From IMG/VR virus record IMGVR_UViG_3300011991_000001: a DNA stretch of 64,000 bases; one strand, written 5' to 3'. Origin of the DNA: an uncultured virus (IMG/VR IMGVR_UViG_3300011991_000001) (Duplodnaviria; Heunggongvirae; Uroviricota; Caudoviricetes). Both the position numbers and the translations under genes were made by a program. Positions 1 to 64,000 of this stretch are shown one piece after another. The number at the start of each line of letters is the position of its first letter. Position 1 is the stretch's first letter. The notes under the pieces were generated by a model. The model did not search any database. It saw only the letters and a program-made list of their open reading frames with translations, and had not been told where the DNA came from.

Positions 1-71
1 ACAACGATGAGCATCGTCATATGTATCATATAAATTCATTATTATTATTCATCTCCCTTGAAAGGTTAATT

Positions 72-335
72 TTAACGATTATCACAACCACCTTTGCACA
101 ATGAACAGTATTTTTTCATCGCCCTGAAACTGCATTTACTTGTGGGGTGATTACAAGGAGTTCTTTTTATCATAGCATTTAACAGTAAATGAATTTTATT
201 ATATGCTCCATAAAATATATTACTTGGACTATAGCATTTTTTAGCATTGCAACCGATATTTTTATCTTTATATTTACACTTATCACAATTAATATAATTC
301 ACAAATTCACTCCTTCCTCTTTCTAATACCATCAA
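72..335 (-). CDS. Cys-rich hypothetical protein (start probably internal)
   Basis: ORF track; stop overlaps junction site 59-74. Confidence 0.55.
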   Translation of the reverse strand: MMVLERGRSEFVNYINCDKCKYKDKNIGCNAKKCYSPSNIFYGAYNKIHLLLNAMIKRTPCNHPTSKCSFRAMKKYCSLCKGGCDNR

Positions 336-344
336 AGATCAGTT

Positions 345-749
345 CTATAGGGATTCTATTTTTCTTTTTTCATTTTCTTCTTCTACAATCTTAAAGAATT
401 CACTACCTTTAATTTCTTCAAATCCTTCTGGATTACTAAAATCATGTTCACCTTCAAATGAACAATAAACCGTATCACCAATATTAAATAACCTGTTTCT
501 TGTTTTTCCATAACCCCTATCAAAATAGAATTGAATAAATGGTTTATGAGTAGGAGCAATTTGTTTTTCTTCTAATAAATCAACCCATGCTTTATTTATT
601 TTTGAAGTTTTCTTAAATGCCATTAATCCGTTATCTACAGGTTTACATAGTATTTTGCCAAACTTTTCTAAGTCTTTTTCAGTTGGGACTATGTAAAAAG
701 CTGAGTTTGAACAATAATATGAATGCGTATCTATTTCATATTTATCCAT
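345..749 (-). CDS. hypothetical phage protein
   Basis: 134-aa ORF on dominant strand; stop overlaps junction site 332-347. Confidence 0.6.
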   Translation of the reverse strand: MDKYEIDTHSYYCSNSAFYIVPTEKDLEKFGKILCKPVDNGLMAFKKTSKINKAWVDLLEEKQIAPTHKPFIQFYFDRGYGKTRNRLFNIGDTVYCSFEGEHDFSNPEGFEEIKGSEFFKIVEEENEKRKIESL

Positions 750-2355
750 AAAATCCTTAGAAATTATGTTTATTTTTCCTCATTGTTCTTATGAGTAAAA
801 TAGTCTTTATGAAGCTTTGATTGTTCCGTTACAATAAAATACTTTTCCATTTAATATGTCCTTCTTCCTAAATTTATTTATATTAGCATAAAATCTAGTT
901 TTCGATGTATTACTTATCTATTAAATTAATAGCACTTCCTTGTGGTTTGTCTGAACAAACTCTCAATTTCCCAGGAATTAAACCTTGAAGCATTTCGAAC
1001 ACATCTACTTGCTCTTTAGTCATTGCTACTGGATATAAGGTATCATCTTTTATGTAAAATAAAGCTAAACCATCTTTCACTTTCTTCATCCTTTCTTAAT
1101 AGCATCAAAGCCAGATTTTATATTATCTATTTACATTTTATATAAACAGGGCACTTAATTATGTTATCATTCCCAAAACCATCTCCAAACTCAATTCCAT
1201 AGTGATTTTCTCCACAACCATCACAAGTAGGTATCTCAAAGACGCAAGTATCACATAAATTAATTTTTGTATCAATCATAGTATCATCTCCCTTCAACTA
1301 TTCAATTTATCTTCTTTCCAATGGCAATGTACTTTAATCTAATTTTAATTCTATGAAGAACATTTTTAAGTGATAATTCATCCTTATGGCAATTCATTTT
1401 CTCCTTAAATTCATCTGGCACTTGAGTAGTCATTATTTCTTTTTGGAAATCCATCAAATAACTCTCCTTTCCAACATAAAATGTATCTTTTAAAGTAACT
1501 CCATCCTAAACTTAATACCTTCTCCAACATACTTATTATATTGATCCATCAACTCATATCCATCTAGTGCGTCAATAATTACATCAGTCATCGTATCATT
1601 GTTTACCTCTACAGCCATTCCTAATAATGCATATAATAATAATTGTTCATGTATTTTATCCATTTTTAATTCCTTTCCAAATAAAATGTTCTTTTTATCG
1701 TACTAGCATATTCATGAATACTTCTTGATTATTATTTTCATATATTGAAGATACAATTAGTTTGCTTTCTTTATGTAATCCCAATCTCTTTTTGTTAAAC
1801 TCCGGCAAAGGATATTCATCACCAATTTTCCATAGTTCTTTCATTTCTTCTAGACAAGAATTTACAAATTGGAAACACACACATGTATTATCAGAATTCT
1901 CTTTTGCTAAATCTATACCTATTACATAATTATTCATATCGTTCCCTCCTCCCACGAAACCATAATTTCATAGTATGTATTATTTATATTGAATAACCCA
2001 ATAAATCACATAGAACCAACTAAAAATTCCATGTAGGATTGCCCATAATATTGAATGATTTGTTGTCCATGACAATATGATTGCTATTACTGTACCGATT
2101 CCAATGCCACTTGAGCTTGAGGAATTGTTGTTAATGATATTCACCTTCTTTCCTTATAAAATAGTCCTTTTAATCACACTGCAAGCTACTAATTTCTTCC
2201 CCACAACAAGGACAATCAAAAATAAGCACATCTATACCTTCATATGGTTCTGTTCTTTTAATAGTTACTTCCATACTATCAAACAACTCTCCGCAAATAG
2301 GGCATTTATTATCTATCATATTATCTCCTTTCTAAAAGCACAGGAAATTAGTCTT

Positions 2356-3633
2356 TTAATTGTAGCTGGGTGTACTCTTATCTGTTCTAAGCTTCTTAAA
2401 GATTGGGAATCTAAGACTAATACCTCCTTGAGCATTCTTGCTTTCTTCAAAGTATTGAACCTCAATTATTCTCTGTAAATACTCTTCTTTGTTGTTCCAG
2501 ATATATGATCTATCGGAATCTGTGAAGCCCGACCCTACTCCGCAATTAAACCCTTTATAATCAACAATCAAAGCTCCTAATTTGCCCTCATACTTGCCTG
2601 TGCCCTCTTCAAAACCAATTACCCTAATATCACACGTAGACATCACTTTAACCTTTAGAATGGAGTCTGAACGCTTACAGATATAAGGTTTATCCATATT
2701 AACCATTAATCCTTCTACTTCTTTTTCCTTAGCCCAAATCATCCACTTTTCAACTTCTGATAGATCACTTCCTATATACAGAGACTTAACTTCGTTACAA
2801 TGTAGGAATGTATTATTCTCAAAAACTGTTGTTAGCATTAGTTTGCGGAAAACGCAATCAGTTTTAGACTTTCCGTTTTGGAAATCTTCTAATGGCAACA
2901 TATCAAAAATATGATATACTAACCCTTTTTTATTTGACCCCTTGCTTCTAGCTTTTGATGTTGTCTCAGCATAAATCTCAATTGTGCTGCCCTGTATATC
3001 TGCAATTAACTCCCCATCAAAAACAATATTGTCTTCTTTTAGATTTGCAATGTCTTGTTCGATTTCCTCCAATCCTTCATATTTTTTACCCTGTCTCGTA
3101 AATGATTTTACAACACCATTATCTTTAACTACTACGCATCTGTTGCCATCTAGCTTCTCACTCACAACAAAGTCACCTTTGATTTTTTGTTTATGATCTT
3201 CAAATTTCTTAGCTAACATAACACTGAATGTTTGTTTGAAGTCACTACCATATACCTTATTAAGCGTACCGTCTGTGAGACCCATACTGAGATCCTTAGA
3301 AACGATTTTGACAAGGAAATCTCTTAATATTTCAGGCTGTGATCTAATAAAGTTCTGGACTAAAATAATATCGGTATCTCTGCCAGAATTATGTAGTTTA
3401 AGATAATCCATTACATCAATAATTGTTAATGTAGATAGTTCTGATGGTAATTTTAACAGCTTATTTATTTTCTTTTTACTCAGACCCGTCAAAATAAAAG
3501 GATCGTATATAAATTGCATTACCTGTTTGAATAATATATTTTCACTGTTTTCTAAAAGGATACCCTCTTTATCGTTCCTGCCAGATGTACCTTGAATTTG
3601 ATGAACAATCCTTAATACTTTTTCCATTCTCAT
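2356..3633 (-). CDS. lig: ATP-dependent DNA ligase
   Basis: Motif I EKLDGNR, FDGEL, EGLMV, LKVK, C-terminal OB fold with VGSGF and LRFP. Confidence 0.95.
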   Translation of the reverse strand: MRMEKVLRIVHQIQGTSGRNDKEGILLENSENILFKQVMQFIYDPFILTGLSKKKINKLLKLPSELSTLTIIDVMDYLKLHNSGRDTDIILVQNFIRSQPEILRDFLVKIVSKDLSMGLTDGTLNKVYGSDFKQTFSVMLAKKFEDHKQKIKGDFVVSEKLDGNRCVVVKDNGVVKSFTRQGKKYEGLEEIEQDIANLKEDNIVFDGELIADIQGSTIEIYAETTSKARSKGSNKKGLVYHIFDMLPLEDFQNGKSKTDCVFRKLMLTTVFENNTFLHCNEVKSLYIGSDLSEVEKWMIWAKEKEVEGLMVNMDKPYICKRSDSILKVKVMSTCDIRVIGFEEGTGKYEGKLGALIVDYKGFNCGVGSGFTDSDRSYIWNNKEEYLQRIIEVQYFEESKNAQGGISLRFPIFKKLRTDKSTPSYN

Positions 3634-3767
3634 CTCTCCTTCTTTCTTTTGAAATAATTCCTACCCGATATAAGAATTATACCATAAAGTAGGAATATGT
3701 GCAAGTAAATTATATATATGTAGTAAATATATTATTGGGGGATGAAATCAGAATTTGATATGGTAAA

Positions 3768-3829
3768 ATGTCCTTGAGAGGTGGACATTTGGTTAAAAAT
3801 TGCCTATAATGTCTATCACAGAAGGACAT
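3768..3829 (+). promoter_or_regulatory. sigmaA-type promoter bracketed by two 6-9-6 inverted-repeat operators
   Basis: ATGTCC-N9-GGACAT (3768-3788) and ATGTCT-N9-GGACAT (3809-3829); TGGACA-17-TATAAT (3782-3810). Confidence 0.5.
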
Positions 3830-3974
3830 AGTTAATATTTATTATACTATTTTCGCATCATCGAATACAACATGACCTACATATATACATGATCCCTCTT
3901 CATTACGTTCTAAACACAATTCATACCCTGTTTGTCTTATCTCCTTAACCCTATAAACGTTACTAATATATTTT

Positions 3975-4334
3975 TCATGCCTCCATTATTTTAAAATCTT
4001 TTCTTAACAACCACTCCATATCATTTGACCATACTTCATTAGGGATAAATTGATCCGCAATGAAACAATAATTAATATTTTTAAATTCTTCTGTGTCTTC
4101 TGCGTCATTTCCCCATATAATACCAATTTCTCCCACACTTGTTTTTACTTTTGTATTATTAGCGACCAACATTTCATCTAAATCAATGTCAAAGCTTCCA
4201 TCACATTCTGGGCAAGTAGTACAATAACCCAATTCGTCTATTGAGTAGTTCTCTAATTGAAACTCATGACCACAATTCATACATTTTAGGTTGTTTTCTA
4301 ATATTGCCATCGACTTTACCTCCCATATATTCAT
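3975..4334 (-). CDS. zinc-ribbon hypothetical protein
   Basis: CMNC...CPEC. Confidence 0.6.
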   Translation of the reverse strand: MNIWEVKSMAILENNLKCMNCGHEFQLENYSIDELGYCTTCPECDGSFDIDLDEMLVANNTKVKTSVGEIGIIWGNDAEDTEEFKNINYCFIADQFIPNEVWSNDMEWLLRKDFKIMEA

Positions 4335-4397
4335 ATAAAGATTGTACCATAGTATGTATTCGTTTGCAATAGTTTATATATAATTATATATTACTCG

Positions 4398-5009
4398 TCA
4401 AGATGCTATATTATGTAATTTCGGATATGGAGCAATATTATACTTTAGCATAGATAGAAGTTCTTTTCTCTTTTTGCCTTTGCAATTAAAATATATGTAT
4501 CTATGTTTTCTTGGTCTAGGAACTAAAACCGTATCTTCTTTATCTTCATGTGCGTGTCTATTATGTTTAGTAGTAGAACCATCTATCTTTACCCTATTAG
4601 TACGTTTTGCTGTTAATCCAGTATATATCCAATTGGTTGCTTGATATACATAACCTACATGACCGTGATCTGGTTCTGAATAAGATACTATAATCTCTTT
4701 ATCGAGTAACTTGATAGTGTTTCCTATCAAAAAACTTTCACCATTTCTAGGCACTTTATCATCAATCCACAACCTAGTTAACTCATAAACATTTAATTGT
4801 TGCTCATTACCACATATACCTCTACATACATTAGGACTAGCAGGGATACCGTAAATAATTACTCCTACTATTTTCTCTGTTAATTTCTCATATAAACCAA
4901 AGGAAAATACACAAGATGCTCTTCTATGTAAATAGTGTTTTTCAATAATTATTTCTGTTGCTATTTTATGTGTGACTGGTTTTATATAATAACTATCCTT
5001 TATACTCAT
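4398..5009 (-). CDS. mom: Mom-family (GNAT-like) adenine-modification protein
   Basis: HYLHR, YELTRLW, SYSEPDHGHVGYVYQATNWIYTG, KHRYIY motifs typical of Mu Mom homologues. Confidence 0.8.
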   Translation of the reverse strand: MSIKDSYYIKPVTHKIATEIIIEKHYLHRRASCVFSFGLYEKLTEKIVGVIIYGIPASPNVCRGICGNEQQLNVYELTRLWIDDKVPRNGESFLIGNTIKLLDKEIIVSYSEPDHGHVGYVYQATNWIYTGLTAKRTNRVKIDGSTTKHNRHAHEDKEDTVLVPRPRKHRYIYFNCKGKKRKELLSMLKYNIAPYPKLHNIAS

Positions 5010-5928
5010 TTATGCACTTACTCTTTTCTATTTAAGATGATATTATTTATATTAGGATCAAATAAAACGGTTTTGCTAGTATTCTTAATACTTATCCGAC
5101 TCTTCTATACACTTATCACACAACCAAAATACATATCCACAACTATTGTCTGTATATTCATCTCCTGTTCCTTCCTCAATCTCTTTCTCACATACCTCAC
5201 ATATTTCATTCATAAATTTACCATCCTCCTTTTATTTATCCGATAAAATGCATTTTTCGAGGGATTTACTGATTTTGTAACCTGCGTGTAGCAAGGGTTA
5301 CAGCGTTTGTCTAAAAAACATAAGTCTCTTCAAAATTGCTTGTGGTGAATATTCAGGTTTCAAAAGTATTTCCTCTCCGAACAACATCCTGAGACAAATG
5401 GACTCTGTGTGTTTCTTGCAGATTACTAAATATTCACAGTCTGCATGGATGTATTCACAGTAATTATCCATTATTGAATCCCCTTAATCCATAATAGCCA
5501 CATGTCGTCTTCTGGATAGAATATATCTGGATTAGAAGATTTGTTAATATTATAAACTAATTGACCAAATCTAAAATCGGGATACTTCTTCCAACAAATT
5601 CGTAGCTCTTCAATAATTTCATCAATACGTTCTGGATCTCTCATTATAGCTCCTCCTCTTTCTATCCTATTAAATCTGTATTTTCTTTATTTTATGGTCT
5701 TTAAGCCTTTTCTCCAACATTTTTGACAATCTACATGTTCTGGGCATAATACTGATTCATCACATAATCCAAATTCGTTAGGGCAAATACTTACAGAAGA
5801 ACTACCCAATATCTCAATAGTTTTGTTTAACTGTCGTTGTAGTTTAAGAATAATATCTTTATCCTCAATACACATTTTATTACATCTCCTTCTTATTTCT
5901 ATCCCATGAAATTACTCTTTTATATTAT

Positions 5929-6666
5929 TTAAATATTATTTATCCGCTTTTGTCCTAAATTATAATATGCTTCGTCAAGCTCAAACCCTATGTAATTTCT
6001 TCCTAAATTCCTAGCTGCAACAGCAGTTGTAAACGAACCCATACAGTTATCTAGCACTAAGTTTCCTTCATTTGTGTATGTATTGATTAAGTATTCAAAT
6101 AAAGCAACTGGCTTTTGTGTGGGATGTAGGGATTCTTTCTGTTTATCTGTAGGAAATAATATAACGCTTCTTGGGTATCTCTCTGTACTACCTCCACCTT
6201 TAATTCCAACTTTTGTTTTTCCATAATTAGTTCCATCGTCTTGATATTTTGTATAATTATGAACAGGGGTGTGGCCAAAAGTTTTTTGTGGATTATATGT
6301 AGGGAGTTTTTTATAGAAAATCAATATATTCTCATGCGCTTTCATTGGCATTCTCTTTGCATTAAGATGACCAGTAGCAGTTGTTTTCTCCCAAATCCAT
6401 TCATACCTAAGCATCTTTAAATTACTGCATCCTAAAACCTTATCAAATGGGGTTTGTGCTGTGAGAACAATTGCACCACGATCTTTTATAATGCGCTCAT
6501 ATTGTTCCCACAGAGGTTCAAAAGGAATAATACAGTCCCATTTATTTCTCGCTGTAGTTCCATATGGTAGGTCGCAAAGTATTAAGTCAATTGAGTTATC
6601 ATCAATCAAACACATACCATTATCCCCGATGCAGTCTTCATTATAAACCTTATTTAGTTCCAACAA
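5929..6666 (-). CDS. orphan amino-DNA methyltransferase (beta class)
   Basis: Motif IV DLPYG, HPTQKP, motif I DNCMGSFTT. Confidence 0.9.
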   Translation of the reverse strand: MLELNKVYNEDCIGDNGMCLIDDNSIDLILCDLPYGTTARNKWDCIIPFEPLWEQYERIIKDRGAIVLTAQTPFDKVLGCSNLKMLRYEWIWEKTTATGHLNAKRMPMKAHENILIFYKKLPTYNPQKTFGHTPVHNYTKYQDDGTNYGKTKVGIKGGGSTERYPRSVILFPTDKQKESLHPTQKPVALFEYLINTYTNEGNLVLDNCMGSFTTAVAARNLGRNYIGFELDEAYYNLGQKRINNI

Positions 6667-6978
6667 TTATTTGACAGTCCTTTCTATTCCATAATCCCTA
6701 ACTCAAATGCTACCATCTAACTGAACAACTATTACATGTACAATTAGAGCAATCTTTTTCTCCACCTAAAACTTCACACTCATCAATCTTTACTTTTTTT
6801 AGTTGCTGAAAACATTCATTATCCCCACTTGTTTCCCATCCAGTAGGAGTCTCTAATCCTATACAACTCTCGTCACAGTATTTAAAGCAAGCAAAATATT
6901 TATATGAATAAGTATATGCATGATTACAATTCCTACATTTACATATCAAACAATTTTTACTATGATTTTTCAACTTCA

Positions 6979-7356
6979 TTATTTTCCCTCCTCATCATAA
7001 AATTCCTTAAAAATTACTTCTGGATTGGCTAACAATTCTCTTTCTTCATTAAATTCTTCACCTTCTGGAATATCATTAAATGTATAAATAGTATTTGAAT
7101 TATCCACAACAACTTCAAAAGGATTATTAGGTCTATTTTGCTTATTCCTTCTTTTTGCTAAGTATTCTAGTGCTACTTTTTCTTGCTCTGCTGTCTCTAA
7201 TAAACTCATTAATACCCTTCTAGATGTTCGTAAATGATCAACTCTAGTTTGTAATTCAACATTTCTAGCCACGTATAATGTGTTTTCACGCTCTAATCTT
7301 GTTATGTAATCATCTTCAGGTAATTGTTTAGCCCATTGTCTAGGAATCTCGTTCAA
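6979..7356 (-). CDS. coiled-coil hypothetical protein
   Basis: ORF track with RBS; heptad-rich. Confidence 0.55.
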   Translation of the reverse strand: MNEIPRQWAKQLPEDDYITRLERENTLYVARNVELQTRVDHLRTSRRVLMSLLETAEQEKVALEYLAKRRNKQNRPNNPFEVVVDNSNTIYTFNDIPEGEEFNEERELLANPEVIFKEFYDEEGK

Positions 7357-7772
7357 TTTTAATCACCTTCATACTAAAACATCCACTTAAACAAGTAAAT
7401 TTCCATCCATCTTTTAATGCTTTATCCCACTGATCTTCTCTATTTAGTAATCTATAACTCTCACGAGCGAACAAATCCGTAACCTTTACCTCCAATAATT
7501 GCATAAATTTAATCCTCCTAAATTTATTTATATAATATAATACTACCGATTATATATGAGAAGTCTAACAATACTGCAATAATAACTAAAGAAATAGTTA
7601 TGTTACCTACAATTAAACAAAATTGTATAAACTTATTTGGTTTAATAACAAACTTTCCAGACCACGATAGATAAGAACAAGACATTAGATATACAACTAC
7701 TAAACCTAATAATGTTTGTAAAATAACCATAAGATCCTCCTTTCTATAGCTTGAAATGTAGCTATATATGTA

Positions 7773-8317
7773 TTAACTTTCTCCAGCAAATTCCCCATAA
7801 ATCTCCTGTCTCATTTCCTCAGCTCTAGCACCTGCTTTGTCTACATCTTCTAACTTGAATCTTCCGAAATACGTTTGTTTTCCGTCAACTTGCAATGCTA
7901 CTAACCACGCATTATACTTTGTACTCCAAAATACATTTCTATAACCTGATGTATTATTAGAATTTTTGCTTTTCCTGTTCTTTAAATTGTTTTGGTTACT
8001 AACTACCCTTAAATTTTCTTTCCTATTATCTAATGTATCATGGTTAATATGGTCAACTTTATTATTTGTTCCTTTTATAACGCTATGTAATCTATGCGTC
8101 TTTCCGTTCATTCCTTTACGCAATTCAATTGCTCCTGCGTAATATGATTGTGTATTATCAAACCATTTTGGATGCCAAGAATAGTTTAATTCAATCAGCA
8201 TTTGCAAATATTCGAGATCAACTTTAGATATTATATCCCCTTCTCCCCTGTGCCTTAAATATATAAGCACTACATTTCCTTCAATTATGTATTTATTAAA
8301 TCCCTTTTATTTGCCAT
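7773..8317 (-). pseudogene. HNH endonuclease with AP2-like domain, frameshifted near 5' end
   Basis: VDHINHDTLDNRKENLR (HNH) and NTSGYRNV (AP2-like); RBS plus ATG at 8317 is one base out of frame with the 7773-8270 ORF. Confidence 0.65.
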
Positions 8318-8401
8318 ATTTTCTCCTTTCCTATAAGTTGTAGCTTTTAAGCTATCTATGTACTCTGTAACCCTCTTATAGCAAGGGTTACAGAATTGAG
8401 A

Positions 8402-8710
8402 TTATTGTTTATTTAGTAGTTTTGTTAATCCAACTCTATTTGCAAGAATAAACTGCTTTATTTCTTGAGATGCTATACTAAATTCACAATTCCCATTGAT
8501 AAACTCATCTAAGTTCTTAACTATATCCACAATCTCATATTCTCCAGCATAGACAATCAATGTCCCTACAAACCCAAAATCTACTTGAATAGTTCCATTG
8601 TCATCGTTTAAAGGCGTTGCGTCATAAATTTTACCTGCATATTTTTCTATGGAGAAAGAATTTGGTTTAGGAGGACAATTTTTTAATATCTTTACACGCA
8701 TTGCTAACAC
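8402..8710 (-). CDS. hypothetical protein
   Basis: ORF track, dominant strand. Confidence 0.55.
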   Translation of the reverse strand: MLAMRVKILKNCPPKPNSFSIEKYAGKIYDATPLNDDNGTIQVDFGFVGTLIVYAGEYEIVDIVKNLDEFINGNCEFSIASQEIKQFILANRVGLTKLLNKQ

Positions 8711-8734
8711 TCCTTATAATTAATTATATATATA

Positions 8735-9067
8735 CTAGACGTATCTAAATGGTTCCAATGTGTTAGGTCTAGGCTCCTCTACTGGTTCTACATTTTCTTG
8801 TTCTTCAGTAGGCCAATCATATTCATCTTCATTACCTGTTTTTTCTGGTGCTATTTCAAACTTATTTACAAATTCCATGAGACAATTTTCGCATAGGTCA
8901 AATTGCAAACCCTCTCCGTCATATTTTGAACCGTATGAAAACTCTAATCTAATACTCTGAAGTGAGTGTGATTTATCAATATCGTAGTATTCGCCACATT
9001 TGTTGCAAGCCATAGCTGTAATTTCATCGACTACTACCTTTTTTTCTACATTGTTAACAATTCTCAT
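8735..9067 (-). CDS. zinc-binding hypothetical protein
   Basis: CNKCG...DLCENC. Confidence 0.65.
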   Translation of the reverse strand: MRIVNNVEKKVVVDEITAMACNKCGEYYDIDKSHSLQSIRLEFSYGSKYDGEGLQFDLCENCLMEFVNKFEIAPEKTGNEDEYDWPTEEQENVEPVEEPRPNTLEPFRYV

Positions 9068-9420
9068 TTAATCAACACTCTCCACTCTTATATTTTAATA
9101 GCTTTAACGCTTAACATTATTAAGTGCTTACAGCCTACCTAGTGCTATATTCAATTATGTATGTGCGTATAATATCTTATATATTAGTTATACTATGATT
9201 AGAAAAAAGTATTAATGGATTTGAACGAAGCCATAATGCAATTGTCTAAAACAGTTAAGCTGAAATTGTTTCTACCATGCTTTTTAACCATTTCTCTATC
9301 AAGCTCTTTATGAACTCTGATCTTATCCTTAAAGTTAGTATAAGGGAGAATAACGTAGTCGAGTTTACCCATGATGCATTTCTCCTTTCTGTCTTGCTCT
9401 TAATTATAATTTATTATATG

Positions 9421-10002
9421 TCATTTATTGATAATTGTTACAGTTGCTTGAGTCTTTCCAAAAATAACTGCTCTTTTTACAGCATCTGGGCTATCACCGA
9501 CGAACAAGTCAATATGTAGTCCAATAATTCCACCTCCCACATCTTTAGCAGTGTAAATTGCATTGTACTTCTTATATTTATCATCGTTGAAAACTATTTT
9601 TACTTTACTGCCAGTTGGAATAAAATTAGGATCTGTAGCAATTACTCTTGCAGATGCCAAGGTATGACCTTTTAAATTAAATCCTGAGCTAGTCTTGCCA
9701 TAATCAGGATTTCCCCTTGATTTTTGTGTTGATTCAAAATTTAATGTATATGCTGAAATTGTGTAGGTTTCTCCTTTTTGTTCTTTAACAACCTCTGGTT
9801 TAACAATATCAACTTCCTCAACTATTACCTTATCAGGCAACACTATGTATCTGCCACGAAACAACTTCAATATATTAGCATTTTGATCAGTTCTCAAATT
9901 GCTTGTTCCCTTCGTAACAAAGTTTCCAAAATATAAAATACTGAATATGACTATTGAACATAATAAAATAGTCTTTGTGTGTTTACGTGTTGTCTTATCA
10001 AT
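9421..10002 (-). CDS. secreted 3D-domain protein (cell-wall/MltA-like)
   Basis: SAYT, IATDP..IPTGS, AKDVGGGI, HIDLF; frame extends upstream through a signal/TM segment to an ATT codon 8 nt after AAGAAGG. Confidence 0.85.
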   Translation of the reverse strand: MDKTTRKHTKTILLCSIVIFSILYFGNFVTKGTSNLRTDQNANILKLFRGRYIVLPDKVIVEEVDIVKPEVVKEQKGETYTISAYTLNFESTQKSRGNPDYGKTSSGFNLKGHTLASARVIATDPNFIPTGSKVKIVFNDDKYKKYNAIYTAKDVGGGIIGLHIDLFVGDSPDAVKRAVIFGKTQATVTIINK

Positions 10003-10087
10003 AACTAAAACCTTCTTTATAATTATTTATTACTTTACAATATGTAAATGAAAACTGCTTATCCACCTCCTTTAACTGTATAATACT

Positions 10088-10116
10088 ATTGTACTACTAA
10101 TGATATATAAAGTCAA
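10088..10116 (-). promoter_or_regulatory. sigmaA promoter, near-identical to 31626-31655
   Basis: TTGACT-TTATATATCATTAGTAG-TACAAT. Confidence 0.65.
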
Positions 10117-10388
10117 GAACTATATTTAATCTTTCTCTGAGTAATCATAAACTACCACCAATAATATTGTACATATCTCTTGCCCCTGATCTTCTTGTAA
10201 TAACAGTAAGTTCCCAACCTTTATTATTTTCAGTCATGCTAAAAGCTATATGTCCACATCCTGAACTAGAATCATAATACTCGAATGTCGAATTACCTAA
10301 TTCAGTTTCTTCGCATTTATTTATTAAGCCAAGGATACGTTTTGTAGTTATTTCATCAATATTATAGTTCTTAGTCATACAATTCCTC

Positions 10389-10814
10389 CTATAAGTTCTG
10401 TTTTATGAGTATACGGACTACATCTAATGCGTCAAAACAAATATCTCTAGCCTTAGTATTCATTGGTACTCCATTAATTTTACAATCATCTTTAGAAAGC
10501 AATATTACTATTTGGTTCAATAATTTCCCTATGTCATTGGAGTTATCGTCAAATACTACATCTTGTTCAATTACTTCTGTATCTTCATCATCAATAACTA
10601 ATTGAGAAACTTCTATCCCCAAATATCCACATAAATTTACAAGTGAATTTGCGTCAACCAATGCAAGAGATTCCTTTTTACTTATATCCAATAACCACGA
10701 GCTACTTACCCCAGCAGCCTTTGCAAAATCCGCATAGTTTTTAAATTCTGATCTCTCTTTATATAGAGTTATTTTTTCACCAACGTTCAAAACAATCATC
10801 CCTTCTATTGCCAC
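10389..10814 (-). CDS. XRE-family HTH regulator (YopS-like position)
   Basis: FAKAAGVSSSWLLDI HTH; LCGYLGIEVSQL. Confidence 0.8.
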   Translation of the reverse strand: MAIEGMIVLNVGEKITLYKERSEFKNYADFAKAAGVSSSWLLDISKKESLALVDANSLVNLCGYLGIEVSQLVIDDEDTEVIEQDVVFDDNSNDIGKLLNQIVILLSKDDCKINGVPMNTKARDICFDALDVVRILIKQNL

Positions 10815-11203
10815 TTACTATCAATATAATGATATCCTGAATCATTCCTAGATATTTTGCTAAAAACAATGGTGCAAGTTTTAGTAGTGCATACTAAAAC
10901 ATCTTTACTTGTCCATGCATCTATATCTTTATCAATAGTGTTTAAGACCCAATTCTCAGAGTCAGAAACTATATCAGGTAAATACTCAATGCCTCTGTTT
11001 ATATCTCTAAATAAGCGAAAATACGTCTTCTTTAAAAGTTGTGATAATACGTTTTTGCTCTCTAATTCAATTAATTCCTTCAAAAGATTTATCTGAATTT
11101 CTATTGCATATAAGCCTCTCGAATAACCTCTTGAATTTAAAGATATTTTAAAGAAGGATAATAATTTATACCTACTGTGCATTATAGACAAAATATCTTG
11201 CAT
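10805..11203 (-). CDS. hypothetical protein in repressor operon
   Basis: RBS AAGGAG; overlaps the XRE gene start. Confidence 0.6.
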   Translation of the reverse strand: MQDILSIMHSRYKLLSFFKISLNSRGYSRGLYAIEIQINLLKELIELESKNVLSQLLKKTYFRLFRDINRGIEYLPDIVSDSENWVLNTIDKDIDAWTSKDVLVCTTKTCTIVFSKISRNDSGYHYIDSKWQ

Positions 11204-11216
11204 AATATTTCTCCTT

Positions 11217-12269
11217 CTAAATATAGAGGTTAATTAAATCCTTAGTTTTTTGAAAATATTTCTCTCCGTCAAGTCCTTTTTCATTAGATCCATACTGAAA
11301 TCTTTCATTGAGAGAGATATAGTCCTTTTTAGTTAATTCTCCATTAGCATCTTTAATCACTTTAGCTGCGTCAATGATAGCACTAGTCCAGAGCGATGAT
11401 ATATTTAAATAGGGAGCATTTACCCATGATTGGATTCTTTGAATTCTATTAGCAATTAATTGGTGATCTATCTTACCAAATTTATTCTTGCCTGGCACAC
11501 GAAAAACATATTCCGTTTCGTTAATTGGGAATCCCTTTTCTGTTTTCTCGTAAATTCCTTCATCGTTCTTTTTAGATTTCAATCCATTACCAAAAATATA
11601 GTGCCCAGAATCAATAGTTTTTTTAATTAAATCAAGTGTATAATAATCTACATATAATTCTCTTAATTCGCCATCATTACTTGTTAGATAAATTAACTTT
11701 TCTTCCCATTGGATATCAGTAACTTTAAAATTAATAAATTCTTCTAAAGTGTTCCCTTTTTCAGTACGACCCCTAACTCCTAATCCCAATAATTCAATAA
11801 TTAGTTTATCTTGATAATTTACCAATAATTTTTGCCATTCTCTATTCTTAATTAATGGAATATAAGAGTTTTCAACTGCTTGAATATCAATATAGTTATC
11901 ATAAAATTTTGGAAGAATTAAACCGAAACGATTTTCAAAGTGCCTGACTAAGTTTTTGCTAATACAAAAATCTACATATTTTTTGAGAGGAGATAGATTT
12001 GATTGAAAAGCACTAATCGTTTTGTTTTTAAATTCAGCCAATAACAGCTCATCTCTCTCTTCAATATTGAAATTAAAAATGCTTTTCCCTATTTTAAATT
12101 CGTAAAAATCAGCTTTCTGCAAAATATAAGAATAGAATGTTCTTGTAGAACTAATTTGCGAATCAAGAAATTCCTCTTTGACACGTGGATCAACTTTAAA
12201 TGTCACCTCATTCTCTTGAAACCTATTGTCGTTTATTTCTTCAGTCAACATAAACACCAACCCTTTCAA
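11217..12269 (-). CDS. YopR/MrpR-like integrase-fold master repressor
   Basis: SAM-like N-terminus, LLGLGVRG...EEFINFKVTDI box, no HxxR catalytic motif; directly downstream of DGQHR gene as in SPbeta yopQ-yopR. Confidence 0.7.
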   Translation of the reverse strand: MKGLVFMLTEEINDNRFQENEVTFKVDPRVKEEFLDSQISSTRTFYSYILQKADFYEFKIGKSIFNFNIEERDELLLAEFKNKTISAFQSNLSPLKKYVDFCISKNLVRHFENRFGLILPKFYDNYIDIQAVENSYIPLIKNREWQKLLVNYQDKLIIELLGLGVRGRTEKGNTLEEFINFKVTDIQWEEKLIYLTSNDGELRELYVDYYTLDLIKKTIDSGHYIFGNGLKSKKNDEGIYEKTEKGFPINETEYVFRVPGKNKFGKIDHQLIANRIQRIQSWVNAPYLNISSLWTSAIIDAAKVIKDANGELTKKDYISLNERFQYGSNEKGLDGEKYFQKTKDLINLYI

Positions 12270-12278
12270 TTATTTCAA

Positions 12279-13655
12279 TCAGATTAGATTGTAAAAGAAT
12301 TTATACAGATTGTTTCTAGATGCTTTTTTCATATCATGGTCTGATATTTTAATATCTTTCCAAAAAGGATTATTTGTACCGAAGTTTACTTTGCTCAATG
12401 CTTGCTCAACTTTATCCTGCCATTCTTCCTCTTTTAAATCCAACCCATATAACTTCGCCGACAAAGCAATATATCCTGCAAACATATTCTTATGATTAAT
12501 ATACGAGATTTTTTTTGTTTCCTCTGGATGAATAATAAATTCTTCTACATTAAGACCAATAATAAAGTCTATAACATTGGCAATATGTTTTGCGATTGAT
12601 TTTGCTTGAAGACGATTTTGTAATCTGTCAGAGTAGGTGTCTTCCACAGAAATTGCCAAAGTAGACCTTTTTGCCAAGCCCCCAAATGCTAGTTCCGAAT
12701 CGGATTCTTTTATAGACTGAGCGAACTCGCTACTGGAATTATCTAAAATTAAATTGATGACAACATTACCTAATTTAGATGTGTCAAGTGATTTAATATG
12801 TTCCTGTTTCATAGGTTTTTGCTTATTAATTTGTACCATTTGTTTTTGGGCTTTAATTTCACTATAGTTGGTAACTATGAATACAAAAGTGAAGTCCAAA
12901 TCTGGGTTTTGAGAAATTGCTATTGAATTACCCACCTTACGATGTTGCCCATCTACGATATTTTTGATACCTGAAATAATATTTAAGTCACCATTCTTAT
13001 CATATCTTATTTCGTCCTCACCATTTTTTAATACATTCATAACTATAGCGTCTGGGAAATATTCACCTGAAAGAAGTCCTTCAGCAATTTCCTTCGCTTT
13101 TGTTTTATTTAAACTAATTTTCTTCATTCCAAAAGCGTCATAAACTGGGTCGCGTTGAGTTTTAAAATTGTAAATGAATTCATTACCTGCGTCTAATTCA
13201 GCAAATTGTCTTGACTGCAAACCTCCTAACCAACACCCCGTCGCAATCTCTAACATATTATGAAATACAATTACCTCGTCTTTCTCTCCCTCTTTTTTTG
13301 CTAGTTTATAATTTTTCAAATTTTCAACTTCGATTGTGGTAAAATGGTCTTCAATAATTATTTTATTCCAATCGTTTATTTCTCCTAGGGACTCACTAGT
13401 GGTATTTTCCTTAAAAGTCAGAGCCTTAAACATACCAGATGCAAAAACAAATAATAGAATTAATTCATTTTTTATACCAATATCAAGAGTTGACAACAGT
13501 CTTCTTTCAGTTAAAATACTAACTGCAATACTAGCCTTCATATTTCTACTATTGAATTCTTCCTTAACTATGTCTCTTATTTTGTCATTCCCTGCATATT
13601 TTTTTATTAATACATTGAGATTTAATATGAGCTGATCTGCTTCGTCTTTTAACAT
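12279..13655 (-). CDS. YopQ-like DGQHR (DndB/ParB-like) protein
   Basis: YNFKTQR and IVDGQHR motifs; 458 aa. Confidence 0.75.
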   Translation of the reverse strand: MLKDEADQLILNLNVLIKKYAGNDKIRDIVKEEFNSRNMKASIAVSILTERRLLSTLDIGIKNELILLFVFASGMFKALTFKENTTSESLGEINDWNKIIIEDHFTTIEVENLKNYKLAKKEGEKDEVIVFHNMLEIATGCWLGGLQSRQFAELDAGNEFIYNFKTQRDPVYDAFGMKKISLNKTKAKEIAEGLLSGEYFPDAIVMNVLKNGEDEIRYDKNGDLNIISGIKNIVDGQHRKVGNSIAISQNPDLDFTFVFIVTNYSEIKAQKQMVQINKQKPMKQEHIKSLDTSKLGNVVINLILDNSSSEFAQSIKESDSELAFGGLAKRSTLAISVEDTYSDRLQNRLQAKSIAKHIANVIDFIIGLNVEEFIIHPEETKKISYINHKNMFAGYIALSAKLYGLDLKEEEWQDKVEQALSKVNFGTNNPFWKDIKISDHDMKKASRNNLYKFFYNLI

Positions 13656-13692
13656 TTAACATCGCTCCCTTACGTTAATATAATATATTTGC

Positions 13693-13721
13693 ATTATATA
13701 TTTATTATATACAATTGTCAA
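13693..13721 (-). promoter_or_regulatory. consensus sigmaA promoter for repressor genes
   Basis: TTGACA-17-TATAAT. Confidence 0.7.
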
Positions 13722-13742
13722 TATATTATACCATATAAATAA

Positions 13743-13768
13743 AAAACTACTTATTAATAGGTAGTTTT
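13743..13768 (-). terminator. intrinsic terminator (bidirectional)
   Basis: AAAACTACT-TATTAATA-GGTAGTTTT-type hairpin with A/T tracts on both sides. Confidence 0.6.
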
Positions 13769-13773
13769 TAAAC

Positions 13774-15312
13774 TTACAATGCTTCTTTTAGTCTCATATA
13801 TTCGTCATAATACATCCATTTAAGCTTCTCACCTGTTATTGGATGTTTTCCAGCAGATTTCTTTTTATTTGTACAACATTGACAAATCCCACCATGACCT
13901 TTCATCATATATGCTTTAGTTGCTTCTTTTTGTGAATTGAATATCTCTCCTGTAGTTACGCAAATTACTTGCTTGCAGTTTTTCTCTGCTAGTGAAGTTA
14001 CATTCCTTTTTCTTTCTTCTTTCCCGTCATAAGTACACCAACCCAATTCTACTCCTTGGTTAAGATACGTCCAAATTGCACTTTTGCTTAATTTTAGTAT
14101 ATTAGCTAGTTCTAATACATTATTAATTCCACTATCCCATAGTTCGCAAGTTATCTTAACTAGACTAGAGCATGCGTATTCATGGCACAATGCCCAATCT
14201 ACATCAGATTCTTTAAAATTTAATAACTTTATTAGTTGGCTCAACGTAATGTTGTTTTTAATCCATTCTATTTTAGAATACGTACAATCTAGAATTATAT
14301 AGTTACTAACACCATTATCTTTAGCTAATTGTTTTTTTATTTTATCATTTTCTTGTATATTGCTTAATTTGCCCCAAGTTCCAGTAACTTGCTTATAGTG
14401 TTGTAACCCATGAGTCTCAATTATACAATTTATATTCTTTATATAAAAGTCGTATCTATAATTTTTACACCATTTGAAAGTTTTCTTACTTAACTGTATC
14501 TGAAAGTCTACATTTAACTGTTCTAACATATTAAACAGAAATTTTTCTGGATATGATATATTATCAGAGCACTTATTGCATCCAAACCCATTATTAATTA
14601 AATTGTTAATAATAATTTCCTTCACATAACCACAATCTGGGCACTTAGCGAGTATTTTGCTACTCGATATTAAATCATAATTAATTGCGTCACCTTTATT
14701 TACTAAATAAGTTTCTAAATCAGGATGCATCATTAATATTGAATTACATATTTTACAGTCAATATTTATAATCCTACCACTTGTGAAACTGTTAATATTA
14801 TTTAATTCTGACAAATGCTCAGGATGATCCAAGCATTTAAACCAATATCCTTTTTTATTTATACCCCTAGACCCATATCCAACTAATTTTGGGGTTAATA
14901 CATTACCATTCTTATCAAGATTTAAACTATAATCCCATTTTGACAAAATAGAATCGGATTGTTCTTTAGGTAAATTATCGTAACACCATTGATAAAATGA
15001 TTTTCCATTATTTAATCTTGATATCCTATAATTATTATCTCCATATAATACCATGGCACACGTATGGCAATAATATTTACCGTCTTCTTTTGCACACTTT
15101 AAATAATCTTGCCACCTTACGGGTTTTGATATTGGTGTTTTACATTCTTTATGGTCACATTTTACAATAACCTCAACAACTGAACCATTTTGTAAGTCTA
15201 TGGTTTTAATTTCAAATTCATCTTTAAATTTTGTAAAAATATACCCCTTACTTTCATAGTATTCTTTGTATCTTGAATGCCATCTTATTATCACCGTCTC
15301 ACTTATAAGCAT
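13774..15312 (-). CDS. zinc-ribbon/PD-(D/E)xK (Vsr/DUF559-like) endonuclease with C-terminal NUMOD1-like domain, homing-endonuclease-like
   Basis: Multiple CxxC; RYDFYI...IETHGLQHY; KQVICVTTGEIFNSQKEA...SAGK...LKW; start taken at ATG after GGAGG. Confidence 0.75.
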   Translation of the reverse strand: MLISETVIIRWHSRYKEYYESKGYIFTKFKDEFEIKTIDLQNGSVVEVIVKCDHKECKTPISKPVRWQDYLKCAKEDGKYYCHTCAMVLYGDNNYRISRLNNGKSFYQWCYDNLPKEQSDSILSKWDYSLNLDKNGNVLTPKLVGYGSRGINKKGYWFKCLDHPEHLSELNNINSFTSGRIINIDCKICNSILMMHPDLETYLVNKGDAINYDLISSSKILAKCPDCGYVKEIIINNLINNGFGCNKCSDNISYPEKFLFNMLEQLNVDFQIQLSKKTFKWCKNYRYDFYIKNINCIIETHGLQHYKQVTGTWGKLSNIQENDKIKKQLAKDNGVSNYIILDCTYSKIEWIKNNITLSQLIKLLNFKESDVDWALCHEYACSSLVKITCELWDSGINNVLELANILKLSKSAIWTYLNQGVELGWCTYDGKEERKRNVTSLAEKNCKQVICVTTGEIFNSQKEATKAYMMKGHGGICQCCTNKKKSAGKHPITGEKLKWMYYDEYMRLKEAL

Positions 15313-15446
15313 TTCTCTATCCTCCTCCACATTATACAACTATAATATAATTATACCACAAAACAATACAAAACACAAGTATAAGTAATAAATAAAACAA
15401 ACTACTCACAAAAACATTCGCAAGTAGTTTTACTATAATTATTAAA

Positions 15447-15854
15447 TTAAACAGCAATACCCAACGTTTTACCAACAAGTAAAGCAACAGCCATTGCTGG
15501 AACCATATTATTGTGTTGCAAAGCCCGATTATACAACACTTTAATCTCATGTAGCACCATGTTTTCACCTTGAATACTTTCTTTATTCTTACCTAAACCT
15601 GCTAAAGAATGTTGCTCAATATGAAAATCAATGTCTATTTCTAATAGATCCTTTTTCTTATCTAAGATTGCCATTGCTTCTTTTGCTTGCTGATCCCCTA
15701 TGTATGCTCTACACTCTTCGCTGAAGCTCTTGTAAGACACATACACGTACTCTGAGGTGTCTATTTTATGGATGCTACCTTTGTGTGCAAAGCACCCCAT
15801 CTGGTCTTTAATTACCCATACAGTCCTATCACCCTTAACATCACAACTACTCAT
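15447..15854 (-). CDS. hypothetical protein, paralogue of 26113-26403
   Basis: Shared R.VWVI.D..G and Y.S.KSF..ECRAY motifs. Confidence 0.7.
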   Translation of the reverse strand: MSSCDVKGDRTVWVIKDQMGCFAHKGSIHKIDTSEYVYVSYKSFSEECRAYIGDQQAKEAMAILDKKKDLLEIDIDFHIEQHSLAGLGKNKESIQGENMVLHEIKVLYNRALQHNNMVPAMAVALLVGKTLGIAV

Positions 15855-15921
15855 ACAAAAACATCTCCCTTATTAATTTTTAATTCTGACTATGATTCAT
15901 TGGTGCAATAAATTGCGCCTT

Positions 15922-15999
15922 TTATTCTCTAGGGTTTGCTACAAATATTGCTTGATATGTTGCTAAGTCATCCAAGGATAAAGTCATCCAAAAATCCAC
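15922..15999 (-). CDS. putative 25-aa small protein MDFWMTLSLDDLATYQAIFVANPRE
   Basis: Strong RBS AAGGAGGTG; GTG start; downstream of a LexA-boxed promoter; an overlapping ATG gives only MWIFG*. Confidence 0.4.
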   Translation of the reverse strand: MDFWMTLSLDDLATYQAIFVANPRE

Positions 16000-16073
16000 A
16001 TATGATCCACCTCCTTTATTAAGTATCGGTCGCTCTAACAGAAAACTTTAGCCCGTACATTGCCTTTGTTAAC

Positions 16074-16102
16074 AGTATATATTAGAACGCACGTTTGGTC
16101 AA
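16074..16102 (-). promoter_or_regulatory. sigmaA promoter with Gram-positive LexA (Cheo) box in the spacer
   Basis: TTGACC-17-TATACT; AGAACGCACGTTTG at 16084-16097 fits GAAC-N4-GTTY. Confidence 0.7.
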
Positions 16103-16439
16103 GTAGAACAAATGATAGGTTGTAGAATGATTCTACGTCTAATTATTCTACGATTCGACAAACTACTTTTAATTATATATTTTTAGTATTCCGACTATTT
16201 TGATGGGAATTTTATAAGGGTTATATGTAAGTAACACGTTTCACTGATACAGTACATAGTTACGAACTTTATCACAGATACAGTTTACTCTTTAATTTAA
16301 TAAAGTCAATGGTTTATAAGGGGTTGAAATAAATATATTATGTAGGATCTTTCTGAAATATTTGTGTCAGTTACCCCTCCCCTACCGCCCCGTACTATTT
16401 CAGTATATACAATATAAATAATATTGTCAAAGGTTATAT

Positions 16440-17060
16440 TTAATCTACAAAAGTGTACATTTTTTGTCCCAATGTGCTTATGCTGAGGAGTTCGAGCAAT
16501 AATCCAAAGCAACTGGCAATAACAATAATTTTTATATGTAGTAGTAAGAAGATGGTCATTAGCATTGTCCATGTAGTTAGGTATATTGAAGACCATTTTT
16601 TGAATTTGACTTTTTGCTTTTGATCTGTGATAGGCTTGTTAGGAGTATCTCGTGGTACGTACCTAATTATTATATATATAGCTACTATAATACTAAATAT
16701 AAATAGACTATAAATATTTATGTATGTCCAATACTTCTGAGTATACTGGACTATTATTGAACTTATGATAAATTGAGTTAGACTTATAACCATACAACCC
16801 AAGAAGTTTTTTAAATGATATCCTCCTGCTATAATTCTTAATGATGAGAAGGTAAATGTGATAGCTATAACAGGCACTAGAACCCCTAGAATGGACGCTA
16901 GTGACACCAATAATATCCCCTTGACCAATGCCCCAATGATGACCATAAACCCATACTCAAACACCTCGATTTGATCTTCTACACTTGGATAAATTTCATT
17001 AGAAACTTTTGTGGATAAATATCTGGCACAATAATTTGATGTACTCTGAATTGTAATCAT
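16440..17060 (-). CDS. agrB: AgrB autoinducing-peptide processing protein
   Basis: EVFEYGF, LRIIAGGYH....GC (catalytic His/Cys), YVPRDTPNKPI; multi-TM, 206 aa. Confidence 0.95.
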   Translation of the reverse strand: MITIQSTSNYCARYLSTKVSNEIYPSVEDQIEVFEYGFMVIIGALVKGILLVSLASILGVLVPVIAITFTFSSLRIIAGGYHLKNFLGCMVISLTQFIISSIIVQYTQKYWTYINIYSLFIFSIIVAIYIIIRYVPRDTPNKPITDQKQKVKFKKWSSIYLTTWTMLMTIFLLLHIKIIVIASCFGLLLELLSISTLGQKMYTFVD

Positions 17061-17086
17061 TAATTATTTAATCTTCCTTTCTTTTC

Positions 17087-17857
17087 TCATGCGAATACCA
17101 ATTGAGGACTTACGCTACGATTATGATTATTTTCATATTGATAAGTTTTTTGAGTATTCATATTATCTAAGTATTCAATAGCGTCTTGCTCATTCATTCT
17201 TATGTCGATCACACCTTGAGATTTTAGCATTGCAATATTTACTTTTTTAAGAATTTCTGGAGAACATTCTGCTATTTTTTGTATCACACCATTTTGGGAC
17301 AATCTTCTTTTTGAAACGCAACGAATTTGTTCACAGCATATAATTGACTCTTGAGGAAGTCCACAGTCAGATCCCACAGATACGTGCGTTGGTTGAGGCT
17401 TCCGACTGCGGGAAGTGAGGGGGATGATCAGAGTTGTACTAGAAAAGTGATTTCCTACATTATTCTGTACTACGAGGCAAACTCTAACTCCTCCTTGTTC
17501 GGAGTCCAAAACTTCTCCTAGATTTACGTAACAAAATTCCCCTCTTTTTACTTGAAGATTTTTTATTTGTTCCATATCATTGTTGCTGTAATTTGAATAT
17601 CCACAAGCCATTGTTAAATCTTTCAAAGATACCCTTCCTTCTGAATTGTCGGAGATCAATTTTAGATAAGGTATCGTTGGGTATGTAGTTATTCTTGCGT
17701 TGATAACTGAACTTAAGTATTCACCACTAGTTTTCATGTTCGCTGCGAATCCATTTACAGTTCGCTCTTGCCCTTTTGCACGAATTACATAATTGGCTAG
17801 TTTCTTAAAATCCTTTTTAACATTTTCCTCAGTTTTAGTAGTTGATTTGTTAAACAT
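17087..17857 (-). CDS. XRE-like HTH fused to PemK/MazF endoribonuclease domain
   Basis: N-terminal ~100 aa HTH-like (RTVNGFA...EYLSSVIN...PTIPYLKLI); C-terminal KRGE..VNL...SEQGGVR..LVVQN..GN...IIPLTS...CEQIR. Confidence 0.85.
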   Translation of the reverse strand: MFNKSTTKTEENVKKDFKKLANYVIRAKGQERTVNGFAANMKTSGEYLSSVINARITTYPTIPYLKLISDNSEGRVSLKDLTMACGYSNYSNNDMEQIKNLQVKRGEFCYVNLGEVLDSEQGGVRVCLVVQNNVGNHFSSTTLIIPLTSRSRKPQPTHVSVGSDCGLPQESIICCEQIRCVSKRRLSQNGVIQKIAECSPEILKKVNIAMLKSQGVIDIRMNEQDAIEYLDNMNTQKTYQYENNHNRSVSPQLVFA

Positions 17858-17908
17858 ATTAATACACTCCTTCTTATAAATAATATATAATTAACATTCA
17901 ATAACGTT

Positions 17909-17937
17909 ACTATACCTTATTTATATTAAGAATGCAA
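17909..17937 (-). promoter_or_regulatory. sigmaA promoter for HTH-PemK/agrB
   Basis: TTGCAT-17-TATAGT. Confidence 0.6.
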
Positions 17938-17979
17938 CTAAATTATTACTAATATGTAAAATAATTATATTTTATTATT

Positions 17980-18005
17980 ACAGGGAGGACTTATGTCCTC
18001 CCTGT
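17980..18005 (-). terminator. perfect 11-bp hairpin after agrD
   Basis: ACAGGGAGGAC-TTAT-GTCCTCCCTGT; U-tract weak. Confidence 0.6.
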
Positions 18006-18019
18006 TTGGAATTATGTAC

Positions 18020-18136
18020 TTATTTTAAGCACTTTGGAGTTTGTGGTTGGTGCGTAAATAGCCATGACGCAAAAACACCTGAAAACATTGTGGCTACAAC
18101 TGTAACAACGCAAGCAATAATAGAATACTTTTTCAT
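18020..18136 (-). CDS. agrD: AgrD-type cyclic peptide precursor MKKYSIIACVVTVVATMFSGVFASWLFTHQPQTPKCLK (38 aa; absent from ORF track)
   Basis: Hand-translated; RBS GAGGAGGTG; hydrophobic leader, S-WLFT core and HQPxxPxxL tail as in clostridial AgrD. Confidence 0.9.
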   Translation of the reverse strand: MKKYSIIACVVTVVATMFSGVFASWLFTHQPQTPKCLK

Positions 18137-18176
18137 TTTAATTTCACCTCCTCTCACTATTAGATATCTATCTACA

Positions 18177-18980
18177 TCAGTCATTTACGTCATCTTGCAT
18201 AATAAGATTTTCGTAAGTCTGTTGTATTTGTTTTTCTTTTGTTAATAAATAATTAACAAAAGTTAGAAACCATGTAATCAAAATTATTGGGGCAGATATT
18301 ATGGTCATAATTATAATTAATTGATCTAAAATCGTCTGGTCTACTAGAATATCATTGATCATAATTAATTTAGCAATGTAGATGATCACCAAAACCGTAA
18401 ATATAACTATAGCTAGAAAACTATTTGTAAAAAATTTATTCTTGACTATTGTATTAAAGAGATTAACTTGTATACTGTTGTTTTTTCTTATTATAATGAA
18501 TAATAAGATACATATTTCAATGATTCTGGCAGGGAGTGTTAATAGTAGGTTATATGATATATTATCATTGAAATAGCTTATGGGTTGATGTAATAATGAA
18601 AGAACAATCGGTATGTATAGGATTTCAACTAATCCAATTATAACAAAACTGACAAATGTAAAAAGGATTGTCTTAATAATCAGTTTCTTATTCACAGAGT
18701 AACTATTTTTTGTAATGATATAAATCATAATAGCATTCATCATTATTAAACCTGTTAATGATATTATTGGCTTTGGAATAATTATTATGTACCTAAAAAT
18801 GTTTATCATAATAGCTACTGGTATGACTGGTATCATGATCCACTTCAAATTATGTTTCCACATTTGTATGTCTAGCATGTCAAAACGTCTCAAGAATATT
18901 AATGTCATTGTCACCAAAAATATATTTTCTGGTATTGATACCAAGATCGTGTTGAGTAAAGCATTTATTACATTTTGCAT
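18177..18980 (-). CDS. AgrC-sensor-like polytopic membrane protein lacking a histidine-kinase domain
   Basis: About 7 hydrophobic segments, directly upstream of agrD; ends ~20 aa after last TM with no H-box or HATPase. Confidence 0.65.
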   Translation of the reverse strand: MQNVINALLNTILVSIPENIFLVTMTLIFLRRFDMLDIQMWKHNLKWIMIPVIPVAIMINIFRYIIIIPKPIISLTGLIMMNAIMIYIITKNSYSVNKKLIIKTILFTFVSFVIIGLVEILYIPIVLSLLHQPISYFNDNISYNLLLTLPARIIEICILLFIIIRKNNSIQVNLFNTIVKNKFFTNSFLAIVIFTVLVIIYIAKLIMINDILVDQTILDQLIIIMTIISAPIILITWFLTFVNYLLTKEKQIQQTYENLIMQDDVND

Positions 18981-19014
18981 ATGTATTGCCTCTTTCTGTT
19001 TTTATCTTAGTATC

Positions 19015-19043
19015 ATTGTAACAGAAGAGTATACATATGTCAA
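19015..19043 (-). promoter_or_regulatory. extended -10 sigmaA promoter for receptor-agrD
   Basis: TTGACA-17-TACAAT with TGn. Confidence 0.7.
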
Positions 19044-19609
19044 TGAAATAAATTATATATTTGTAGTTTTTTATTAGATTCTTTTATACAATAATATATT
19101 ACCAAGAAGACAAATGATCTGACAATAATATCGCCAATTGACATCACGCACCATCCGAAGTCCCATGTGTCACAAATTGGGATCAAATTACTATACATAT
19201 TCCCAATTATATGGAAATCTCCAACTGCTAATGTTTTTTCAAACATATCTGGTTTAGCATATCCAGTAGCCCAAGAATTTGAAACGAAAACAGGCATCTT
19301 CCCACCATTTGCTCTCATTGCTATCACATTTAATGAAGTTCCTATCCATATAAGAGGTGTAGAATACAAGAAGACATTCATCCTGTCATAATGTATTGCT
19401 AGTATAAGTAAAGAGCTTAGATAGGCTGTTTTGAAGACATTAGCATACTTTATTAATGAGTAGTCACCCTGCCATATCATAGATTCTAAGTAAATATATA
19501 TCAAGGCCATGAATATGACGGGGTAAATACTCCAGTGTTTAAATATGGGAAGCAATTTATTTTTGCGTATTCGAGCTATTATAAAAGCTAATAGAACTGT
19601 CTCAATCAT
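19040..19609 (-). CDS. DUF5317-like membrane protein
   Basis: LNVIAMRANGGKMPV...H...LIPICD...SIGDII; start at MIETVLL after AAGGAG. Confidence 0.75.
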   Translation of the reverse strand: MIETVLLAFIIARIRKNKLLPIFKHWSIYPVIFMALIYIYLESMIWQGDYSLIKYANVFKTAYLSSLLILAIHYDRMNVFLYSTPLIWIGTSLNVIAMRANGGKMPVFVSNSWATGYAKPDMFEKTLAVGDFHIIGNMYSNLIPICDTWDFGWCVMSIGDIIVRSFVFLVIYYCIKESNKKLQIYNLFH

Positions 19610-19628
19610 GGGTTTTACATCTCTCCTT

Positions 19629-20033
19629 TTATGCATAAGCAACATTACTTCTTGCATCTACTAATCCCAATTGAATTGAAATTCCCTTATCCAGTTTACT
19701 AATTATATGACTACTACAAATTCCTACTTTTTCTAATAAATCTCCTGTAGAAACTAAATTTATTTGCTCGCACATAGCAATAGATTTTACCCGTAATCCA
19801 GTTTCTACTGATACTTCGACATCTACGTGGGTAGGCATCCACTTTTTCGCCCTAGATGTTAGTGGTATGTACTGTAAAACTGGGGAGTGCTTACATGCTA
19901 TAGAATTCGAGCAGATTATTATCGGCCTCAATCCTCCCTGAATTGAATTACCCGTAATAGGTAGATTTACCATATAAATATCCCCACGATTGATTTGTTG
20001 CACTTGGCTAACATTGTTCATTTGATTCATCAT
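19629..20033 (-). CDS. mazF: PemK/MazF-family endoribonuclease, no adjacent antitoxin
   Basis: INRGDIYMVNL, IQGGLRP, IPLTS, CEQI. Confidence 0.9.
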   Translation of the reverse strand: MMNQMNNVSQVQQINRGDIYMVNLPITGNSIQGGLRPIIICSNSIACKHSPVLQYIPLTSRAKKWMPTHVDVEVSVETGLRVKSIAMCEQINLVSTGDLLEKVGICSSHIISKLDKGISIQLGLVDARSNVAYA

Positions 20034-20165
20034 TGTATCTGCCTTCTTTCTTAGTTTTATTTCTTACTTATATTATTCCCCCTCTGCTTGGATTTATACC
20101 TACACATAATTATATATGTGGCAATTCCTGTATTATGTGTACAAGGGATGACTTATTTATAACTC

Positions 20166-20195
20166 ATTATACAATGACAAGAAGGCTACTGTCAA
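20166..20195 (-). promoter_or_regulatory. sigmaA promoter for mazF-DUF5317 with ~125-nt leader
   Basis: TTGACA-18-TATAAT. Confidence 0.6.
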
Positions 20196-21834
20196 GCATA
20201 ATACTACATTTTTTATTAAAATATGCTATATTTCGCATGTTTTATGTAAATTAAACAACTCATTCATTCTACTAAATATCTATTTGCATAATCTCAAAGA
20301 ATCTCTTCTTTAATAAAGCATTCTCTTTATCCAACATAGCCATCTCAAGTATATGTAAATTAATCTTTTTAGAAATCATACTTCTATCTTTCAAAATCTG
20401 TCTTAACTCTTCCTGCTCATCTTCACTTACAATTTTCATTATGTATTACTCTCCTCTCCTTTAAACTTTGCATTTTAATCTAGGATTTCCTTATATAAAT
20501 TATGAATTTCTCCACTAATTTCATCTAGACTTCTGCTACAAGTTTTATAATCGGTGCAGAAAAAATCATAGTTTTCTTTGGCGTTTTCTTCATTGATGAA
20601 ATCAGGGTTTTGAACTGCCCACCCTAACATAGATACAATCTCTCCCAATTCTCTAATTCTATAAAATAGATCCTTTGACTTTTCAGGATTTAATGTTTTC
20701 ATACTAAGCTTCCCTTCTTTTGTAAATCACATGAATGCAATATTTTAATTGTTTAACTTATAAACTTCAAATATATTACTGCTACCATCGTCATAAATAA
20801 ACCTTGCCTTATTTATATATGTTTCTCCAAGATCCTTTACAACAACCTTTATACCGTTTATGTATGGAGTATATCCATGCTCTCCATCAATTGTATTAGC
20901 GCACATTATTACATCCTTCATAATTACAGTATATCCTTTTCTGGATACTTGAATTTCTACTGGTATTGGTGGCAACGAGTCTAACAAACCCATCATCTTT
21001 TTTAAATCATCAATTGATATACTATCTTTTGTACTCATATTATCCTCCTTTCTAACATCAAATACTTGATTGAAGCTGATTACCCAATACTAAAATTACA
21101 TAACCCTTTGACTTCTTCAGGCTCCTCAATCCGTTCATAAATCCCAAAAATATAATTAAACATATAAAACCATCTTTTTGCTAAACATGTCTGATGCAAA
21201 CCAGATTCTATGTATTCAATAACCGCATAATCATAAATCGTCTCATTAATATCGCAACAATTTTCTCTTACAGATTGATCTGCTTCTTTAAAAGTTTCTT
21301 TATACCCAAAGCACCTTGAATCCGTCACACCATAATCAACATTTAATTGCTCAATTCCAGTAATAAAAAACATTATATTGCCTCCTTTCTATCCACAGTT
21401 TTCAAATTCATTAACTTGATAAGGAACTAATTCACCGTCATACTGGATCTTATAAGCAATACCATTCTTATCAATTTCCACACAACAATCCATGCAATAG
21501 TACCCACTCCAGTCTATTTTGTTTACGTGTTTACTTCCACAATTCGGACATACATCAATAGTTTTTGTTTCTTTTGCCATTATAATCACTCCTAAATATT
21601 ATTTATTAGTCTATGTATAATTATACATTTTACTATAATTTAATTACATCATCCAATTCTTCTTCTATGTATTTTAGTAAAAATTCCTCGATAGTCATAT
21701 CTCCATTTATAGAATTAACTTCTATATTGCTTTCCTTTAATTTCTTAATTGCTAATTCAAGCCAACTTATATGATAATAACTCATGAAATCACCTCCTAA
21801 ATACTTCGAAATTAAAGTTTGATAGGATTTTACC

Positions 21835-22524
21835 CTATTTTGTATAATACTCCCATCTTAACGGTTCGCCAGTTTCTAAATTACCTGCAAATTTTTGTAG
21901 ATTCCTACAGCATTTAGATATATTACTTCTATCTACCCCATATTGCTTTCCTGCTTCTTTTTGAGTATTAAATATCTCACCAGTAGTTAAGCATTTTACT
22001 TGTTTACATACTCCTACGACTTTAGATGTCCTGCCATTTATCACACACATAGGACATATAAATCTGCGACCTCTATCTCTTAGTCTCATAAAATCTCTAA
22101 TCACTGTTTCTTTTTCATAACCACAATCAGGACATTTAATAAAACCCTTTACGTTTGATCCTGATGAATATTTTAATGTATCTTCTTCGTTTACAAAATA
22201 TTTAACTAAATAGGGATGGGTTATGGCTATTGTTTCAAATGTACTTGACCTATCCCCATGACCATTATTAACACATGCACAGTCATGACAATAGCATCCT
22301 CCTTTTTTATACATACGCTTTTTATAATCCTTCCATATCATAGGCTTTAGCATCTCTCCACAACTATCACATAGAACATTTACTATTGCTCTAGAACCAA
22401 CAGATAAATCGTCTATATTGACTTCAAATTCATCATTCCATTTGGTAAAACTATAACCTTTAAATTCATACCATTTTTTATTTTTACGACTCCATCTAAC
22501 TTTTACAAATTTAGTTAATAACAT
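21835..22524 (-). CDS. zinc-ribbon + NUMOD1-like protein, nuclease-less paralogue of 13774-15312
   Basis: Same N-terminus (KGY.FTK..DEFE), KCPDCGY and TTGEIFN.QKEA tail; lacks the YDF/ETHG segment. Confidence 0.75.
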   Translation of the reverse strand: MLLTKFVKVRWSRKNKKWYEFKGYSFTKWNDEFEVNIDDLSVGSRAIVNVLCDSCGEMLKPMIWKDYKKRMYKKGGCYCHDCACVNNGHGDRSSTFETIAITHPYLVKYFVNEEDTLKYSSGSNVKGFIKCPDCGYEKETVIRDFMRLRDRGRRFICPMCVINGRTSKVVGVCKQVKCLTTGEIFNTQKEAGKQYGVDRSNISKCCRNLQKFAGNLETGEPLRWEYYTK

Positions 22525-22604
22525 TTTTACACCACCCTTTAGTATATCATCTCCTATATTTATTATATCATACGATACTATATTGCCAGAATAAAATCTT
22601 GAAT

Positions 22605-23030
22605 TTAAGCCATGCTACTATATACTTTTGCTTCAATCTTACTAGCAATATTATCTCTTGCCTCCATATACTTGAAACCATATTCTTCATACTTTACATT
22701 CATCTTCTTTAAGTAATCACCGATTTCTTTATATGATTTATTTTTGAGTTCATCATTCGGCATATCATAATAAATTGTATAATCACTTGTTGTGCCACTA
22801 ACCTGAGACCAACTAACTAAAACATTTTCTTGAGTATTCAACACATTAATTAGGTAACCATAAATTTCATCTCTTATGCTACCACATACTGAATCAATAT
22901 CACAATCATCATATGGACTAAATACAATTAGATTATTATTATCTGGCTCATGGAAAACAGAATACTTTCTCTTATTGTCCATCTTATAAAGTTCATGTTT
23001 AAGATTTCTTAGATATAATAATTTATTCAT
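22605..23030 (-). CDS. hypothetical protein (cassette)
   Basis: ORF between junction sites 22592 and 23095. Confidence 0.6.
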   Translation of the reverse strand: MNKLLYLRNLKHELYKMDNKRKYSVFHEPDNNNLIVFSPYDDCDIDSVCGSIRDEIYGYLINVLNTQENVLVSWSQVSGTTSDYTIYYDMPNDELKNKSYKEIGDYLKKMNVKYEEYGFKYMEARDNIASKIEAKVYSSMA

Positions 23031-23107
23031 TTTCTATCTCCTTCATACTTCTATTTACTCGACTATGCTTCCATATGCTAATATACAAACACGTTAAAAT
23101 CTTAGTT

Positions 23108-23626
23108 TTATTCTTCCAATTCACTTTCTTCTTCCCAATTCATAATTTCTTTAATTATCTTACTATTATCATTCATAAAATCTGTTACAAATTTATCTAT
23201 TAAACCATCATACCTACCATCAGCTAAAATTTCCATTATATAATTAATATCATTTAATGAAAAAGCATCTACTAGGCTAACATCACTTTCTTTAAGGTAA
23301 TCATTATAATAATGCCTTTCTTTTATTAAATAAGCTAAATCCCTAATCAAATTAAACTGTTTATCTTCCATCTCCTCCATATCTTCTTCTTTTTTATCAA
23401 CTAGCAAATGTATTGTATCGTTGAAAATATTATAATAATCTCCAGATAACCCCATAGCTGGTAGTTGTTCTTTCAGGCTAAATAAGTTATTAATCCTGTA
23501 TGATAACACATCTAATTTTTTTTCATAAATAACTATTCTTCTAGGAGTATGTTCTTTACCTAAAATAGATAATATTTTATGAATTTGTTCATTTGTCATG
23601 TAATTTTCTTTGTTAACAATGTCCAT
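23108..23626 (-). CDS. hypothetical protein (cassette)
   Basis: ORF between junction sites 23095 and 23687; RBS GGAGG. Confidence 0.6.
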   Translation of the reverse strand: MDIVNKENYMTNEQIHKILSILGKEHTPRRIVIYEKKLDVLSYRINNLFSLKEQLPAMGLSGDYYNIFNDTIHLLVDKKEEDMEEMEDKQFNLIRDLAYLIKERHYYNDYLKESDVSLVDAFSLNDINYIMEILADGRYDGLIDKFVTDFMNDNSKIIKEIMNWEEESELEE

Positions 23627-24250
23627 ATAAACAACCTCCTCAAATTACTTATACTATTCTATCCATAAAAATATTTTTTATTCCCTTAAAACCACATATT
23701 CGAGTGCTATTAACTAAATAAATCATTACCATCAATAAGTACAAAATCTAAATATTTCATACACTTTTCTTTAATCGAATCAATAGTATCTCTCGATTCA
23801 TCTGTAGTACCTTGTTTTAAGATTTCTAACTCACTTTCTGGTTTCATTTTAACGTTTCTTGGCGAATCATTATAAATAGTGTAGTGATAGATTTTTCTAT
23901 TACTAATACGCATATCCTGATCTATTTTAACAGCTCTTCCTTCATACATAAATAACACTTTAGTTTTCTCCTTTCTAACACTTCAAATTCACGGCTCATA
24001 TGTTAAAAACAATTATTTAATTCGTTCATAACGGTATTCACATTGTGGGTAAACTTTTTGCATTGCTTCAATAATTGAGTCTACATCTCTACCACTATTT
24101 GATATACAAATTGTTCTCCATTCACCTAATTCATGATTTTTATAAATTAAAGCAGATTGAATTAAATACATTTTTATTACCTCCATTATACTTCCATATA
24201 CTCTATAATGCTTCCATTTCCTAGCCCATAAATCCCTTGAAATCCGTCTT

Positions 24251-24835
24251 TTAAGCTAGCTTATTATACAATACACCATTGTAATCAATTAACGCCTTCT
24301 CCATTGCGGAAATAGATTTACTAATATTTATAGCATTACTATCTAAAACCTGTTGACATGCCAAAGCTAATTTACTCGCTAACTGTAGTAATTCTTTCTG
24401 ATCTAATGCATCTGGATTAAGAATATAGTCTGTGCTAACATTAAATACTTGTGCAAATATATTAATATCATTACTATTAATTTCCGTTGTAAATCCTCTC
24501 TCAATGTTGGATATTTTTTGTACAGTGAATTTGCTCTTATCTGCAAGCTCTTTTTGAAGCCACCCTTTCCCAAACCTTAGTTGTCTTATTCTATCTCCAA
24601 TTTCAGACTCTTTATTAGGTACTACATCTCCTTCACCACGCATTATATAATCAACAGATACCTTTAAGACTATCGCTAGTTTAGATACTCCCTCTATGTC
24701 AACAGGGGTATATCCTCTTTCCCAATTTGAAAGAACTTGCCTAGATACACCAATATATTTTGCTAATTCGCCTTGCTTGAAATCATTATCATCACGTAAA
24801 TCTCGTATGCGCTCTCCGATTGATTTAGTCACCAA
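24251..24835 (-). CDS. tandem double XRE-HTH regulator
   Basis: Two repeats IG.RIR.LR...Q.ELA......SN.ERG...VS.DYI. Confidence 0.9.
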   Translation of the reverse strand: MVTKSIGERIRDLRDDNDFKQGELAKYIGVSRQVLSNWERGYTPVDIEGVSKLAIVLKVSVDYIMRGEGDVVPNKESEIGDRIRQLRFGKGWLQKELADKSKFTVQKISNIERGFTTEINSNDINIFAQVFNVSTDYILNPDALDQKELLQLASKLALACQQVLDSNAINISKSISAMEKALIDYNGVLYNKLA

Positions 24836-26112
24836 CGTACCTCCTTTTTCTATTCCCTTTTGGTTATTAAAAACAAATTTGCTCTTCTTTCCCTTTCCTC
24901 TTCTGCGTCAACTTCATCCGCCAACCTAAATATCTCTTCTATGCCTTCTGGTGTGAGTGATAATAAGTCTTCCCTTGTTCCGAATAAATTGTATTCTGTG
25001 CGCCATTTTTCAAGCCTTAGCATTCTTATCCTACCTCCTTAATAATATCTTCCAGTTCTTCAATGATACTCTTAATCCTCATAATTGCCACATGTGGAAT
25101 TCTACTGTATGAGTCCGTAGCCATCTCTAAGAATTTAACTGCTTCAAGTAATAATGTAGTATCTGTTTCTTTACTCATTATACCATATCCCCTTCCAATT
25201 TTAAAGTGCTTAAATAAAATTATTTATATGTTATTATATGCAAGAAAAATGGTAAAGATACCAATAAACCTAAACTTTCGAAGGTTTCCTATTGAATAGC
25301 TCCACAATCATTACAAATCGTAATAAATTTTCCATCTTCCTCAGTATCAAACAATTCTTTTGACTTACATTTTTTACAATGTAAATTATCATTGAGAGTT
25401 AAGCAGTCTGGACTTTCGCATCCTAGTGGGAATTGTTTGCAACCTTTGCATTCACACATCATGCCACCTCCAATTGTCTTACAAGACATGTTAGTTCATT
25501 TGCAGTTGACCAACTCATACCTGAGACAATTTTGCTTGCATTTATAGCTTGGAGTAATTGATTAATAATTTGCTCTTTACTCATAGTATGTTATCCTTCT
25601 TTCTTAATTTAATCCTTATATACATAATACTACTTTCAGTAATAAAATACAATAGGTAAAACAAAATTATTTATTATCCAAACAAATATTAATCGTGTAT
25701 TTATTGTTTGACAATGAACCGATAACCCGATATTCTGAATATAGAGAAAGATAGAGATAGTAGAAGGAAACAGTAGTAGCTCACTGAAAGAAAAGCGTCA
25801 TAAAGGCATCAAAAGGGTTTGACACACAACATATAGTACAATACAATTATAACATACCTAGATGTTGTGTGAGGGCCTGTGCGTAGAAAATTAGAGAGGA
25901 GTTAATAAATTAAAAAGATAGGTGCAATGATAGATGGTTTATACTTATAGAAGATCAAAAAAAATGCCTCCCAACAAGGAAGACATATGGAAGATGTTTC
26001 TGTCAAGACTTAGCATATCACAACTTGGAGTCAATTAGAACACCAGTGTAGTATGTATTTTCTTCCAAGTGTTTATCCTCAGTTGGTGAGAGCCTAAGAG
26101 GAGTGTTAGTTT

Positions 26113-26403
26113 TTGGTTAATGAGAAAAGAAATGTTTGGGTTATTTTGGATTCAAAAGGTAATTATTCTGGAGGAATCAGAAGAATTGAGAATGAGGATA
26201 TTTATATTAGCTGGAAATCATTTGGGCCTGAGTGCAGAGCATATCTTAATTTAGAAAAAGCTACTAATGTGATATGGGATCTAAGAGCTTCTAGTAATGC
26301 TGTGGGGCTTGATGAAACATTTTATTTGGATTATGTTGTGCTAGAGGATATCATAGCAGAGCACAAGGATTCTTCTGGAGTAGATTTAGTTATGGCTTCA
26401 TAA
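26113..26403 (+). CDS. hypothetical protein in a counter-oriented, independently transcribed unit
   Basis: RBS GAGGAG; promoters TTGACA-17-TATTCT (25708) and TTGACA-17-TACAAT (25819); terminator 26417-26446; paralogue of 15447-15854. Confidence 0.7.
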   Translation: MVNEKRNVWVILDSKGNYSGGIRRIENEDIYISWKSFGPECRAYLNLEKATNVIWDLRASSNAVGLDETFYLDYVVLEDIIAEHKDSSGVDLVMAS

Positions 26404-26740
26404 TAATTATATATTTAAGGGGTGTAATTTTGTTTACATCCCTTTTGGTATTCATTTAAATGTATTATTTCGAGGGAGAATTACTCGTTAGGTAATTCTC
26501 TTATTTGCTTTCCTAATTTCCTCAGACAATCGTTGCACAGAGTAATGACCATTCTGTGCCCTCCTTCGTCATGCAATCCAACTGATAATGTTAATTCTGC
26601 TTCCATATTACATGAATTGCAACTGTTAGACATATCTACTTTTTTGATCTCTATCATATTTAAAACCTCTTTCTTGTTTTATTCCTTGACACAATTATAC
26701 ACCTATTACAATAATAACGCAACAGGTGTTAATAAATTAT

Positions 26741-27643
26741 TTATAAGTTAAATATTCTGTTTTTTGCAATATTTATGTATTCAGGATTTAATTCTATACC
26801 TATGTAATTCCTGTTTAATCCTTTAGCCACTACAGCAGTTGTACCACTTCCCATGAATATATCCATCACTATCCCATTTTCAGGGCATCCTGCCTTAACT
26901 GGTGTCTTTACTAACTCTTCTGGAAACACTGCAAAGTGAGCTTCCTTTAAAGGTTGGGTATTTATTGACCACATTGACCTTTTATTTCTTTCAGTATATA
27001 AAGTAACAGTATCCTTATTATCTCCGCACATCGCACTTTGAAATTTAGTTCTTGTTTTACTACTACCACGCTTTCCAAAATAGCTATCTTTTACAGGTTC
27101 TTTTTGTTGTTCAAAGTAATACTTTTTATTCTTGGTGAAAAAGAATAATCTTTCATAATCTACAGTAAATCTGTCTTTAACACTCGATGGCATTGCATTA
27201 GGTTTATGCCAAATAATATCATTTCTACAAATCCAACCTCTGTCTATCATTTGGATTTTGAATCTGTCGGGGATACAACATAAACTTTTATTAGGAACAA
27301 TGTCGTTTGTTTTTCCTCCTGCATATGTATCACCTAAATTAACCCAACAAGTACCATCCTCAGTAAGAACTCTTTTAACTTCATCAAAGATATCACATAG
27401 ATGTTTTATGTATAAATTAAATGTTGGTTCTGAACCTAATTCTCCTCTCCATACATCACAACCTTCTTCTTCATCCCAAATTTGTGGATCTGTATTATAA
27501 TTTCTTAATCCCCAATATGGAGGGCTAGTAATAACCATGTTTATTGTATTGTCTGGAATCTTCTTCAGTTCGTCTAATACATTACCTTGTACAATTGTAT
27601 TTGTAATATCATTAATATTATATATATTAATTCCTTCTCTCAT
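26741..27643 (-). CDS. orphan amino-DNA methyltransferase (beta class, probably N4-C)
   Basis: TSPPY, HFAVFP, DIFMGSGTT. Confidence 0.9.
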   Translation of the reverse strand: MREGINIYNINDITNTIVQGNVLDELKKIPDNTINMVITSPPYWGLRNYNTDPQIWDEEEGCDVWRGELGSEPTFNLYIKHLCDIFDEVKRVLTEDGTCWVNLGDTYAGGKTNDIVPNKSLCCIPDRFKIQMIDRGWICRNDIIWHKPNAMPSSVKDRFTVDYERLFFFTKNKKYYFEQQKEPVKDSYFGKRGSSKTRTKFQSAMCGDNKDTVTLYTERNKRSMWSINTQPLKEAHFAVFPEELVKTPVKAGCPENGIVMDIFMGSGTTAVVAKGLNRNYIGIELNPEYINIAKNRIFNL

Positions 27644-27862
27644 ATATTATTCTTCGTCTTCATTACTATAGAAATCAGCACTTGCATTGCAATTAGTACA
27701 GTTTAGAGTAGCTACAATGCCCTCTCCTTCTAACAATAAGTCTTCATATGTAGAATCGCCACACCAAACCATAGGTGCGCCACAGAACCAACAATTAGTC
27801 ATTTAATCCACCTCCTTGGATAAATTTATGTCAGGACATTATTTTCTATCGCGACACCCTTA

Positions 27863-27950
27863 TTGCATTGTAAGCTAAAATATGATAGACTTAAATTCGG
27901 GAACAAAAGTAGCCTTTTTCTTGCAAGAGGGGGACTACTTCTGTTCCTTT
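27863..27950 (+). ncRNA. candidate hairpin sRNA with own promoter
   Basis: TTGCAT-17-TAGACT (TGn) then GGAACA-AAAGTAG-CCTTTTTCTT-GC-AAGAGGGGG-ACTACTT-C-TGTTCC-TTT; no ORF. Confidence 0.45.
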
Positions 27951-28742
27951 AAACTGCTTCTCCTTTAAATGAATTCTTTGTCATCACATATACATTTTGT
28001 GATCTCTCTTTTAAACTATTGCTGATCTGAACAAAACCAAATTGGGAATCCTTCTTTGTATGTACAACTAGGGTTATCACAATTCTCACATGGAAACCAG
28101 TAAGTATCTTGCTCCGTTTGATATTTAGCAAAATTATACCATTGCTCAAGTTGTTCTTTTGTATTATAAATTCCTTTGCTATCCAAAAATTCTTTAATTT
28201 CTGATGTTAATTGTTTGTCTTCCATAATAAATCCCCTCCTCCCTTAAAATATGATTTTTATCGTGGGGTATTATTTTAGTAACGGGCATACAACTTCATT
28301 GCAATTTCCCCAACTACAACCTTTAGGATGATTTTTTTCATGTCTGCAAGTATCAACTGTTATATTTTCTTCAAAACCGTATTCTTTGCATTTGCATATG
28401 TTTTGTATAAAATCAAAATATACCTTGTATGTAATCATTATTTATCCCTCCTTTAAAAGAACAGTTTCCTTGGTGAGCATAAATTTATTTTCGCACTCAC
28501 GCCTCTTTATTCACACTCTGGACATTTAATTGTTCTTGTAGAAAAATCATATTCAATTTTATTGTCCCTTAATGCCTTTAAGTAACCCTCAATTAATTCA
28601 TTAATATTATCATAATAATCGCCACAAAGTAATTCAGTGCCATCTTCTTTTACTAATTTTCTGTATTCACAATTGCAACTTGCATATTCTTTAATTAATA
28701 TCATGTTTATTATTTCTCCTTTCTTTAAGAATAATTTACCTT

Positions 28743-28856
28743 TTGAATAAACCAATTAACTATGATATACTCAACATGTAGTTAATTCTACAAACATTTG
28801 GGGTTTGGTGACCTCCTATGGGGAGGAAGATCATAAGAAATTATGGTCTTTTTTCT
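28743..28856 (+). ncRNA. candidate ~78-nt sRNA with promoter and terminator
   Basis: TTGAAT-17-TATACT (TGn); hairpins TGTAG..CTACA and CCTCC-TATGG-GGAGG; terminator AAGATCATAA-GAAA-TTATGGTCTT-TTTT. Confidence 0.55.
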
Positions 28857-29419
28857 TTGTCCAATCAATGAATCCATTTATGTTAGTCTATCCAAATAAA
28901 TTGACCACAATGAGGACATAGCATTGTATCCTTTTCCCCATATTGATTAATTCCATTGCATTTGTCGCATGGATAATCATTACCATTATTACCTTGGTTT
29001 TCAAATCTACAGCTTACACAATTCTCATATTTCATAATAAACTCCTCCTTCCTTCACCCTTCGAAAGATGTATTTCTTGGGGTCAGATTATATTTCCAAC
29101 CTTAATATCGTCCTTATGTTCTTCTTCAATTTTTACTAATAAATCATGTTGCTCAATTAGTTTTTGTTTAATCAAATATTTATTATTTTCCTTTGAATTC
29201 GGAATATCAATGCTTACGCTCATATTATCTTGAATACATTTTGCAGTTATATTAGTTTTTCCATTCATTCTTCTTTCTGAATATATATTAGTTACCTCAA
29301 ATGTTAATTCTTCCATTACTGATTTACTTCCTTTCTTATACCAATAGTCTAAACTGCTACTATACATTATTTATTCCTCCTTTATATCCTATCAAAGTGA
29401 CGTTTGAATGGGTAAACAT

Positions 29420-29779
29420 TTACATCTTATTAATTATCTTCATCATAGCCTTGTATGGCTCTGTATTATACCAAAGTTGGTCAGATGAAAACCCACCATA
29501 CTTCTTTTGATTTAGCGACTTTTTCACATCGGTAAAGGCTTCTTTTATATTTAGGATACCTGTCATTAAAACAATCACAGGAAATAATAAGACTGCAAGA
29601 AAGATCAATGGCATCTTTACAAATCTGTGCATTATAATTTCTTTATCATCATAGTAATACTCGTACTTATCGCGCCAAGTTATTTTCCTATGCTTGAATA
29701 TACTATTGTGTTGCTTCTTGGATATTTTAAATTTAATAAGTCCTCTATCTCTTGGATCTTTATATATGTATTCACTCAT
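29420..29779 (-). CDS. membrane-anchored hypothetical protein (cassette)
   Basis: One TM; bounded by sites 29392 and 29812. Confidence 0.6.
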   Translation of the reverse strand: MSEYIYKDPRDRGLIKFKISKKQHNSIFKHRKITWRDKYEYYYDDKEIIMHRFVKMPLIFLAVLLFPVIVLMTGILNIKEAFTDVKKSLNQKKYGGFSSDQLWYNTEPYKAMMKIINKM

Positions 29780-31031
29780 ATTAATCCTTCTTTCTTCTTT
29801 CTATCCATCCATTAAAGTCGGTGTTTTATTTCCTAATACATTTTTTCAATTCACAGTATATACTAACTGCAAATTCTTCGCTTTTAAATTTAGAATGTTC
29901 GCATCTATAATCTGGATATCTAGGACAGGGTAAACATTCCCATGTGATTTTTAATGGTTTACTCTCTGGTGGATTGACAATATAAATTAGAGTATTATCA
30001 AAAACTAGTTCATCTTTCAAGACGTTCCTCCTTTCATAACATAAAATTAACATTTGAAAGTATTGTCTTTAACTTCTTCCTAGAATTTTATAGTTGCCAC
30101 AATTAATATAAATCCAATTGCCACTGTGCCTACGATCCAAGGTAAATATTGATAAAGCCAATCGTCTTTTAAATATTCTTGTTCTGCAATTTGTTCTTCA
30201 TATATTCCAAATACATAATCTTCTATGTTGCTTATGTTTTGTTTAAAATTACCTCTTGTCATTATGTAATTTCTCCTTTCTTATAAAATAAAATCAGCAA
30301 TTGATCTTATCACTCTTTAGATAACCTCTTAATACATTGCAGTATTAGAATTTAAGCTCCACATCATGACAGCTATGGCAAAAGGTATGAGCAATAAAAT
30401 TATTACAACCTTATACATTTCTTTTCTGTCCTTAGGACTGTTGCGCTTACGCCAACCGAAGAAAAGATAAATATTGTATGGTATAAATGCTATTACGAAG
30501 GCAAATTCATTTTTTAATATGAAGGTAAGTATTATCATAAGTGCAATTGTACCGACAGAACCAAATATAAATAACTTCTTATCTTTATCCCATTTATTCA
30601 TCATCTGCACCTAACCTTCCTAGCTCATTTCTCTAACACTTTGTATAAACAATAGAAAACAAACACAAAGGATAATATTGCACCCATCAGGTAATAACCA
30701 AATGAGGCAAAGAATACGAATACGAAGAAAGTCCCCATAAAAATACCCAACCAATCACCTAGTCCATTATTATTCTTAGTCACCCCTTATTAACCTCCTC
30801 TTTATTAGTCTTCAATTTTACATCAATATAATCCCAAACTATAACCAACGCTCCAATATCAATAAACATCCTTGGTAAATTCCATTGTATATAATCAATA
30901 CAAGCAGTCCAGAAAAGTGAAAATAGAATCGAACCAATTATGAAGCTCCTTAACCCATCCCATATTCTAAGCAGAAATCTTTTTCTGTCATCCGATTTTT
31001 CACTCATGATAATTCCTCCTTCTTAAAAATC

Positions 31032-31604
31032 TTAAAATAATGAGAAATCCATAATCCTTTCATTATCTCTTTCTTCTGTGAGATGTAGATATTTCAATGT
31101 CATTGCTTCGCTACTATGGTTTAATAATCTCATAATCAAACTCAAATCTTTAGTTTTCTCATACAATCCACGGGCATAAGATTTTCTCCATGAATGAGCT
31201 GCGCAGTTCTTTAAACCAACCTTCTCAGTAGCTTCTTTAAAAATACGATGGGCTTGCATTCGAGATATTGGTCTGCTGTTACCATCTTTATCTTTGTCTC
31301 TTGCTTCAAACAAGAAATCATTATCTTCCATGTCCTTAGTGTATTCGTTAATGGTATCTTTTAGAAAAATATTCATAGGGAAATGTTTATGCTTTTTTGT
31401 TTTCATTTCAATAATCTCAAGAAATTCTTTATTCCTAACCATACCTACTGTAATAGTTAATGCATCTGAGATCCGAAGTGCTGTATTTAATAGAAGCAAT
31501 AATAAGAATTCATTCCTATCACCAAATGTTCCATGATGTATTGATTTTCTGATATTTGCTATTTGGTTTTGTTCTACTGGATAAACCTTTTTCATCTGAA
31601 TCAC
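31032..31604 (-). CDS. minimal tyrosine recombinase (catalytic domain only)
   Basis: Catalytic set intact: LRISD, KTKK, HSWRK, LNHSS, TLKY. Confidence 0.92.
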   Translation of the reverse strand: MIQMKKVYPVEQNQIANIRKSIHHGTFGDRNEFLLLLLLNTALRISDALTITVGMVRNKEFLEIIEMKTKKHKHFPMNIFLKDTINEYTKDMEDNDFLFEARDKDKDGNSRPISRMQAHRIFKEATEKVGLKNCAAHSWRKSYARGLYEKTKDLSLIMRLLNHSSEAMTLKYLHLTEERDNERIMDFSLF

Positions 31605-31665
31605 CCTCTCAATTCCTTATAACTTATTATACTACTAATGATATATAAAAGTCAACACTATGTAA

Positions 31666-31699
31666 AAATAAATCTCAGTAATTAAACTGAGATTTATTT
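31666..31699 (-). terminator. intrinsic terminator
   Basis: AAATAAATCTCAGT-AATTAA-ACTGAGATTTATTT. Confidence 0.7.
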
Positions 31700-32149
31700 C
31701 CTACTATATCACTTATTACCTACCCTTAATAGGGAAATCCATATCCATTGGGCTAGTAACATTAAACATGTGGGAAATTCTATCAAATCCTGTATTAGGA
31801 TCAATCACCCAACCAATTATCCAAACTGATATGAATAGAATAGATATGATGATAGCTATAGTCTTATTGCTAATTTTAAAATCTTTACTCATCGCTCATA
31901 TCTTCCTTAACTACAATTGGCTCAGGGAGTAAGCTCTGCAAAGCACCTAAAATACCACTAGTAAATATACCCATACCAAATGACATAATTCCCACATAAT
32001 GATAATATTGTTCAGCTACGCTAGTGCCTGATACTGTTTCGATCTGTAGTAGCATAATTCCAGCTATAGCAAACACAATCGCAGAGATGAATGACGCATA
32101 CCGTAAATAATCTTTCATCATTAATGCCCCTTTCTAATTTAGAACTGAA

Positions 32150-32806
32150 TTAGTTAATTTTAAGAATAATTGGTTTACCTGTCATTCCACCAGTAGCTTG
32201 CATAGTAAATCCTGTAAGACCTTTTGGTACATCATAGACAATATAACCCTCAATTGTATTGCCCGGATTTACGTTCTCAAACATAAATGTCTTCTTCTCA
32301 ACCATCATCATTCCTATACTAGCATCTGTAGAAGCATCAAACTCACGCTTATCTTTATCCAGGAGCTTAAAACTAGAATCTGTTACGCTAATGGCATCCT
32401 TTTGGTTATTTTGAATGCTAAGTTTAACAACTACAAATGCTCCTTGAGGATTATGCTTAAATGAATCTTTGCCAGTATAAGCAGGTGTTGTGACTTCAAG
32501 GACTTTAATTTTAACATCGGAAGAAATGCCCTCAGTAGATATTACCGTTTCAGCAGGTTTGGCTACTGGAGCAGGAGTCGTAGCACTAACAGCAGTAGAT
32601 GTTGAGGAATCTGCTTTGGCTGAGTCAGTCTTATTTCCATCACCCATAGCAGACCCAATGCCACCTAAAATAGCAATAGCAAGAATTCCAGTAATAATCT
32701 TATGTCTTCCAGCAAAACTTCTTTGATCCGCACCACAGTTCACACATTTTTTTACACCTTTAGCGATTTCTTCTTTACAAGCCTTACAATTAGTTAATTT
32801 ACTCAT
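32150..32806 (-). CDS. zinc-ribbon + TM + DUF4352-like extracellular protein
   Basis: CKAC..CVNC, TM, Ser/Thr/Ala linker, FVVVKLSIQN...FKLLD...VNPG....GYIVYDVP. Confidence 0.75.
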   Translation of the reverse strand: MSKLTNCKACKEEIAKGVKKCVNCGADQRSFAGRHKIITGILAIAILGGIGSAMGDGNKTDSAKADSSTSTAVSATTPAPVAKPAETVISTEGISSDVKIKVLEVTTPAYTGKDSFKHNPQGAFVVVKLSIQNNQKDAISVTDSSFKLLDKDKREFDASTDASIGMMMVEKKTFMFENVNPGNTIEGYIVYDVPKGLTGFTMQATGGMTGKPIILKIN

Positions 32807-32941
32807 TTATATTTCCTCCTCATTGGAGTCTTATGGTGCTCCCAACCTTTGACTTGCTTGAGTAATTATAGATAACGATAATACCCATATATGGCTAGGA
32901 TTATGAGAATTATTACAATAATGTCCAATTATTGATTCTCC

Positions 32942-33253
32942 TTAGCCAATTATCATAATTCCTATTACGAATGCAATGGTAGCAGTTATTATGCATTTTA
33001 CGCCTTGAGATTTAGTAACTTCATTTGTCAATGCAAATCCTCCAAAGATCCAACCTGCAAGGGGGAAACAAAGAGATAAGATAATCATCCAGAACATTTT
33101 AGTTGAAGACCAAGGAGTTTCTTTAACTAGCGAAATAGTATCTCCCATTGGCGAGCCACAATTAACACATACAATAGCTTTTTCTGAGATTGATTGTTTT
33201 CCGCATTCTTTACAAAACATATATGTTCCTCCTCTTAAGGTATTTTGCCACAA
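32942..33253 (-). CDS. zinc-ribbon membrane protein
   Basis: MFCKECG...CVNCG plus two TM segments. Confidence 0.7.
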   Translation of the reverse strand: MWQNTLRGGTYMFCKECGKQSISEKAIVCVNCGSPMGDTISLVKETPWSSTKMFWMIILSLCFPLAGWIFGGFALTNEVTKSQGVKCIITATIAFVIGIMIIG

Positions 33254-33493
33254 TTGTGACTTATTAATTATATGTTACGAGTATAAGGATTATGACATCC
33301 CCACCTTTTAACTATTTTGAGAAGTAAGTCCTGTTCCATTTTTGCTCATATGTTTCGGGTTGTTGTTTGAATAATGATAGGACAATTGAATTAATTAATT
33401 TCTTCATTTGTATACACCTTCTTTCATAAAATTATTTATATGTTATTATACATTAAATTATTTAACATTACAATAGGATATTTTGATTATTTT

Positions 33494-34369
33494 CTATATT
33501 TTCTTCCTTAAAGAACGCCTAAGCAAATAGTCCATATCATCTTGCAACGCTTCCTGTCCAAAAACTAAATTTTCAATTTGTACAGCAACTTTTTCGAGTT
33601 CATTGTGGTGCTGACTAGCAAGAGCTTTAATGTCTATGAATTGTTGATCATGTTCTATTAATTTTTCTGTTAGAGTTTTAAACTGTTGGTCATGTTCTGA
33701 TAATTTGCCATTAATCTCTTTGAAATTGTTGTCCATAGTTTTAAAATTTTCATTAATTTCCTTAAAACTATCCAATACTAATTTTTGAAATTCACTATTA
33801 TCCATTGTTATCAACCCTCTTCCTTATTACCTACTTTACCCTTCTTATATGTGCAGTTTCAATCTGCAAAACCTCTACCTTTACCTCAATTCGATCTAGT
33901 CTTTCGATAACAGTTTTGTTTACTTCCTCTTGGGTAGTTCTAAAATCATGTAACACGGCTATTTGTTCATCAAATTTATTCTCCATACGAACTTGACTAT
34001 CACTTAGTTCATCTACTTTTGTACTTAGTCCATCCACTTTCCCACTTACCTTTTGCATCTCTGTGAACATCTTGGCAAATTGATCCCCCATAAACTCTTG
34101 AAACTTCTCGTTTTCCATCAGTACACCCTCCCCTTTCACCCAGCACACTAACCAGCTTTCTTTTCAAGCACTCCGACTCTCTTTTCCAGTCTGGTATACC
34201 TGTCTATTGTTGTCTGGATTTCCGATATATCCTCTTTTATTGTCTTAACACATTGACTAATGCTCTGTAGTTCAGTTGAGTGACCATTTAGGATAGTAGA
34301 ATGACCACTAAGTATAACTGTATGCTCTTTTAACTCTGCCAATATTTCTTTTAGAATTTCATTATCCAT
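33494..34369 (-). other. three tandem related coiled-coil small proteins (33494-33814, 33831-34148, 34148-34369)
   Basis: Starts MDNSEFQ/MENEKFQ/MDNEILK; heptad repeats; basic C-termini. Confidence 0.6.
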
Positions 34370-36191
34370 AATAACCCAACTCCATTCTTAATTATTATAC
34401 CATACTATATTATAGATTGAAATCTAATATTAAAATAGATTAAATTGTAAACAAATAATAAATTATATTAAACTTATTACTTAGAGAAGTAATTTCTAGC
34501 CCATTTTTGTTCATATGTTTCTGGTTGTGTGAAAAATGATTTGATAAATTTTAGCATTGTTGCTTCACATCCTTTCATAATCCCATAAGTTAGTATCTTT
34601 AAAGGTTTTCTAATGCTTTAAGAACTTCATCATATACATCTGGCATATCACCATCTGCAATTATTTTCTCAACATTTCTTATTAGTCCGTGCTCATTATC
34701 TATAGTCTCCTCAGCATCTTCAATATAATCTTTTACTTTTAACAATAAATCTTTCATACTTTAAAACCGTCCTTTCAATTGCTTATTATATTAATACTCA
34801 TCTTCAGCTTCATTAAAATACTTATAACTATCTTCAACTACTTTGTCACAATCGCTACACATATACCAGAATCCAAAGCCATCCATTCTAGTATATACGC
34901 CAGATGAGTTTTCGCATTTGCAATAATCTACTTCTTTATTATCCATTCAATTTCCCTTCCTCTTCTATTTCTTCTAATAACATTTCTATATCATTCTTTA
35001 GACATGAAATTTTAGTAATATCAAATCCTTCAATATCATCTATTGTATCCTTAGATAAGTTTTTCATAAGAGCCATATCATCAATTGCCATTTCCATTTG
35101 TTCATATGCCTTATCTAAATGCTTCCATATTTTTTGGAGATTGTTTTTCGTTTTGTTAACTCTTTTCATATTAAAACATCCTTTCAATTTACTTGAAACT
35201 CATTTTACTTCCTAGTTTTGTTGCAATATCATTTGCTTTTTCTGTGTTTTCCTTTGCTACAGAAAACCCAAAATTTCCATGATTGTGATATGAAATATTT
35301 TGCACTTCAAATTCATCTATCATATCTAATATTAGCTCTAAACTTGCTGATCTTTCTTTTAGTTTACTTATCTCATCAATAATATAAAGTTTACATTCTT
35401 GATTATTGTCAATCCAATCTTGAGTCATTTCAAATTCTTTCATATCTAAATACCCTCTTTCATTTCTTATCTAATTACATTATAAATGATATAGATCATA
35501 ATTGCAATAGGTAATAATAAATTATTTATATGTAATAAACAGTACCTTTAAAATTAGGATTTTATCCTCTCAGGATCACCCATACATGGTTTGTTATACA
35601 GGTTAGGTGTGATTGTATAGGTATCAAGTTTAAACTCATTAGAGAGTCCATTCTGTGTCATAAAATCAATTGTAGTAAAATCGTCCTCTGAAAGTGTTGG
35701 TATGAGCGTGTTGTAGAAAGGGTAAAACGAGTGTTTTGAAAAAGTATTGACATAGGTAGGCAATCTGTTATAAAAATCCTGAAATCACTTAGTCATATCT
35801 TTATTACAGTTCTGACAGCTCCAAGTACGCATATAATCATTATGTTTGTCCTTTTTACCTCTAATTAATCTTTTGCCACAATTAGGACAAATACATTGTT
35901 GGATACATTGTTCTCTTCTTTTATGTTCTGCGTCTTCTTCTCTTGCTTTGAGTATTGCATTCTGTTCTTCTTGTGGCAGAGCTTTAAATTTCTTTTTGGA
36001 TTGCCCCATCATTAAGCATTAGTGATGTTATGGACGGTAGCACATCACCATGTGGATTATTTGAATTCATATTAATTTCTCCTTTTAAAATTATGCCAAA
36101 ATATTTTACGATCTGTTATAATCGTTGTGTTATACTTGTTATAATAATTACATTATGCATAAGTATACTATTGTTATGCATATTTATACAT

Positions 36192-36608
36192 TTACATTGC
36201 TTTCTTATGTATTGGATTTTTGAGTACCCTTGGAGAATATATTTGATTCTCAGTTAGATTTGTTAGTATTTTATCCTTTCTAATAATAGCTGAATGCGTT
36301 TCCTTGAGATCCTGAAAATTTACATCTGTGAAATTGCTCTTTAGCTTCCGCAATGGTTCAATCTCATTTTTTATGCGTCTACGCTCCACCCGATTTAAAT
36401 ATAACATTTTGGATAATTTATAACCTTCACTGGCATTAAAATTTCCCTTCTCAATCATGTGTAAAATATCTTGCTCCATTAAATCAGTTTGTCTTAATTC
36501 ATTATTTAGCTTGATGAAATCACCATTAATATTATTGAATAATAAAAGCAAATCTTCACTGTAATCTTTAGCTAAACACATTTTATTTTCCTCCTTTGAT
36601 TCTGGCAA
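36192..36608 (-). CDS. coiled-coil hypothetical phage protein
   Basis: QDILHMIE...FNASEGYKL...ERRRIKNE...YSPRVL. Confidence 0.65.
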   Translation of the reverse strand: MPESKEENKMCLAKDYSEDLLLLFNNINGDFIKLNNELRQTDLMEQDILHMIEKGNFNASEGYKLSKMLYLNRVERRRIKNEIEPLRKLKSNFTDVNFQDLKETHSAIIRKDKILTNLTENQIYSPRVLKNPIHKKAM

Positions 36609-38923
36609 ATTTGGAGCTTGGCTGTTATAAATGTTACAACTTTTCTAAATGGAAAACGTGGGAGCTACAAAATGTCTGGTGTTATAGTAATTAGAAACAT
36701 TCTAATTAACTTTTAATACCTGATCAAATTTGAATAAACTAGAAGGTTTTAACCTTTTATTTTCTCCAGTGCTCCATAATCTTGTCTTGATGAATGCCCT
36801 TTCACCACGTTTCACATTGTAGCCTTTCTGCATCCATTGACCATAGGTATATAGATTATCTCCAGTATATTCAAAACCTTTCTTGATTACTTCCTGGTTA
36901 ATGATTTCTTGATTAGACATTAATACCACTCCATTTATTTATTTACGATAGTAATAATGTTGAATTGAAACATAGCTGCAAGGCCCAATAATACGAGAAT
37001 GTTATATGTTATGTTCCTTCTAACCGACTGATGCTTTAGCATGATGAAAACTCCTTCCATGTTATAATTTTTCTTAAGCTACCATAGCTAACTGTCTTTT
37101 GATTATGTATACTTCTAAATGATCTTGATACATAAACCCTTGATCCTGTTTCCCTGCGATGTTATACAAGATTTCAGCATTGGTAGAAGTAAATCCTAAC
37201 TCCTGGTAGATTACTCTGGTCATGTCTGAGACTGTTAAGGTTTGGTTTGATAAGTTAATCTGATATGATAGCATTGTTATAACCTCCCACATAATAATTA
37301 TATCTTCATTGTAAAACCTCTGAGTGTACACAAGAACTTGAAAAGCAAGTTAAAGTATAAATTCTTCATAACTTTTTTCACCTCCGTTATACAGATTAGA
37401 AAAACTGTCGTGTTATATTTGGCTTGCTGTTATGCTATTTAAGATATAGCTTATCTTTAAGATAAAACAATATTTCTTCCAGTGTATCAATTTGGCCCTT
37501 TGTATATTGGGCAATAAAGTTTGTCTCATTTCTTTTTAGTTGTTCAATGTGCTGATCTTGAAGTCTGATTAATTTTTCTTCAATAGGTTTTAAATCCTCT
37601 TTAGTAATCATTTTATACTTCCTTTCATATTGCTTTCTAAGCGTTTATATCCTGCAAGTAGTAAGTTAGTGCTGTTATATCATTCTGAAGCCTTAGAATT
37701 GATTCTGTGACTATGAATTGTAAGTTTTAATGGATAGATTAATATCCATCGAACTCAGGCAAATTATTATATTCTTCTTCTGTTATATTCATTGCATTAA
37801 TCATAAATGGGCCAAAGTTAGCAATTATAGTTGCATCATTAATATCTCCAATTAGTGGTAATGATCTAAGGGACTCTCTTAACTTAGGCAAACTATCTCT
37901 TGTATATCCATGCACGTTACCCCCTCTGTTTTCTTCCATATCACTTATTATCTCATCTAAAACCTGATCTATACTCGTTGCTATTGGGCCATTTCCATAA
38001 TCCGTGTGGTACATTTTATAAATTCTCATTTATTTTATCCTTCTTTCTTTTTTTAATTTATATAATATTAAAATACTTGCTAATTTATTCTTTTTCTAAT
38101 GCTACCATTTTTATTCCTTTGTAGCTGTTATTACAATGTCTGAAAACAAAAGAAAATCCAATGTCTGTATAATCTTTACGCAATTCCGACAAAACAATTT
38201 CTGATGTTTCTTCCTCAAATGCAAAGGAAACTTTTAAGCAGAAATCTACGTATGAAGTATCAACCCCTATCTTTATATTCTTTTTAAATTCTGTTAGGCA
38301 TAGCTTCTTAAACCTCTTAACGTCTTTTTTTATAACCTTAACTTTGTTCTTGTCTGCTTGCTGTTTGTAGTTGAATAACTTAAAGAACATAGTGCTGCTC
38401 TTGAAGTCTGATTAATTTTTCTTCAATGGGTTTTAAATCCTCTTTAGTAATCATGTTATAAACTTCCTTTCGCTCTTTTTAATTTTGTATTCCAATGGGT
38501 TTTTCTTGGTGTTATAGGTGTTTTTGTTATACAGTTTATATCCTTTCATTAATTATCTTGTTCCAATACTTTCTTGATCTTTTTAACCTAATGAATCCAT
38601 CACAATTTAAACATTCTATAGCGTTTTTAATATCGTTTAACCTGTCATTAGTATTCTGAATATCTTTAGAGTTTGTTATATTTATTAAACCTTCAGACCA
38701 TATTGTGCTTATTTCAGATAATATTTTTATAACTTCTTGACCTGTTACCGACTCAAAATCTGGCGTGATCTTATTGATTAAATCTTGCATGTTATAAACT
38801 TCCTTTCTTTTCTAATTCTTATATTCCATGCTCTCATTAATTTTTGTTATACTCGTTTGGGTTTAGGTTTGCTCTACGAAAAATTTTCGAGTCGTGTTAT
38901 AAAAATCCTGCATATGGTTTTTG

Positions 38924-39085
38924 TTATACAAGTTTAGACTCTACATAATGATAATTTCCTTCAATGCATTCATAAATTGTCGCTACCTTTTCAGTGTCAT
39001 AATGTTCTTTAGCGTGTGTATAATTGCCGTATTCATATTCAAACATTTCGCCTTCATCCATAACCTTTAATATAAACATGCTCAT
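38924..39085 (-). CDS. 53-aa protein, duplicate of 41047-41211 (absent from ORF track)
   Basis: RBS AGGAGG; shares YGNY.HAKEHYDTEKVATIYE. Confidence 0.7.
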   Translation of the reverse strand: MSMFILKVMDEGEMFEYEYGNYTHAKEHYDTEKVATIYECIEGNYHYVESKLV

Positions 39086-41046
39086 TTCTTATTACCTCCT
39101 CTTAGTTTATCATATAACCCTTCTAAACTCATACCATAGTATATTATACCATAATGTATTGCTATGAGCTTAGAAGGAGCTTATGACGCTCCTAATAAAA
39201 GCGTGATTTTAAAGTAAATTAGGATAAAGTGTTATAGGGCACTGCATAACTGTCGTAATATATTCGATAATAAAACTATAATCTTTTGGCGATAATTCAC
39301 CTTTTGTTACTTCATCTAGTGCCTTTTGAACTTTATTCATTATGGAATACATTTTATCTTTTTTCTTTTCTGTGTTCATTTCTTGCCTTTCTTTTTTTCT
39401 TATATTTTTACTTACTTGTTTAACCATCGCTATTTGTCTTTTTATATTCATATCTTCAGCACTCCTTCATATTACAATTATTTCACACTAGCAGGAACAA
39501 CCATATAAATTTTACCTGTAAGATCGTTCACTCCTATTACCTGCCCTTTGATTTTTAATAACATGTTATTCACTTCCTTCACTCTTTACACTGATTTAAT
39601 AGGTTGTGCTGCGCTCCTTATTAAAGTATTTCCCCTTCTTTTGTCCATATGCTCTCGAAGTGAATTATATCTTTAATAATACTTATACCACAATCAGCAA
39701 TTATTTGTCTTCCATCCATAACGAGTAATTCTTGAAATCCCATAATTCTGAATTGGTCATATGATTCTAAAAATGTTTTTTGACCTTGTGTTAATTCGCT
39801 CCATTGTATTAATGGTTTAATTTCCTCTAGTGTATGAGATAAACTGATAATAGTTGTCATTTTCATAACCTCTTTCTTTTTAAAATTAGCTCCCAGATAT
39901 ATGCAAGCCAGTGTTATATTTATTTGAGCTTGCATATATTTACAACTAACTTTCTAATCCCAATACTTTGCAGGCAATAAGATAGTCTTAAAACTAAATC
40001 CTGCTCCATAGGATAGGCGATATTCTTCTAATAAGAATTTCTTTTCTTCCCTGTCCTTTGCATAGTCACAATGTTCATATGATCTTTCATTAGGACACAT
40101 AACTAATAATTGATATTTATAACCATGTTCGGGCGCATATGCTAGCGGTTGACTCATTTTACATAACCTCTTTCTTATTCTTTATAGTCTCGAATTATGG
40201 CAAGTGGTTTGTTATCCCTGCCATAAATCCATACTATAAATATTAGTCAAAATTAAAGACTCTAACTGTTTTCTTTTCTCTATCTGGACTTTTAGAAGTG
40301 ATTCTTGTAACTATATTTCCTTTGCTAGTATAGCTTTTTTCGTTGTGCTCAGAGCCTCCTAGACGTTTCATAAAAGGGCCAGCTTCTACACAATTATTAT
40401 ACTGCTCTTCAGTGAAGTTGGATTGATCTTGATCAACTTCTTGATATACTGTTTTAGTCCCTTCTTTTAATTCGTAGTGAGTCGTAGTTACTTTGCAAAA
40501 TGTATCTTTAGTCATGGTTTAACCCTCTTTCTTTTTTAAATTTAAGTCTCATCAGTAGGAGTTTTACTCCTAGACTAGCATAATGTTTTTGTTATGCTAG
40601 TTTCGACTTTTTAATAATCTTGAATGATAAATGATTCGCTATCTATCATTATTACACTTGTATTCTGTTCTAATTCTTCCATGCTTTCAACACTGTAATT
40701 ACCTTGTAATTCTTCTAAGTTCTCATATTCGGTATACTCACAACAAAGAGCGATAATATCTAATTCCATTTCTTCGCCAGTTTCCTCTTCATAATTTTCT
40801 AGGTAAGCGAATAATGCAATTCGGCCAGCTCTTGAAAAGTTTTCGCTCCTGTTGTATTCATCAAAGGACTGTACAAACTCATTTTCGCTAATAATTTTTT
40901 TCATTTCAAAAACCTCTTTCATTAATTAATTTTTGTTTGCGCTTGATCTCATAACTCATTCTAGCATAATTTTTTGATACTGTCAACTAATTATTTATCA
41001 TTTGTTAAAGTTTATTTTAGAATCAAATGTCTTTTTTATTGGGTAA

Positions 41047-41211
41047 CTATTTAGATTCTACAAAATGATAATTACCTTGATCATACTCATAAATTGTGGC
41101 TACCTTTTCCGTGTCGTAGTGTTCTTTAGCATGATTGTAATTGCCGTATTGATATTCAAATACTTCTCCATCGTCTAGGACTTTAACAATGTATAAGCTG
41201 TTTTTGTTCAT
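41047..41211 (-). CDS. 54-aa protein, duplicate of 38924-39085 (absent from ORF track)
   Basis: RBS AAGGAG; own promoter at 41251-41279; flanked by junction sites 41023 and 41330. Confidence 0.7.
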   Translation of the reverse strand: MNKNSLYIVKVLDDGEVFEYQYGNYNHAKEHYDTEKVATIYEYDQGNYHFVESK

Positions 41212-44154
41212 TCGCTACACTCCTTTAATGTGTTTCTGTTCTTGTTTACTATTTTATACGATATGCAAGCAAAATGCAATAGGTTACAAACAATTATTTA
41301 TATTGAATAGATTACCCTTGTTTATAGCTTGAAAAGTTGCTTTCAATGGGTATATTGATTCTGTTAGGTTTAAAATAGTATAGATGTAAGATTATAAAGG
41401 GTAATAGGTTTGAAGAGCTTAGAAGGGCGTTTTTGTGGCAGTGTTTTTATAATATGAGGGTTGAATTGTGGGAACGTGGGAAATTGGATAAGAAAAAAGA
41501 AGCTTTTCAGCTCCTTAAAGTAAACTTAAAACATAATTCTGACACTTTTACACTTTGGGCAAGTACCATCACTAATACCAAAATTGTGACCGCAATCTCT
41601 ACAATGGTATGATTTTAATGAATCATGTAATACTGCCATTAAACAAAGACCTGCAATAATTATAAATATTTCAATAATTAGCATTTTTCAATCTCCCTTT
41701 TATTAAATAGTATTATTTTCTAATGGACACCAATTAGGGATTATATAAATATCATGTATTGGCGTAGTCTCCTCATTTAATAATGAAGAGTAACATATAT
41801 ATCCCTCGTCATATCTTTGAGATAAACGAGGACAATCTAGACATTTTTTAATAATTAAAGTTATTTTCTTAAGCATGTTTTCACCTCCCTTTATTATGCA
41901 CTTAATAACGCTCCTTTCCAGTATTCATCTATTAAAGTATTAGAAAATTTGTCTATATAATCAATAGAACTTTTCACATCATCAATATTAATTTTACCCT
42001 TGTTAAGATCGTGCATGATCTGATTATAATCTGAATTCATAAAATCCCATATAATTAAATATTGGGGATATGTAAAAGGGCTTTTAGTTCTGAGTGATTC
42101 TAAAATCTTATCTTTAATAATTGAATTAGTGTTTTTCTTTTCTTGCTCTTTAATTCTTCCCATAATTTGACTCATAATAATTTTAGCGTTAATTTGTTCT
42201 GTTCGCTCCCTTTGTTCTCTCATGTATATTTGTTCTTGCTTAATTCTTTTATCGTGATCTTTTCCCCATTGCTTGACTAGTTTAGTATATGACATTTTAC
42301 CATCTCCTTTATATATTATATTGGCTTGATACACTCAGAAATAGCCTTCTAAGCTGTTTAAAATGTTTAGGCGTGAATTAATACCAGATAGAGAAAAAGG
42401 AAGGCTTTAAACCCTCCTTAGTTGGTTAAAAAACTTATTCTTGCTTTGTGGCACTTGATACCTTCTTCATCCATTTTATATTGAAGATTTTCATAATAGG
42501 TGTCAATTTCCTCTAAGTCAAAATGAACATAAGCACCGAACTTTGCGAATGACTCAAAAATTGCTTCAAACATAACCTTTGCAGTCCCTTTAATTTCTTT
42601 ATGCTCTGAGATAATTTTATTTTCAATTTCATATTTTTCCTTTGTCATTCCCAATGTTTTAAGCATGAATGAAAAATCTCTGATTGAATCTCTTTTATCA
42701 ATTTCTAAAACGGTTTGTGCAAAATACATATCGTAGTAAGATTTAAGAATAATTGCTGATTCCTTTTTGTTCATGATATAACCTCCCTTAATTCGTTAAC
42801 TTATTATACACCCATAACAATATTATTGTCAACTAATATATTATATCTCATTTAACTATTTTCAAGTTGGCTATCCATGCAGGTTACAAGATACCATAAT
42901 AGCATAAAACAAGGGTTTGCAGGGATAGTATAATAGATTCTAGCCAGTGCCACAATAAGAGGCTTTTAAGCTGTTTAAATGATTAAATGGTATGATTCTA
43001 TAGACAAAGAAAAAAGACTCTATTAGAGTCTTAAATGTATTGATTAATTATTTTATTCCAGTATTTGCGCGACCTTTTCAAGTGAGTGAAACAATCTGAA
43101 TTAAGAATATTAATAGCTTTTTGAATATCATCTAATAGAGTTTGAATAGTATAGTTTTCTTTTTTCTGCTCCAGAATTTTAATAAGTTCATGGCCTTTCA
43201 GTGGTTCAAAGTCTAAAGTGATTTTATTGATAAGATCATTCATTTTTATAGCTCCTTTTATTTCCATTCCTTAATATCTGTACAACCTGGCAGAATACAT
43301 TTGATTGTTTTGATAGCATCTTCTAAACTTGATTTATTCCAGAATGTTAATGGGTATAATTTATCTTTATAGATTGCTTGTAATTTATATGTGTTTGGTG
43401 GGATTGAATTATATTTCATTTTGTTGATGCTCCTTCATTAATCCCTTTTGATAATCTTTAAATAGTTTTTCACTCTTGTATAATTTCACAAACTCCTTAT
43501 ACTCGTTCAATTCTTCTGCCATTGCCTCCATTGACTGGTGCATAACCATATTAGATTTTATAAGCTGTTCACCTTGTTTAGTATCAATAAATCTTTCACA
43601 GTCGTTTGCTGCATCTTCAGATATCCACTGATCATCTATAGAAGTTATAGTATAAAGGTTAATATTGAATTTGTTTAGTTGGCGCAAGTCAAACATATAT
43701 TTTAGCATTGTTTCAAGGTCTGGACAGATTACTTTTTTAAGGTTAGATAGTTCTGAATTAATAGCCTCATCCTTTTCTGTATACTCTATGGAATAAGATA
43801 CATTGACTCTTTTTGTATAGTCTGGATGAATTCGCGTTTCTGATTGTTTAATTCTCATAATATTAACCTCTTTCATTAATTAAATTTTATCCCAAATGAA
43901 TTCGAATCCAGCAGTCTGGAAAAAGAATAATCCATTTTCTGATTTATAGAACTTTACTGCATCGCCTTGCATTTTAGCGACTTGTTTGTATTCTTTCCAA
44001 CTTTCTCCTTCATCTAAAAGCTCATAGACATCGCATGATTTTAAGAATTCAGCTTCAGATATTTTTTTAGATGTATTCATCATTTCATGCCAGATTAATT
44101 CGTTTGAAGGTGTTTTTCTAAATTTATCACAAGCATTAATAAATTTTAGCATTG

Positions 44155-44466
44155 TTAAAACTCCTTTGTTGTAACGTATAAAATATTTAATGCATTATCA
44201 TCTTTTAAAACATCATAACCTTTTATAGAATTGGTTCCGTTCTTAGTGAATACGCCTAACCATTTCCCAGACATATCATGATATGACATAATCCTGAATT
44301 CTTCGCCATCTTCGTTGATAATAGTATTAGAATAAGTGTTTGTAATCTCCTGATATGTGGAATTTGAAACCCTACATATCATTTCATTAGTATGAGCTAT
44401 TTGAGGGAATAATGAAGGTATAAGAACTGATATTGATAAGGTTATAACTGCTATTAATTTAATCAT
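44155..44466 (-). CDS. secreted/membrane-anchored hypothetical protein
   Basis: Signal-like MIKLIAVITLSISVLIPS. Confidence 0.65.
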   Translation of the reverse strand: MIKLIAVITLSISVLIPSLFPQIAHTNEMICRVSNSTYQEITNTYSNTIINEDGEEFRIMSYHDMSGKWLGVFTKNGTNSIKGYDVLKDDNALNILYVTTKEF

Positions 44467-44738
44467 TTGTGAATTCCTTCTTTCATTTCTTTAACTACTT
44501 ACTATTATATGCTTATCTGAGCTAGTTGCAATAGATATAATAAAATTATTTTACATTAATGTAATTAGTTTAACCAGATTAATTATAAGATCATAAGCAG
44601 GATTGAAATGGGTTTGTAATGGTGTGAGAGGCGCTGAGGAGGGTTGTGAGGCGTTTAGTGTTTGTAGGCGTATTAATTGTAGGCAAAAGAAAAAGAAGAG
44701 CTACTGAAGCTCTTTAATGGTTTAATTATATATTTAGA

Positions 44739-45008
44739 TTATAGCATTATTTCATATGATAATATTTCTCCATAATTATTTATAGTAGCGTCAAGCCACT
44801 GATTTGAGATATTATCGAATGATTCTATATAATAGATGTCTCCATTTTCGTCCATTACAGAAGAGCTGTAGAGGTTTGTGTTTTGATTGTAGTTAACTGA
44901 TTGAACGTGTAGGATAATAGAATCGGTTGTTTGTGTAGTGTTAGTAGGGATTGTAGAAGGAATTAGGATTGATAAGGATAGAGTTAGGACTGTTAGGAAT
45001 TTAATTAT
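44739..45008 (-). CDS. 89-aa paralogue of 44155-44466 with ATA start (or start-loss pseudogene)
   Basis: Open frame IIKFLTVLTLSLSILIPS...DENGDIYYIES.DNISNQWL; RBS AGAAGG. Confidence 0.55.
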   Translation of the reverse strand: MIKFLTVLTLSLSILIPSTIPTNTTQTTDSIILHVQSVNYNQNTNLYSSSVMDENGDIYYIESFDNISNQWLDATINNYGEILSYEIML

Positions 45009-45931
45009 GTTTGTTGGCCTTCTTTCTTTATTGGATTAATTCAAAGGGAATTAGGAAGGTTTTACCCTTCCTTTACTTCTATATAATAACCGCGATATAT
45101 TCCTTTACCCTCTAATTTTTTAGTACCGCCTTCATTAGTGAATTTTCTTATTACATTATCTTTACATAATGCGTGAATTTGTGTTTTAGTCAATTTTACA
45201 ATTTCAGCATCTCCAATTAAATCCATCTCATCTGTCCATCTGTATAAATTTACAATCTGTTTTAATTCCATTAAAAACAACTCCTTTGTATGTTTTACTT
45301 CTTGTTTATATTATAGCTTATTATATCTCATTTGTATAGCGTTTATAGTCCTATTCTATTGTATTATTTTCTAACACAATTCAAGTGTATTATAGTTCTA
45401 AATTTCGACGCGATAGCTAGAAATTATAGAAGCGTTCCCTTTGAATGAGTATGGAAAGTTGCCCTTATTAAAAGGTATAATATATACTCTTCTTATTTGT
45501 TACTTTCAAAAAGGGCAACTATATTATTTATAATTCGTTTATTTTTAAAAGGTACTTTGCAAGCTCCATTTGTATATCTAAATAATCGTCTTTATGTCTG
45601 AATGAATTAAAATTAGTTTCCTTTTGTTTACCAATGACATGATCATTATATAAAAACTCATCTAATTTATTATCGTATTCTTCTATGTTTTTATTATACA
45701 CATTTTTAGCATTTTTATTAACTATATATATAGATTAATGTATAGTTCATTGTATGCGTATAGATATGTTTATAGTATAGTTGTTTAGTATGTATTAATG
45801 TATTGTATGTTAGTATGATATAGATAGTATTATAGTAGTATGTGTTAGTGTAGTATAATTTTATATGTGATTATGAGTATCATATTGTATGATTAATATT
45901 AACATATGAGTGAGTATGTATATGTATCAAT

Positions 45932-45947
45932 TGTTCCACGTGGAACA
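45932..45947. promoter_or_regulatory. parS: parS (ParB/Spo0J-binding) palindrome
   Basis: Perfect 16-bp TGTTCCACGTGGAACA matching the bacterial chromosomal parS consensus. Confidence 0.85.
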
Positions 45948-47244
45948 TTATTAATTATATATGCGTGATAGAATTTTTAATTCTTTATTATTACTTTATA
46001 TATTATTGTATGTGATTACTATGATCATGTAATGTGATTATTATATTTTATTAATTCTTCTAATATTAACCCCATGTTATACTCTGCGATTTCTAGACCG
46101 AATACTGACCCTTAAAAAATTTTTGAATTTATGATCAAGAATAGCAATTTTTCAGGCAGAATTAGCACCAATTCAAGCAAGCCCCATAAATGCCTTTCTA
46201 AGGCGTTTAAATGATCAAAAGGTATCAATATAACCATCTTTATGCTCTCAGTGTTACACAATGTACCTTTGTAACTGTTTGTGTATTGCAGGAATCAAGC
46301 TATAGGCGGGTTGTAGGGTTTTGCTGTGAGTACAGGTATCATGTCTAAATTCTAATTGATAATGAGAATATTTATTTTTTAGATTTACTTGACAAATACA
46401 ATAAGGAGGGGGTGAGTTTACATCATAATTCGACTCTATTCGACACAATACGCGCACAGTACATCATCTCAGCCACTCAGATTAAAATCGAATATCGAAC
46501 TCAAAAATAAACAAAATCTCATCAATTGTTTCAAATATACAAACAACTTATAAAAATAAACCTATTTTACAATCGCTAACTCTTCGATAAAACTCCCTCA
46601 CAGCAACAACTCCAACCCAATACAATAATAACAAATCATAATAAACATTCTCTCTAATATACAAATAGTCAACCCTTAACTATTAACACCACAATAAACA
46701 ACATCCCTCAAACTCACATCCTACAACCATTACAACCCACATAATAAACAATAATATCTCCTACCAATAATAAAAATCATAAACAAAATCAATTTCTATC
46801 GAAACAATATCTTCAAACAATAAAACTAAACCAATCCCCTCTAGATCATAAACAAAACACAACCATAATAACTCTCAAGCCATTACCTCATGCTACTTAC
46901 ACCCAATACCAACCATCAAACAAAACTTCCTTCTACTATAAGGGGAGTATAAATACATCAAACATCGAATCAATTTTCCCACTCATATAAACCTCTAAAA
47001 TTATGAGAATAAATATTTTTACAAATAATATATAATTAAACTTGCATTAAATATTAAAATATGATATACTTGTAGTGGATATAAATATGTAAAAATAATA
47101 TTCAGATTGGAGGAAATATATTATGGATTAGAAAATAAAAATAATATATAATAAAATTAAATAATAAGAATCGCAATTCGTTTATTTAATTTTCCGTTCC
47201 CCTTAAACCTAAAACAAATCATAATAATTTAGGAGGCTACAAAC

Positions 47245-47424
47245 ATGAACTTACCTAATCAGTATTTCTTTTGCTACAGTATAAACTTATTCAGAGAAAT
47301 GAAAAACAATAATATGAGATATATATCTAAAGGGACTAATCCGTCAACATCTCGCGATTTTTGGGTCTTTGAAAGGACAGACAAACTAAAATCAATATTA
47401 GATAATTGGGCTAGAACAAAATGA
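47245..47424 (+). CDS. 59-aa small phage protein (DUF5659-like; absent from ORF track)
   Basis: RBS AGGAGG; MNLPNQYFFCYS...FWVFERTDKL. Confidence 0.65.
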   Translation: MNLPNQYFFCYSINLFREMKNNNMRYISKGTNPSTSRDFWVFERTDKLKSILDNWARTK

Positions 47425-47441
47425 ATTGAGGGATAATTTAA

Positions 47442-48050
47442 ATGAGGAGATTTTCAATCAGTACAGATGTAATTAGAAACCCATTAGTATCACACCATGC
47501 TATATATTTGTACATAACACTAAAAGAAATGATGGATTACAGAACATATAGAGTTGATGCATATTCATCAAACATATTAAAGAATGCAAACTGGAGTGAT
47601 AGAAGAACTTTAAAAAAGTATTTATCTGAGCTTAAGCAAATAGAACTTATTACATATGAGTTTGTAAACTTCCCAATAAACAAACCACTATTGATTACTA
47701 TAAACCCAATACCAGATGATGCACAATTTACTCAAGTAGATGAAATTACAATCAAAAAGATAAATGATGTAACTTGGGATCATCTAATTATGACAAATAT
47801 TGATATGAAGGAAATGGCAATTAGATTATTCTACCTATATGAATCTTATTACAATAGTTATTATGAAATAGCTTTCCCATCTTTCAGAGTAATAAATTCA
47901 GATACAAGAATTAGTAACATATATATAAAGTTATTAAATGAGTTGTTTAACAAAAACAAATTAGTGATTGTAAAATATGGCTCACAAGTTGAATGGAACA
48001 AAAAAGGAAACAATACATATATCCCAATTTGTGATAGAAAAACTAAGTAA
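47442..48050 (+). CDS. putative replication initiator / winged-HTH DNA-binding protein
   Basis: IYLYITL...RTLKKYLSELKQIELI wHTH-like, second AFPS motif; followed by iterons. Confidence 0.55.
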   Translation: MRRFSISTDVIRNPLVSHHAIYLYITLKEMMDYRTYRVDAYSSNILKNANWSDRRTLKKYLSELKQIELITYEFVNFPINKPLLITINPIPDDAQFTQVDEITIKKINDVTWDHLIMTNIDMKEMAIRLFYLYESYYNSYYEIAFPSFRVINSDTRISNIYIKLLNELFNKNKLVIVKYGSQVEWNKKGNNTYIPICDRKTK

Positions 48051-48085
48051 TAAAACTAAAGAAAGAGAATTATTTTTTGCAGGAA

Positions 48086-48262
48086 TTAAATCTAATACTT
48101 AAATCTAATATTATAAGTCTAATATATATATCTATTACTATATACACTTCAATCCATGCACGAGAGTATGCATAGATTACAACACTACTGTGCATAGATT
48201 ACTACAGGTCATGCATAGATTGAAACACTACCAGGCATANNNNNNNNNNGATTACAACAGTA
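48086..48262 (+). repeat. iteron-like repeats (putative origin) spanning an assembly gap
   Basis: TAARTCTAATA x3; TGCATAGATT at 48169, 48191, 48212 and partial 48234 (21-22 bp period); inverted copy 48148-48160; N gap 48240-48249. Confidence 0.7.
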
Positions 48263-48705
48263 CAGTAATATGTAGTAAATAAGAGTATATGAGATGTAAT
48301 TTAATCTAAAGTATGGTGCAAGGTTTCTCAATAGCTAATATAGGTAAATATAAGATAATTTAAGGAGGTGAAAAAACAATGAATTTTAATAATGGAAGTG
48401 ATGATCAGAGCACTTTTAGAGTTGAATGTTTAATATGTCACTGTACAGAATGTACGATAAAACCTGATGGTGATTTTTGTTCTACTATTACTTGTTTAGC
48501 TTGTGGCAATTCAGAACCTTATTAATTCTATTACATATATATAATTTTCCTTGTGTTTATAATAAAACTGTGGTATACTTCATACATAGGGAGTCGGGGA
48601 TACATAAACATCAATTAATTAATCCTCCACTACCTAATCCTACTTGCAGAAAAGAGGTGAACAGATATTAATAGATTTATTGGGAAATATACAGTCTTCT
48701 CTTGC

Positions 48706-49065
48706 TTGAACTCAGACAACACTGTCAGTAAGAATTTAGATGATACATTCCTAAAAGGACATCATTCATCAGAAATATATTTCCATAACTCAACCACAGT
48801 AGCAATTTACCTGCCTAATGCCACAACAGTAAATTCTCTTATGAAAAAGTTTGAAGATGCTGGCATTACAGTAACCCAATACATAATGTGTGATGAAGCT
48901 GTCCTTCATTTCAATATCACTGATATAGACAGAGTACATAAGATACTTCGTTTTCAAATCAAAGGAAAGAATGAACAGCTCAAACAACAAAAGGAGAAAA
49001 TCAAATCTGACAAATTAAAACTCAAACTTAAAGAAGAAAAGAAATCTAAAACAACTAATAAATAA
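48706..49065 (+). CDS. hypothetical protein
   Basis: ORF track; Lys-rich tail. Confidence 0.5.
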   Translation: MNSDNTVSKNLDDTFLKGHHSSEIYFHNSTTVAIYLPNATTVNSLMKKFEDAGITVTQYIMCDEAVLHFNITDIDRVHKILRFQIKGKNEQLKQQKEKIKSDKLKLKLKEEKKSKTTNK

Positions 49066-49338
49066 TATATAGAAGATACATAAATCACAAATTAAACACT
49101 CTAGAATCGTTCAGAATTTCAGCATGGTAAGATTATGAGGGGTACAGTATTTGCTATTAAACTAGGTACGTTTTGATGGCACAAAATTAATTGTGGATAA
49201 TCGCTGTATCCCTTGTGGGAGTAAGGCTGAGAGCATGTTTTAAATTGTAGTTTCAAAAGTCCTTAAATAGGGCACTCAAGGTAAGCATTTACATCGTAAT
49301 TGTAAAAAATAAATAAATATAAGAAAGAGGTAAAATAA

Positions 49339-49713
49339 ATGGCAGAGTTAAAATGTTTCATGGGTACATTAACATTATCAGATAATAATATGAATCGTAT
49401 GGATTATGGGGTAGTCGATTTAATAGACGGAGAATTTCACAGTATAACTGATGAGTTAGAGAGAATACATAATTCAAGTTTAAATCTAGTTCGTGTAGCT
49501 GTAAGAATCTTTAACAGCAATCATGTAATTAATAGAATGGGTGCATTAAGAATTGGCTTAGATAAGTATGGAGTTAAATCATGGTTTATTAATTCTTATC
49601 CATTAGATCAAGAATTAGATGAATTGAGCATAAATGGTTCTGTCGATATTGAGATATTTATTGAAGACTTCATTGTAACTTCGGTTTCGGAGGTAGAGGC
49701 ATATGTTTCATAA
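49339..49713 (+). CDS. hypothetical protein
   Basis: RBS GAGGT; 124 aa. Confidence 0.65.
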   Translation: MAELKCFMGTLTLSDNNMNRMDYGVVDLIDGEFHSITDELERIHNSSLNLVRVAVRIFNSNHVINRMGALRIGLDKYGVKSWFINSYPLDQELDELSINGSVDIEIFIEDFIVTSVSEVEAYVS

Positions 49714-50198
49714 TAATACGGAATCTTTTATTTCAGAAAATTGTAGTTTGTGCCAAGTAGAATTAATACATACAGAAGATATTCTAATTGATATTGAATC
49801 GGACGCTGTTCTTTGCCTTGAGTGCGCCCAGTACCACCACATTAAAACTTCTAAATGTAAGGAGTGCTTATAAATGTTTATAGGAATGGGATTTAGTTCA
49901 TTAGTTGAGACAATTATGCTTGTGGGTGCATTAAGTTTTGGTTTAGGAATTTATTTTGGGTATTCAATACATAAAGGAGGAAATTAATTATGACTAAATA
50001 TAAAGAAGATTGTGATGGAACATGTGAATATTGTGAGGATACAATTTGCTATAATGACAATTGCAGAGAATGGGATATAGAAGATCATTTTGGCAAAACA
50101 AAATCAGAATGGGATGAAGAAATAGAATTTAGAAATAACCTAGACCCAGATGATCCTGCTGATGCATGGTTCTTTGAAGATTAGAAAAATAAAGGAGA

Positions 50199-52850
50199 TT
50201 GATTACTATTAGTCTGAACAAACAAATTCATATTTATAGTGTAGATACTAGTAGCTTTTATAATAGCAATGAAATGGTCATACATAATCGTTTGAATAAG
50301 AATTATATGTTCAGAAATAAGTTACAAAAGAAAATAGACAAGGGAAAAATAAGTGAAATAAATAGAGAAATGTTAGTAAAATTCCTCCATAATACCAATA
50401 AAAGACTTAAAATCTATAAGAAAATGCTATATAAAGAGTTTAATTTACATAGTGGAATTAGAAGTCTTAGAGAAGAGTCTTTAAACAAACGTAATATAAT
50501 ATCTGTATTTGATTCAGTTCTAACAAGGACAATTAACATTGAAGAAAATACATTGTCTACAGATATTATAATTGTTCAAACATATTTCTTTGATGTGATA
50601 GAAGATATTATTCTGGACAACTTTATGTCAGGTGATGAAAAATATGTTTGCTTGACTGCCAGTGCTGGTCAGATAAGAACAAAGAAAACAGTTTTTATTA
50701 AGGAAAGTATTTTACTAAAACATAAGAATACATTAATGTGTGGCTTAACTATAGAAGATATTAATCTACTAGGTGGGGTAAATATTAATAAGTACCTTGC
50801 ATACCTAGCACTTGCAAATTCTGCGACTGATAATTGGGACGGATTCAATATTATGAAATCTATAGTTGTAGAAGATATGGAAACTGATGTTGAAGGAATA
50901 GTAGATTTTATAGATGATGAAACATATGATATTATCAGACAAAAAATGAAGATCCCTATTTCTCATACTGATGGTTGTGGCATGATGCTACCGAATTTAA
51001 GCGATAAAAGCATGATGGTGAGATTACCTTGGATCAAAGGCTTACTAGTTCCATTTGCGTTTAATAAGTTTATTATAGAAGCAAACAATAACGGTGAAGG
51101 AAAGATATATGGAAATGTAGTAGATATCTATGGGAAGAGCCATAATATTTTAGAAGAAGGAATACAAGTAATTTTCACTCGTAGCCAGTTCAAGATGTAT
51201 AAGTATTTCCAGAATAATTCTGATACAAACAAGTCAGGGTGGGAAATGTATCAAGATAATTACATAAAATATAAGTGCCAAGCTGGAAAGTGTAATGAAG
51301 AGGAAGAAGATTTCAGTGATGCAAAAATAAACTATCAAATGCTTCAGACATTAACTGATATGGATAATAAAGAATTAGAAACTATTGCAAAAACAACAAA
51401 ACATAATATCTTGAACATTGGTAGAGATAGAAAAACCATGCTGAAAGTATTAGGAGTAAAGAAGTCTAACAAGAATAAGAATAATATTCAACAAGCATTG
51501 GAGATTTATCCTGAGTTGTTGAATGATACATATAGTAAGGAAATATTGAAACAAGTTAAAAAAAGTATGGTTAAAGAAGGTAGATCGGCTAAGTTAGACA
51601 TAAATGGAGTATATACTTTTATTATTCCTGACATCTACGCTTTCTGTGAGTATTTGATTCTTGGAGATACAGACCCTAAAGGATTGCTCAATGATGGAGA
51701 TGTATATTGTAACCTATATCCTAATTCTCCTAAACTGGATTGCCTACGCAGCCCACATCTTTACAGGGAACACGCAATCAGAAATAATATTATTGATGAT
51801 GATAAGAAAAAATGGTTTATTACTAATGGGGTATATACTAGTTGTCACGATTTAATATCTAAGATCCTACAATTTGATGTTGATGGAGATAAGTCTTTGG
51901 TAGTTGCTTGCCCTACTCTAATTTCTATAGCGGAGCGTAATATGGAAGGAATAGTTCCCTTATACTATAACATGAGAAAAGCTCCTGCTGAAATTATCAC
52001 TAATAATAGTATCTATAATGGACTAAAGACTGCATATACAGGAGGGAACATAGGAACGGTAAGTAATAACATTACAAAGATATGGAATAGTGGAAATGTA
52101 AACCTTGAAGTAGTTAAATTACTTTGTATGGAAAATAATTTTACAATTGATTATGCTAAGACATTGTATAAACCAGTAAGACCAAAATCTAAGAAGAATA
52201 TGATTACTGATTATACAAAGTTAAAAACTCCACACTTTTTTATCTACGCTAAGGATAAAGAAAAGGATAAAGTTGAGGAAGTTAATAATAGTATAGTAAA
52301 TAGATTGGAGAAAATAATACCTAATACTAAGATAAGTTTTGTTGCAGCGAATTTAGGAAATTTTGATTATAAGATGATGTTAAAGAACAAAAGAATAAAG
52401 CTAGATGAAGAAGTTATTAAAAAGTATAAAGAGATGGACTTGAAGAAGCATTTCATGATGAACTCTACATATGAAGATGATGAACAAAGCAACGTAACTT
52501 ATCTTTATCAAGAAATTGTAAAAAGCATATTAGAAGTTAATGAAGACATATATTATGTAACTGACGTATTGGTTAAATATCTATATGAATTTAAAAAGTC
52601 AAATTTTAAAACTACATTATGGGAATGCTTTGGGAATGTCATTGTTGAGAATTTAAGAAAAAACGTAGAGACTAGTAAAATTTATTGTGAGGTTTGTGGA
52701 GACATAATAGAACAAATAAGCAATAGAAAAAAGTATTGTGAGGGTTGTTTAAAGACGCTCCAAAAGCAACAGGATAGGGAATATCAACGAATGAGATATA
52801 ATTCTCGACTATTAGAGAAACGCTGTAGCCCGCCTGTGGTAAGGGTTTGA
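50199..52850 (+). CDS. yonO: YonO-like single-subunit (two-barrel) phage RNA polymerase
   Basis: SAGQIRTKK, TDGCG, VRLPWIKG, LRSPHL, QFDVDGD catalytic motif, IDYAKT; C-terminal zinc ribbon. Confidence 0.92.
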   Translation: MITISLNKQIHIYSVDTSSFYNSNEMVIHNRLNKNYMFRNKLQKKIDKGKISEINREMLVKFLHNTNKRLKIYKKMLYKEFNLHSGIRSLREESLNKRNIISVFDSVLTRTINIEENTLSTDIIIVQTYFFDVIEDIILDNFMSGDEKYVCLTASAGQIRTKKTVFIKESILLKHKNTLMCGLTIEDINLLGGVNINKYLAYLALANSATDNWDGFNIMKSIVVEDMETDVEGIVDFIDDETYDIIRQKMKIPISHTDGCGMMLPNLSDKSMMVRLPWIKGLLVPFAFNKFIIEANNNGEGKIYGNVVDIYGKSHNILEEGIQVIFTRSQFKMYKYFQNNSDTNKSGWEMYQDNYIKYKCQAGKCNEEEEDFSDAKINYQMLQTLTDMDNKELETIAKTTKHNILNIGRDRKTMLKVLGVKKSNKNKNNIQQALEIYPELLNDTYSKEILKQVKKSMVKEGRSAKLDINGVYTFIIPDIYAFCEYLILGDTDPKGLLNDGDVYCNLYPNSPKLDCLRSPHLYREHAIRNNIIDDDKKKWFITNGVYTSCHDLISKILQFDVDGDKSLVVACPTLISIAERNMEGIVPLYYNMRKAPAEIITNNSIYNGLKTAYTGGNIGTVSNNITKIWNSGNVNLEVVKLLCMENNFTIDYAKTLYKPVRPKSKKNMITDYTKLKTPHFFIYAKDKEKDKVEEVNNSIVNRLEKIIPNTKISFVAANLGNFDYKMMLKNKRIKLDEEVIKKYKEMDLKKHFMMNSTYEDDEQSNVTYLYQEIVKSILEVNEDIYYVTDVLVKYLYEFKKSNFKTTLWECFGNVIVENLRKNVETSKIYCEVCGDIIEQISNRKKYCEGCLKTLQKQQDREYQRMRYNSRLLEKRCSPPVVRV

Positions 52851-53098
52851 GATTATTGTGTATTGCTATAAATCCTACACTCTTACTCCCGCAACGGTCT
52901 TAGGATTTGCTTATAATAGTCTCTAAGGGAAACATAGCCTAATTTACAAAATAAAGAGATATGTATGACCCTTATGAAGAAGGGTACGATTGAAAAAATT
53001 GTGCCCTTAGTAACTTATTAAATTGTGTGGTCGATCACAATTTAACTATATAAAGTATTTATCAAAAAAATAACCCTAAAAGGAGTATCTGATATATT

Positions 53099-53329
53099 TT
53101 GAAACCTATTAGTAAAGAAGAAATGGACTTCATGATCGAGAAAAAAATCTTAAAGCAATCTAAAGGGCAATTTAGAGATCAATTAGTAGTAGTTAATAAA
53201 CAAGGTTCTGGTAGAGAAAAAAACAGGTTCGTTACAGATCCTCTATATAGTTTCCTACTCAGACTAAAATCGCAAGAAAAAATTAATCCTGAACAAGTAA
53301 AACATAACCAGAAGTACCTAGTCATGTAG
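53099..53329 (+). CDS. hypothetical protein
   Basis: RBS AAGGAG; TTG start. Confidence 0.6.
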   Translation: MKPISKEEMDFMIEKKILKQSKGQFRDQLVVVNKQGSGREKNRFVTDPLYSFLLRLKSQEKINPEQVKHNQKYLVM

Positions 53330-53368
53330 CACGGTAGCAAAAATAAAGAGTAGAGGAATGATTCTATT

Positions 53369-54583
53369 TTGCCAACTAAAGTATTTGTAGACACGAATAT
53401 TTTGTTGAATCAAAACTTTAAGTTTGAAGATTATGAAAAGGTTTTTATCAGTATTATAAGCTTAGAAGAAATTGACGGGCTTAAAAAGAGTCTAGAAGTA
53501 GGATATAAAGCAAGATCAGCAACTAAAAGAATTAAAAGTGCTACTAATGTAGTTATAAAAATAGATTATGATTTTTCATTTGAAAACAGATTCCTTGAAC
53601 ATAAGGCAGACAACTACATTTTAGGTTTCGGATGGCAGGTACATACAGAAGATAGTGAAGTAGTGTTTTTAACAGATGACTATAATCTATATATCAAAGC
53701 ATATGCCATTGGACTTGATTGTGACTTGTTCCAATATAAAGAGATGGATGAGAATACATACAAAGGGTATAAAGAAGTAACTTTGGGTGATTTTGAATTA
53801 GCGTCTTTTTATGAAACTCCCATTAATAAATTCGATTTACTTACTAATGAATACTTAATCATTAGAGACAAAAGTGGTCAAATTGTTGATAAACAAAGAT
53901 GGGATGGTAAAAAGTTCTCTCCTTTAACTATTGGTAAAAAGGATAAGCTTGATTTTACATATACTGAAAAAATCAAACCAAGAAATGTTCAACAAGAAAT
54001 AGCATTTGATTTATTTCAAAACAGAGATATTAATATAAAAATAATCTTTGGTAAACATGGTTCTGGTAAAGACTTGATTATGGCTACTCATGCACTATCT
54101 ATGATTAAGCAAGGTGTTTATGACAAGTTAATATTTGTGAGAAATAACTACGAGGTAGCAGGAAGTAACCCAATTGGTTTCTTACCTGGATCTCAGGATG
54201 ATAAACTCTTGCCTTATGTAATGCCTCTAGCAGACCATGTAGGGGGCGTAGATGGATTAGTTAAGTTAATTGATGATGGCGTAGTTGTATTACAGCATTT
54301 AGGATTTATACGTGGCAGAAATATTTCAAAATCCTTAATTTATGTCACGGAAGCAGAAAATATGACTAAGGAACACATACAATTGCTCATTAGTAGATTA
54401 GCTGAAGGTAGTGCATTATGGTTAAATGGGGATTTTAAACAAATTGATGATAGTTTGTTTGAAAGGAATAATGGGTTAAAGCAAACAATTAGTAAACTTA
54501 AAGGACAACAATTATTTGGTTGTGTTGAATTAAATATTACTGAGCGTAGTATAACAGCACGATTAGCAGATTTGTTAGATTAA
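53369..54583 (+). CDS. phoH: PIN-PhoH (PhoH2-like) protein
   Basis: PIN FVDTNIL..LEEID..ADN..LTDD; Walker A GKHGSGK; GFLPG, RGR, EAEN, GDFKQ. Confidence 0.92.
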   Translation: MPTKVFVDTNILLNQNFKFEDYEKVFISIISLEEIDGLKKSLEVGYKARSATKRIKSATNVVIKIDYDFSFENRFLEHKADNYILGFGWQVHTEDSEVVFLTDDYNLYIKAYAIGLDCDLFQYKEMDENTYKGYKEVTLGDFELASFYETPINKFDLLTNEYLIIRDKSGQIVDKQRWDGKKFSPLTIGKKDKLDFTYTEKIKPRNVQQEIAFDLFQNRDINIKIIFGKHGSGKDLIMATHALSMIKQGVYDKLIFVRNNYEVAGSNPIGFLPGSQDDKLLPYVMPLADHVGGVDGLVKLIDDGVVVLQHLGFIRGRNISKSLIYVTEAENMTKEHIQLLISRLAEGSALWLNGDFKQIDDSLFERNNGLKQTISKLKGQQLFGCVELNITERSITARLADLLD

Positions 54584-54611
54584 ATATATTGAATAAAAGG
54601 AGATAAATATA

Positions 54612-54896
54612 TTGAATAAGCAAGAACTCGTGAACGCTGTAGCTTTGAAGTCTGATATTACAAAAAAAGATGCAGAAAGATTCATTGTAGATTTATTTAC
54701 AGTAATTACAGATACAGTTGCTAGTGGAGAAAAAGTACAGTTGGTTGGTACAGGTACTTTTGAAAAGAAGGCAACCAAAGGAACATCTGGCACAATTCAA
54801 TTCGGTGATCGTAAAGGCGAAACATGGACTACGGAAGATTCTTTCAAACCATATTTTAATCCTGGTAAGGCATTTTCTGATAAAGTTAAGGCATAA
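54612..54896 (+). CDS. hup: HU-family DNA-binding protein (YonN-like)
   Basis: MNKQELV..VA....ITKK.A; GEKVQLVG.GTF; F.PGK. Confidence 0.92.
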   Translation: MNKQELVNAVALKSDITKKDAERFIVDLFTVITDTVASGEKVQLVGTGTFEKKATKGTSGTIQFGDRKGETWTTEDSFKPYFNPGKAFSDKVKA

Positions 54897-55007
54897 GAGA
54901 GGTATATGTGGAACAATCCCACATTACACCATTACCATATAGAAACATGAATACTAAATTGTATTTGTGTAACAAGTAAAATAGAATAATAAGGTGGAAT
55001 ATAATAA

Positions 55008-55205
55008 ATGTCAGTAAAAACTGAGAAATTAGAAAGTGTTAAATTTAGTGCTAAGGGTATTTTGAATTCAATTAGCGAAGAAGGTTTTCATATTGAAGAT
55101 GAGAAAACTGGAGATATTGAAGTTTTAACACTAGAAGATATTAGAACTCTTGTTGGCAAATCAGTAACTATTGCGTTCGCTAACAAAGAAGAAGTAGACG
55201 ATTAA
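55008..55205 (+). CDS. YonK-like small protein
   Basis: SVKFSAKGIL...IEDEKTG; position after HU as in SPbeta. Confidence 0.6.
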   Translation: MSVKTEKLESVKFSAKGILNSISEEGFHIEDEKTGDIEVLTLEDIRTLVGKSVTIAFANKEEVDD

Positions 55206-55487
55206 TCTTATGGGGAGATAAATCTATAATTTAATCTATTCTCTCTCCTCTCTATATTTGGGAAGTGCAATAAAGTCCATTAAACGCTCTGGTGTTTTAG
55301 TGTGGGGATTGCACGTGCTGTCGTTGGTTGGGTTAGGTCAGCTTATTAATACTAAATATACTATACTAAATAGGTTTGCTAGTGATATCTTAGATAAAAA
55401 CTAGCACAGAACAAAAACTTTGCAACATGAGTTTTTCTTAGGGGAGTATTAATACTTACTTAATGTTTTTAGATTGTTGCACTATAT

Positions 55488-55563
55488 TGCGTGATAGCTC
55501 AGTTGGTAGAGCGTCTGACTGTTAATCAGAATGTCGCAAGTTCGAACCTTGCTCTCGCAGCCA
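55488..55563 (+). tRNA. tRNA-Asn(GTT)
   Basis: Cloverleaf TGCGTGA/TCTCGCA, D arm, TCTGA-CTGTTAA-TCAGA, GTTCGAAC, encoded CCA. Confidence 0.93.
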
Positions 55564-55566
55564 AAT

Positions 55567-55640
55567 GCCGAAATAGTTTAATGATAAAACTTCTGTTTTG
55601 TAATCAGAGATTCACAGTTTGATTCTGTGTTTCGGCTCCA
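55567..55640 (+). tRNA. tRNA-Thr(TGT), somewhat degenerate
   Basis: GCCGAAA/TTTCGGC acceptor, loop TTTGTAA, T-loop TTTGATT (non-canonical), encoded CCA. Confidence 0.8.
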
Positions 55641-55867
55641 TAAAATAATATATTCTCTTACAAGGAGGATTAAACTAATGGAAAAACTAAATATTGAAGA
55701 TACAACATGCCCCTGTTGCGGTAAGCATAGGTATTTCCTAAAATTTTATTGTGAAAAAACTATTCTGTATTGTCAAGATTGTTCCTTTTGGAATGAGATT
55801 TAATTAAGATAAATCATATGGTCGATTATGATATTAATAATGAAAATAAATTGTGATGAGGTTGAGA

Positions 55868-57085
55868 ATGTCTAAAAACGAATTATATACTATAGGCGTA
55901 GACTTCAAAAATAATAGAAATAAATATAAGACTCTACTTAATACTAATAAACCTTCTTGGTCAGACTTGAACAATTTTTATGAACTACCGTTTCCAACTG
56001 GAGAAGCATATAGACAATTTATTAAAAAACGCCAAGGTAAAGATGGTACTCTCAAAAAACAAGAAGTAATCAGAGATATTATTGTAGAAAAGAAATTAGA
56101 TCAAGTTAGAGAAATTGTCGGAGAACTTGATATTAAGAAACAACAAATTAGAGACCAAAACAGACAACTTAATGCTCTAAAAAAAGACTTCATTAAGTCT
56201 GTTAGTGTTGCGGAAGATATTAAAGATTATCTATCAGAAAATTGTACGATTATTATTCCTGAATATTGTCATGAAACATTAAATGTAAATAATAGCAAAT
56301 ATAAAATGATAGTCCATATGACAGACTGGCATATCGGGTATGTGATTGATAATTGTAAGGGTAATTACTATAATTGGGAAATTGCTAATAAAAGAGTAGA
56401 TAAACTTATTTCTGAATGCTATAAATACATAGAATTGTATGGAATTAGTAATATTTCTGTTGTCAACACAGGAGATATAATAGAACATACTTACATGAGA
56501 GCAAATCAAAGTCAATTCTGTGAGTTTACACAATCAGAGCAAATAAATAAAGCTATTAAACTAATTTATAGATTTCTGTGTGCGTTAAGCAAATATACAA
56601 AAGTTGAATATGATAGCATTTACGGAAATCATGATAGAATAAATGGCGATAAGAAAGTTAATCTTGATGGTGATAATGCTGAAGTTATTATTAGAGAACA
56701 ACTTAAAACTTATGTAGAAATAACTAATAATAAACGTGTAAATATTATTGACAGGAAACATACAGATAAAGAGATAGTTAAGGATGTTAATGGTCTTAAA
56801 TGTAAATTCATTCATGGTGAAGATTCTACCAAGGACGGTAAAAGAGCTATGAGGAATGAAATTTCTGTAGATGATCAGTTTTATGACGTTTTGTTTAAGG
56901 GACATTTACATAACTTCAATATTGAGTCTGAGAATAACGGTAGGTATATTGTTTATACTGGTTGTTTGAGTGGTTACAACGATTATAGTGTTAAATTTGG
57001 TGCTACTACTTTTGCGTCACAAACCATTTGTATTGTTGATGATAATGGGAAAATTGAATTGATTAAGGATGTAATTTTACAATAA
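55868..57085 (+). CDS. YonJ-like metallophosphoesterase
   Basis: DWH, GD, GNHD, HG, GHLH motifs. Confidence 0.88.
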   Translation: MSKNELYTIGVDFKNNRNKYKTLLNTNKPSWSDLNNFYELPFPTGEAYRQFIKKRQGKDGTLKKQEVIRDIIVEKKLDQVREIVGELDIKKQQIRDQNRQLNALKKDFIKSVSVAEDIKDYLSENCTIIIPEYCHETLNVNNSKYKMIVHMTDWHIGYVIDNCKGNYYNWEIANKRVDKLISECYKYIELYGISNISVVNTGDIIEHTYMRANQSQFCEFTQSEQINKAIKLIYRFLCALSKYTKVEYDSIYGNHDRINGDKKVNLDGDNAEVIIREQLKTYVEITNNKRVNIIDRKHTDKEIVKDVNGLKCKFIHGEDSTKDGKRAMRNEISVDDQFYDVLFKGHLHNFNIESENNGRYIVYTGCLSGYNDYSVKFGATTFASQTICIVDDNGKIELIKDVILQ

Positions 57086-57111
57086 AATTTAAGCCGAAAG
57101 GTAATATAGAT

Positions 57112-57699
57112 ATGGAAATTATGATTCAACCAGACAGAGTAATTGAAGAAATGAAAATAAATTCTGCAATTCGTGATCGCAGAATCTTCATTTGTGAGGA
57201 GATTGATAGAGAGTCGATCTTCAAAGTAATTTACTACTTAGATAGACTTCAAGCTATTGATAAAAAGTCAGGAACTAAAAAACCTATTGAAATTGTTTTG
57301 GACACATACGGTGGAGACGCATATTCAACAATTGCACTCTGCTCTAAAATCAGAAGTATGGTTGTAAATGACGGATATAGAATAATTACTACTGTTCATA
57401 CAATAGCTTTTTCAGGTGGGTTCTGGATATTAATATGTGGAAGTGAACGTAGAGCTTTGCCCGATTCTAGAATTATGGTTCATAGTGCTATATCTGGAAC
57501 TTCTGGAAAACATCAAGATATGATTGATGATATGGAAGAAACAGCAACTATATGGAATAAACTTAAAACAATTATAACTGATACTACTAATATTTCAGAT
57601 GTAAGATTAGAAGAAATCAAAAAAATGAAATATGATTGGTATTTTTGGGGTTCTGAGGCAGTTACAGATGAGTTCAATATTGTAGATAAAATTTTGTAG
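57112..57699 (+). CDS. clpP: ClpP-family serine protease
   Basis: DTYGG, AFSGG (Ser), RIMVH (His), DWYF (Asp). Confidence 0.85.
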   Translation: MEIMIQPDRVIEEMKINSAIRDRRIFICEEIDRESIFKVIYYLDRLQAIDKKSGTKKPIEIVLDTYGGDAYSTIALCSKIRSMVVNDGYRIITTVHTIAFSGGFWILICGSERRALPDSRIMVHSAISGTSGKHQDMIDDMEETATIWNKLKTIITDTTNISDVRLEEIKKMKYDWYFWGSEAVTDEFNIVDKIL

Positions 57700-57716
57700 G
57701 AAATAGGAGAATTAAT

Positions 57717-58046
57717 ATGTCGCTAGAAGAAAAGGAAACAAAAACAGAAGATACTATTCTACCTGTAGAATTAAATAAACCAGATTCAGATATAATTATG
57801 TTCTTTGAACCTATGGAGTTAAGTGTACCTAAGCAACTTGATAAAGAAGAGTTTATTAGGGGTATTAAAGAAGCAAGTTGTGCTTGTGGTATGTATACTG
57901 CATTAATAAATTGTGGTTGGAGTATGGAAGATGCTGTTGCTTATATTTTTAATAAAATGAATATCGAGAATAATATTGCAATCAGTAAAATTTCGGCAGA
58001 AGCTTCTAAGCATAATTCTAATGCAAAGGATAATTCAGAACTATAA
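57717..58046 (+). CDS. hypothetical protein
   Basis: RBS AGGAG. Confidence 0.6.
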   Translation: MSLEEKETKTEDTILPVELNKPDSDIIMFFEPMELSVPKQLDKEEFIRGIKEASCACGMYTALINCGWSMEDAVAYIFNKMNIENNIAISKISAEASKHNSNAKDNSEL

Positions 58047-58098
58047 ATTTAACAGCAATGTCAACTTTAAAATAAATAATAAAGGTGGATAAATATTA

Positions 58099-58443
58099 AT
58101 GCGTGTATTTAAATCAGAAACAGCATGGGATAAAATAGAACAACAATGGTATCAGTCTTTTGAAATTGATGGTGATATTGTTGATATGGAAACTTATTGT
58201 ATGGAATTAGAGGTTGAGCAAACAGAAATCCCAAAAGAAGTTTTTGAATGTCAGTGCCCAGATTGCGTTGAATCAGATAAAGAGGATTACCTTACAGAAG
58301 CAGTTAATATGATTATGGAAGGTATGTGCCCTCAACATATTTATGAAATGCTTCAAGATATTTTTAATGAAGGTTATGGTGATGGCTTTGAAGAAGGAAT
58401 GCAGGAGATGAAAATTGTAATGCAGGACTTTTTAGAAGATTAA
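58099..58443 (+). CDS. acidic hypothetical protein
   Basis: RBS AAGGTGG; CQCPDC. Confidence 0.6.
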   Translation: MRVFKSETAWDKIEQQWYQSFEIDGDIVDMETYCMELEVEQTEIPKEVFECQCPDCVESDKEDYLTEAVNMIMEGMCPQHIYEMLQDIFNEGYGDGFEEGMQEMKIVMQDFLED

Positions 58444-58528
58444 TTTATAGGTATTTAAAATGCTCTATCTTTGTTTAGATAGAGCATTTACTTATGTCTA
58501 TAAACATGAATTAAAGGAAGGGAAATTT

Positions 58529-59341
58529 GTGAAAATTAAACGAGAACAAATTACATGTAGTAGTTGTGGATTGATTAAATCAGCTAATATAACCAACTAT
58601 TTCAAAACTGATAATCCTTTATATAATGAATTTTTCCCAACATGCAAGAGTTGCGTATATGATCTATACAATTCTTATATACAGTCTGGTTCAAACATTA
58701 GAGATTCAGTAATAAAAGTTTGTGAGTTGCTTGATAAACCATTTCTTGAAGAAGTATTTTACAATACCTTTGAAAAAGAAAAGATAAATCCTAATCTTTT
58801 AGGAATATATTTTAAAAATTCAGCAATGCCCCAATATCGCAAGCAAGGTCTTGTAAGATATAAAGATAGTATATTTGCAAACAGTTCCTCGCAAGGGCAA
58901 CAATCAGTGTTTGAAGATCAAACAAGAATATATAGTGAAGAATGGAATGGAAGATATACTCAGGTAGATATTAAATATCTTGACAAATATCTTACAGGAT
59001 TGCATTCAGACTTCAAGATTAATACAACAAGTTACAAAGACTATGCGAAAAAGATTTGTTGTGCTAGTTTAGCTGTTAATAAAGCATATCAAGAAATGTT
59101 AGATGGAACAAATGGAGCTGATAAGAAATATAAAGACTTGCAAGCTACTTTTGATACACTATCAAAGTCTGCTCAGTTCACTGAAAACTCTAGATCAAGT
59201 ATAAGTGCTGGTATAAATAGTATTTGCCAAGTAGTAGATAAAATAGAAAGTAAAGACTGGATTTATGTAGCAGAAGATTATGAAAAGGATGCTATTGAAC
59301 ATTTATTAGATCAGTTTAATAATATCCAGAAATCATTGTAG
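58529..59341 (+). CDS. YonG-like protein (candidate terminase small subunit)
   Basis: CSSC...PTCKSC, LDKPF; directly upstream of terminase; GTG start after RBS. Confidence 0.6.
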   Translation: MKIKREQITCSSCGLIKSANITNYFKTDNPLYNEFFPTCKSCVYDLYNSYIQSGSNIRDSVIKVCELLDKPFLEEVFYNTFEKEKINPNLLGIYFKNSAMPQYRKQGLVRYKDSIFANSSSQGQQSVFEDQTRIYSEEWNGRYTQVDIKYLDKYLTGLHSDFKINTTSYKDYAKKICCASLAVNKAYQEMLDGTNGADKKYKDLQATFDTLSKSAQFTENSRSSISAGINSICQVVDKIESKDWIYVAEDYEKDAIEHLLDQFNNIQKSL

Positions 59342-59349
59342 GTGATAAC

Positions 59350-61095
59350 ATGGCAGTACATAAGAATTTTAGTAAAAAAAGTAGACATATAAAAGATGGA
59401 GATTTTAATAACTTAGATAGTAGTTTTAGCCATGACCCAATAGTTGGCGAAGGCGATGATTTAAGTAATGAAGAGTGGATTAAGTTTATAGCATATTATA
59501 GGGTACATATAGACAAGTTTGCCATTGAAGTTCTTGGACTCAAGCTCCATATGTTCCAACGCTTATTACTTAGAGCTATGGCTAGATACCAATATGTAAT
59601 GCTCATATGTTGTAGAGGAATAGGAAAGTCTTGGATAAGTGCAGTATTTTTTGTCTGTTCAGCTATACTATATAAGGGCCTAAAATGTGGCATAGCTTCA
59701 GGTCAGGGGCAACAGGCTAGGAACGTGATTATACAAAAGATTAAAGGTGAACTTGCTAATAACCCTAATATAGCACGAGAAATAATATTCCCAATAAGTG
59801 TGTCATCTGATAACTGTGTTGTAAACTTTAGAAATGGCAGTGAAATTAGAGCTATTGTTTTAGGAAGAAATCAAGGAGATGGAGCAAGAAGTTGGAGATT
59901 TAATTATCTACTAATTGACGAGGCACGTTTGGTACCAGATTCCGTCATATCCACTATCCTAATTCCAATGACAAAAACTAAAAGGCCAGTTGCTATCGAA
60001 CATATGATGCCAGAAAAAGGCAAGGTAATTTTTATCTCTTCTGCCTTCTTAAAAACAAGTGACTTATATAAAAGGTTTATATACTTCTATGGTAAAATGA
60101 AGGATGGAAATAAAAACTTCTTTGTATGTGCTTTGGACTATAAAGTTGGAATTGAGTCTATGATTTTTGATGCAGAAGATATTGATGAAGAGAAAAATAA
60201 ACCAGATACTACTGAAGAAATTTTTCTATATGAGTATTGTGGACAGTTTGTAGGTTCTAGTGGTGAAAGTTATTACCCTTATGAAATCACTAATCCTTGT
60301 AGAATATTAGATCAGTGCGAGGTAATTCAACCTAAGAAAAGTAAGAGTATATATATTATTGTTCATGACGTTGCATTATCTAGTGCTAAAAACTCTGATA
60401 ACGCATGTACTCACGTAATTAAGTTGAAAGAAAAATCGAATGGCACATATTTTAAAGATGTTGTTTATACGAAAACACATAATGGGGCAACACTTCCAGA
60501 GCAGAGAGATTTCTTGAGAGAATTGTATCATCTTAAATTCCCCAATGCAATCAAAATAATTATTGATATGCGTGGCAACGGAGAACCACTCCCATCGTTG
60601 TTCTATGAAAGCTGGGAATATAGAGATGAAAAAACAAAGGAAACAATTGAATTCCCCCCCTTAGTTTTAGATGATGATGAAAAAGGTAGAGACATTAAAA
60701 ATTCCGTACCTATTATTAGAGGGATAACTGCTACACAAAGTAGCAATAACACTATGTACACTTATCTTAAAGCTTCTTTTGAAAATAAATCTTTGAGATT
60801 ATTAAAACATTCAACTGAAATGAATGAGTCATATAAAACAGCACAATTAACTGTTGAAGAGTTTTCTATGTTTGTACAAACAGACTTATTAATCCAAGAA
60901 TTATCTAATATTAAGCAAATTATGAGTGCCAATAATAACGTTATATATGACAGAATTGTAAAAACTCATAAAAGAGATAGGGCTACAAGTTTAGCATATG
61001 GATTATCTGTGGTAAATGAAATGGAAGAATATAACCGAAAAAATATGTTTGGCGAAGAGGAGGAAGATTCTCTTCAATACCTATTCTTCAATTAA
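59350..61095 (+). CDS. terL: terminase large subunit (YonF-like)
   Basis: Walker A RGIGKS, Walker B LLIDEA, ISSA, nuclease HDVA...D, KRDRAT. Confidence 0.93.
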   Translation: MAVHKNFSKKSRHIKDGDFNNLDSSFSHDPIVGEGDDLSNEEWIKFIAYYRVHIDKFAIEVLGLKLHMFQRLLLRAMARYQYVMLICCRGIGKSWISAVFFVCSAILYKGLKCGIASGQGQQARNVIIQKIKGELANNPNIAREIIFPISVSSDNCVVNFRNGSEIRAIVLGRNQGDGARSWRFNYLLIDEARLVPDSVISTILIPMTKTKRPVAIEHMMPEKGKVIFISSAFLKTSDLYKRFIYFYGKMKDGNKNFFVCALDYKVGIESMIFDAEDIDEEKNKPDTTEEIFLYEYCGQFVGSSGESYYPYEITNPCRILDQCEVIQPKKSKSIYIIVHDVALSSAKNSDNACTHVIKLKEKSNGTYFKDVVYTKTHNGATLPEQRDFLRELYHLKFPNAIKIIIDMRGNGEPLPSLFYESWEYRDEKTKETIEFPPLVLDDDEKGRDIKNSVPIIRGITATQSSNNTMYTYLKASFENKSLRLLKHSTEMNESYKTAQLTVEEFSMFVQTDLLIQELSNIKQIMSANNNVIYDRIVKTHKRDRATSLAYGLSVVNEMEEYNRKNMFGEEEEDSLQYLFFN

Positions 61096-61122
61096 CATCC
61101 CTCAATGAAAGGAGGTTACAAA

Positions 61123-62685
61123 TTGTCAAGACGCAGAAATAAAAACAGGACATTCGCATCTCCACCATCTAATAATTCAACATCTCAAGATATTGTTTCA
61201 ACCTTAGATCCAGAAGAGTTAAGAAAATTTAGTTTAGCTGTTGGTAATAGCATAAATAATAATCCCTTATGGATGAATGAGCTTCTAAAACAACAATCTA
61301 CATCAAGTTACAAATATAAGAAGTCAGATATCATTAAATGGACAGAAAACCCTGCGAATAGTGAGAAACAATTAAGAGAAGTTGCAATGTATTTGTATAA
61401 TACAAGCTCATTCTTTAAAAGAATTGTGTATTATCTATCTTCCATTTGTACATTAGACCATATGATTATTCCTTATAATATTTCTGAATCAGATGTAAAA
61501 TCTACTGTATTTAAAAAAGCTAAAACAAAAGCTTATAACTGGCTTGATTCCTTTGATATTAAAAAGGAATTTTTATCTATAATGCAAGTAATTATTCTTG
61601 AAGACATATTTTTCGGATATAAAAGAACCTCTAATACATCAACTACATTACAAAGGTTACCTTCTGCATGGTGTAGACTTGTTTCTAAAACAGACATAGG
61701 ATTTCAATATGCGTTTAATTTTATGTATTTCCTAAATCCCCTCGTCAATATTGATACATTTCCTCCAGAGTTTAAGAAATACTATGACGCAGTCATATCT
61801 GGTAAACGAACTGACATTAATGGATCACCTGTAAACAGTGGAAGTTATTATTGGGTTGTACTTGATGAAAATGCGGTTGCTTTTAAATTTGATAGTAGTA
61901 CAGGAATTATTGCTCCTCCACTCATGGGTATATTTGGTGATTGTTTAGAAATTGATACATACAAGGATTTAATTAAAGATAAATTAACTTTAGATATTCA
62001 AAAATTAGTTTATCAAAGAATCCCAATGGGTAAAGAGAAAAAAGGTGAATTTTTAATTTCTCTGCCTGATGCTAAAGAGTTTCATAATAACGCCAAAGCT
62101 AATATGCCAGCAAATGTAGGGATAGTAACGACTCCTATGGAAATGGCATCTATATCTTTTGATAAACAAGCACAAACAAAAGATAGTTTGATTGGATTAG
62201 GTGAGTCAAACTTCTTCAAAGCAGGGGGAATTAGTGAAGTATTATTCTCTAGCGATGGAGGAAATATTGGATTAAATCTAAGTGTTCAAACAGATTATGA
62301 ATTTGTAAAACATTGTGTAAAGCAATTTGAGAAATGGATTAATTTTCAACTTAGTAAACTAGGTGGAAAGTACAAATTCAAGGTTATATTCCCAGATGTG
62401 AGTGTTTTTAATAGAGACGAATTATATACATCTGCTTTAAATTCTGCAACTCTTGGATATAGTAAGCGTTTAGTTGCATGTTTACAAGGAATTAATCCAC
62501 AAGATTTTGATTCAATGATGGCATTTGAAAATGGAGAAGATATTGTTTCGGCATTAAAACCTCTTGCAAGTGCCTATACAGGTGGATTGAGTGAAGGTGG
62601 TAATCCAGGTAAAAAGACCAAAGACTTGACCGACAAAGGATTAGAAACTAAATCTTCAGGGGCTAACGATAATAGAGGCAAGTAA
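61123..62685 (+). CDS. portal protein (YonE-like)
   Basis: Follows terminase; ~520 aa; C-terminal PLASAYT...GNPGK. Confidence 0.8.
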   Translation: MSRRRNKNRTFASPPSNNSTSQDIVSTLDPEELRKFSLAVGNSINNNPLWMNELLKQQSTSSYKYKKSDIIKWTENPANSEKQLREVAMYLYNTSSFFKRIVYYLSSICTLDHMIIPYNISESDVKSTVFKKAKTKAYNWLDSFDIKKEFLSIMQVIILEDIFFGYKRTSNTSTTLQRLPSAWCRLVSKTDIGFQYAFNFMYFLNPLVNIDTFPPEFKKYYDAVISGKRTDINGSPVNSGSYYWVVLDENAVAFKFDSSTGIIAPPLMGIFGDCLEIDTYKDLIKDKLTLDIQKLVYQRIPMGKEKKGEFLISLPDAKEFHNNAKANMPANVGIVTTPMEMASISFDKQAQTKDSLIGLGESNFFKAGGISEVLFSSDGGNIGLNLSVQTDYEFVKHCVKQFEKWINFQLSKLGGKYKFKVIFPDVSVFNRDELYTSALNSATLGYSKRLVACLQGINPQDFDSMMAFENGEDIVSALKPLASAYTGGLSEGGNPGKKTKDLTDKGLETKSSGANDNRGK

Positions 62686-62697
62686 GAAGGTGTAATA

Positions 62698-62886
62698 ATG
62701 AAGAAATTCATATATTGTTCTAGTGAACAGTTAAAGGATGATTTATTATCTAAGAATTTTAAAGTAATCCAAACCTATGAATCTAATAACATAATAGTTT
62801 GGGTCTTTGAAAATTCAATTGATATAAATAAATATGTTAGTTTTAATAATACAAACATTACATATTCTAATCGTTTGTACTTTTAA
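62698..62886 (+). CDS. small hypothetical protein
   Basis: RBS AGAAGGTG; WVFEN motif resembles 47245-47424. Confidence 0.6.
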   Translation: MKKFIYCSSEQLKDDLLSKNFKVIQTYESNNIIVWVFENSIDINKYVSFNNTNITYSNRLYF

Positions 62887-62898
62887 GGAGGTGAGAAT

Positions 62899-64000
62899 TT
62901 GAAGAGAATAGGGTTTCAATCTACATATGATAGTTTTGAAAAAATTAACCCAGAATTTGCAAAAGTTAAAATTCATGTAATGTACTGTGGAGAGAATAGA
63001 AATGGAAGCTTTATAAGTCGTGAAACTGTTTACAAAATGCTTTATTCCTTGAAAAATATTCCTGTGGTGGGTGAATGGAAGTCTGATGATTTTGGTACGC
63101 ATGGTGGTAAAGTTGAATTATCCGATGATGGTGTGAAATTCACAGACACTACAAAGCCATATGGAGTTATCCCCTCTGATGCAGAAGTTACATGGGAAAC
63201 AATTCGTGAAAAAGATGGTATTACTGAGCATGAATACCTTACTACAACTGCATACCTATGGTTGGGCAGATATCCTGAAATCGAGAAAATTCTTGATGAT
63301 GGTGCAAATCAGTCAATGGAATTATCAATAACAGATGGTCAATTTAATACAGAAAAAAATTATTACGAAATTAATGATGGTCATTTTTCTGCACTTTGTA
63401 TTCTTGGTTCAGATGTTGAACCATGTTTCGCCTCTGCTGATATTGAACATTTTAGTCTAGATAAGGAAAAGTTCATGCAGGATTTTACAGAAATGATGAC
63501 TGAACTAAATTTTTCACTAGACAAAAATAATACTAATCACACTTCTAACGAAGTTGATATAGAAAATATTGAAGAAGGAGGTTTAGGCATGAATGAAGAT
63601 ATTGTAATCGAGGAAGTAATTTTAGATGAAGTAGTTTCAACAGAACCAGTCGTTGAGGAATTTGAAAAGACTGAAGAAGTTGAAATTATAATTGATTCTG
63701 AAGAAAAAAGGGATTTTGAAGCAGAAGTAAAAATATATATGGATAAAATTTCTGCACTTGAATCTGATAATACGGACTTACAAATTAAATATTCAGAATT
63801 AGAATCTGAAGCTGTAGAACTGCGTCAATATAAGTCTGAAAAGATTGCTACTGATGAATATACGGCTAAAGAAATTGAAGTTAATGCTCTTTTTGCGAAG
63901 AAAGAATTTGCAGTTTTAACTGAGGAAGAAGTCAGTGAATTAAAAGTAAAGGCTTTTGAAATGGATCTAGCGTCTGTTGAAAAGGATTTATATGCTTTAG
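62899..64000 (+). CDS. prohead protease/scaffold (YonD-like), truncated by window end
   Basis: RBS AAGGAGGTG and TTG; GENRNGS, HGG, QSMEL, LCILG..VEPCF, then acidic coiled coil. Confidence 0.8.
   Translation, partial: MKRIGFQSTYDSFEKINPEFAKVKIHVMYCGENRNGSFISRETVYKMLYSLKNIPVVGEWKSDDFGTHGGKVELSDDGVKFTDTTKPYGVIPSDAEVTWETIREKDGITEHEYLTTTAYLWLGRYPEIEKILDDGANQSMELSITDGQFNTEKNYYEINDGHFSALCILGSDVEPCFASADIEHFSLDKEKFMQDFTEMMTELNFSLDKNNTNHTSNEVDIENIEEGGLGMNEDIVIEEVILDEVVSTEPVVEEFEKTEEVEIIIDSEEKRDFEAEVKIYMDKISALESDNTDLQIKYSELESEAVELRQYKSEKIATDEYTAKEIEVNALFAKKEFAVLTEEEVSELKVKAFEMDLASVEKDLYAL

Follow-up and report, generated by a model that had tools for sequence, protein, structure and literature searches.

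A gene-junction palindrome of SPbeta-like phages: a possible built-in gene-exchange joint rather than an integron site

Introduction

Heterospecific lox and FRT sites share common arms and leave it to the identity of the centre to decide which sites pair; they have been engineered for recombinase-mediated cassette exchange, where two compatible pairs swap the intervening DNA and gene order is unchanged. The PeSL (promoter-early stem-loop) cassettes of T4-type phages, reportedly described by Arbiol et al. in 2010, consist of a promoter and a stable stem-loop, act by homology and repeat a short conserved element between small early genes, marking modular shuffling in plastic regions. Integrons are arrays of small same-strand ORFs with an imperfect palindrome (attC) at the ORF 3' end, often including the stop codon, and a tyrosine recombinase (IntI) nearby. 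Xer/dif core sites, among them the single-recombinase sites difSL (XerS) and difH (XerH), have two inverted arms around a short central region; according to PMC5357621, the arms of difSL and difH end in GAAAA beside that region, and the centre of difSL is 11 bp long. Phages of the SPbeta family, finally, carry SPBRE, a repeated intergenic dyad read by the recombinase-fold protein MrpR, for which PMC10516654 reports about ten copies at promoters and MrpR peaks only there.

Here we analyse a palindrome in an SPbeta/c-st-like phage, that is, an SPbeta-like Clostridium phage. By the window we mean the whole 64,000-nt stretch of its DNA (IMG/VR record IMGVR_UViG_3300011991_000001; 30% G+C). What we see in the SPbeta group matches lox/FRT cassette exchange, but that is a laboratory design, whereas here, as we propose, the arrangement would be natural and genome-wide. 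The palindromes resemble PeSL in their placement but have neither promoter consensus nor stable hairpin, and every copy has its own centre. They recall integrons in ORF arrangement, stop-codon overlap and a tyrosine recombinase nearby, but are 16-28 bp long without paired R/L boxes, have no IntI-type integrase, attI or Pc beside the array, keep syntenic order, and yielded no circles among metagenome joints. With difSL and difH they share A-run/T-run inner arms beside the centre, as in TTTCCGAAAA / TTTTCTTGAAA and AGTTATGAAAA (PMC5357621), and copies in SPbeta have the 11-6-11 layout of Xer/dif-type sites; dif, however, occurs once per genome, whereas the palindromes occur by the dozen, at gene junctions rather than the replication terminus, with outer arms that vary between phage clades. 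SPBRE differs in sequence.

The palindrome lies between many of the small early genes of this phage. Because the same motif marks swapped neighbouring genes in related phages, it has the look of a built-in gene-exchange joint, not of an integron. We tentatively favour recombinase-type 'addressed' joints (the 6-bp centre serving as the putative address) through which related phages would exchange DNA at matching sites and, with the same reserve, regard the palindrome as a junction element common to SPbeta-like phages.

A spacing-specific palindrome at gene junctions

A preliminary description of the window had reported about 30 palindromes at accessory gene junctions, an observation that is confirmed, and interpreted them as an integron/pdif-like array, an interpretation that is partly supported. 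The loose pattern TNAAA-N6-TTTNA matches 28 times against 14.66 +/- 3.57 expected, a count reached in 0 of 100 shuffles. The strict pattern T[ACG]AAA-N6-TTT[TCG]A matches 21 times: four matches are within coding sequence, and 17, confined to 1-46.6 kb, are at gene junctions. When coding and non-coding segments were shuffled separately (n = 300), 2.75 +/- 1.67 junction sites were expected and the maximum was 8. At junctions, 17 matches have a spacing (k) of 6 and 14 of 7, compared with 1-4 for k = 2-5 and 8-11; in the whole window the counts are 28 and 26, compared with 5-16 at other spacings. Because nine k = 7 matches coincide with k = 6 loci, we count about 22 distinct junction loci, and one-mismatch variants (e.g. 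2343, 5244, 889, 28454) raise the total to near 30, in agreement with the original figure; the five examples quoted at the time (1477, 2343, 24238, 29392 and 41330) are all present. The individual sites, for which no strand is assigned, are as follows.

59..74: junction palindrome, sense TAAAA-TTAACC-TTTCA; the ORF 72-335 stop codon forms the left arm
889..904: variant copy, sense CGAAA-ACTAGA-TTTTA; same address in relative L011 with unrelated flanks
1105..1120: junction palindrome
1477..1492: junction palindrome; stop codon of ORF 1490-1663; identical 16-mer in relative L010, flanks unrelated
1682..1697: junction palindrome; stop codon of ORF 1695-1955; address conserved in L011, homology limited to the upstream flank
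2157..2172: junction palindrome; stop codon of ORF 2170-2319
2343..2358: variant copy, + strand GGAAA-TTAGTC-TTTTA; stop codon of DNA ligase gene 2356-3633
3743..3758: weakest candidate; junction-class match, situated upstream of the ligase gene in the long gap
5244..5259: variant copy, sense CGAAA-AATGCA-TTTTA; address in L011, immediate flanks non-homologous
5907..5922: junction palindrome; address (one mismatch, plus TGGG) in relative L012 with unrelated flanks
20461..20477: 7-bp-spacer copy; includes the ORF 20475-20702 stop codon; 20475 is the point of divergence of a metagenome variant
22592..22608: 7-bp-spacer copy; stop codon of ORF 22605-23030; homology to G001 contigs ends in the right arm
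23095..23110: junction palindrome; stop codon of ORF 23108-23626; G001 homology begins at the left arm
24004..24020: 7-bp-spacer match; overlaps the stop codon of ORF 24013-24186
24238..24253: junction palindrome; stop codon of HTH repressor-like gene 24251-24835
28245..28260: junction palindrome; outer flanks C-rich and G-rich
28454..28469: variant copy, sense GGAAA-CTGTTC-TTTTA; TAAAA here in G001, homology begins at the left arm
29392..29407: junction palindrome; preceded by ACCCAT (sense)
29812..29828: 7-bp-spacer copy; stop codon of ORF 29826-30053
30042..30057: junction palindrome upstream of an RBS; conserved in G001, upstream flank alone homologous
34762..34777: junction palindrome
35549..35564: junction palindrome; stop codon of ORF 35554-35763; G001 homology begins at the left arm
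39196..39211: junction palindrome; stop codon of ORF 39209-39451
41023..41038: junction palindrome; preceded by ACCCAA (sense)
41330..41345: junction palindrome; preceded by ACCCAT (sense)

Could TAA stop codons followed by A/T-rich spacer DNA generate such a pattern in a genome of 30% G+C, where many left arms are the stop codon itself? We give this compositional artefact almost no credence. It is refuted by the spacing scan, with only spacers 6 and 7 enriched, and by the gap between 17 sites and the 2.75 of the segment-wise shuffles; moreover, many copies in relatives contain no stop codon, and the element is conserved in SPbeta at 35% G+C.

The 6-bp centres are copy-specific, as first described: all 17 junction sites differ, every pair at no fewer than two of the six positions. 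Dyad arms around such a centre give the simple geometry of a tyrosine-recombinase site. Beyond the T.AAA/TTT.A arms, C-rich and G-rich outer flanks prolong the dyad; over 83 pooled sites (window plus relatives) C is found 40 times at -5 and 30 times at -6, and G 46 times at +16 and 43 times at +17, so that in the window clade C at -6/-5 is mirrored by G at +16/+17. The reported CCC...GGG extension thus holds as a statistical bias, but perfect 10-11-bp arms are rare. As for other regions, 6-20 kb has no convincing junction copies of the palindrome (two coding matches and one k = 7 match overlapping a -35 box), and 46.6-64 kb has a single junction match.

The site-RBS-ORF arrangement is borne out. 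At least 12 copies contain a stop codon (ORFs ending at 72, 1490, 1695, 2170, 2356, 20475, 22605, 23108, 24251, 29826, 35554 and 39209); those cited at 345 and 20745 are present, each with one arm mismatch. At most junction copies the next Shine-Dalgarno sequence follows within 0-14 nt, a distance that varies whereas arm spacing is constant. Strong sigma-A-like promoters are located away from the palindromes, which are internal to operons.

Known leader enhancers are A/U-rich, as is the motif, and a position just after the stop codon and upstream of the RBS would suit an RNA-level element of polycistronic early mRNAs, whether for translational coupling or enhancement or as a processing site. 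However, a stable RNA hairpin is rejected: in 74 sites, folding gains little over shuffled sequence (mean MFE -4.67 kcal/mol, lower than that of the shuffles by only 0.34), there is no covariation between positions 2 and 15, and TAAAA...TTTGA is frequent. Symmetric outer arms and per-site conservation of the centre (see below) favour duplex DNA over RNA, and we consider an RNA element improbable.

Conservation of the palindrome among related phages

The relatives L010, L011 and L012 have 9, 13 and 11 copies at k = 6 compared with 0-9 at other spacings, and G001 contigs also carry the motif. In SPbeta, T.AAA-N6-TTT.A has 54 matches at k = 6 and 49 at k = 7, compared with 17-34 at other spacings, and among 45 matches to the strict TAAAA-N3-10-TTTTA a hand count finds N6 in 34. 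Phage c-st is weakly enriched (33 versus 15-26), whereas four unrelated phages (L014-L016 and L018) show no enrichment. The SPbeta form is TAAAA-N6-TTTTA within an 11-6-11 dyad, with the outer dyad reading T-Y-T-n-n-A-TAAAA...TTTTA-T-n-n-A-R-A over 84 contexts; the window form is relaxed to T[AGC]AAA-N6/7-TTT[TCG]A with outer arms CC and GG.

Homology breakpoints and retained centres

The suggested link between the sites and gene gain or loss boundaries in relatives is strong in the SPbeta group and modest in the window. We compared SPbeta 110.8-134 kb with seven relatives, a group better sampled than that of the window. Breakpoints are found at 10 of 10 motif junctions versus 13 of 33 other junctions (Fisher p = 0.0007) and, for gaps of at least 25 nt, at 10/10 versus 11/18 (p = 0.03). 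Relative to the motif, homology begins at -7..0 or stops at +15..+22. The 16-mer including the centre is kept in 76 of 98 site-by-phage comparisons, in nearly the same order (one match is out of order), and for 29 of these 76 both 40-nt flanks are unlike. In 31 distinct contexts, divergence sets in no more than 25 nt from the 16-mer (within 7 nt for 24 left and 27 right flanks), and left and right contexts occur in mixed combinations. Each junction, that is, retains its own centre, and the centres keep their syntenic order, although the sequence on both sides has been replaced.

In the window, three or four addresses are retained next to unrelated flanks, thinner support than in the SPbeta group. 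Those at 5907, 1477 and 889 recur in L012, L010 and L011, respectively, in syntenic order and with no tblastx match within 600 nt on either side; that at 5244 recurs beside non-homologous immediate flanks. The spacer-shuffle null for all address matches is 0.87. Near strict sites, five of five breakpoints lie at site edges. Across window junctions there is no enrichment (7/16 motif versus 30/78 other junctions, p = 0.78), and many breakpoints fall at stop codons, RBSs, promoters or within genes, motif-less junctions included, so that exclusivity does not hold.

These data also bear on the preliminary notion of excisable cassettes, according to which site-RBS-ORF units are moved as circles by the recombinase encoded at 31032-31604 or by host Xer. 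This integron/pdif reading fits the arrangement of small unknown ORFs in same-strand arrays, with sites at every junction, and the presence of a recombinase catalytic domain within the array. Yet all 17 centres differ, the short sites lack attC-like structure, the three joints found in metagenome contigs include neither a circle nor a motif-to-motif deletion, and the recombinase lacks a core-binding domain and has no counterpart in SPbeta, a phage that shares the motif. Syntenic addresses, moreover, fit exchange between matching sites, not cassette shuffling. Already disfavoured, the integron/pdif reading is very unlikely.

Recombination or gene expression?

According to the addressed-joint reading, the palindromes would be bound as double-stranded DNA by a dimeric protein of the tyrosine-recombinase type, with the two arms as its binding sites. 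Because the centre is variable among sites and constant at a given junction, it would act as an address: imagine two related phage genomes in one cell, where a crossover would be productive only between same-address sites and two crossovers would swap the intervening RBS-ORF unit or units, gene order being preserved. Since centres differ within one genome, neighbouring sites would not recombine and integron-like excision would not occur. We infer protein binding, and also that a recombinase of this type, rather than short-homology general recombination, would be the crossover agent. Several observations argue against addressed joints: besides the window breakpoints and metagenome joints above, 16-28 bp of identity could alone serve general recombination, and in the laboratory hybrid Hyb2 (100.7-128.7 kb) both mapped crossover intervals lie in parent-identical stretches of 1.4 kb and 4.9 kb, so that ordinary homologous recombination suffices there.

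A somewhat less probable, though quite possible, scenario is that the palindrome primarily serves gene expression, as an operator-like or roadblock DNA site for a dimeric regulator between early genes, and is only passively an exchange boundary, general or short-homology recombination resolving at it because it is the sole conserved island at each junction. The Hyb2 crossovers, breakpoints at motif-less junctions and proximity to the next Shine-Dalgarno sequence are in keeping with this, as is the fact that the motif accompanies the downstream gene in six of eight G001 alignments (by eye); nor could any recombinase be linked to the motif. However, regulation leaves unexplained why a junction-specific centre is kept when both flanks are replaced, and the sites lie inside operons rather than at promoters, with RBS distance variable and arm spacing fixed.

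Candidate proteins

Among window genes and SPbeta recombinases, no cognate recombinase or binding protein was identified for the palindromes, a further point against addressed joints. Two window genes were considered.

31032..31604, - strand: tyrosine-recombinase catalytic domain, 190 aa, without core-binding domain (Pfam PF00589)
11217..12269, - strand: MrpR/YopR-like protein with recombinase fold, SPbeta master-repressor family (Pfam PF22822)

The 31032..31604 product aligns to the XerC-like chain 4a8e; it has no SPbeta homolog (no match to YopP or YomM), and no link to the palindromes was found. The YomM-family recombinase is conserved, and four of five YomM-positive phages are motif-enriched, but it does not track the motif cleanly: LIBA2945 and c-st are enriched and have no YomM match at E 1e-10.

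The 11217..12269 product matches PDB 8a0a (E 8.4e-7) and, by BLASTP, SPbeta YopR (4e-8). Might the palindromes be this clade's version of SPBRE, operators of a master repressor with recombinase fold and no recombinase activity? The window encodes the homolog, such a fold would account for the site geometry, and in SPbeta motif copies adjoin SPBRE-like elements upstream of aimR and yosX. Yet SPbeta has 54 motif matches, while ChAP-seq in PMC10516654 gave ten prominent peaks for MrpR, every one of them at SPBRE and in a promoter region, with aimR and yosX among their genes. The MrpR/YopR-like protein is thus disfavoured as palindrome binder, and such a clade-specific operator is decidedly unlikely. 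SPBRE as derived here, ACAAATACAAAWAATATGTATA (core ATACA-N7-TGTAT), is unlike the junction palindrome, which is not MrpR's operator SPBRE; a separate promoter-linked repeat of the window, AATTATTTATATG, makes a better SPBRE analog.

A palindrome with a fixed spacer at early-gene junctions

A short palindrome, T[AGC]AAA-N6/7-TTT[TCG]A, is found between same-strand early genes, where it frequently overlaps a stop codon and precedes the next ribosome binding site (RBS). The loose pattern matches the window 28 times against an expectation of 14.66 +/- 3.57. When the spacer of T.AAA-N(k)-TTT.A is varied from k=0 to k=15, the window holds 28 matches at k=6, 26 at k=7 and between 5 and 16 at every other length, a spacing scan that we regard as the cleanest control because it preserves local composition. 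At junctions, as defined by a simple gene model (a greedy ORF call), 17 matches with k=6 fall within 1-46.6 kb, compared with 2.75 +/- 1.67 (maximum 8) in 300 shuffles that preserved the composition of every coding and non-coding segment; junction counts by spacer are 17 for k=6, 14 for k=7 and 1-4 for all others. The palindromes of the preliminary description, whose stricter pattern gives 21 matches with 17 of them at junctions, are therefore commoner than in composition-matched shuffles, and the enrichment is specific to spacers of 6 or 7 bp.

Other elements of that description can be made more precise. The overlap with stop codons is confirmed, with the left arm of the palindrome ending at least 12 ORFs, and the centres (the 6-bp spacers) do differ from copy to copy, being distinct in all 17 junction copies. 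The proposed CCC...GGG extension survives as a base bias and not as perfect long arms: among 83 sites pooled from the window and its relatives, C is in excess at -6 and -5 (30 and 40 sites) and G at the mirror positions +16 and +17 (46 and 43 sites). Measured against the 28-bp Xer/dif layout, with 11-bp arms around a 6-bp centre, the outer arms of the window copies are only weakly conserved. The distance between arms is constant, and the next Shine-Dalgarno sequence follows the right arm after 0-14 nt, occasionally more.

The palindrome is shared by SPbeta-like phages

The window has a G+C content of 30% and is laid out as follows.

1 to ~46.5 kb, minus strand: small same-strand genes, including those for an ATP-dependent DNA ligase, two DNA methyltransferases, a Mom-like protein, AgrB, MazF-like toxins, and HTH repressor-like, YopQ-like (DndB-domain) and MrpR/YopR-like proteins
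From 47 kb, plus strand: an 883-aa ORF (phrog_8308), PhoH, an HU-like protein, an exonuclease, ClpP, the large terminase (TerL) and portal

Gene order is shared with SPbeta, where yonO, yonN, yonJ, yonG, yonF and yonE lie to one side and yopQ-yopR to the other; the corresponding markers in the window are a YopQ/YopR-like pair, a YonO-sized ORF and the genes for the HU-like protein, exonuclease, TerL and portal. Because of this SPbeta-like order, and because its TerL shares 71.7% identity with the TerL of Clostridium phage c-st, the window is, judged by its sequence, an SPbeta/c-st-like phage. A mosaic relative is spread over several contigs of a bacterial assembly (G001).

The six-base spacing is likewise prominent in three related loci (L010, 9 copies; L011, 13; L012, 11) and in the G001 contigs. 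It is not prominent in the unrelated phage loci L014-L016 and L018, and in L017 the count at k=6 (6) equals that at k=2. SPbeta itself has 54 copies with k=6 and 49 with k=7 versus 17-34 at other spacers, and its early region (83-134 kb) has 30 and 23 versus 5-14. With the strict pattern TAAAA-N3-10-TTTTA, 34 of 45 SPbeta matches have a spacer of six, while a reversed control pattern yields 15 matches. Enrichment is weak in the first 50 kb of c-st (33 versus 15-26). A logo built from 84 distinct contexts of the SPbeta group is symmetric, T-Y-T-n-n-A-TAAAA-[N6]-TTTTA-T-n-n-A-R-A, and so has an 11-6-11 layout; the outer arms of the Clostridium clade, with CC and GG, differ from those of the SPbeta group. 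In c-st, a conserved box, (G)AAATTAAATTAAA, lies 8-11 nt beyond several TAAAA-N6-TTTTA copies (for example at 29637, 30745, 34304, 41246 and 20282); this box was not seen in the window.

Homology breaks at the edges of the palindrome

The usual account of phage mosaicism is that illegitimate or relaxed homologous recombination occurs rarely and selection then acts on the products. The preliminary description had proposed aligning relatives to see whether gene gain and loss break within the spacers. We compared SPbeta 110.8-134 kb with phi3T, Goe11, Goe13, Goe14, SPR, SPbetaL1 and SPbetaL3, taking the ends of BLAST HSPs as breakpoints, which are accurate to a few nucleotides; these relatives are non-independent lineages. 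Among 43 junctions, breakpoints are present at all 10 that have the motif and at 13 of the 33 that lack it (Fisher p = 0.0007); restricting the comparison to gaps of at least 25 nt leaves 10 of 10 versus 11 of 18 (p = 0.03). Breakpoints do coincide with motif junctions, then, but they fall at the edges of the motif and leave the 16-mer intact: homology begins at -7 to 0 or ends at +15 to +22, and the entire 16-mer is always on the conserved side.

We call the 16-mer of an individual junction, centre included, its address. Allowing at most one mismatch, the same address is recovered in 76 of 98 site-by-phage comparisons, in an order that is almost preserved (one match is out of order). Within 40 nt of these 76 shared addresses, neither flank is alike in 29 cases, one in 31 and both in 16. 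Thirty-one distinct contexts part no more than 25 nt from the 16-mer, most of them no more than 7 nt away, and a single address can be paired with several left and several right contexts in mixed combinations. Such a picture is expected if crossing-over has happened repeatedly at the site.

The reading we favour, tentatively and at somewhat short of even confidence, is that the palindromes are addressed exchange joints. The arms would be recognition sites of a recombinase-type dimer, the centre would decide which sites pair, and crossing at matching sites of co-resident relatives would swap the DNA between two joints. Such a scheme would explain the dyad with its fixed 6-bp spacing, the site-specific centres, the edge-precise breakpoints and the kept gene order; it also implies that cassettes should not excise within a single genome. 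The main rival, which we consider rather doubtful, is that a regulatory DNA site serves passively as an island where short-homology recombination crosses over. This would explain the position beside the RBS and why no enzyme was identified among the candidates we examined, and it leaves the conserved centres unexplained. For the laboratory hybrid Hyb2 (phi3Ts x SPbeta), ordinary homologous recombination would suffice: its two crossover intervals mapped in 100.7-128.7 kb, 1.4 kb and 4.9 kb long, consist of parent-identical sequence, so that the crossovers cannot be positioned within them. A motif copy adjoins three of the four interval ends.

In the clade of the window there are very few relatives, namely three distant loci (L010-L012) and G001, or in effect one relative per stretch. 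Comparison with these yields 77 unique breakpoints. Motif junctions in the window are not enriched for them (7 of 16 versus 30 of 78, p = 0.78, with low power given effectively one relative per stretch), which counts against a special role of the motif in this clade. The claim that the sites mark exchange boundaries is thus borne out at junctions of the SPbeta group but not by junction enrichment in the window. All five breakpoints near strict window sites lie at site edges. Comparing addresses across loci gives 15 site-by-locus matches versus a mean of 0.87 when spacer letters are shuffled, most of the 15 being in homologous DNA. Around the ligase gene, the addresses at 5907 (in L012), 1477 (in L010) and 889 (in L011) recur in syntenic order beside unrelated flanks, with no tblastx match within 600 nt on either side; L011 also has the address at 5244, and that at 1682 with one homologous flank. 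In total, a centre is kept beside replaced flanks in three to four cases. Searches for further relatives gave no DNA-level relative of the stretch at 20-28 kb of the window (megablast and blastn, phage and plasmid collections). Protein-seeded searches returned only distant loci for the 190-aa recombinase of the window and none for ORF 22605-23030, genome-contig searches returned none for the ligase and a G001 contig only for the YopQ-like protein, and a genus-level search returned G001 only. The 20-nt address around 5907 is confined to two already-known records.

Candidate reader proteins

Three proteins were considered as readers of the palindrome.

11217-12269: homolog of the SPbeta master repressor MrpR/YopR
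31032-31604: 190-aa catalytic-domain recombinase, inside the array
G001 contig C23 (L034), 2814-3836: full-length tyrosine recombinase of the YomM family, in which the catalytic positions R, H-x-x-R, H and Y are present

The MrpR/YopR homolog has the right fold for reading palindromes. In SPbeta, according to PMC10516654, MrpR lacks most catalytic residues and gives ten prominent ChAP-seq peaks, every one at its operator SPBRE in promoter regions. The palindrome is very probably not this operator, a 15-bp motif at promoters: SPBRE as we derived it from ten SPbeta upstream regions is a different dyad, and the palindromes do not lie at sigma-A-like promoters. At two places in SPbeta (76171-76186 and 129297-129312; L021, L022) the palindrome stands immediately beside SPBRE-like elements, upstream of aimR and yosX, both named among the ten MrpR peaks in PMC10516654. 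In the window, a 13-nt element, AATTATTTATATG, adjoins sigma-A-like promoters (9 matches versus 1.5 expected). It is exact at 25218, 33430 and 35520, has one mismatch at 3708, 26735, 41292 and other positions, is part of repeat families D2 and D6, and holds the dyad ATAAAT-A-ATTTAT. As a candidate SPBRE-like operator of this phage we prefer it to the junction palindrome.

When aligned to a XerC-like chain, the 31032-31604 protein keeps R, H-x-x-R, H and Y in place. Its proposed role as site reader is not upheld, as we found no counterpart in SPbeta, though SPbeta carries the motif. A YomM-family recombinase is common to SPbeta and the G001 phage (32% identity, E 5e-50), its G001 gene lying ~14 kb past the stretch that matches the right end of the window. 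In a small test, the motif was about twice as frequent as the reversed-pattern control in four of five YomM-positive phages (32/18, 38/17, 71/35 and 45/21), the fifth having 41/39. LIBA2945 (60/24) and c-st are enriched yet absent from 151 YomM matches at E 1e-10, and Amboise is without enrichment (6/10). Among these phages, motif enrichment and the YomM family do not go together cleanly.

DNA site, RNA signal or cassette boundary

Might the palindrome act at the level of RNA or transcription? Terminator-like sites are as frequent as expected in 1-40 kb (5 versus 5.9, and 5 versus 5.8), and we reject this explanation. Nor does 1-40 kb show an excess of sigma-70-like sites; the palindrome has no -35/-10 partner at a constant distance and an RBS follows after 0-14 nt, so that we also reject a promoter. 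Folding 74 sites with their flanks gives a mean of -4.67 kcal/mol, just 0.34 kcal/mol below shuffles, and the predicted fold is often one other than the palindrome. Covariation of arm positions 2 and 15, which pair in all three non-A cases in the window, fails in relatives, where TAAAA...TTTGA is common. The pattern fits best a putative duplex-DNA site for a dimeric protein.

The nearest phage precedent is the PeSL of T4-type phages, in which each unit has an early promoter and a stable stem-loop; here, by contrast, the palindrome is not more stable than shuffles, and promoter- and terminator-like sites are not enriched in 1-40 kb. The nearest logic is that of engineered cassette exchange with heterospecific lox sites, of which addressed joints would be a natural counterpart. 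Integron attC sites span about 57-141 bp and have paired R''/L'' and L'/R' boxes. The integron comparison drawn earlier fails to find this structure, the conserved element here being 16-28 bp with a single arm pair; nor was an IntI-type integrase, with attI and Pc, seen to lead the array, the sole matches being the generic Phage_integrase domain of the 190-aa protein within it and the MrpR-like protein. The site of Xer/dif and pdif modules is 28 bp long, two 11-bp arms around a 6-bp centre, a layout that the SPbeta copies match and that the window copies, with their weakly conserved outer arms, match less clearly. The arms of B. subtilis dif differ from the palindrome in the CC position. Among natural sites the nearest are those of single-recombinase Xer systems, in which the arms likewise end in GAAAA beside the centre (reviewed in PMC5357621).

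Excisable cassettes should leave circular or deleted forms. Metagenome contigs of four runs from one study, which lose rare forms, contain three joints, none of them motif-to-motif; one end, at 20475, lies in a motif arm. We consider membership of the integron or pdif class very unlikely, on the grounds of site structure and of the excision evidence from these contigs. The nearly syntenic order of the shared SPbeta-group addresses fits exchange between matching sites better than a reshuffling of cassettes. The joint with its end at 20475, in contigs of two runs, connects 20475 to 22112 and skips 1636 nt. Its short side comprises 26 letters followed by unlike sequence, because of which it is probably to be read as a variant that co-occurs in the sample and has different genes beyond the motif arm.

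A broader form of the addressed-joint reading, which we think unlikely as stated, is that SPbeta-like phages of Bacillus and Clostridium possess a natural, genome-wide system with one arm family, a dedicated recombinase-type reader and junction-specific 6-bp centres. Single genes or blocks could then be exchanged between co-resident relatives at matching addresses without scrambling gene order. If true, dedicated joints would both accelerate and discipline the trading of accessory genes throughout a large phage family, one to which the model phage SPbeta belongs along with relatives of clostridial phages that convert their hosts to toxin production, and would explain why gene order is kept despite turnover of small early genes. 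It would also supply a sequence rule (arms for recognition, centre for address) that is directly testable with SPbeta in B. subtilis. Were the palindrome a regulator's site instead, it would be an undescribed control signal at dozens of early-gene junctions. A literature search confined to main texts found no published description of the motif, and text searches of an SPbeta review (PMC8270828) and of the preprint on the Goe phages (10.1101/2021.11.22.469490) gave nothing on it.

Other elements of the early region

In the early arm, the block devoid of junction palindromes contains genes for an AgrB homolog and for two MazF/PemK-like toxins (16440-17060, 17087-17857, 19629-20033). Two paralogous homing-endonuclease-like genes (phrog_4538/12131; 13774-15339 and 21835-22524) have 57-nt and 51-nt repeats in common (D7, D11), and the former occupies the place of SPbeta yopP, upstream of yopQ-yopR. 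A 69-nt direct repeat of 96% identity (family D3; 37549-37617 and 38392-38460) spans the starts of two small neighbouring genes. The strong promoter TTGACTTT(T)ATATATCATTAGTAGTA(T/C)AAT (family D4) precedes two gene blocks, at 10082-10118 and 31620-31656, with a third, weaker copy at 42797-42833. Finally, TATAACA (sense; TGTTATA on the plus strand) is not enriched across the window as a whole (33 versus 28.4 expected), while 24 of its 33 matches crowd into 35592-39918 on a single strand, mostly at small-gene junctions, and this cluster may be an iteron-like or operator array.

Follow-up and report, generated by a model that had tools for sequence, protein, structure and literature searches.

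A predicted Agr-type cyclic-peptide cassette without a histidine kinase in the arbitrium position of an SPbeta-like Clostridium phage

In SPBc2, yopK (aimR) and yopL (aimP) are followed by yopM to yopR. What stands in their place in an SPbeta-like phage of Clostridium? The window analyzed here is a stretch of 64,000 nucleotides from an uncultured virus (IMGVR_UViG_3300011991_000001), which is a large, SPbeta-like Clostridium phage. Judged by gene order, a cassette in it occupies the aimR-aimP position relative to yopQ-yopR of SPbeta. The cassette consists of six co-oriented genes on the minus strand: mazF, a DUF5317 gene, a gene for a seven-helix membrane protein (TM7), agrD, an XRE-HTH-MazF fusion gene (HTH-MazF), and agrB. 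All six, as named in an initial annotation, are present (Table 1). We put at about one half the probability that they form an autonomous Agr-type system for peptide signalling, encoded by the phage and located where SPbeta-like Bacillus phages have arbitrium.

Table 1. Features of the cassette and its surroundings, with positions in the window.
Feature	Position	Strand	Basis
YopR/MrpR-like gene, candidate master repressor	11217..12269	-	Pfam MrpR_N_CB; BLASTP to SPBc2 YopR E 4e-8
YopQ-like (DndB-like) gene	12279..13655	-	Pfam DndB; BLASTP to SPBc2 YopQ E 8e-23
135-aa protein, no assigned function; often between cassette and yopQ-like gene	15447..15854	-	homologues in related loci
585-bp stretch without conserved gene	15855..16439	.	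not kept in related loci
agrB, 206 aa	16440..17060	-	Pfam PF04647 E 5.5e-36
Fusion gene, 256 aa: XRE-HTH (8-90), MazF (about 100-215), C-terminal extension ..QLVFA	17087..17857	-	
GC-rich 10-bp hairpin after agrD, possible terminator, without clean T run	17981..18004	-	read from sequence
agrD, 38-aa precursor	18020..18136	-	NCBIfam TIGR04223, 29.7 bits vs cut-off 19
TM7, 267-aa seven-helix membrane protein without kinase domain	18177..18980	-	AlphaFold2 model
Promoter-like site, 11/12, TG-extended, upstream of TM7 gene	19015..19043	-	consensus match only
DUF5317 membrane protein gene, 205-aa ORF	19040..19657	-	Pfam PF17248 E 2.1e-15
Free-standing MazF/PemK endoribonuclease gene, 134 aa, ends ..NVAYA	19629..20033	-	Pfam PF02452 E 1.2e-18
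Promoter-like site TTGACA-18-TATAAT, 12/12, upstream of mazF	20166..20195	-	consensus match only

The SPbeta hallmarks of the window phage are its YonO, YopQ-like and YopR/MrpR-like genes. The YonO-like single-subunit RNA polymerase is 50% identical to SPbeta/phi3T YonO over 98% of its length. This identity, together with the YopQ and YopR BLASTP matches and the SPBc2 gene order, bears out the earlier placement of the cassette in the arbitrium slot of an SPbeta-like phage. The YopQ-like and YopR-like genes that had been described downstream of the cassette are likewise confirmed by Pfam and by BLASTP matches to SPBc2 proteins. The YopR-like protein scores 48 bits against Pfam MrpR_N_CB (cut-off 27), with the match confined to the N-terminal MrpR domain. 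The XRE genes described further downstream (10805-11203 and 10389-10814) yielded zero Pfam hits, and the label was not upheld. The 135-aa protein also lacks a hit in the Pfam scan; its homologues occur at loci L002, L005, L006, L009, L010 and L077. A Pfam scan of 64 window ORFs found no member of the AimR family (PF22871). AimR was found in none of eight virus records, nor in the metagenome-assembled genome G001, in a search whose B. subtilis control was positive. The division of the cassette into three promoter units was not confirmed: the evidence for it consists of consensus matches, and promoter-like sites overall are not commoner than in shuffled sequence (37 versus 33.5, sd 4.7).

The Pfam models for AgrB, PemK and DUF5317 and the NCBIfam model for AgrD all matched, as proposed for verification of the cassette. 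The agrD start encodes MKKYS and is preceded by the ribosome-binding site AGGAGGTG. A five-residue ring, SWLFT, is predicted for the window AgrD, followed by HQPQTP. Ser, four further residues and xQPxxP are found in all 41 AgrD precursors listed, which include 4 duplicate contigs. Since the phage ring begins with Ser, it is predicted to be a lactone. The AgrB motif GGxH(x6)C is present in 22 of 22 phage-type AgrB proteins. The true start of the DUF5317 gene is probably near 19609, because homologues begin at MIE. This gene is found in eight of nine viral or host loci; the same DUF5317 subfamily heads clostridial agr operons, and in Atlas clusters DUF5317 is fused to MFS exporters.

The N-terminus of the fusion protein is a five-helix HTH_3-type XRE fold. 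A direct Pfam scan of this domain was negative. VIA-align matched residues 8-90 to 2ofy_B (Z 10.2, 76 residues aligned, rmsd 2.5) and, with Z of 7-9, to about 35 further XRE-type chains, and hhalign gave 96.5% probability to a 210-aa bacterial XRE protein that passes Pfam HTH_3. Pfam PemK covers residues 104-209 (E 3.7e-22). The MazF domain aligns with B. subtilis MazF (E 1.8e-29); the arginine of GGvR is invariant, and the T/S is kept. The earlier label of an HTH-PemK fusion is right. Both RNases have the MazF fold and retain the aligned catalytic Arg and Thr/Ser; from their sequences, they and AgrB look intact. Both also end in an unusual C-terminal ..A(Y/F)A tail; the solved B. subtilis MazF/EndoA chains in the alignment, 116-117 residues long, lack this ..AYA/AFA extension. 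The free-standing mazF, whose PHROG label is MazF-like growth inhibitor, is the least conserved part of the cassette (six of nine viral or host loci). The reported absence of mazE stands for the neighbouring ORFs, which were the ones covered: no antitoxin-family ORF lies beside either mazF gene. A 55-aa upstream ORF, set apart by a promoter-like site, has no Pfam hit.

The cassette genes are co-conserved, as the annotation had anticipated. The order TM7-AgrD-HTH-MazF-AgrB recurs in nine of nine viral or host loci. In each of 24 phage-type metagenome loci, TM7 is followed by AgrD; HTH-MazF comes next in all 19 with room for it, and AgrB after that in 15 of the 16 with room. Phage contigs of 54-167 kb keep the order even where protein identity is as low as 27-40%, and the cassette lies directly upstream of yopQ/yopR-like genes in every locus reaching that far. 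A tblastn search with the window AgrB and TM7 found no match in 50,697 GenBank phage records. Homing endonucleases and mosaicism in the region indicate frequent recombination.

No histidine kinase or agrA accompanies these genes, in agreement with the annotation. None of HATPase_c_5, HATPase_c and LytTR was detected by Pfam in the 64 window ORFs, and each was found in 0 of 5 related phage records, two complete genomes among them. The kinase-less protein of about seven transmembrane segments also proved correctly described. The AlphaFold2 model of TM7 (mean pLDDT 85.9) has seven long helices, a cytoplasmic C-terminal helix and no kinase domain, and the positive-inside pattern is consistent with an N-out/C-in topology. 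TM7 has neither a Pfam nor an NCBIfam hit. Against 13 Clostridium HATPase_c_5 kinases, hhalign gave probabilities of 2% (N-termini) and 8% (full length). Fold searches returned no informative match, with no solved full-length AgrC among the results; a Bacillota protein of 412 aa is one of the structural neighbours in the Atlas (TM 0.64). The TM7 family has 231 representatives, the best 150 of which are all at most 326 aa. The cytoplasmic tail (about residues 244-267) is more conserved than the core (60% versus 37%), and most of its co-variation with HTH-MazF can be put down to shared phylogeny. E18, D37, E119, N144 and R152 are invariant charged residues, which would equally suit an enzyme or transporter. 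Extra TM7 paralogues lacking their own agrD occur in nine loci, and one locus has a second TM7 and HTH-MazF pair without agrB.

Comparison of the window with the G001 copy shows where these phages differ. DNA identity is 99-100% at 15000-17700 and 19600-20000, and 60-77% at 18100-18800, which corresponds to the TM7 core and agrD. TM7 is thus hypervariable between near-identical phage copies whose differences are almost confined to TM7 and agrD, and the rings are SWLFT in the window and SWLWS in G001. The co-variation of receptor and peptide that had been suggested as a check comes out strong and specific for the membrane protein. At its four variable positions, the AgrD ring co-varies with TM7, and not with AgrB, DUF5317 or HTH-MazF. 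TM7 identity falls from 85 to 63, 48, 41 and 36% as ring differences increase from 0 to 4 (32 non-redundant loci). In partial Mantel tests, which correct only partly for relatedness, ring and TM7 are correlated with r=0.52 given HTH-MazF (reached by 0 of 5000 permutations), 0.44 given AgrB, and 0.64 given DUF5317. The reverse tests of the ring with HTH-MazF, AgrB and DUF5317 gave r of -0.03, 0.06 and -0.06. Linkage alone cannot explain this asymmetry, because agrD sits between TM7 and HTH-MazF.

Relatives of TM7 are found in bacteria. At five loci (L014, L016, L088, L089 and L091), a long TM7 form lies between AgrB and AgrD, together with a convergent XRE HTH_3 gene. At L083-L085, TM7 occurs with an AgrD-like ORF and the 210-aa XRE protein, whose HTH is homologous to the N-terminus of the HTH-MazF fusion. 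Over its first ~170 residues, TM7 shows homology to m161, a 161-aa membrane protein that occurs in ordinary clostridial agr operons. With hhalign, m161 matches the long TM7 forms at 88.7% probability (E 2.6e-6) and phage TM7 at 75.6% (E 2.4e-5); a smaller alignment gave 27%. The profile alignment brings the PEE, E119 and P150 motifs into register. m161 is encoded in DUF5317-m161-AgrB-AgrD operons, is carried by 77 of 150 family genomes, and adjoins AgrB in most of 47 loci. The C. perfringens agr operon is CPE1563-CPE1562-agrB-agrD, with two ORFs upstream (PMC2706048); gene order leads us to infer that m161 and DUF5317 correspond to CPE1562/CPE1563.

The same homology (probability 76-89%) lends weight to a different reading, which we consider doubtful: the cassette would only produce a peptide. 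TM7 would then be a ring-specific maturation, export or self-protection factor, like m161, and the MazF genes would be separate cargo. Perception, if any, would be by a host receptor (a VirS-type kinase or other membrane enzyme), and the peptide would mimic or jam host quorum sensing. m161 has no output domain and yet also tracks the ring (r=0.27, 0 of 2000 permutations), so ring-specificity might mean maturation, export or immunity and not perception. The phage AgrD tail is also similar to host AgrD, and an action of phage agr genes on the host is proposed in PMC3901668. On the other side, near-identical phages pair different rings with different TM7 alleles, which fits a phage-borne specificity partner and fits a host receptor less well. 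The extra TM7 paralogues have no agrD substrate, the duplicated TM7 and HTH-MazF pair has no agrB, and TM7 has two extra helices and a conserved cytoplasmic tail that m161 lacks. XRE regulators repeatedly adjoin bacterial TM7 relatives. General signal peptidase could cut the leader at the junction ..VFA|S, which leaves no need for a ring-specific leader peptidase.

An unlikely explanation is that the cassette is a density-gated toxin or defence island. The MazF RNases would be its center, acting in superinfection exclusion, abortive infection or prophage addiction, with the peptide tuning their firing and no role in lysis-lysogeny. Two MazF-type genes with kept catalytic residues and no adjacent MazE, their common C-terminal tail, and the PHROG category of both (moron/host takeover) favor this, and PMC10769878 describes MazF in phi3T as a domesticated defence mechanism. 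Such an island is harder to reconcile with the constant place just upstream of yopQ/yopR-like genes in phages that lack arbitrium, with a free-standing mazF that is dispensable in some loci, and with an RNase fused to a DNA-binding domain homologous to regulators beside MazF-less bacterial TM7 genes. That host agr and toxin genes were acquired together as cargo without joint function is very improbable: the parts do resemble host genes and the region recombines frequently, but gene order is kept at 27-40% protein identity, the co-variation is specific and the enzyme motifs are conserved.

Under the reading of a phage signalling module, TM7 would probably act as the receptor and HTH-MazF as the output. 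AgrB, by its family membership, would cut and cyclise the 38-aa AgrD. The leader would be removed after ..VFA, a site fitting signal peptidase I, to give a five-residue lactone, cyclo(SWLFT). DUF5317 probably aids export, since host agr operons include it and it also occurs fused to MFS exporters. Co-variation marks TM7 as the likely peptide-specific partner and most likely the receptor; its variable membrane core may read the ring, and its conserved cytoplasmic helix and tail may relay the state. The output is most likely the adjacent HTH-MazF, acting on DNA, RNA or both; adjacency, the duplicated TM7 and HTH-MazF pairs, and the XRE regulators near bacterial TM7 relatives point to it. Judged by its position, the module would tilt a yopQ/yopR-type switch towards lysis or lysogeny, depending on how dense related phages or lysogens are.

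In the specificity groups of staphylococcal Agr, the peptide is hypervariable and its membrane partner co-varies with it. The phage cassette shares this feature with staphylococcal and clostridial Agr, as well as an AgrB peptidase with a His/Cys motif and a short AgrD with a five-residue ring and xQPxxP tail. It differs in having no AgrC kinase or AgrA/LytTR (in the window and related phage genomes), a ring that starts with Ser and co-varies with a kinase-less seven-helix protein instead of AgrB, and an XRE-HTH-MazF fusion as candidate output. The common clostridial agr operon has the same DUF5317 subfamily, AgrB, an AgrD with a related tail, and a membrane protein whose homology to TM7 spans helices one to five; in the host form this 161-aa protein lacks the last two helices and the tail, the ring has Cys, and HTH-MazF and MazF are absent. 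The C. difficile myovirus phiCDHM1 also bears Agr signal genes (agrB-agrD-agrC), with a conventional AgrC histidine kinase (PMC3901668). It is an unrelated phage type in which MazF, DUF5317 and TM7 are missing.

With the arbitrium of SPbeta/phi3T the cassette shares the phage lineage, the position relative to yopQ-yopR, and a predicted secreted peptide with phage-specific variants. The phi3T system works via host MazE-MazF (PMC10769878; bioRxiv 10.1101/2025.11.23.689978). A MazF ribonuclease in the downstream logic is a further common element (PMC10769878). Here AimR is absent, and the predicted peptide is cyclic and membrane-sensed, whereas that of arbitrium is linear and imported. The cassette brings its own MazF, joined to a DNA-binding domain; in arbitrium it is the host MazF, under the phage MazE-like AimX. 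Like the toxins of type II MazEF systems, both phage RNases have a MazF fold in which the catalytic Arg and Thr/Ser align. They differ from type II MazEF in having no MazE gene beside them, in the fusion of one to an XRE HTH, which is a typical domain of antitoxins of other kinds, and in the C-terminal ..AYA/AFA extension.

A wider interpretation is possible, and we offer it tentatively. Agr-type cyclic peptides may be sensed without a kinase by a TM7 receptor family that acts directly on XRE regulators. If so, the signal would be received in SPbeta-like clostridial phages by an XRE regulator fused to an active MazF RNase, and m161 would be the peptide-specific part so far missing from the picture of the clostridial agrBD operons, which are widespread. 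Communication between phages would then have a second class with unrelated chemistry, one that comes in many private "dialects" and sets lysis versus lysogeny.

The window carries the genes of a large phage, among them those for terminase, portal, prohead protease, ligase and methylases. It also encodes a YonO-type single-subunit RNA polymerase of 883 aa that shares 50% identity with the SPbeta/phi3T enzyme and 59% with the one from Clostridium phage D-1873. YonO is the hallmark RNA polymerase of SPbeta, and its counterpart here shows, at the level of sequence, that SPbeta-like phages reach into Clostridium. In nature the host is an uncultured Clostridium of a soil metagenome. On the 3' side of the cassette are a gene for a 135-aa protein of no assigned family (orf135), an HNH/homing-endonuclease-like gene, a YopQ-like gene (DndB family; BLASTP E 8e-23 to SPBc2 YopQ) and then a YopR-like gene (Pfam MrpR_N_CB; E 4e-8 to SPBc2 YopR). 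The master repressor of SPbeta has been identified as MrpR/YopR (PMC10516654). The annotated order in SPBc2 is yopK (AimR by Pfam), yopL (AimP), yopM to yopP, yopQ and yopR. Because yopK-yopL stand ahead of yopQ-yopR, the cassette occupies the arbitrium position; the YonO, YopQ-like and YopR-like genes and the SPBc2 order all agree with its placement by the initial annotation in the arbitrium slot of an SPbeta-like phage. The genes labeled XRE beyond the YopR-like gene are two ORFs without any family match.

Several other features of the window are included in the table. The two HNH/homing-endonuclease-like genes are related to one another, and in other phages a similar gene has been inserted that separates mazF from DUF5317, suggesting that mobile endonucleases help shuffle the cassette region. 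The Mom-like and methylase genes are, as judged from sequence, a heavy anti-restriction load.

Features of the cassette, of the rest of the window and of related loci. Positions refer to the window unless a locus is named. Ordinals give the order of transcription.
Feature	Sequence	Position	Strand	Remarks
MazF/PemK gene	window	19629-20033	-	134 aa; Pfam E 1.2e-18; first
DUF5317 gene	window	19040-19657	-	Pfam E 2.1e-15; second
TM7 gene	window	18177-18980	-	267-aa membrane protein; third
agrD	window	18020-18136	-	38 aa from MKKYS; AGGAGGTG ribosome-binding site in front; fourth
GC-rich hairpin	window	17981-18004	-	between agrD and fusion gene
HTH-MazF fusion gene	window	17087-17857	-	256 aa; PemK at residues 104-209, E 3.7e-22
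agrB	window	16440-17060	-	E 5.5e-36; last
sigma-70 consensus, perfect	window	20195-20166	-	5' of mazF; sequence match
sigma-70 consensus, 11/12	window	19043-19015	-	5' of TM7; sequence match
Imperfect palindrome	window	17885-17926		centred on TAACGTTA; immediately 5' of HTH-MazF gene
585-bp gap	window	15855-16439		3' of agrB
YonO-type RNA polymerase gene	window	50199-52850
HNH/homing-endonuclease-like genes	window	13774-15339, 21835-22524
Mom-like DNA modification gene and two N6/N4 DNA methylase genes	window	4398-5009, 5929-6666, 26741-27643
tRNA-Asn(GTT), tRNA-Thr(TGT)	window	55488-55640		between PhoH/PIN gene and exonuclease gene
Second TM7 paralogue	L007	8746-9597
Second TM7 paralogue	L009	6001-6834
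Second TM7 paralogue	L010	5998-6861
Second TM7 paralogues	L063, L067, L071, L073, L077, L081

All genes of the reported interval are on the minus strand. The true start of DUF5317 is probably near 19609, since its homologues start at MIE... AgrD scores 29.7 bits against the NCBIfam AgrD model (cut-off 19); TM7, the kinase-less seven-helix protein, matched no Pfam, NCBIfam or PHROG family. Three transcription units are plausible rather than established, because the number of promoter-like matches does not stand out against shuffled sequence (37 versus 33.5). The palindrome before the fusion gene is a possible operator, chance being another option in such AT-rich DNA; other repeats within the cassette are only AT-rich chance matches. 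The gap 3' of agrB holds a strong ribosome-binding site followed by an ORF of 5 (MWIFG) or 25 codons and a hairpin that is a better terminator on the plus strand. Neither the peptide nor the DNA of the gap is kept in 19 related loci, and Rfam returned only a chance microRNA match for it.

The TM7 profile search picked up eight loci in IMG/VR, on contigs of 47-167 kb and including the window's own record, and a Clostridium MAG (G001) has a 93%-identical copy on one of its contigs. The order TM7-AgrD-HTH-MazF-AgrB is the same in all nine. DUF5317 is present in 8/9 and the free mazF in 6/9, with one locus ending at a contig edge and no mazF seen in L011 and L012. A YopQ-like gene then follows in all eight loci that extend far enough, and a YopR-like gene in six. 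A metagenome scan added 35 loci, of which 4 duplicate viral contigs. In the 24 phage-type metagenome loci AgrD always follows TM7 (24/24), HTH-MazF is next wherever there is room (19/19), and AgrB is found in 15/16 with room. The exception, L077 (1-7792), reads DUF5317-TM7-AgrD-HTH-MazF-TM7-TM7-HTH-MazF-orf135-YopQ, so that TM7 is there three times and HTH-MazF twice, and agrB is missing. A search that was positive for AimR in a B. subtilis control detected it in 0/8 virus records and not in the MAG genome. Searches for HATPase_c_5, HATPase_c and LytTR each gave 0/5 in related phage records, two of which are complete genomes with terminal repeats (166.7 and 167.5 kb). The co-conservation of the cassette genes and their occurrence without AimR, two points that the initial annotation wanted checked, are borne out in these records, as is the lack of an accompanying kinase or LytTR protein, which it had noted for the cassette. 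Among GenBank phages, sensitive blastn with the cassette and megablast with the structural region gave tRNA matches only and no relative, and tblastn with TM7 and with AgrB matched none.

In every AgrD copy a hydrophobic leader running to ..(V)FA precedes a Ser, after which come four variable residues and (H/Y/S/N)QPx(T/S)P. The natural reading of the predicted ring in the window is SWLFT, as originally proposed. Specificity groups are familiar from staphylococcal agr, and the catalytic residues of AgrB are known. The DNA of the window and MAG copies agrees at 99-100% over 15000-17700 and 19600-20000 and at only 60-77% over 18100-18800; this divergent stretch covers TM7 from about residue 60 on, plus agrD, and the rings are SWLFT and SWLWS, respectively. 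Over 32 non-redundant loci, TM7 identity falls from 85% to 36% as ring differences rise from 0 to 4, and HTH-MazF identity from 77% to 51%. Partial Mantel tests, which remove relatedness only in part and count loci rather than independent events, relate ring to TM7 with r=0.52 given HTH-MazF (reached in 0/5000 permutations), 0.44 given AgrB and 0.64 given DUF5317 (0/3000 each); the reverse tests, given TM7, yield -0.03 for HTH-MazF, 0.06 for AgrB and -0.06 for DUF5317. Across 22 pairs of loci with HTH-MazF at least 89% identical, TM7 groups match ring type. As anticipated for a receptor and its peptide, the ring tracks TM7 and not the other three proteins. The asymmetry is not what plain linkage would give, since agrD has TM7 on one side and the fusion gene on the other.

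TM7 has 231 relatives among 1.84 billion representatives; the best 150 are all at most 326 aa, so none of those 150 is fused to a kinase. Of the 637 members of its Atlas cluster, 76% are viral. The model of TM7 consists of seven long helices, and our reading of the positive-inside pattern predicts an N-out/C-in topology with a cytoplasmic helix at 244-266. The tail is more conserved than the core (60% vs 37%). With the model as query, Foldseek returned nothing at E <= 0.001 and a wide VIA-align search only coiled-coil-like pieces (best Z 7.2), providing no useful solved fold. Compared with AgrC-type sensors, TM7 showed no detectable similarity (hhalign probabilities of 2% and 8%). An apparent co-variation of the tail with HTH-MazF (r=0.68 given the TM7 core) drops to 0.36 given AgrB, AgrB itself correlates with the tail equally well (0.39), and the results by sub-domain reverse once three deep branches are dropped. 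Complex predictions for a MazF-domain dimer (fusion 100-222) with the TM7 tail (232-267) scored 0.01 and 0.00 where the mark is 0.32, a result that points neither way.

Bacterial contigs carry longer relatives of TM7 (297-326 aa). In L014, L016, L088, L089 and L091 the gene is flanked by agrB and agrD and accompanied by a convergent XRE HTH_3 gene, and in L083-L085 its neighbours are an AgrD-like ORF and the gene of an XRE protein of 210 aa; two bacterial loci, L015 and L017, have no XRE gene. The 210-aa protein has an HTH homologous to the phage fusion's N-terminus (probability 96.5%, E 1e-9). In nine phage loci a second TM7 paralogue is present 3' of agrB. These paralogues are 70-89% alike whatever the local ring, lack an agrD of their own and differ in their cytoplasmic tails. 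The signal that they perceive might be a different one, e.g. the host's.

DUF5317 occurs in 24/30 genomes of the nearest genus, and the phage-like subfamily heads operons of the order DUF5317, 161-aa membrane protein, AgrB and AgrD in 7/7 loci. A full-text search found no literature on DUF5317. Atlas clusters include its fusions to MFS_3/MFS_1 transporters in Chloroflexota and Actinomycetota, hinting at an export-linked role. The 161-aa family is present in 77/150 genomes of the family and adjoins AgrB in most of 47 loci examined; some host operons have two or three tandem copies of the gene. The C. perfringens operon has been published as CPE1563-CPE1562-agrB-agrD (PMC2706048), and these operons resemble it in gene order. 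Over its first ~170 residues TM7 is homologous to the 161-aa protein, with a probability of 88.7% (E 2.6e-6) when the long forms are compared and of 75.6% when phage TM7 is, and invariant PEE, E119 and P150 motifs line up. In 39 host operons (from host-chromosome loci L031-L037 and L094-L133) the 161-aa protein tracks the Cys-ring (r=0.27 given AgrB, 0/2000), although agrB intervenes between its gene and agrD, whereas AgrB (-0.05) and DUF5317 do not. It may therefore be the peptide-specific component of these host systems. As it is both homologous to TM7 and ring-tracking, the ring-specific module appears older than the phage cassette; by its sequence, TM7 is a module of this type with two helices and a cytoplasmic tail added. 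VirS is the C. perfringens receptor; to our knowledge the receptor is not known for many clostridial agrBD loci.

The fusion belongs to a family of 69 proteins, each about 260 aa long. In both sequence (E 1.8e-29) and fold (Foldseek E 1.8e-12, VIA Z 17) its MazF domain matches that of B. subtilis MazF/EndoA. The GGvR arginine does not vary and the ..TSR turn retains its Thr/Ser; we take both to be catalytic. Residues 8-90 form an XRE-type HTH, an assignment based on fold and the profile link, as a direct Pfam scan of eight fusion N-termini found no HTH family; residues 216-256 are poorly modelled. The C-terminus reads ..A(F/Y/C)A(R/Y) in 22/24 fusions and ..AYA(N) in 12/16 free MazFs; in the window (17087-17110, fusion; 19629-19650, mazF) the two have ..N(V/I)A(Y/F)A in common beyond the MazF fold, which could be a degradation tag or docking motif. 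In keeping with the absence of mazE first reported, no MazE-like gene was seen among the ORFs flanking either RNase.

In the reading that we consider best, at a probability of about one half, AgrB and a general signal peptidase, perhaps with DUF5317, would make a phage-specific lactone; TM7 would bind it at the membrane, and the state of TM7 would act through XRE-HTH-MazF to alter transcription and/or RNA stability beside the yopQ/yopR switch. Arbitrium of phi3T acts via the MazE-like AimX and host MazF (PMC10769878; bioRxiv 10.1101/2025.11.23.689978), an analogy that lends credibility to a MazF output in this slot. Alternatively, TM7 could serve, like its short relative, in ring-specific maturation, export or protection, with perception left to the host. 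We find this doubtful, though not negligible: the phage carries the specificity alleles with it, there are orphan copies of TM7 as well as a duplicated TM7-fusion pair, TM7 has an extra conserved tail, and the leader junction fits a general signal peptidase. Less likely again is a density-gated toxin or defence island, and accidental cargo is very improbable.

Full-text searches on agrB/agrD in prophages or arbitrium, CPE1562/CPE1563, phage agr in Clostridium and orphan agrBD/XRE found neither the cassette nor TM7 nor an HTH-MazF output described. They turned up one case of agr in a phage, phiCDHM1, which in its published description carries an AgrC kinase (PMC3901668), whereas the cassette has TM7 without a kinase. 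A statement in PMC11945551 that SPbeta-like phages carry agrB/agrC was not counted as prior art; of the two references cited for it (92 and 110), ref. 92 is a Borrelia phage paper.

The fusion of a DNA-binding domain to an apparently intact MazF, as a candidate signalling output, had no described counterpart in these searches. The ring is tracked by a small unstudied family of membrane proteins and not by AgrB, which provides a concrete candidate receptor in long and short forms. Arbitrium is, as far as we know, the sole worked-out system by which phages count each other. If the preferred reading is true, a cyclic-peptide system in the arbitrium slot of related phages of another host genus would make that slot a general socket for communication modules, and a natural experiment in their exchange.
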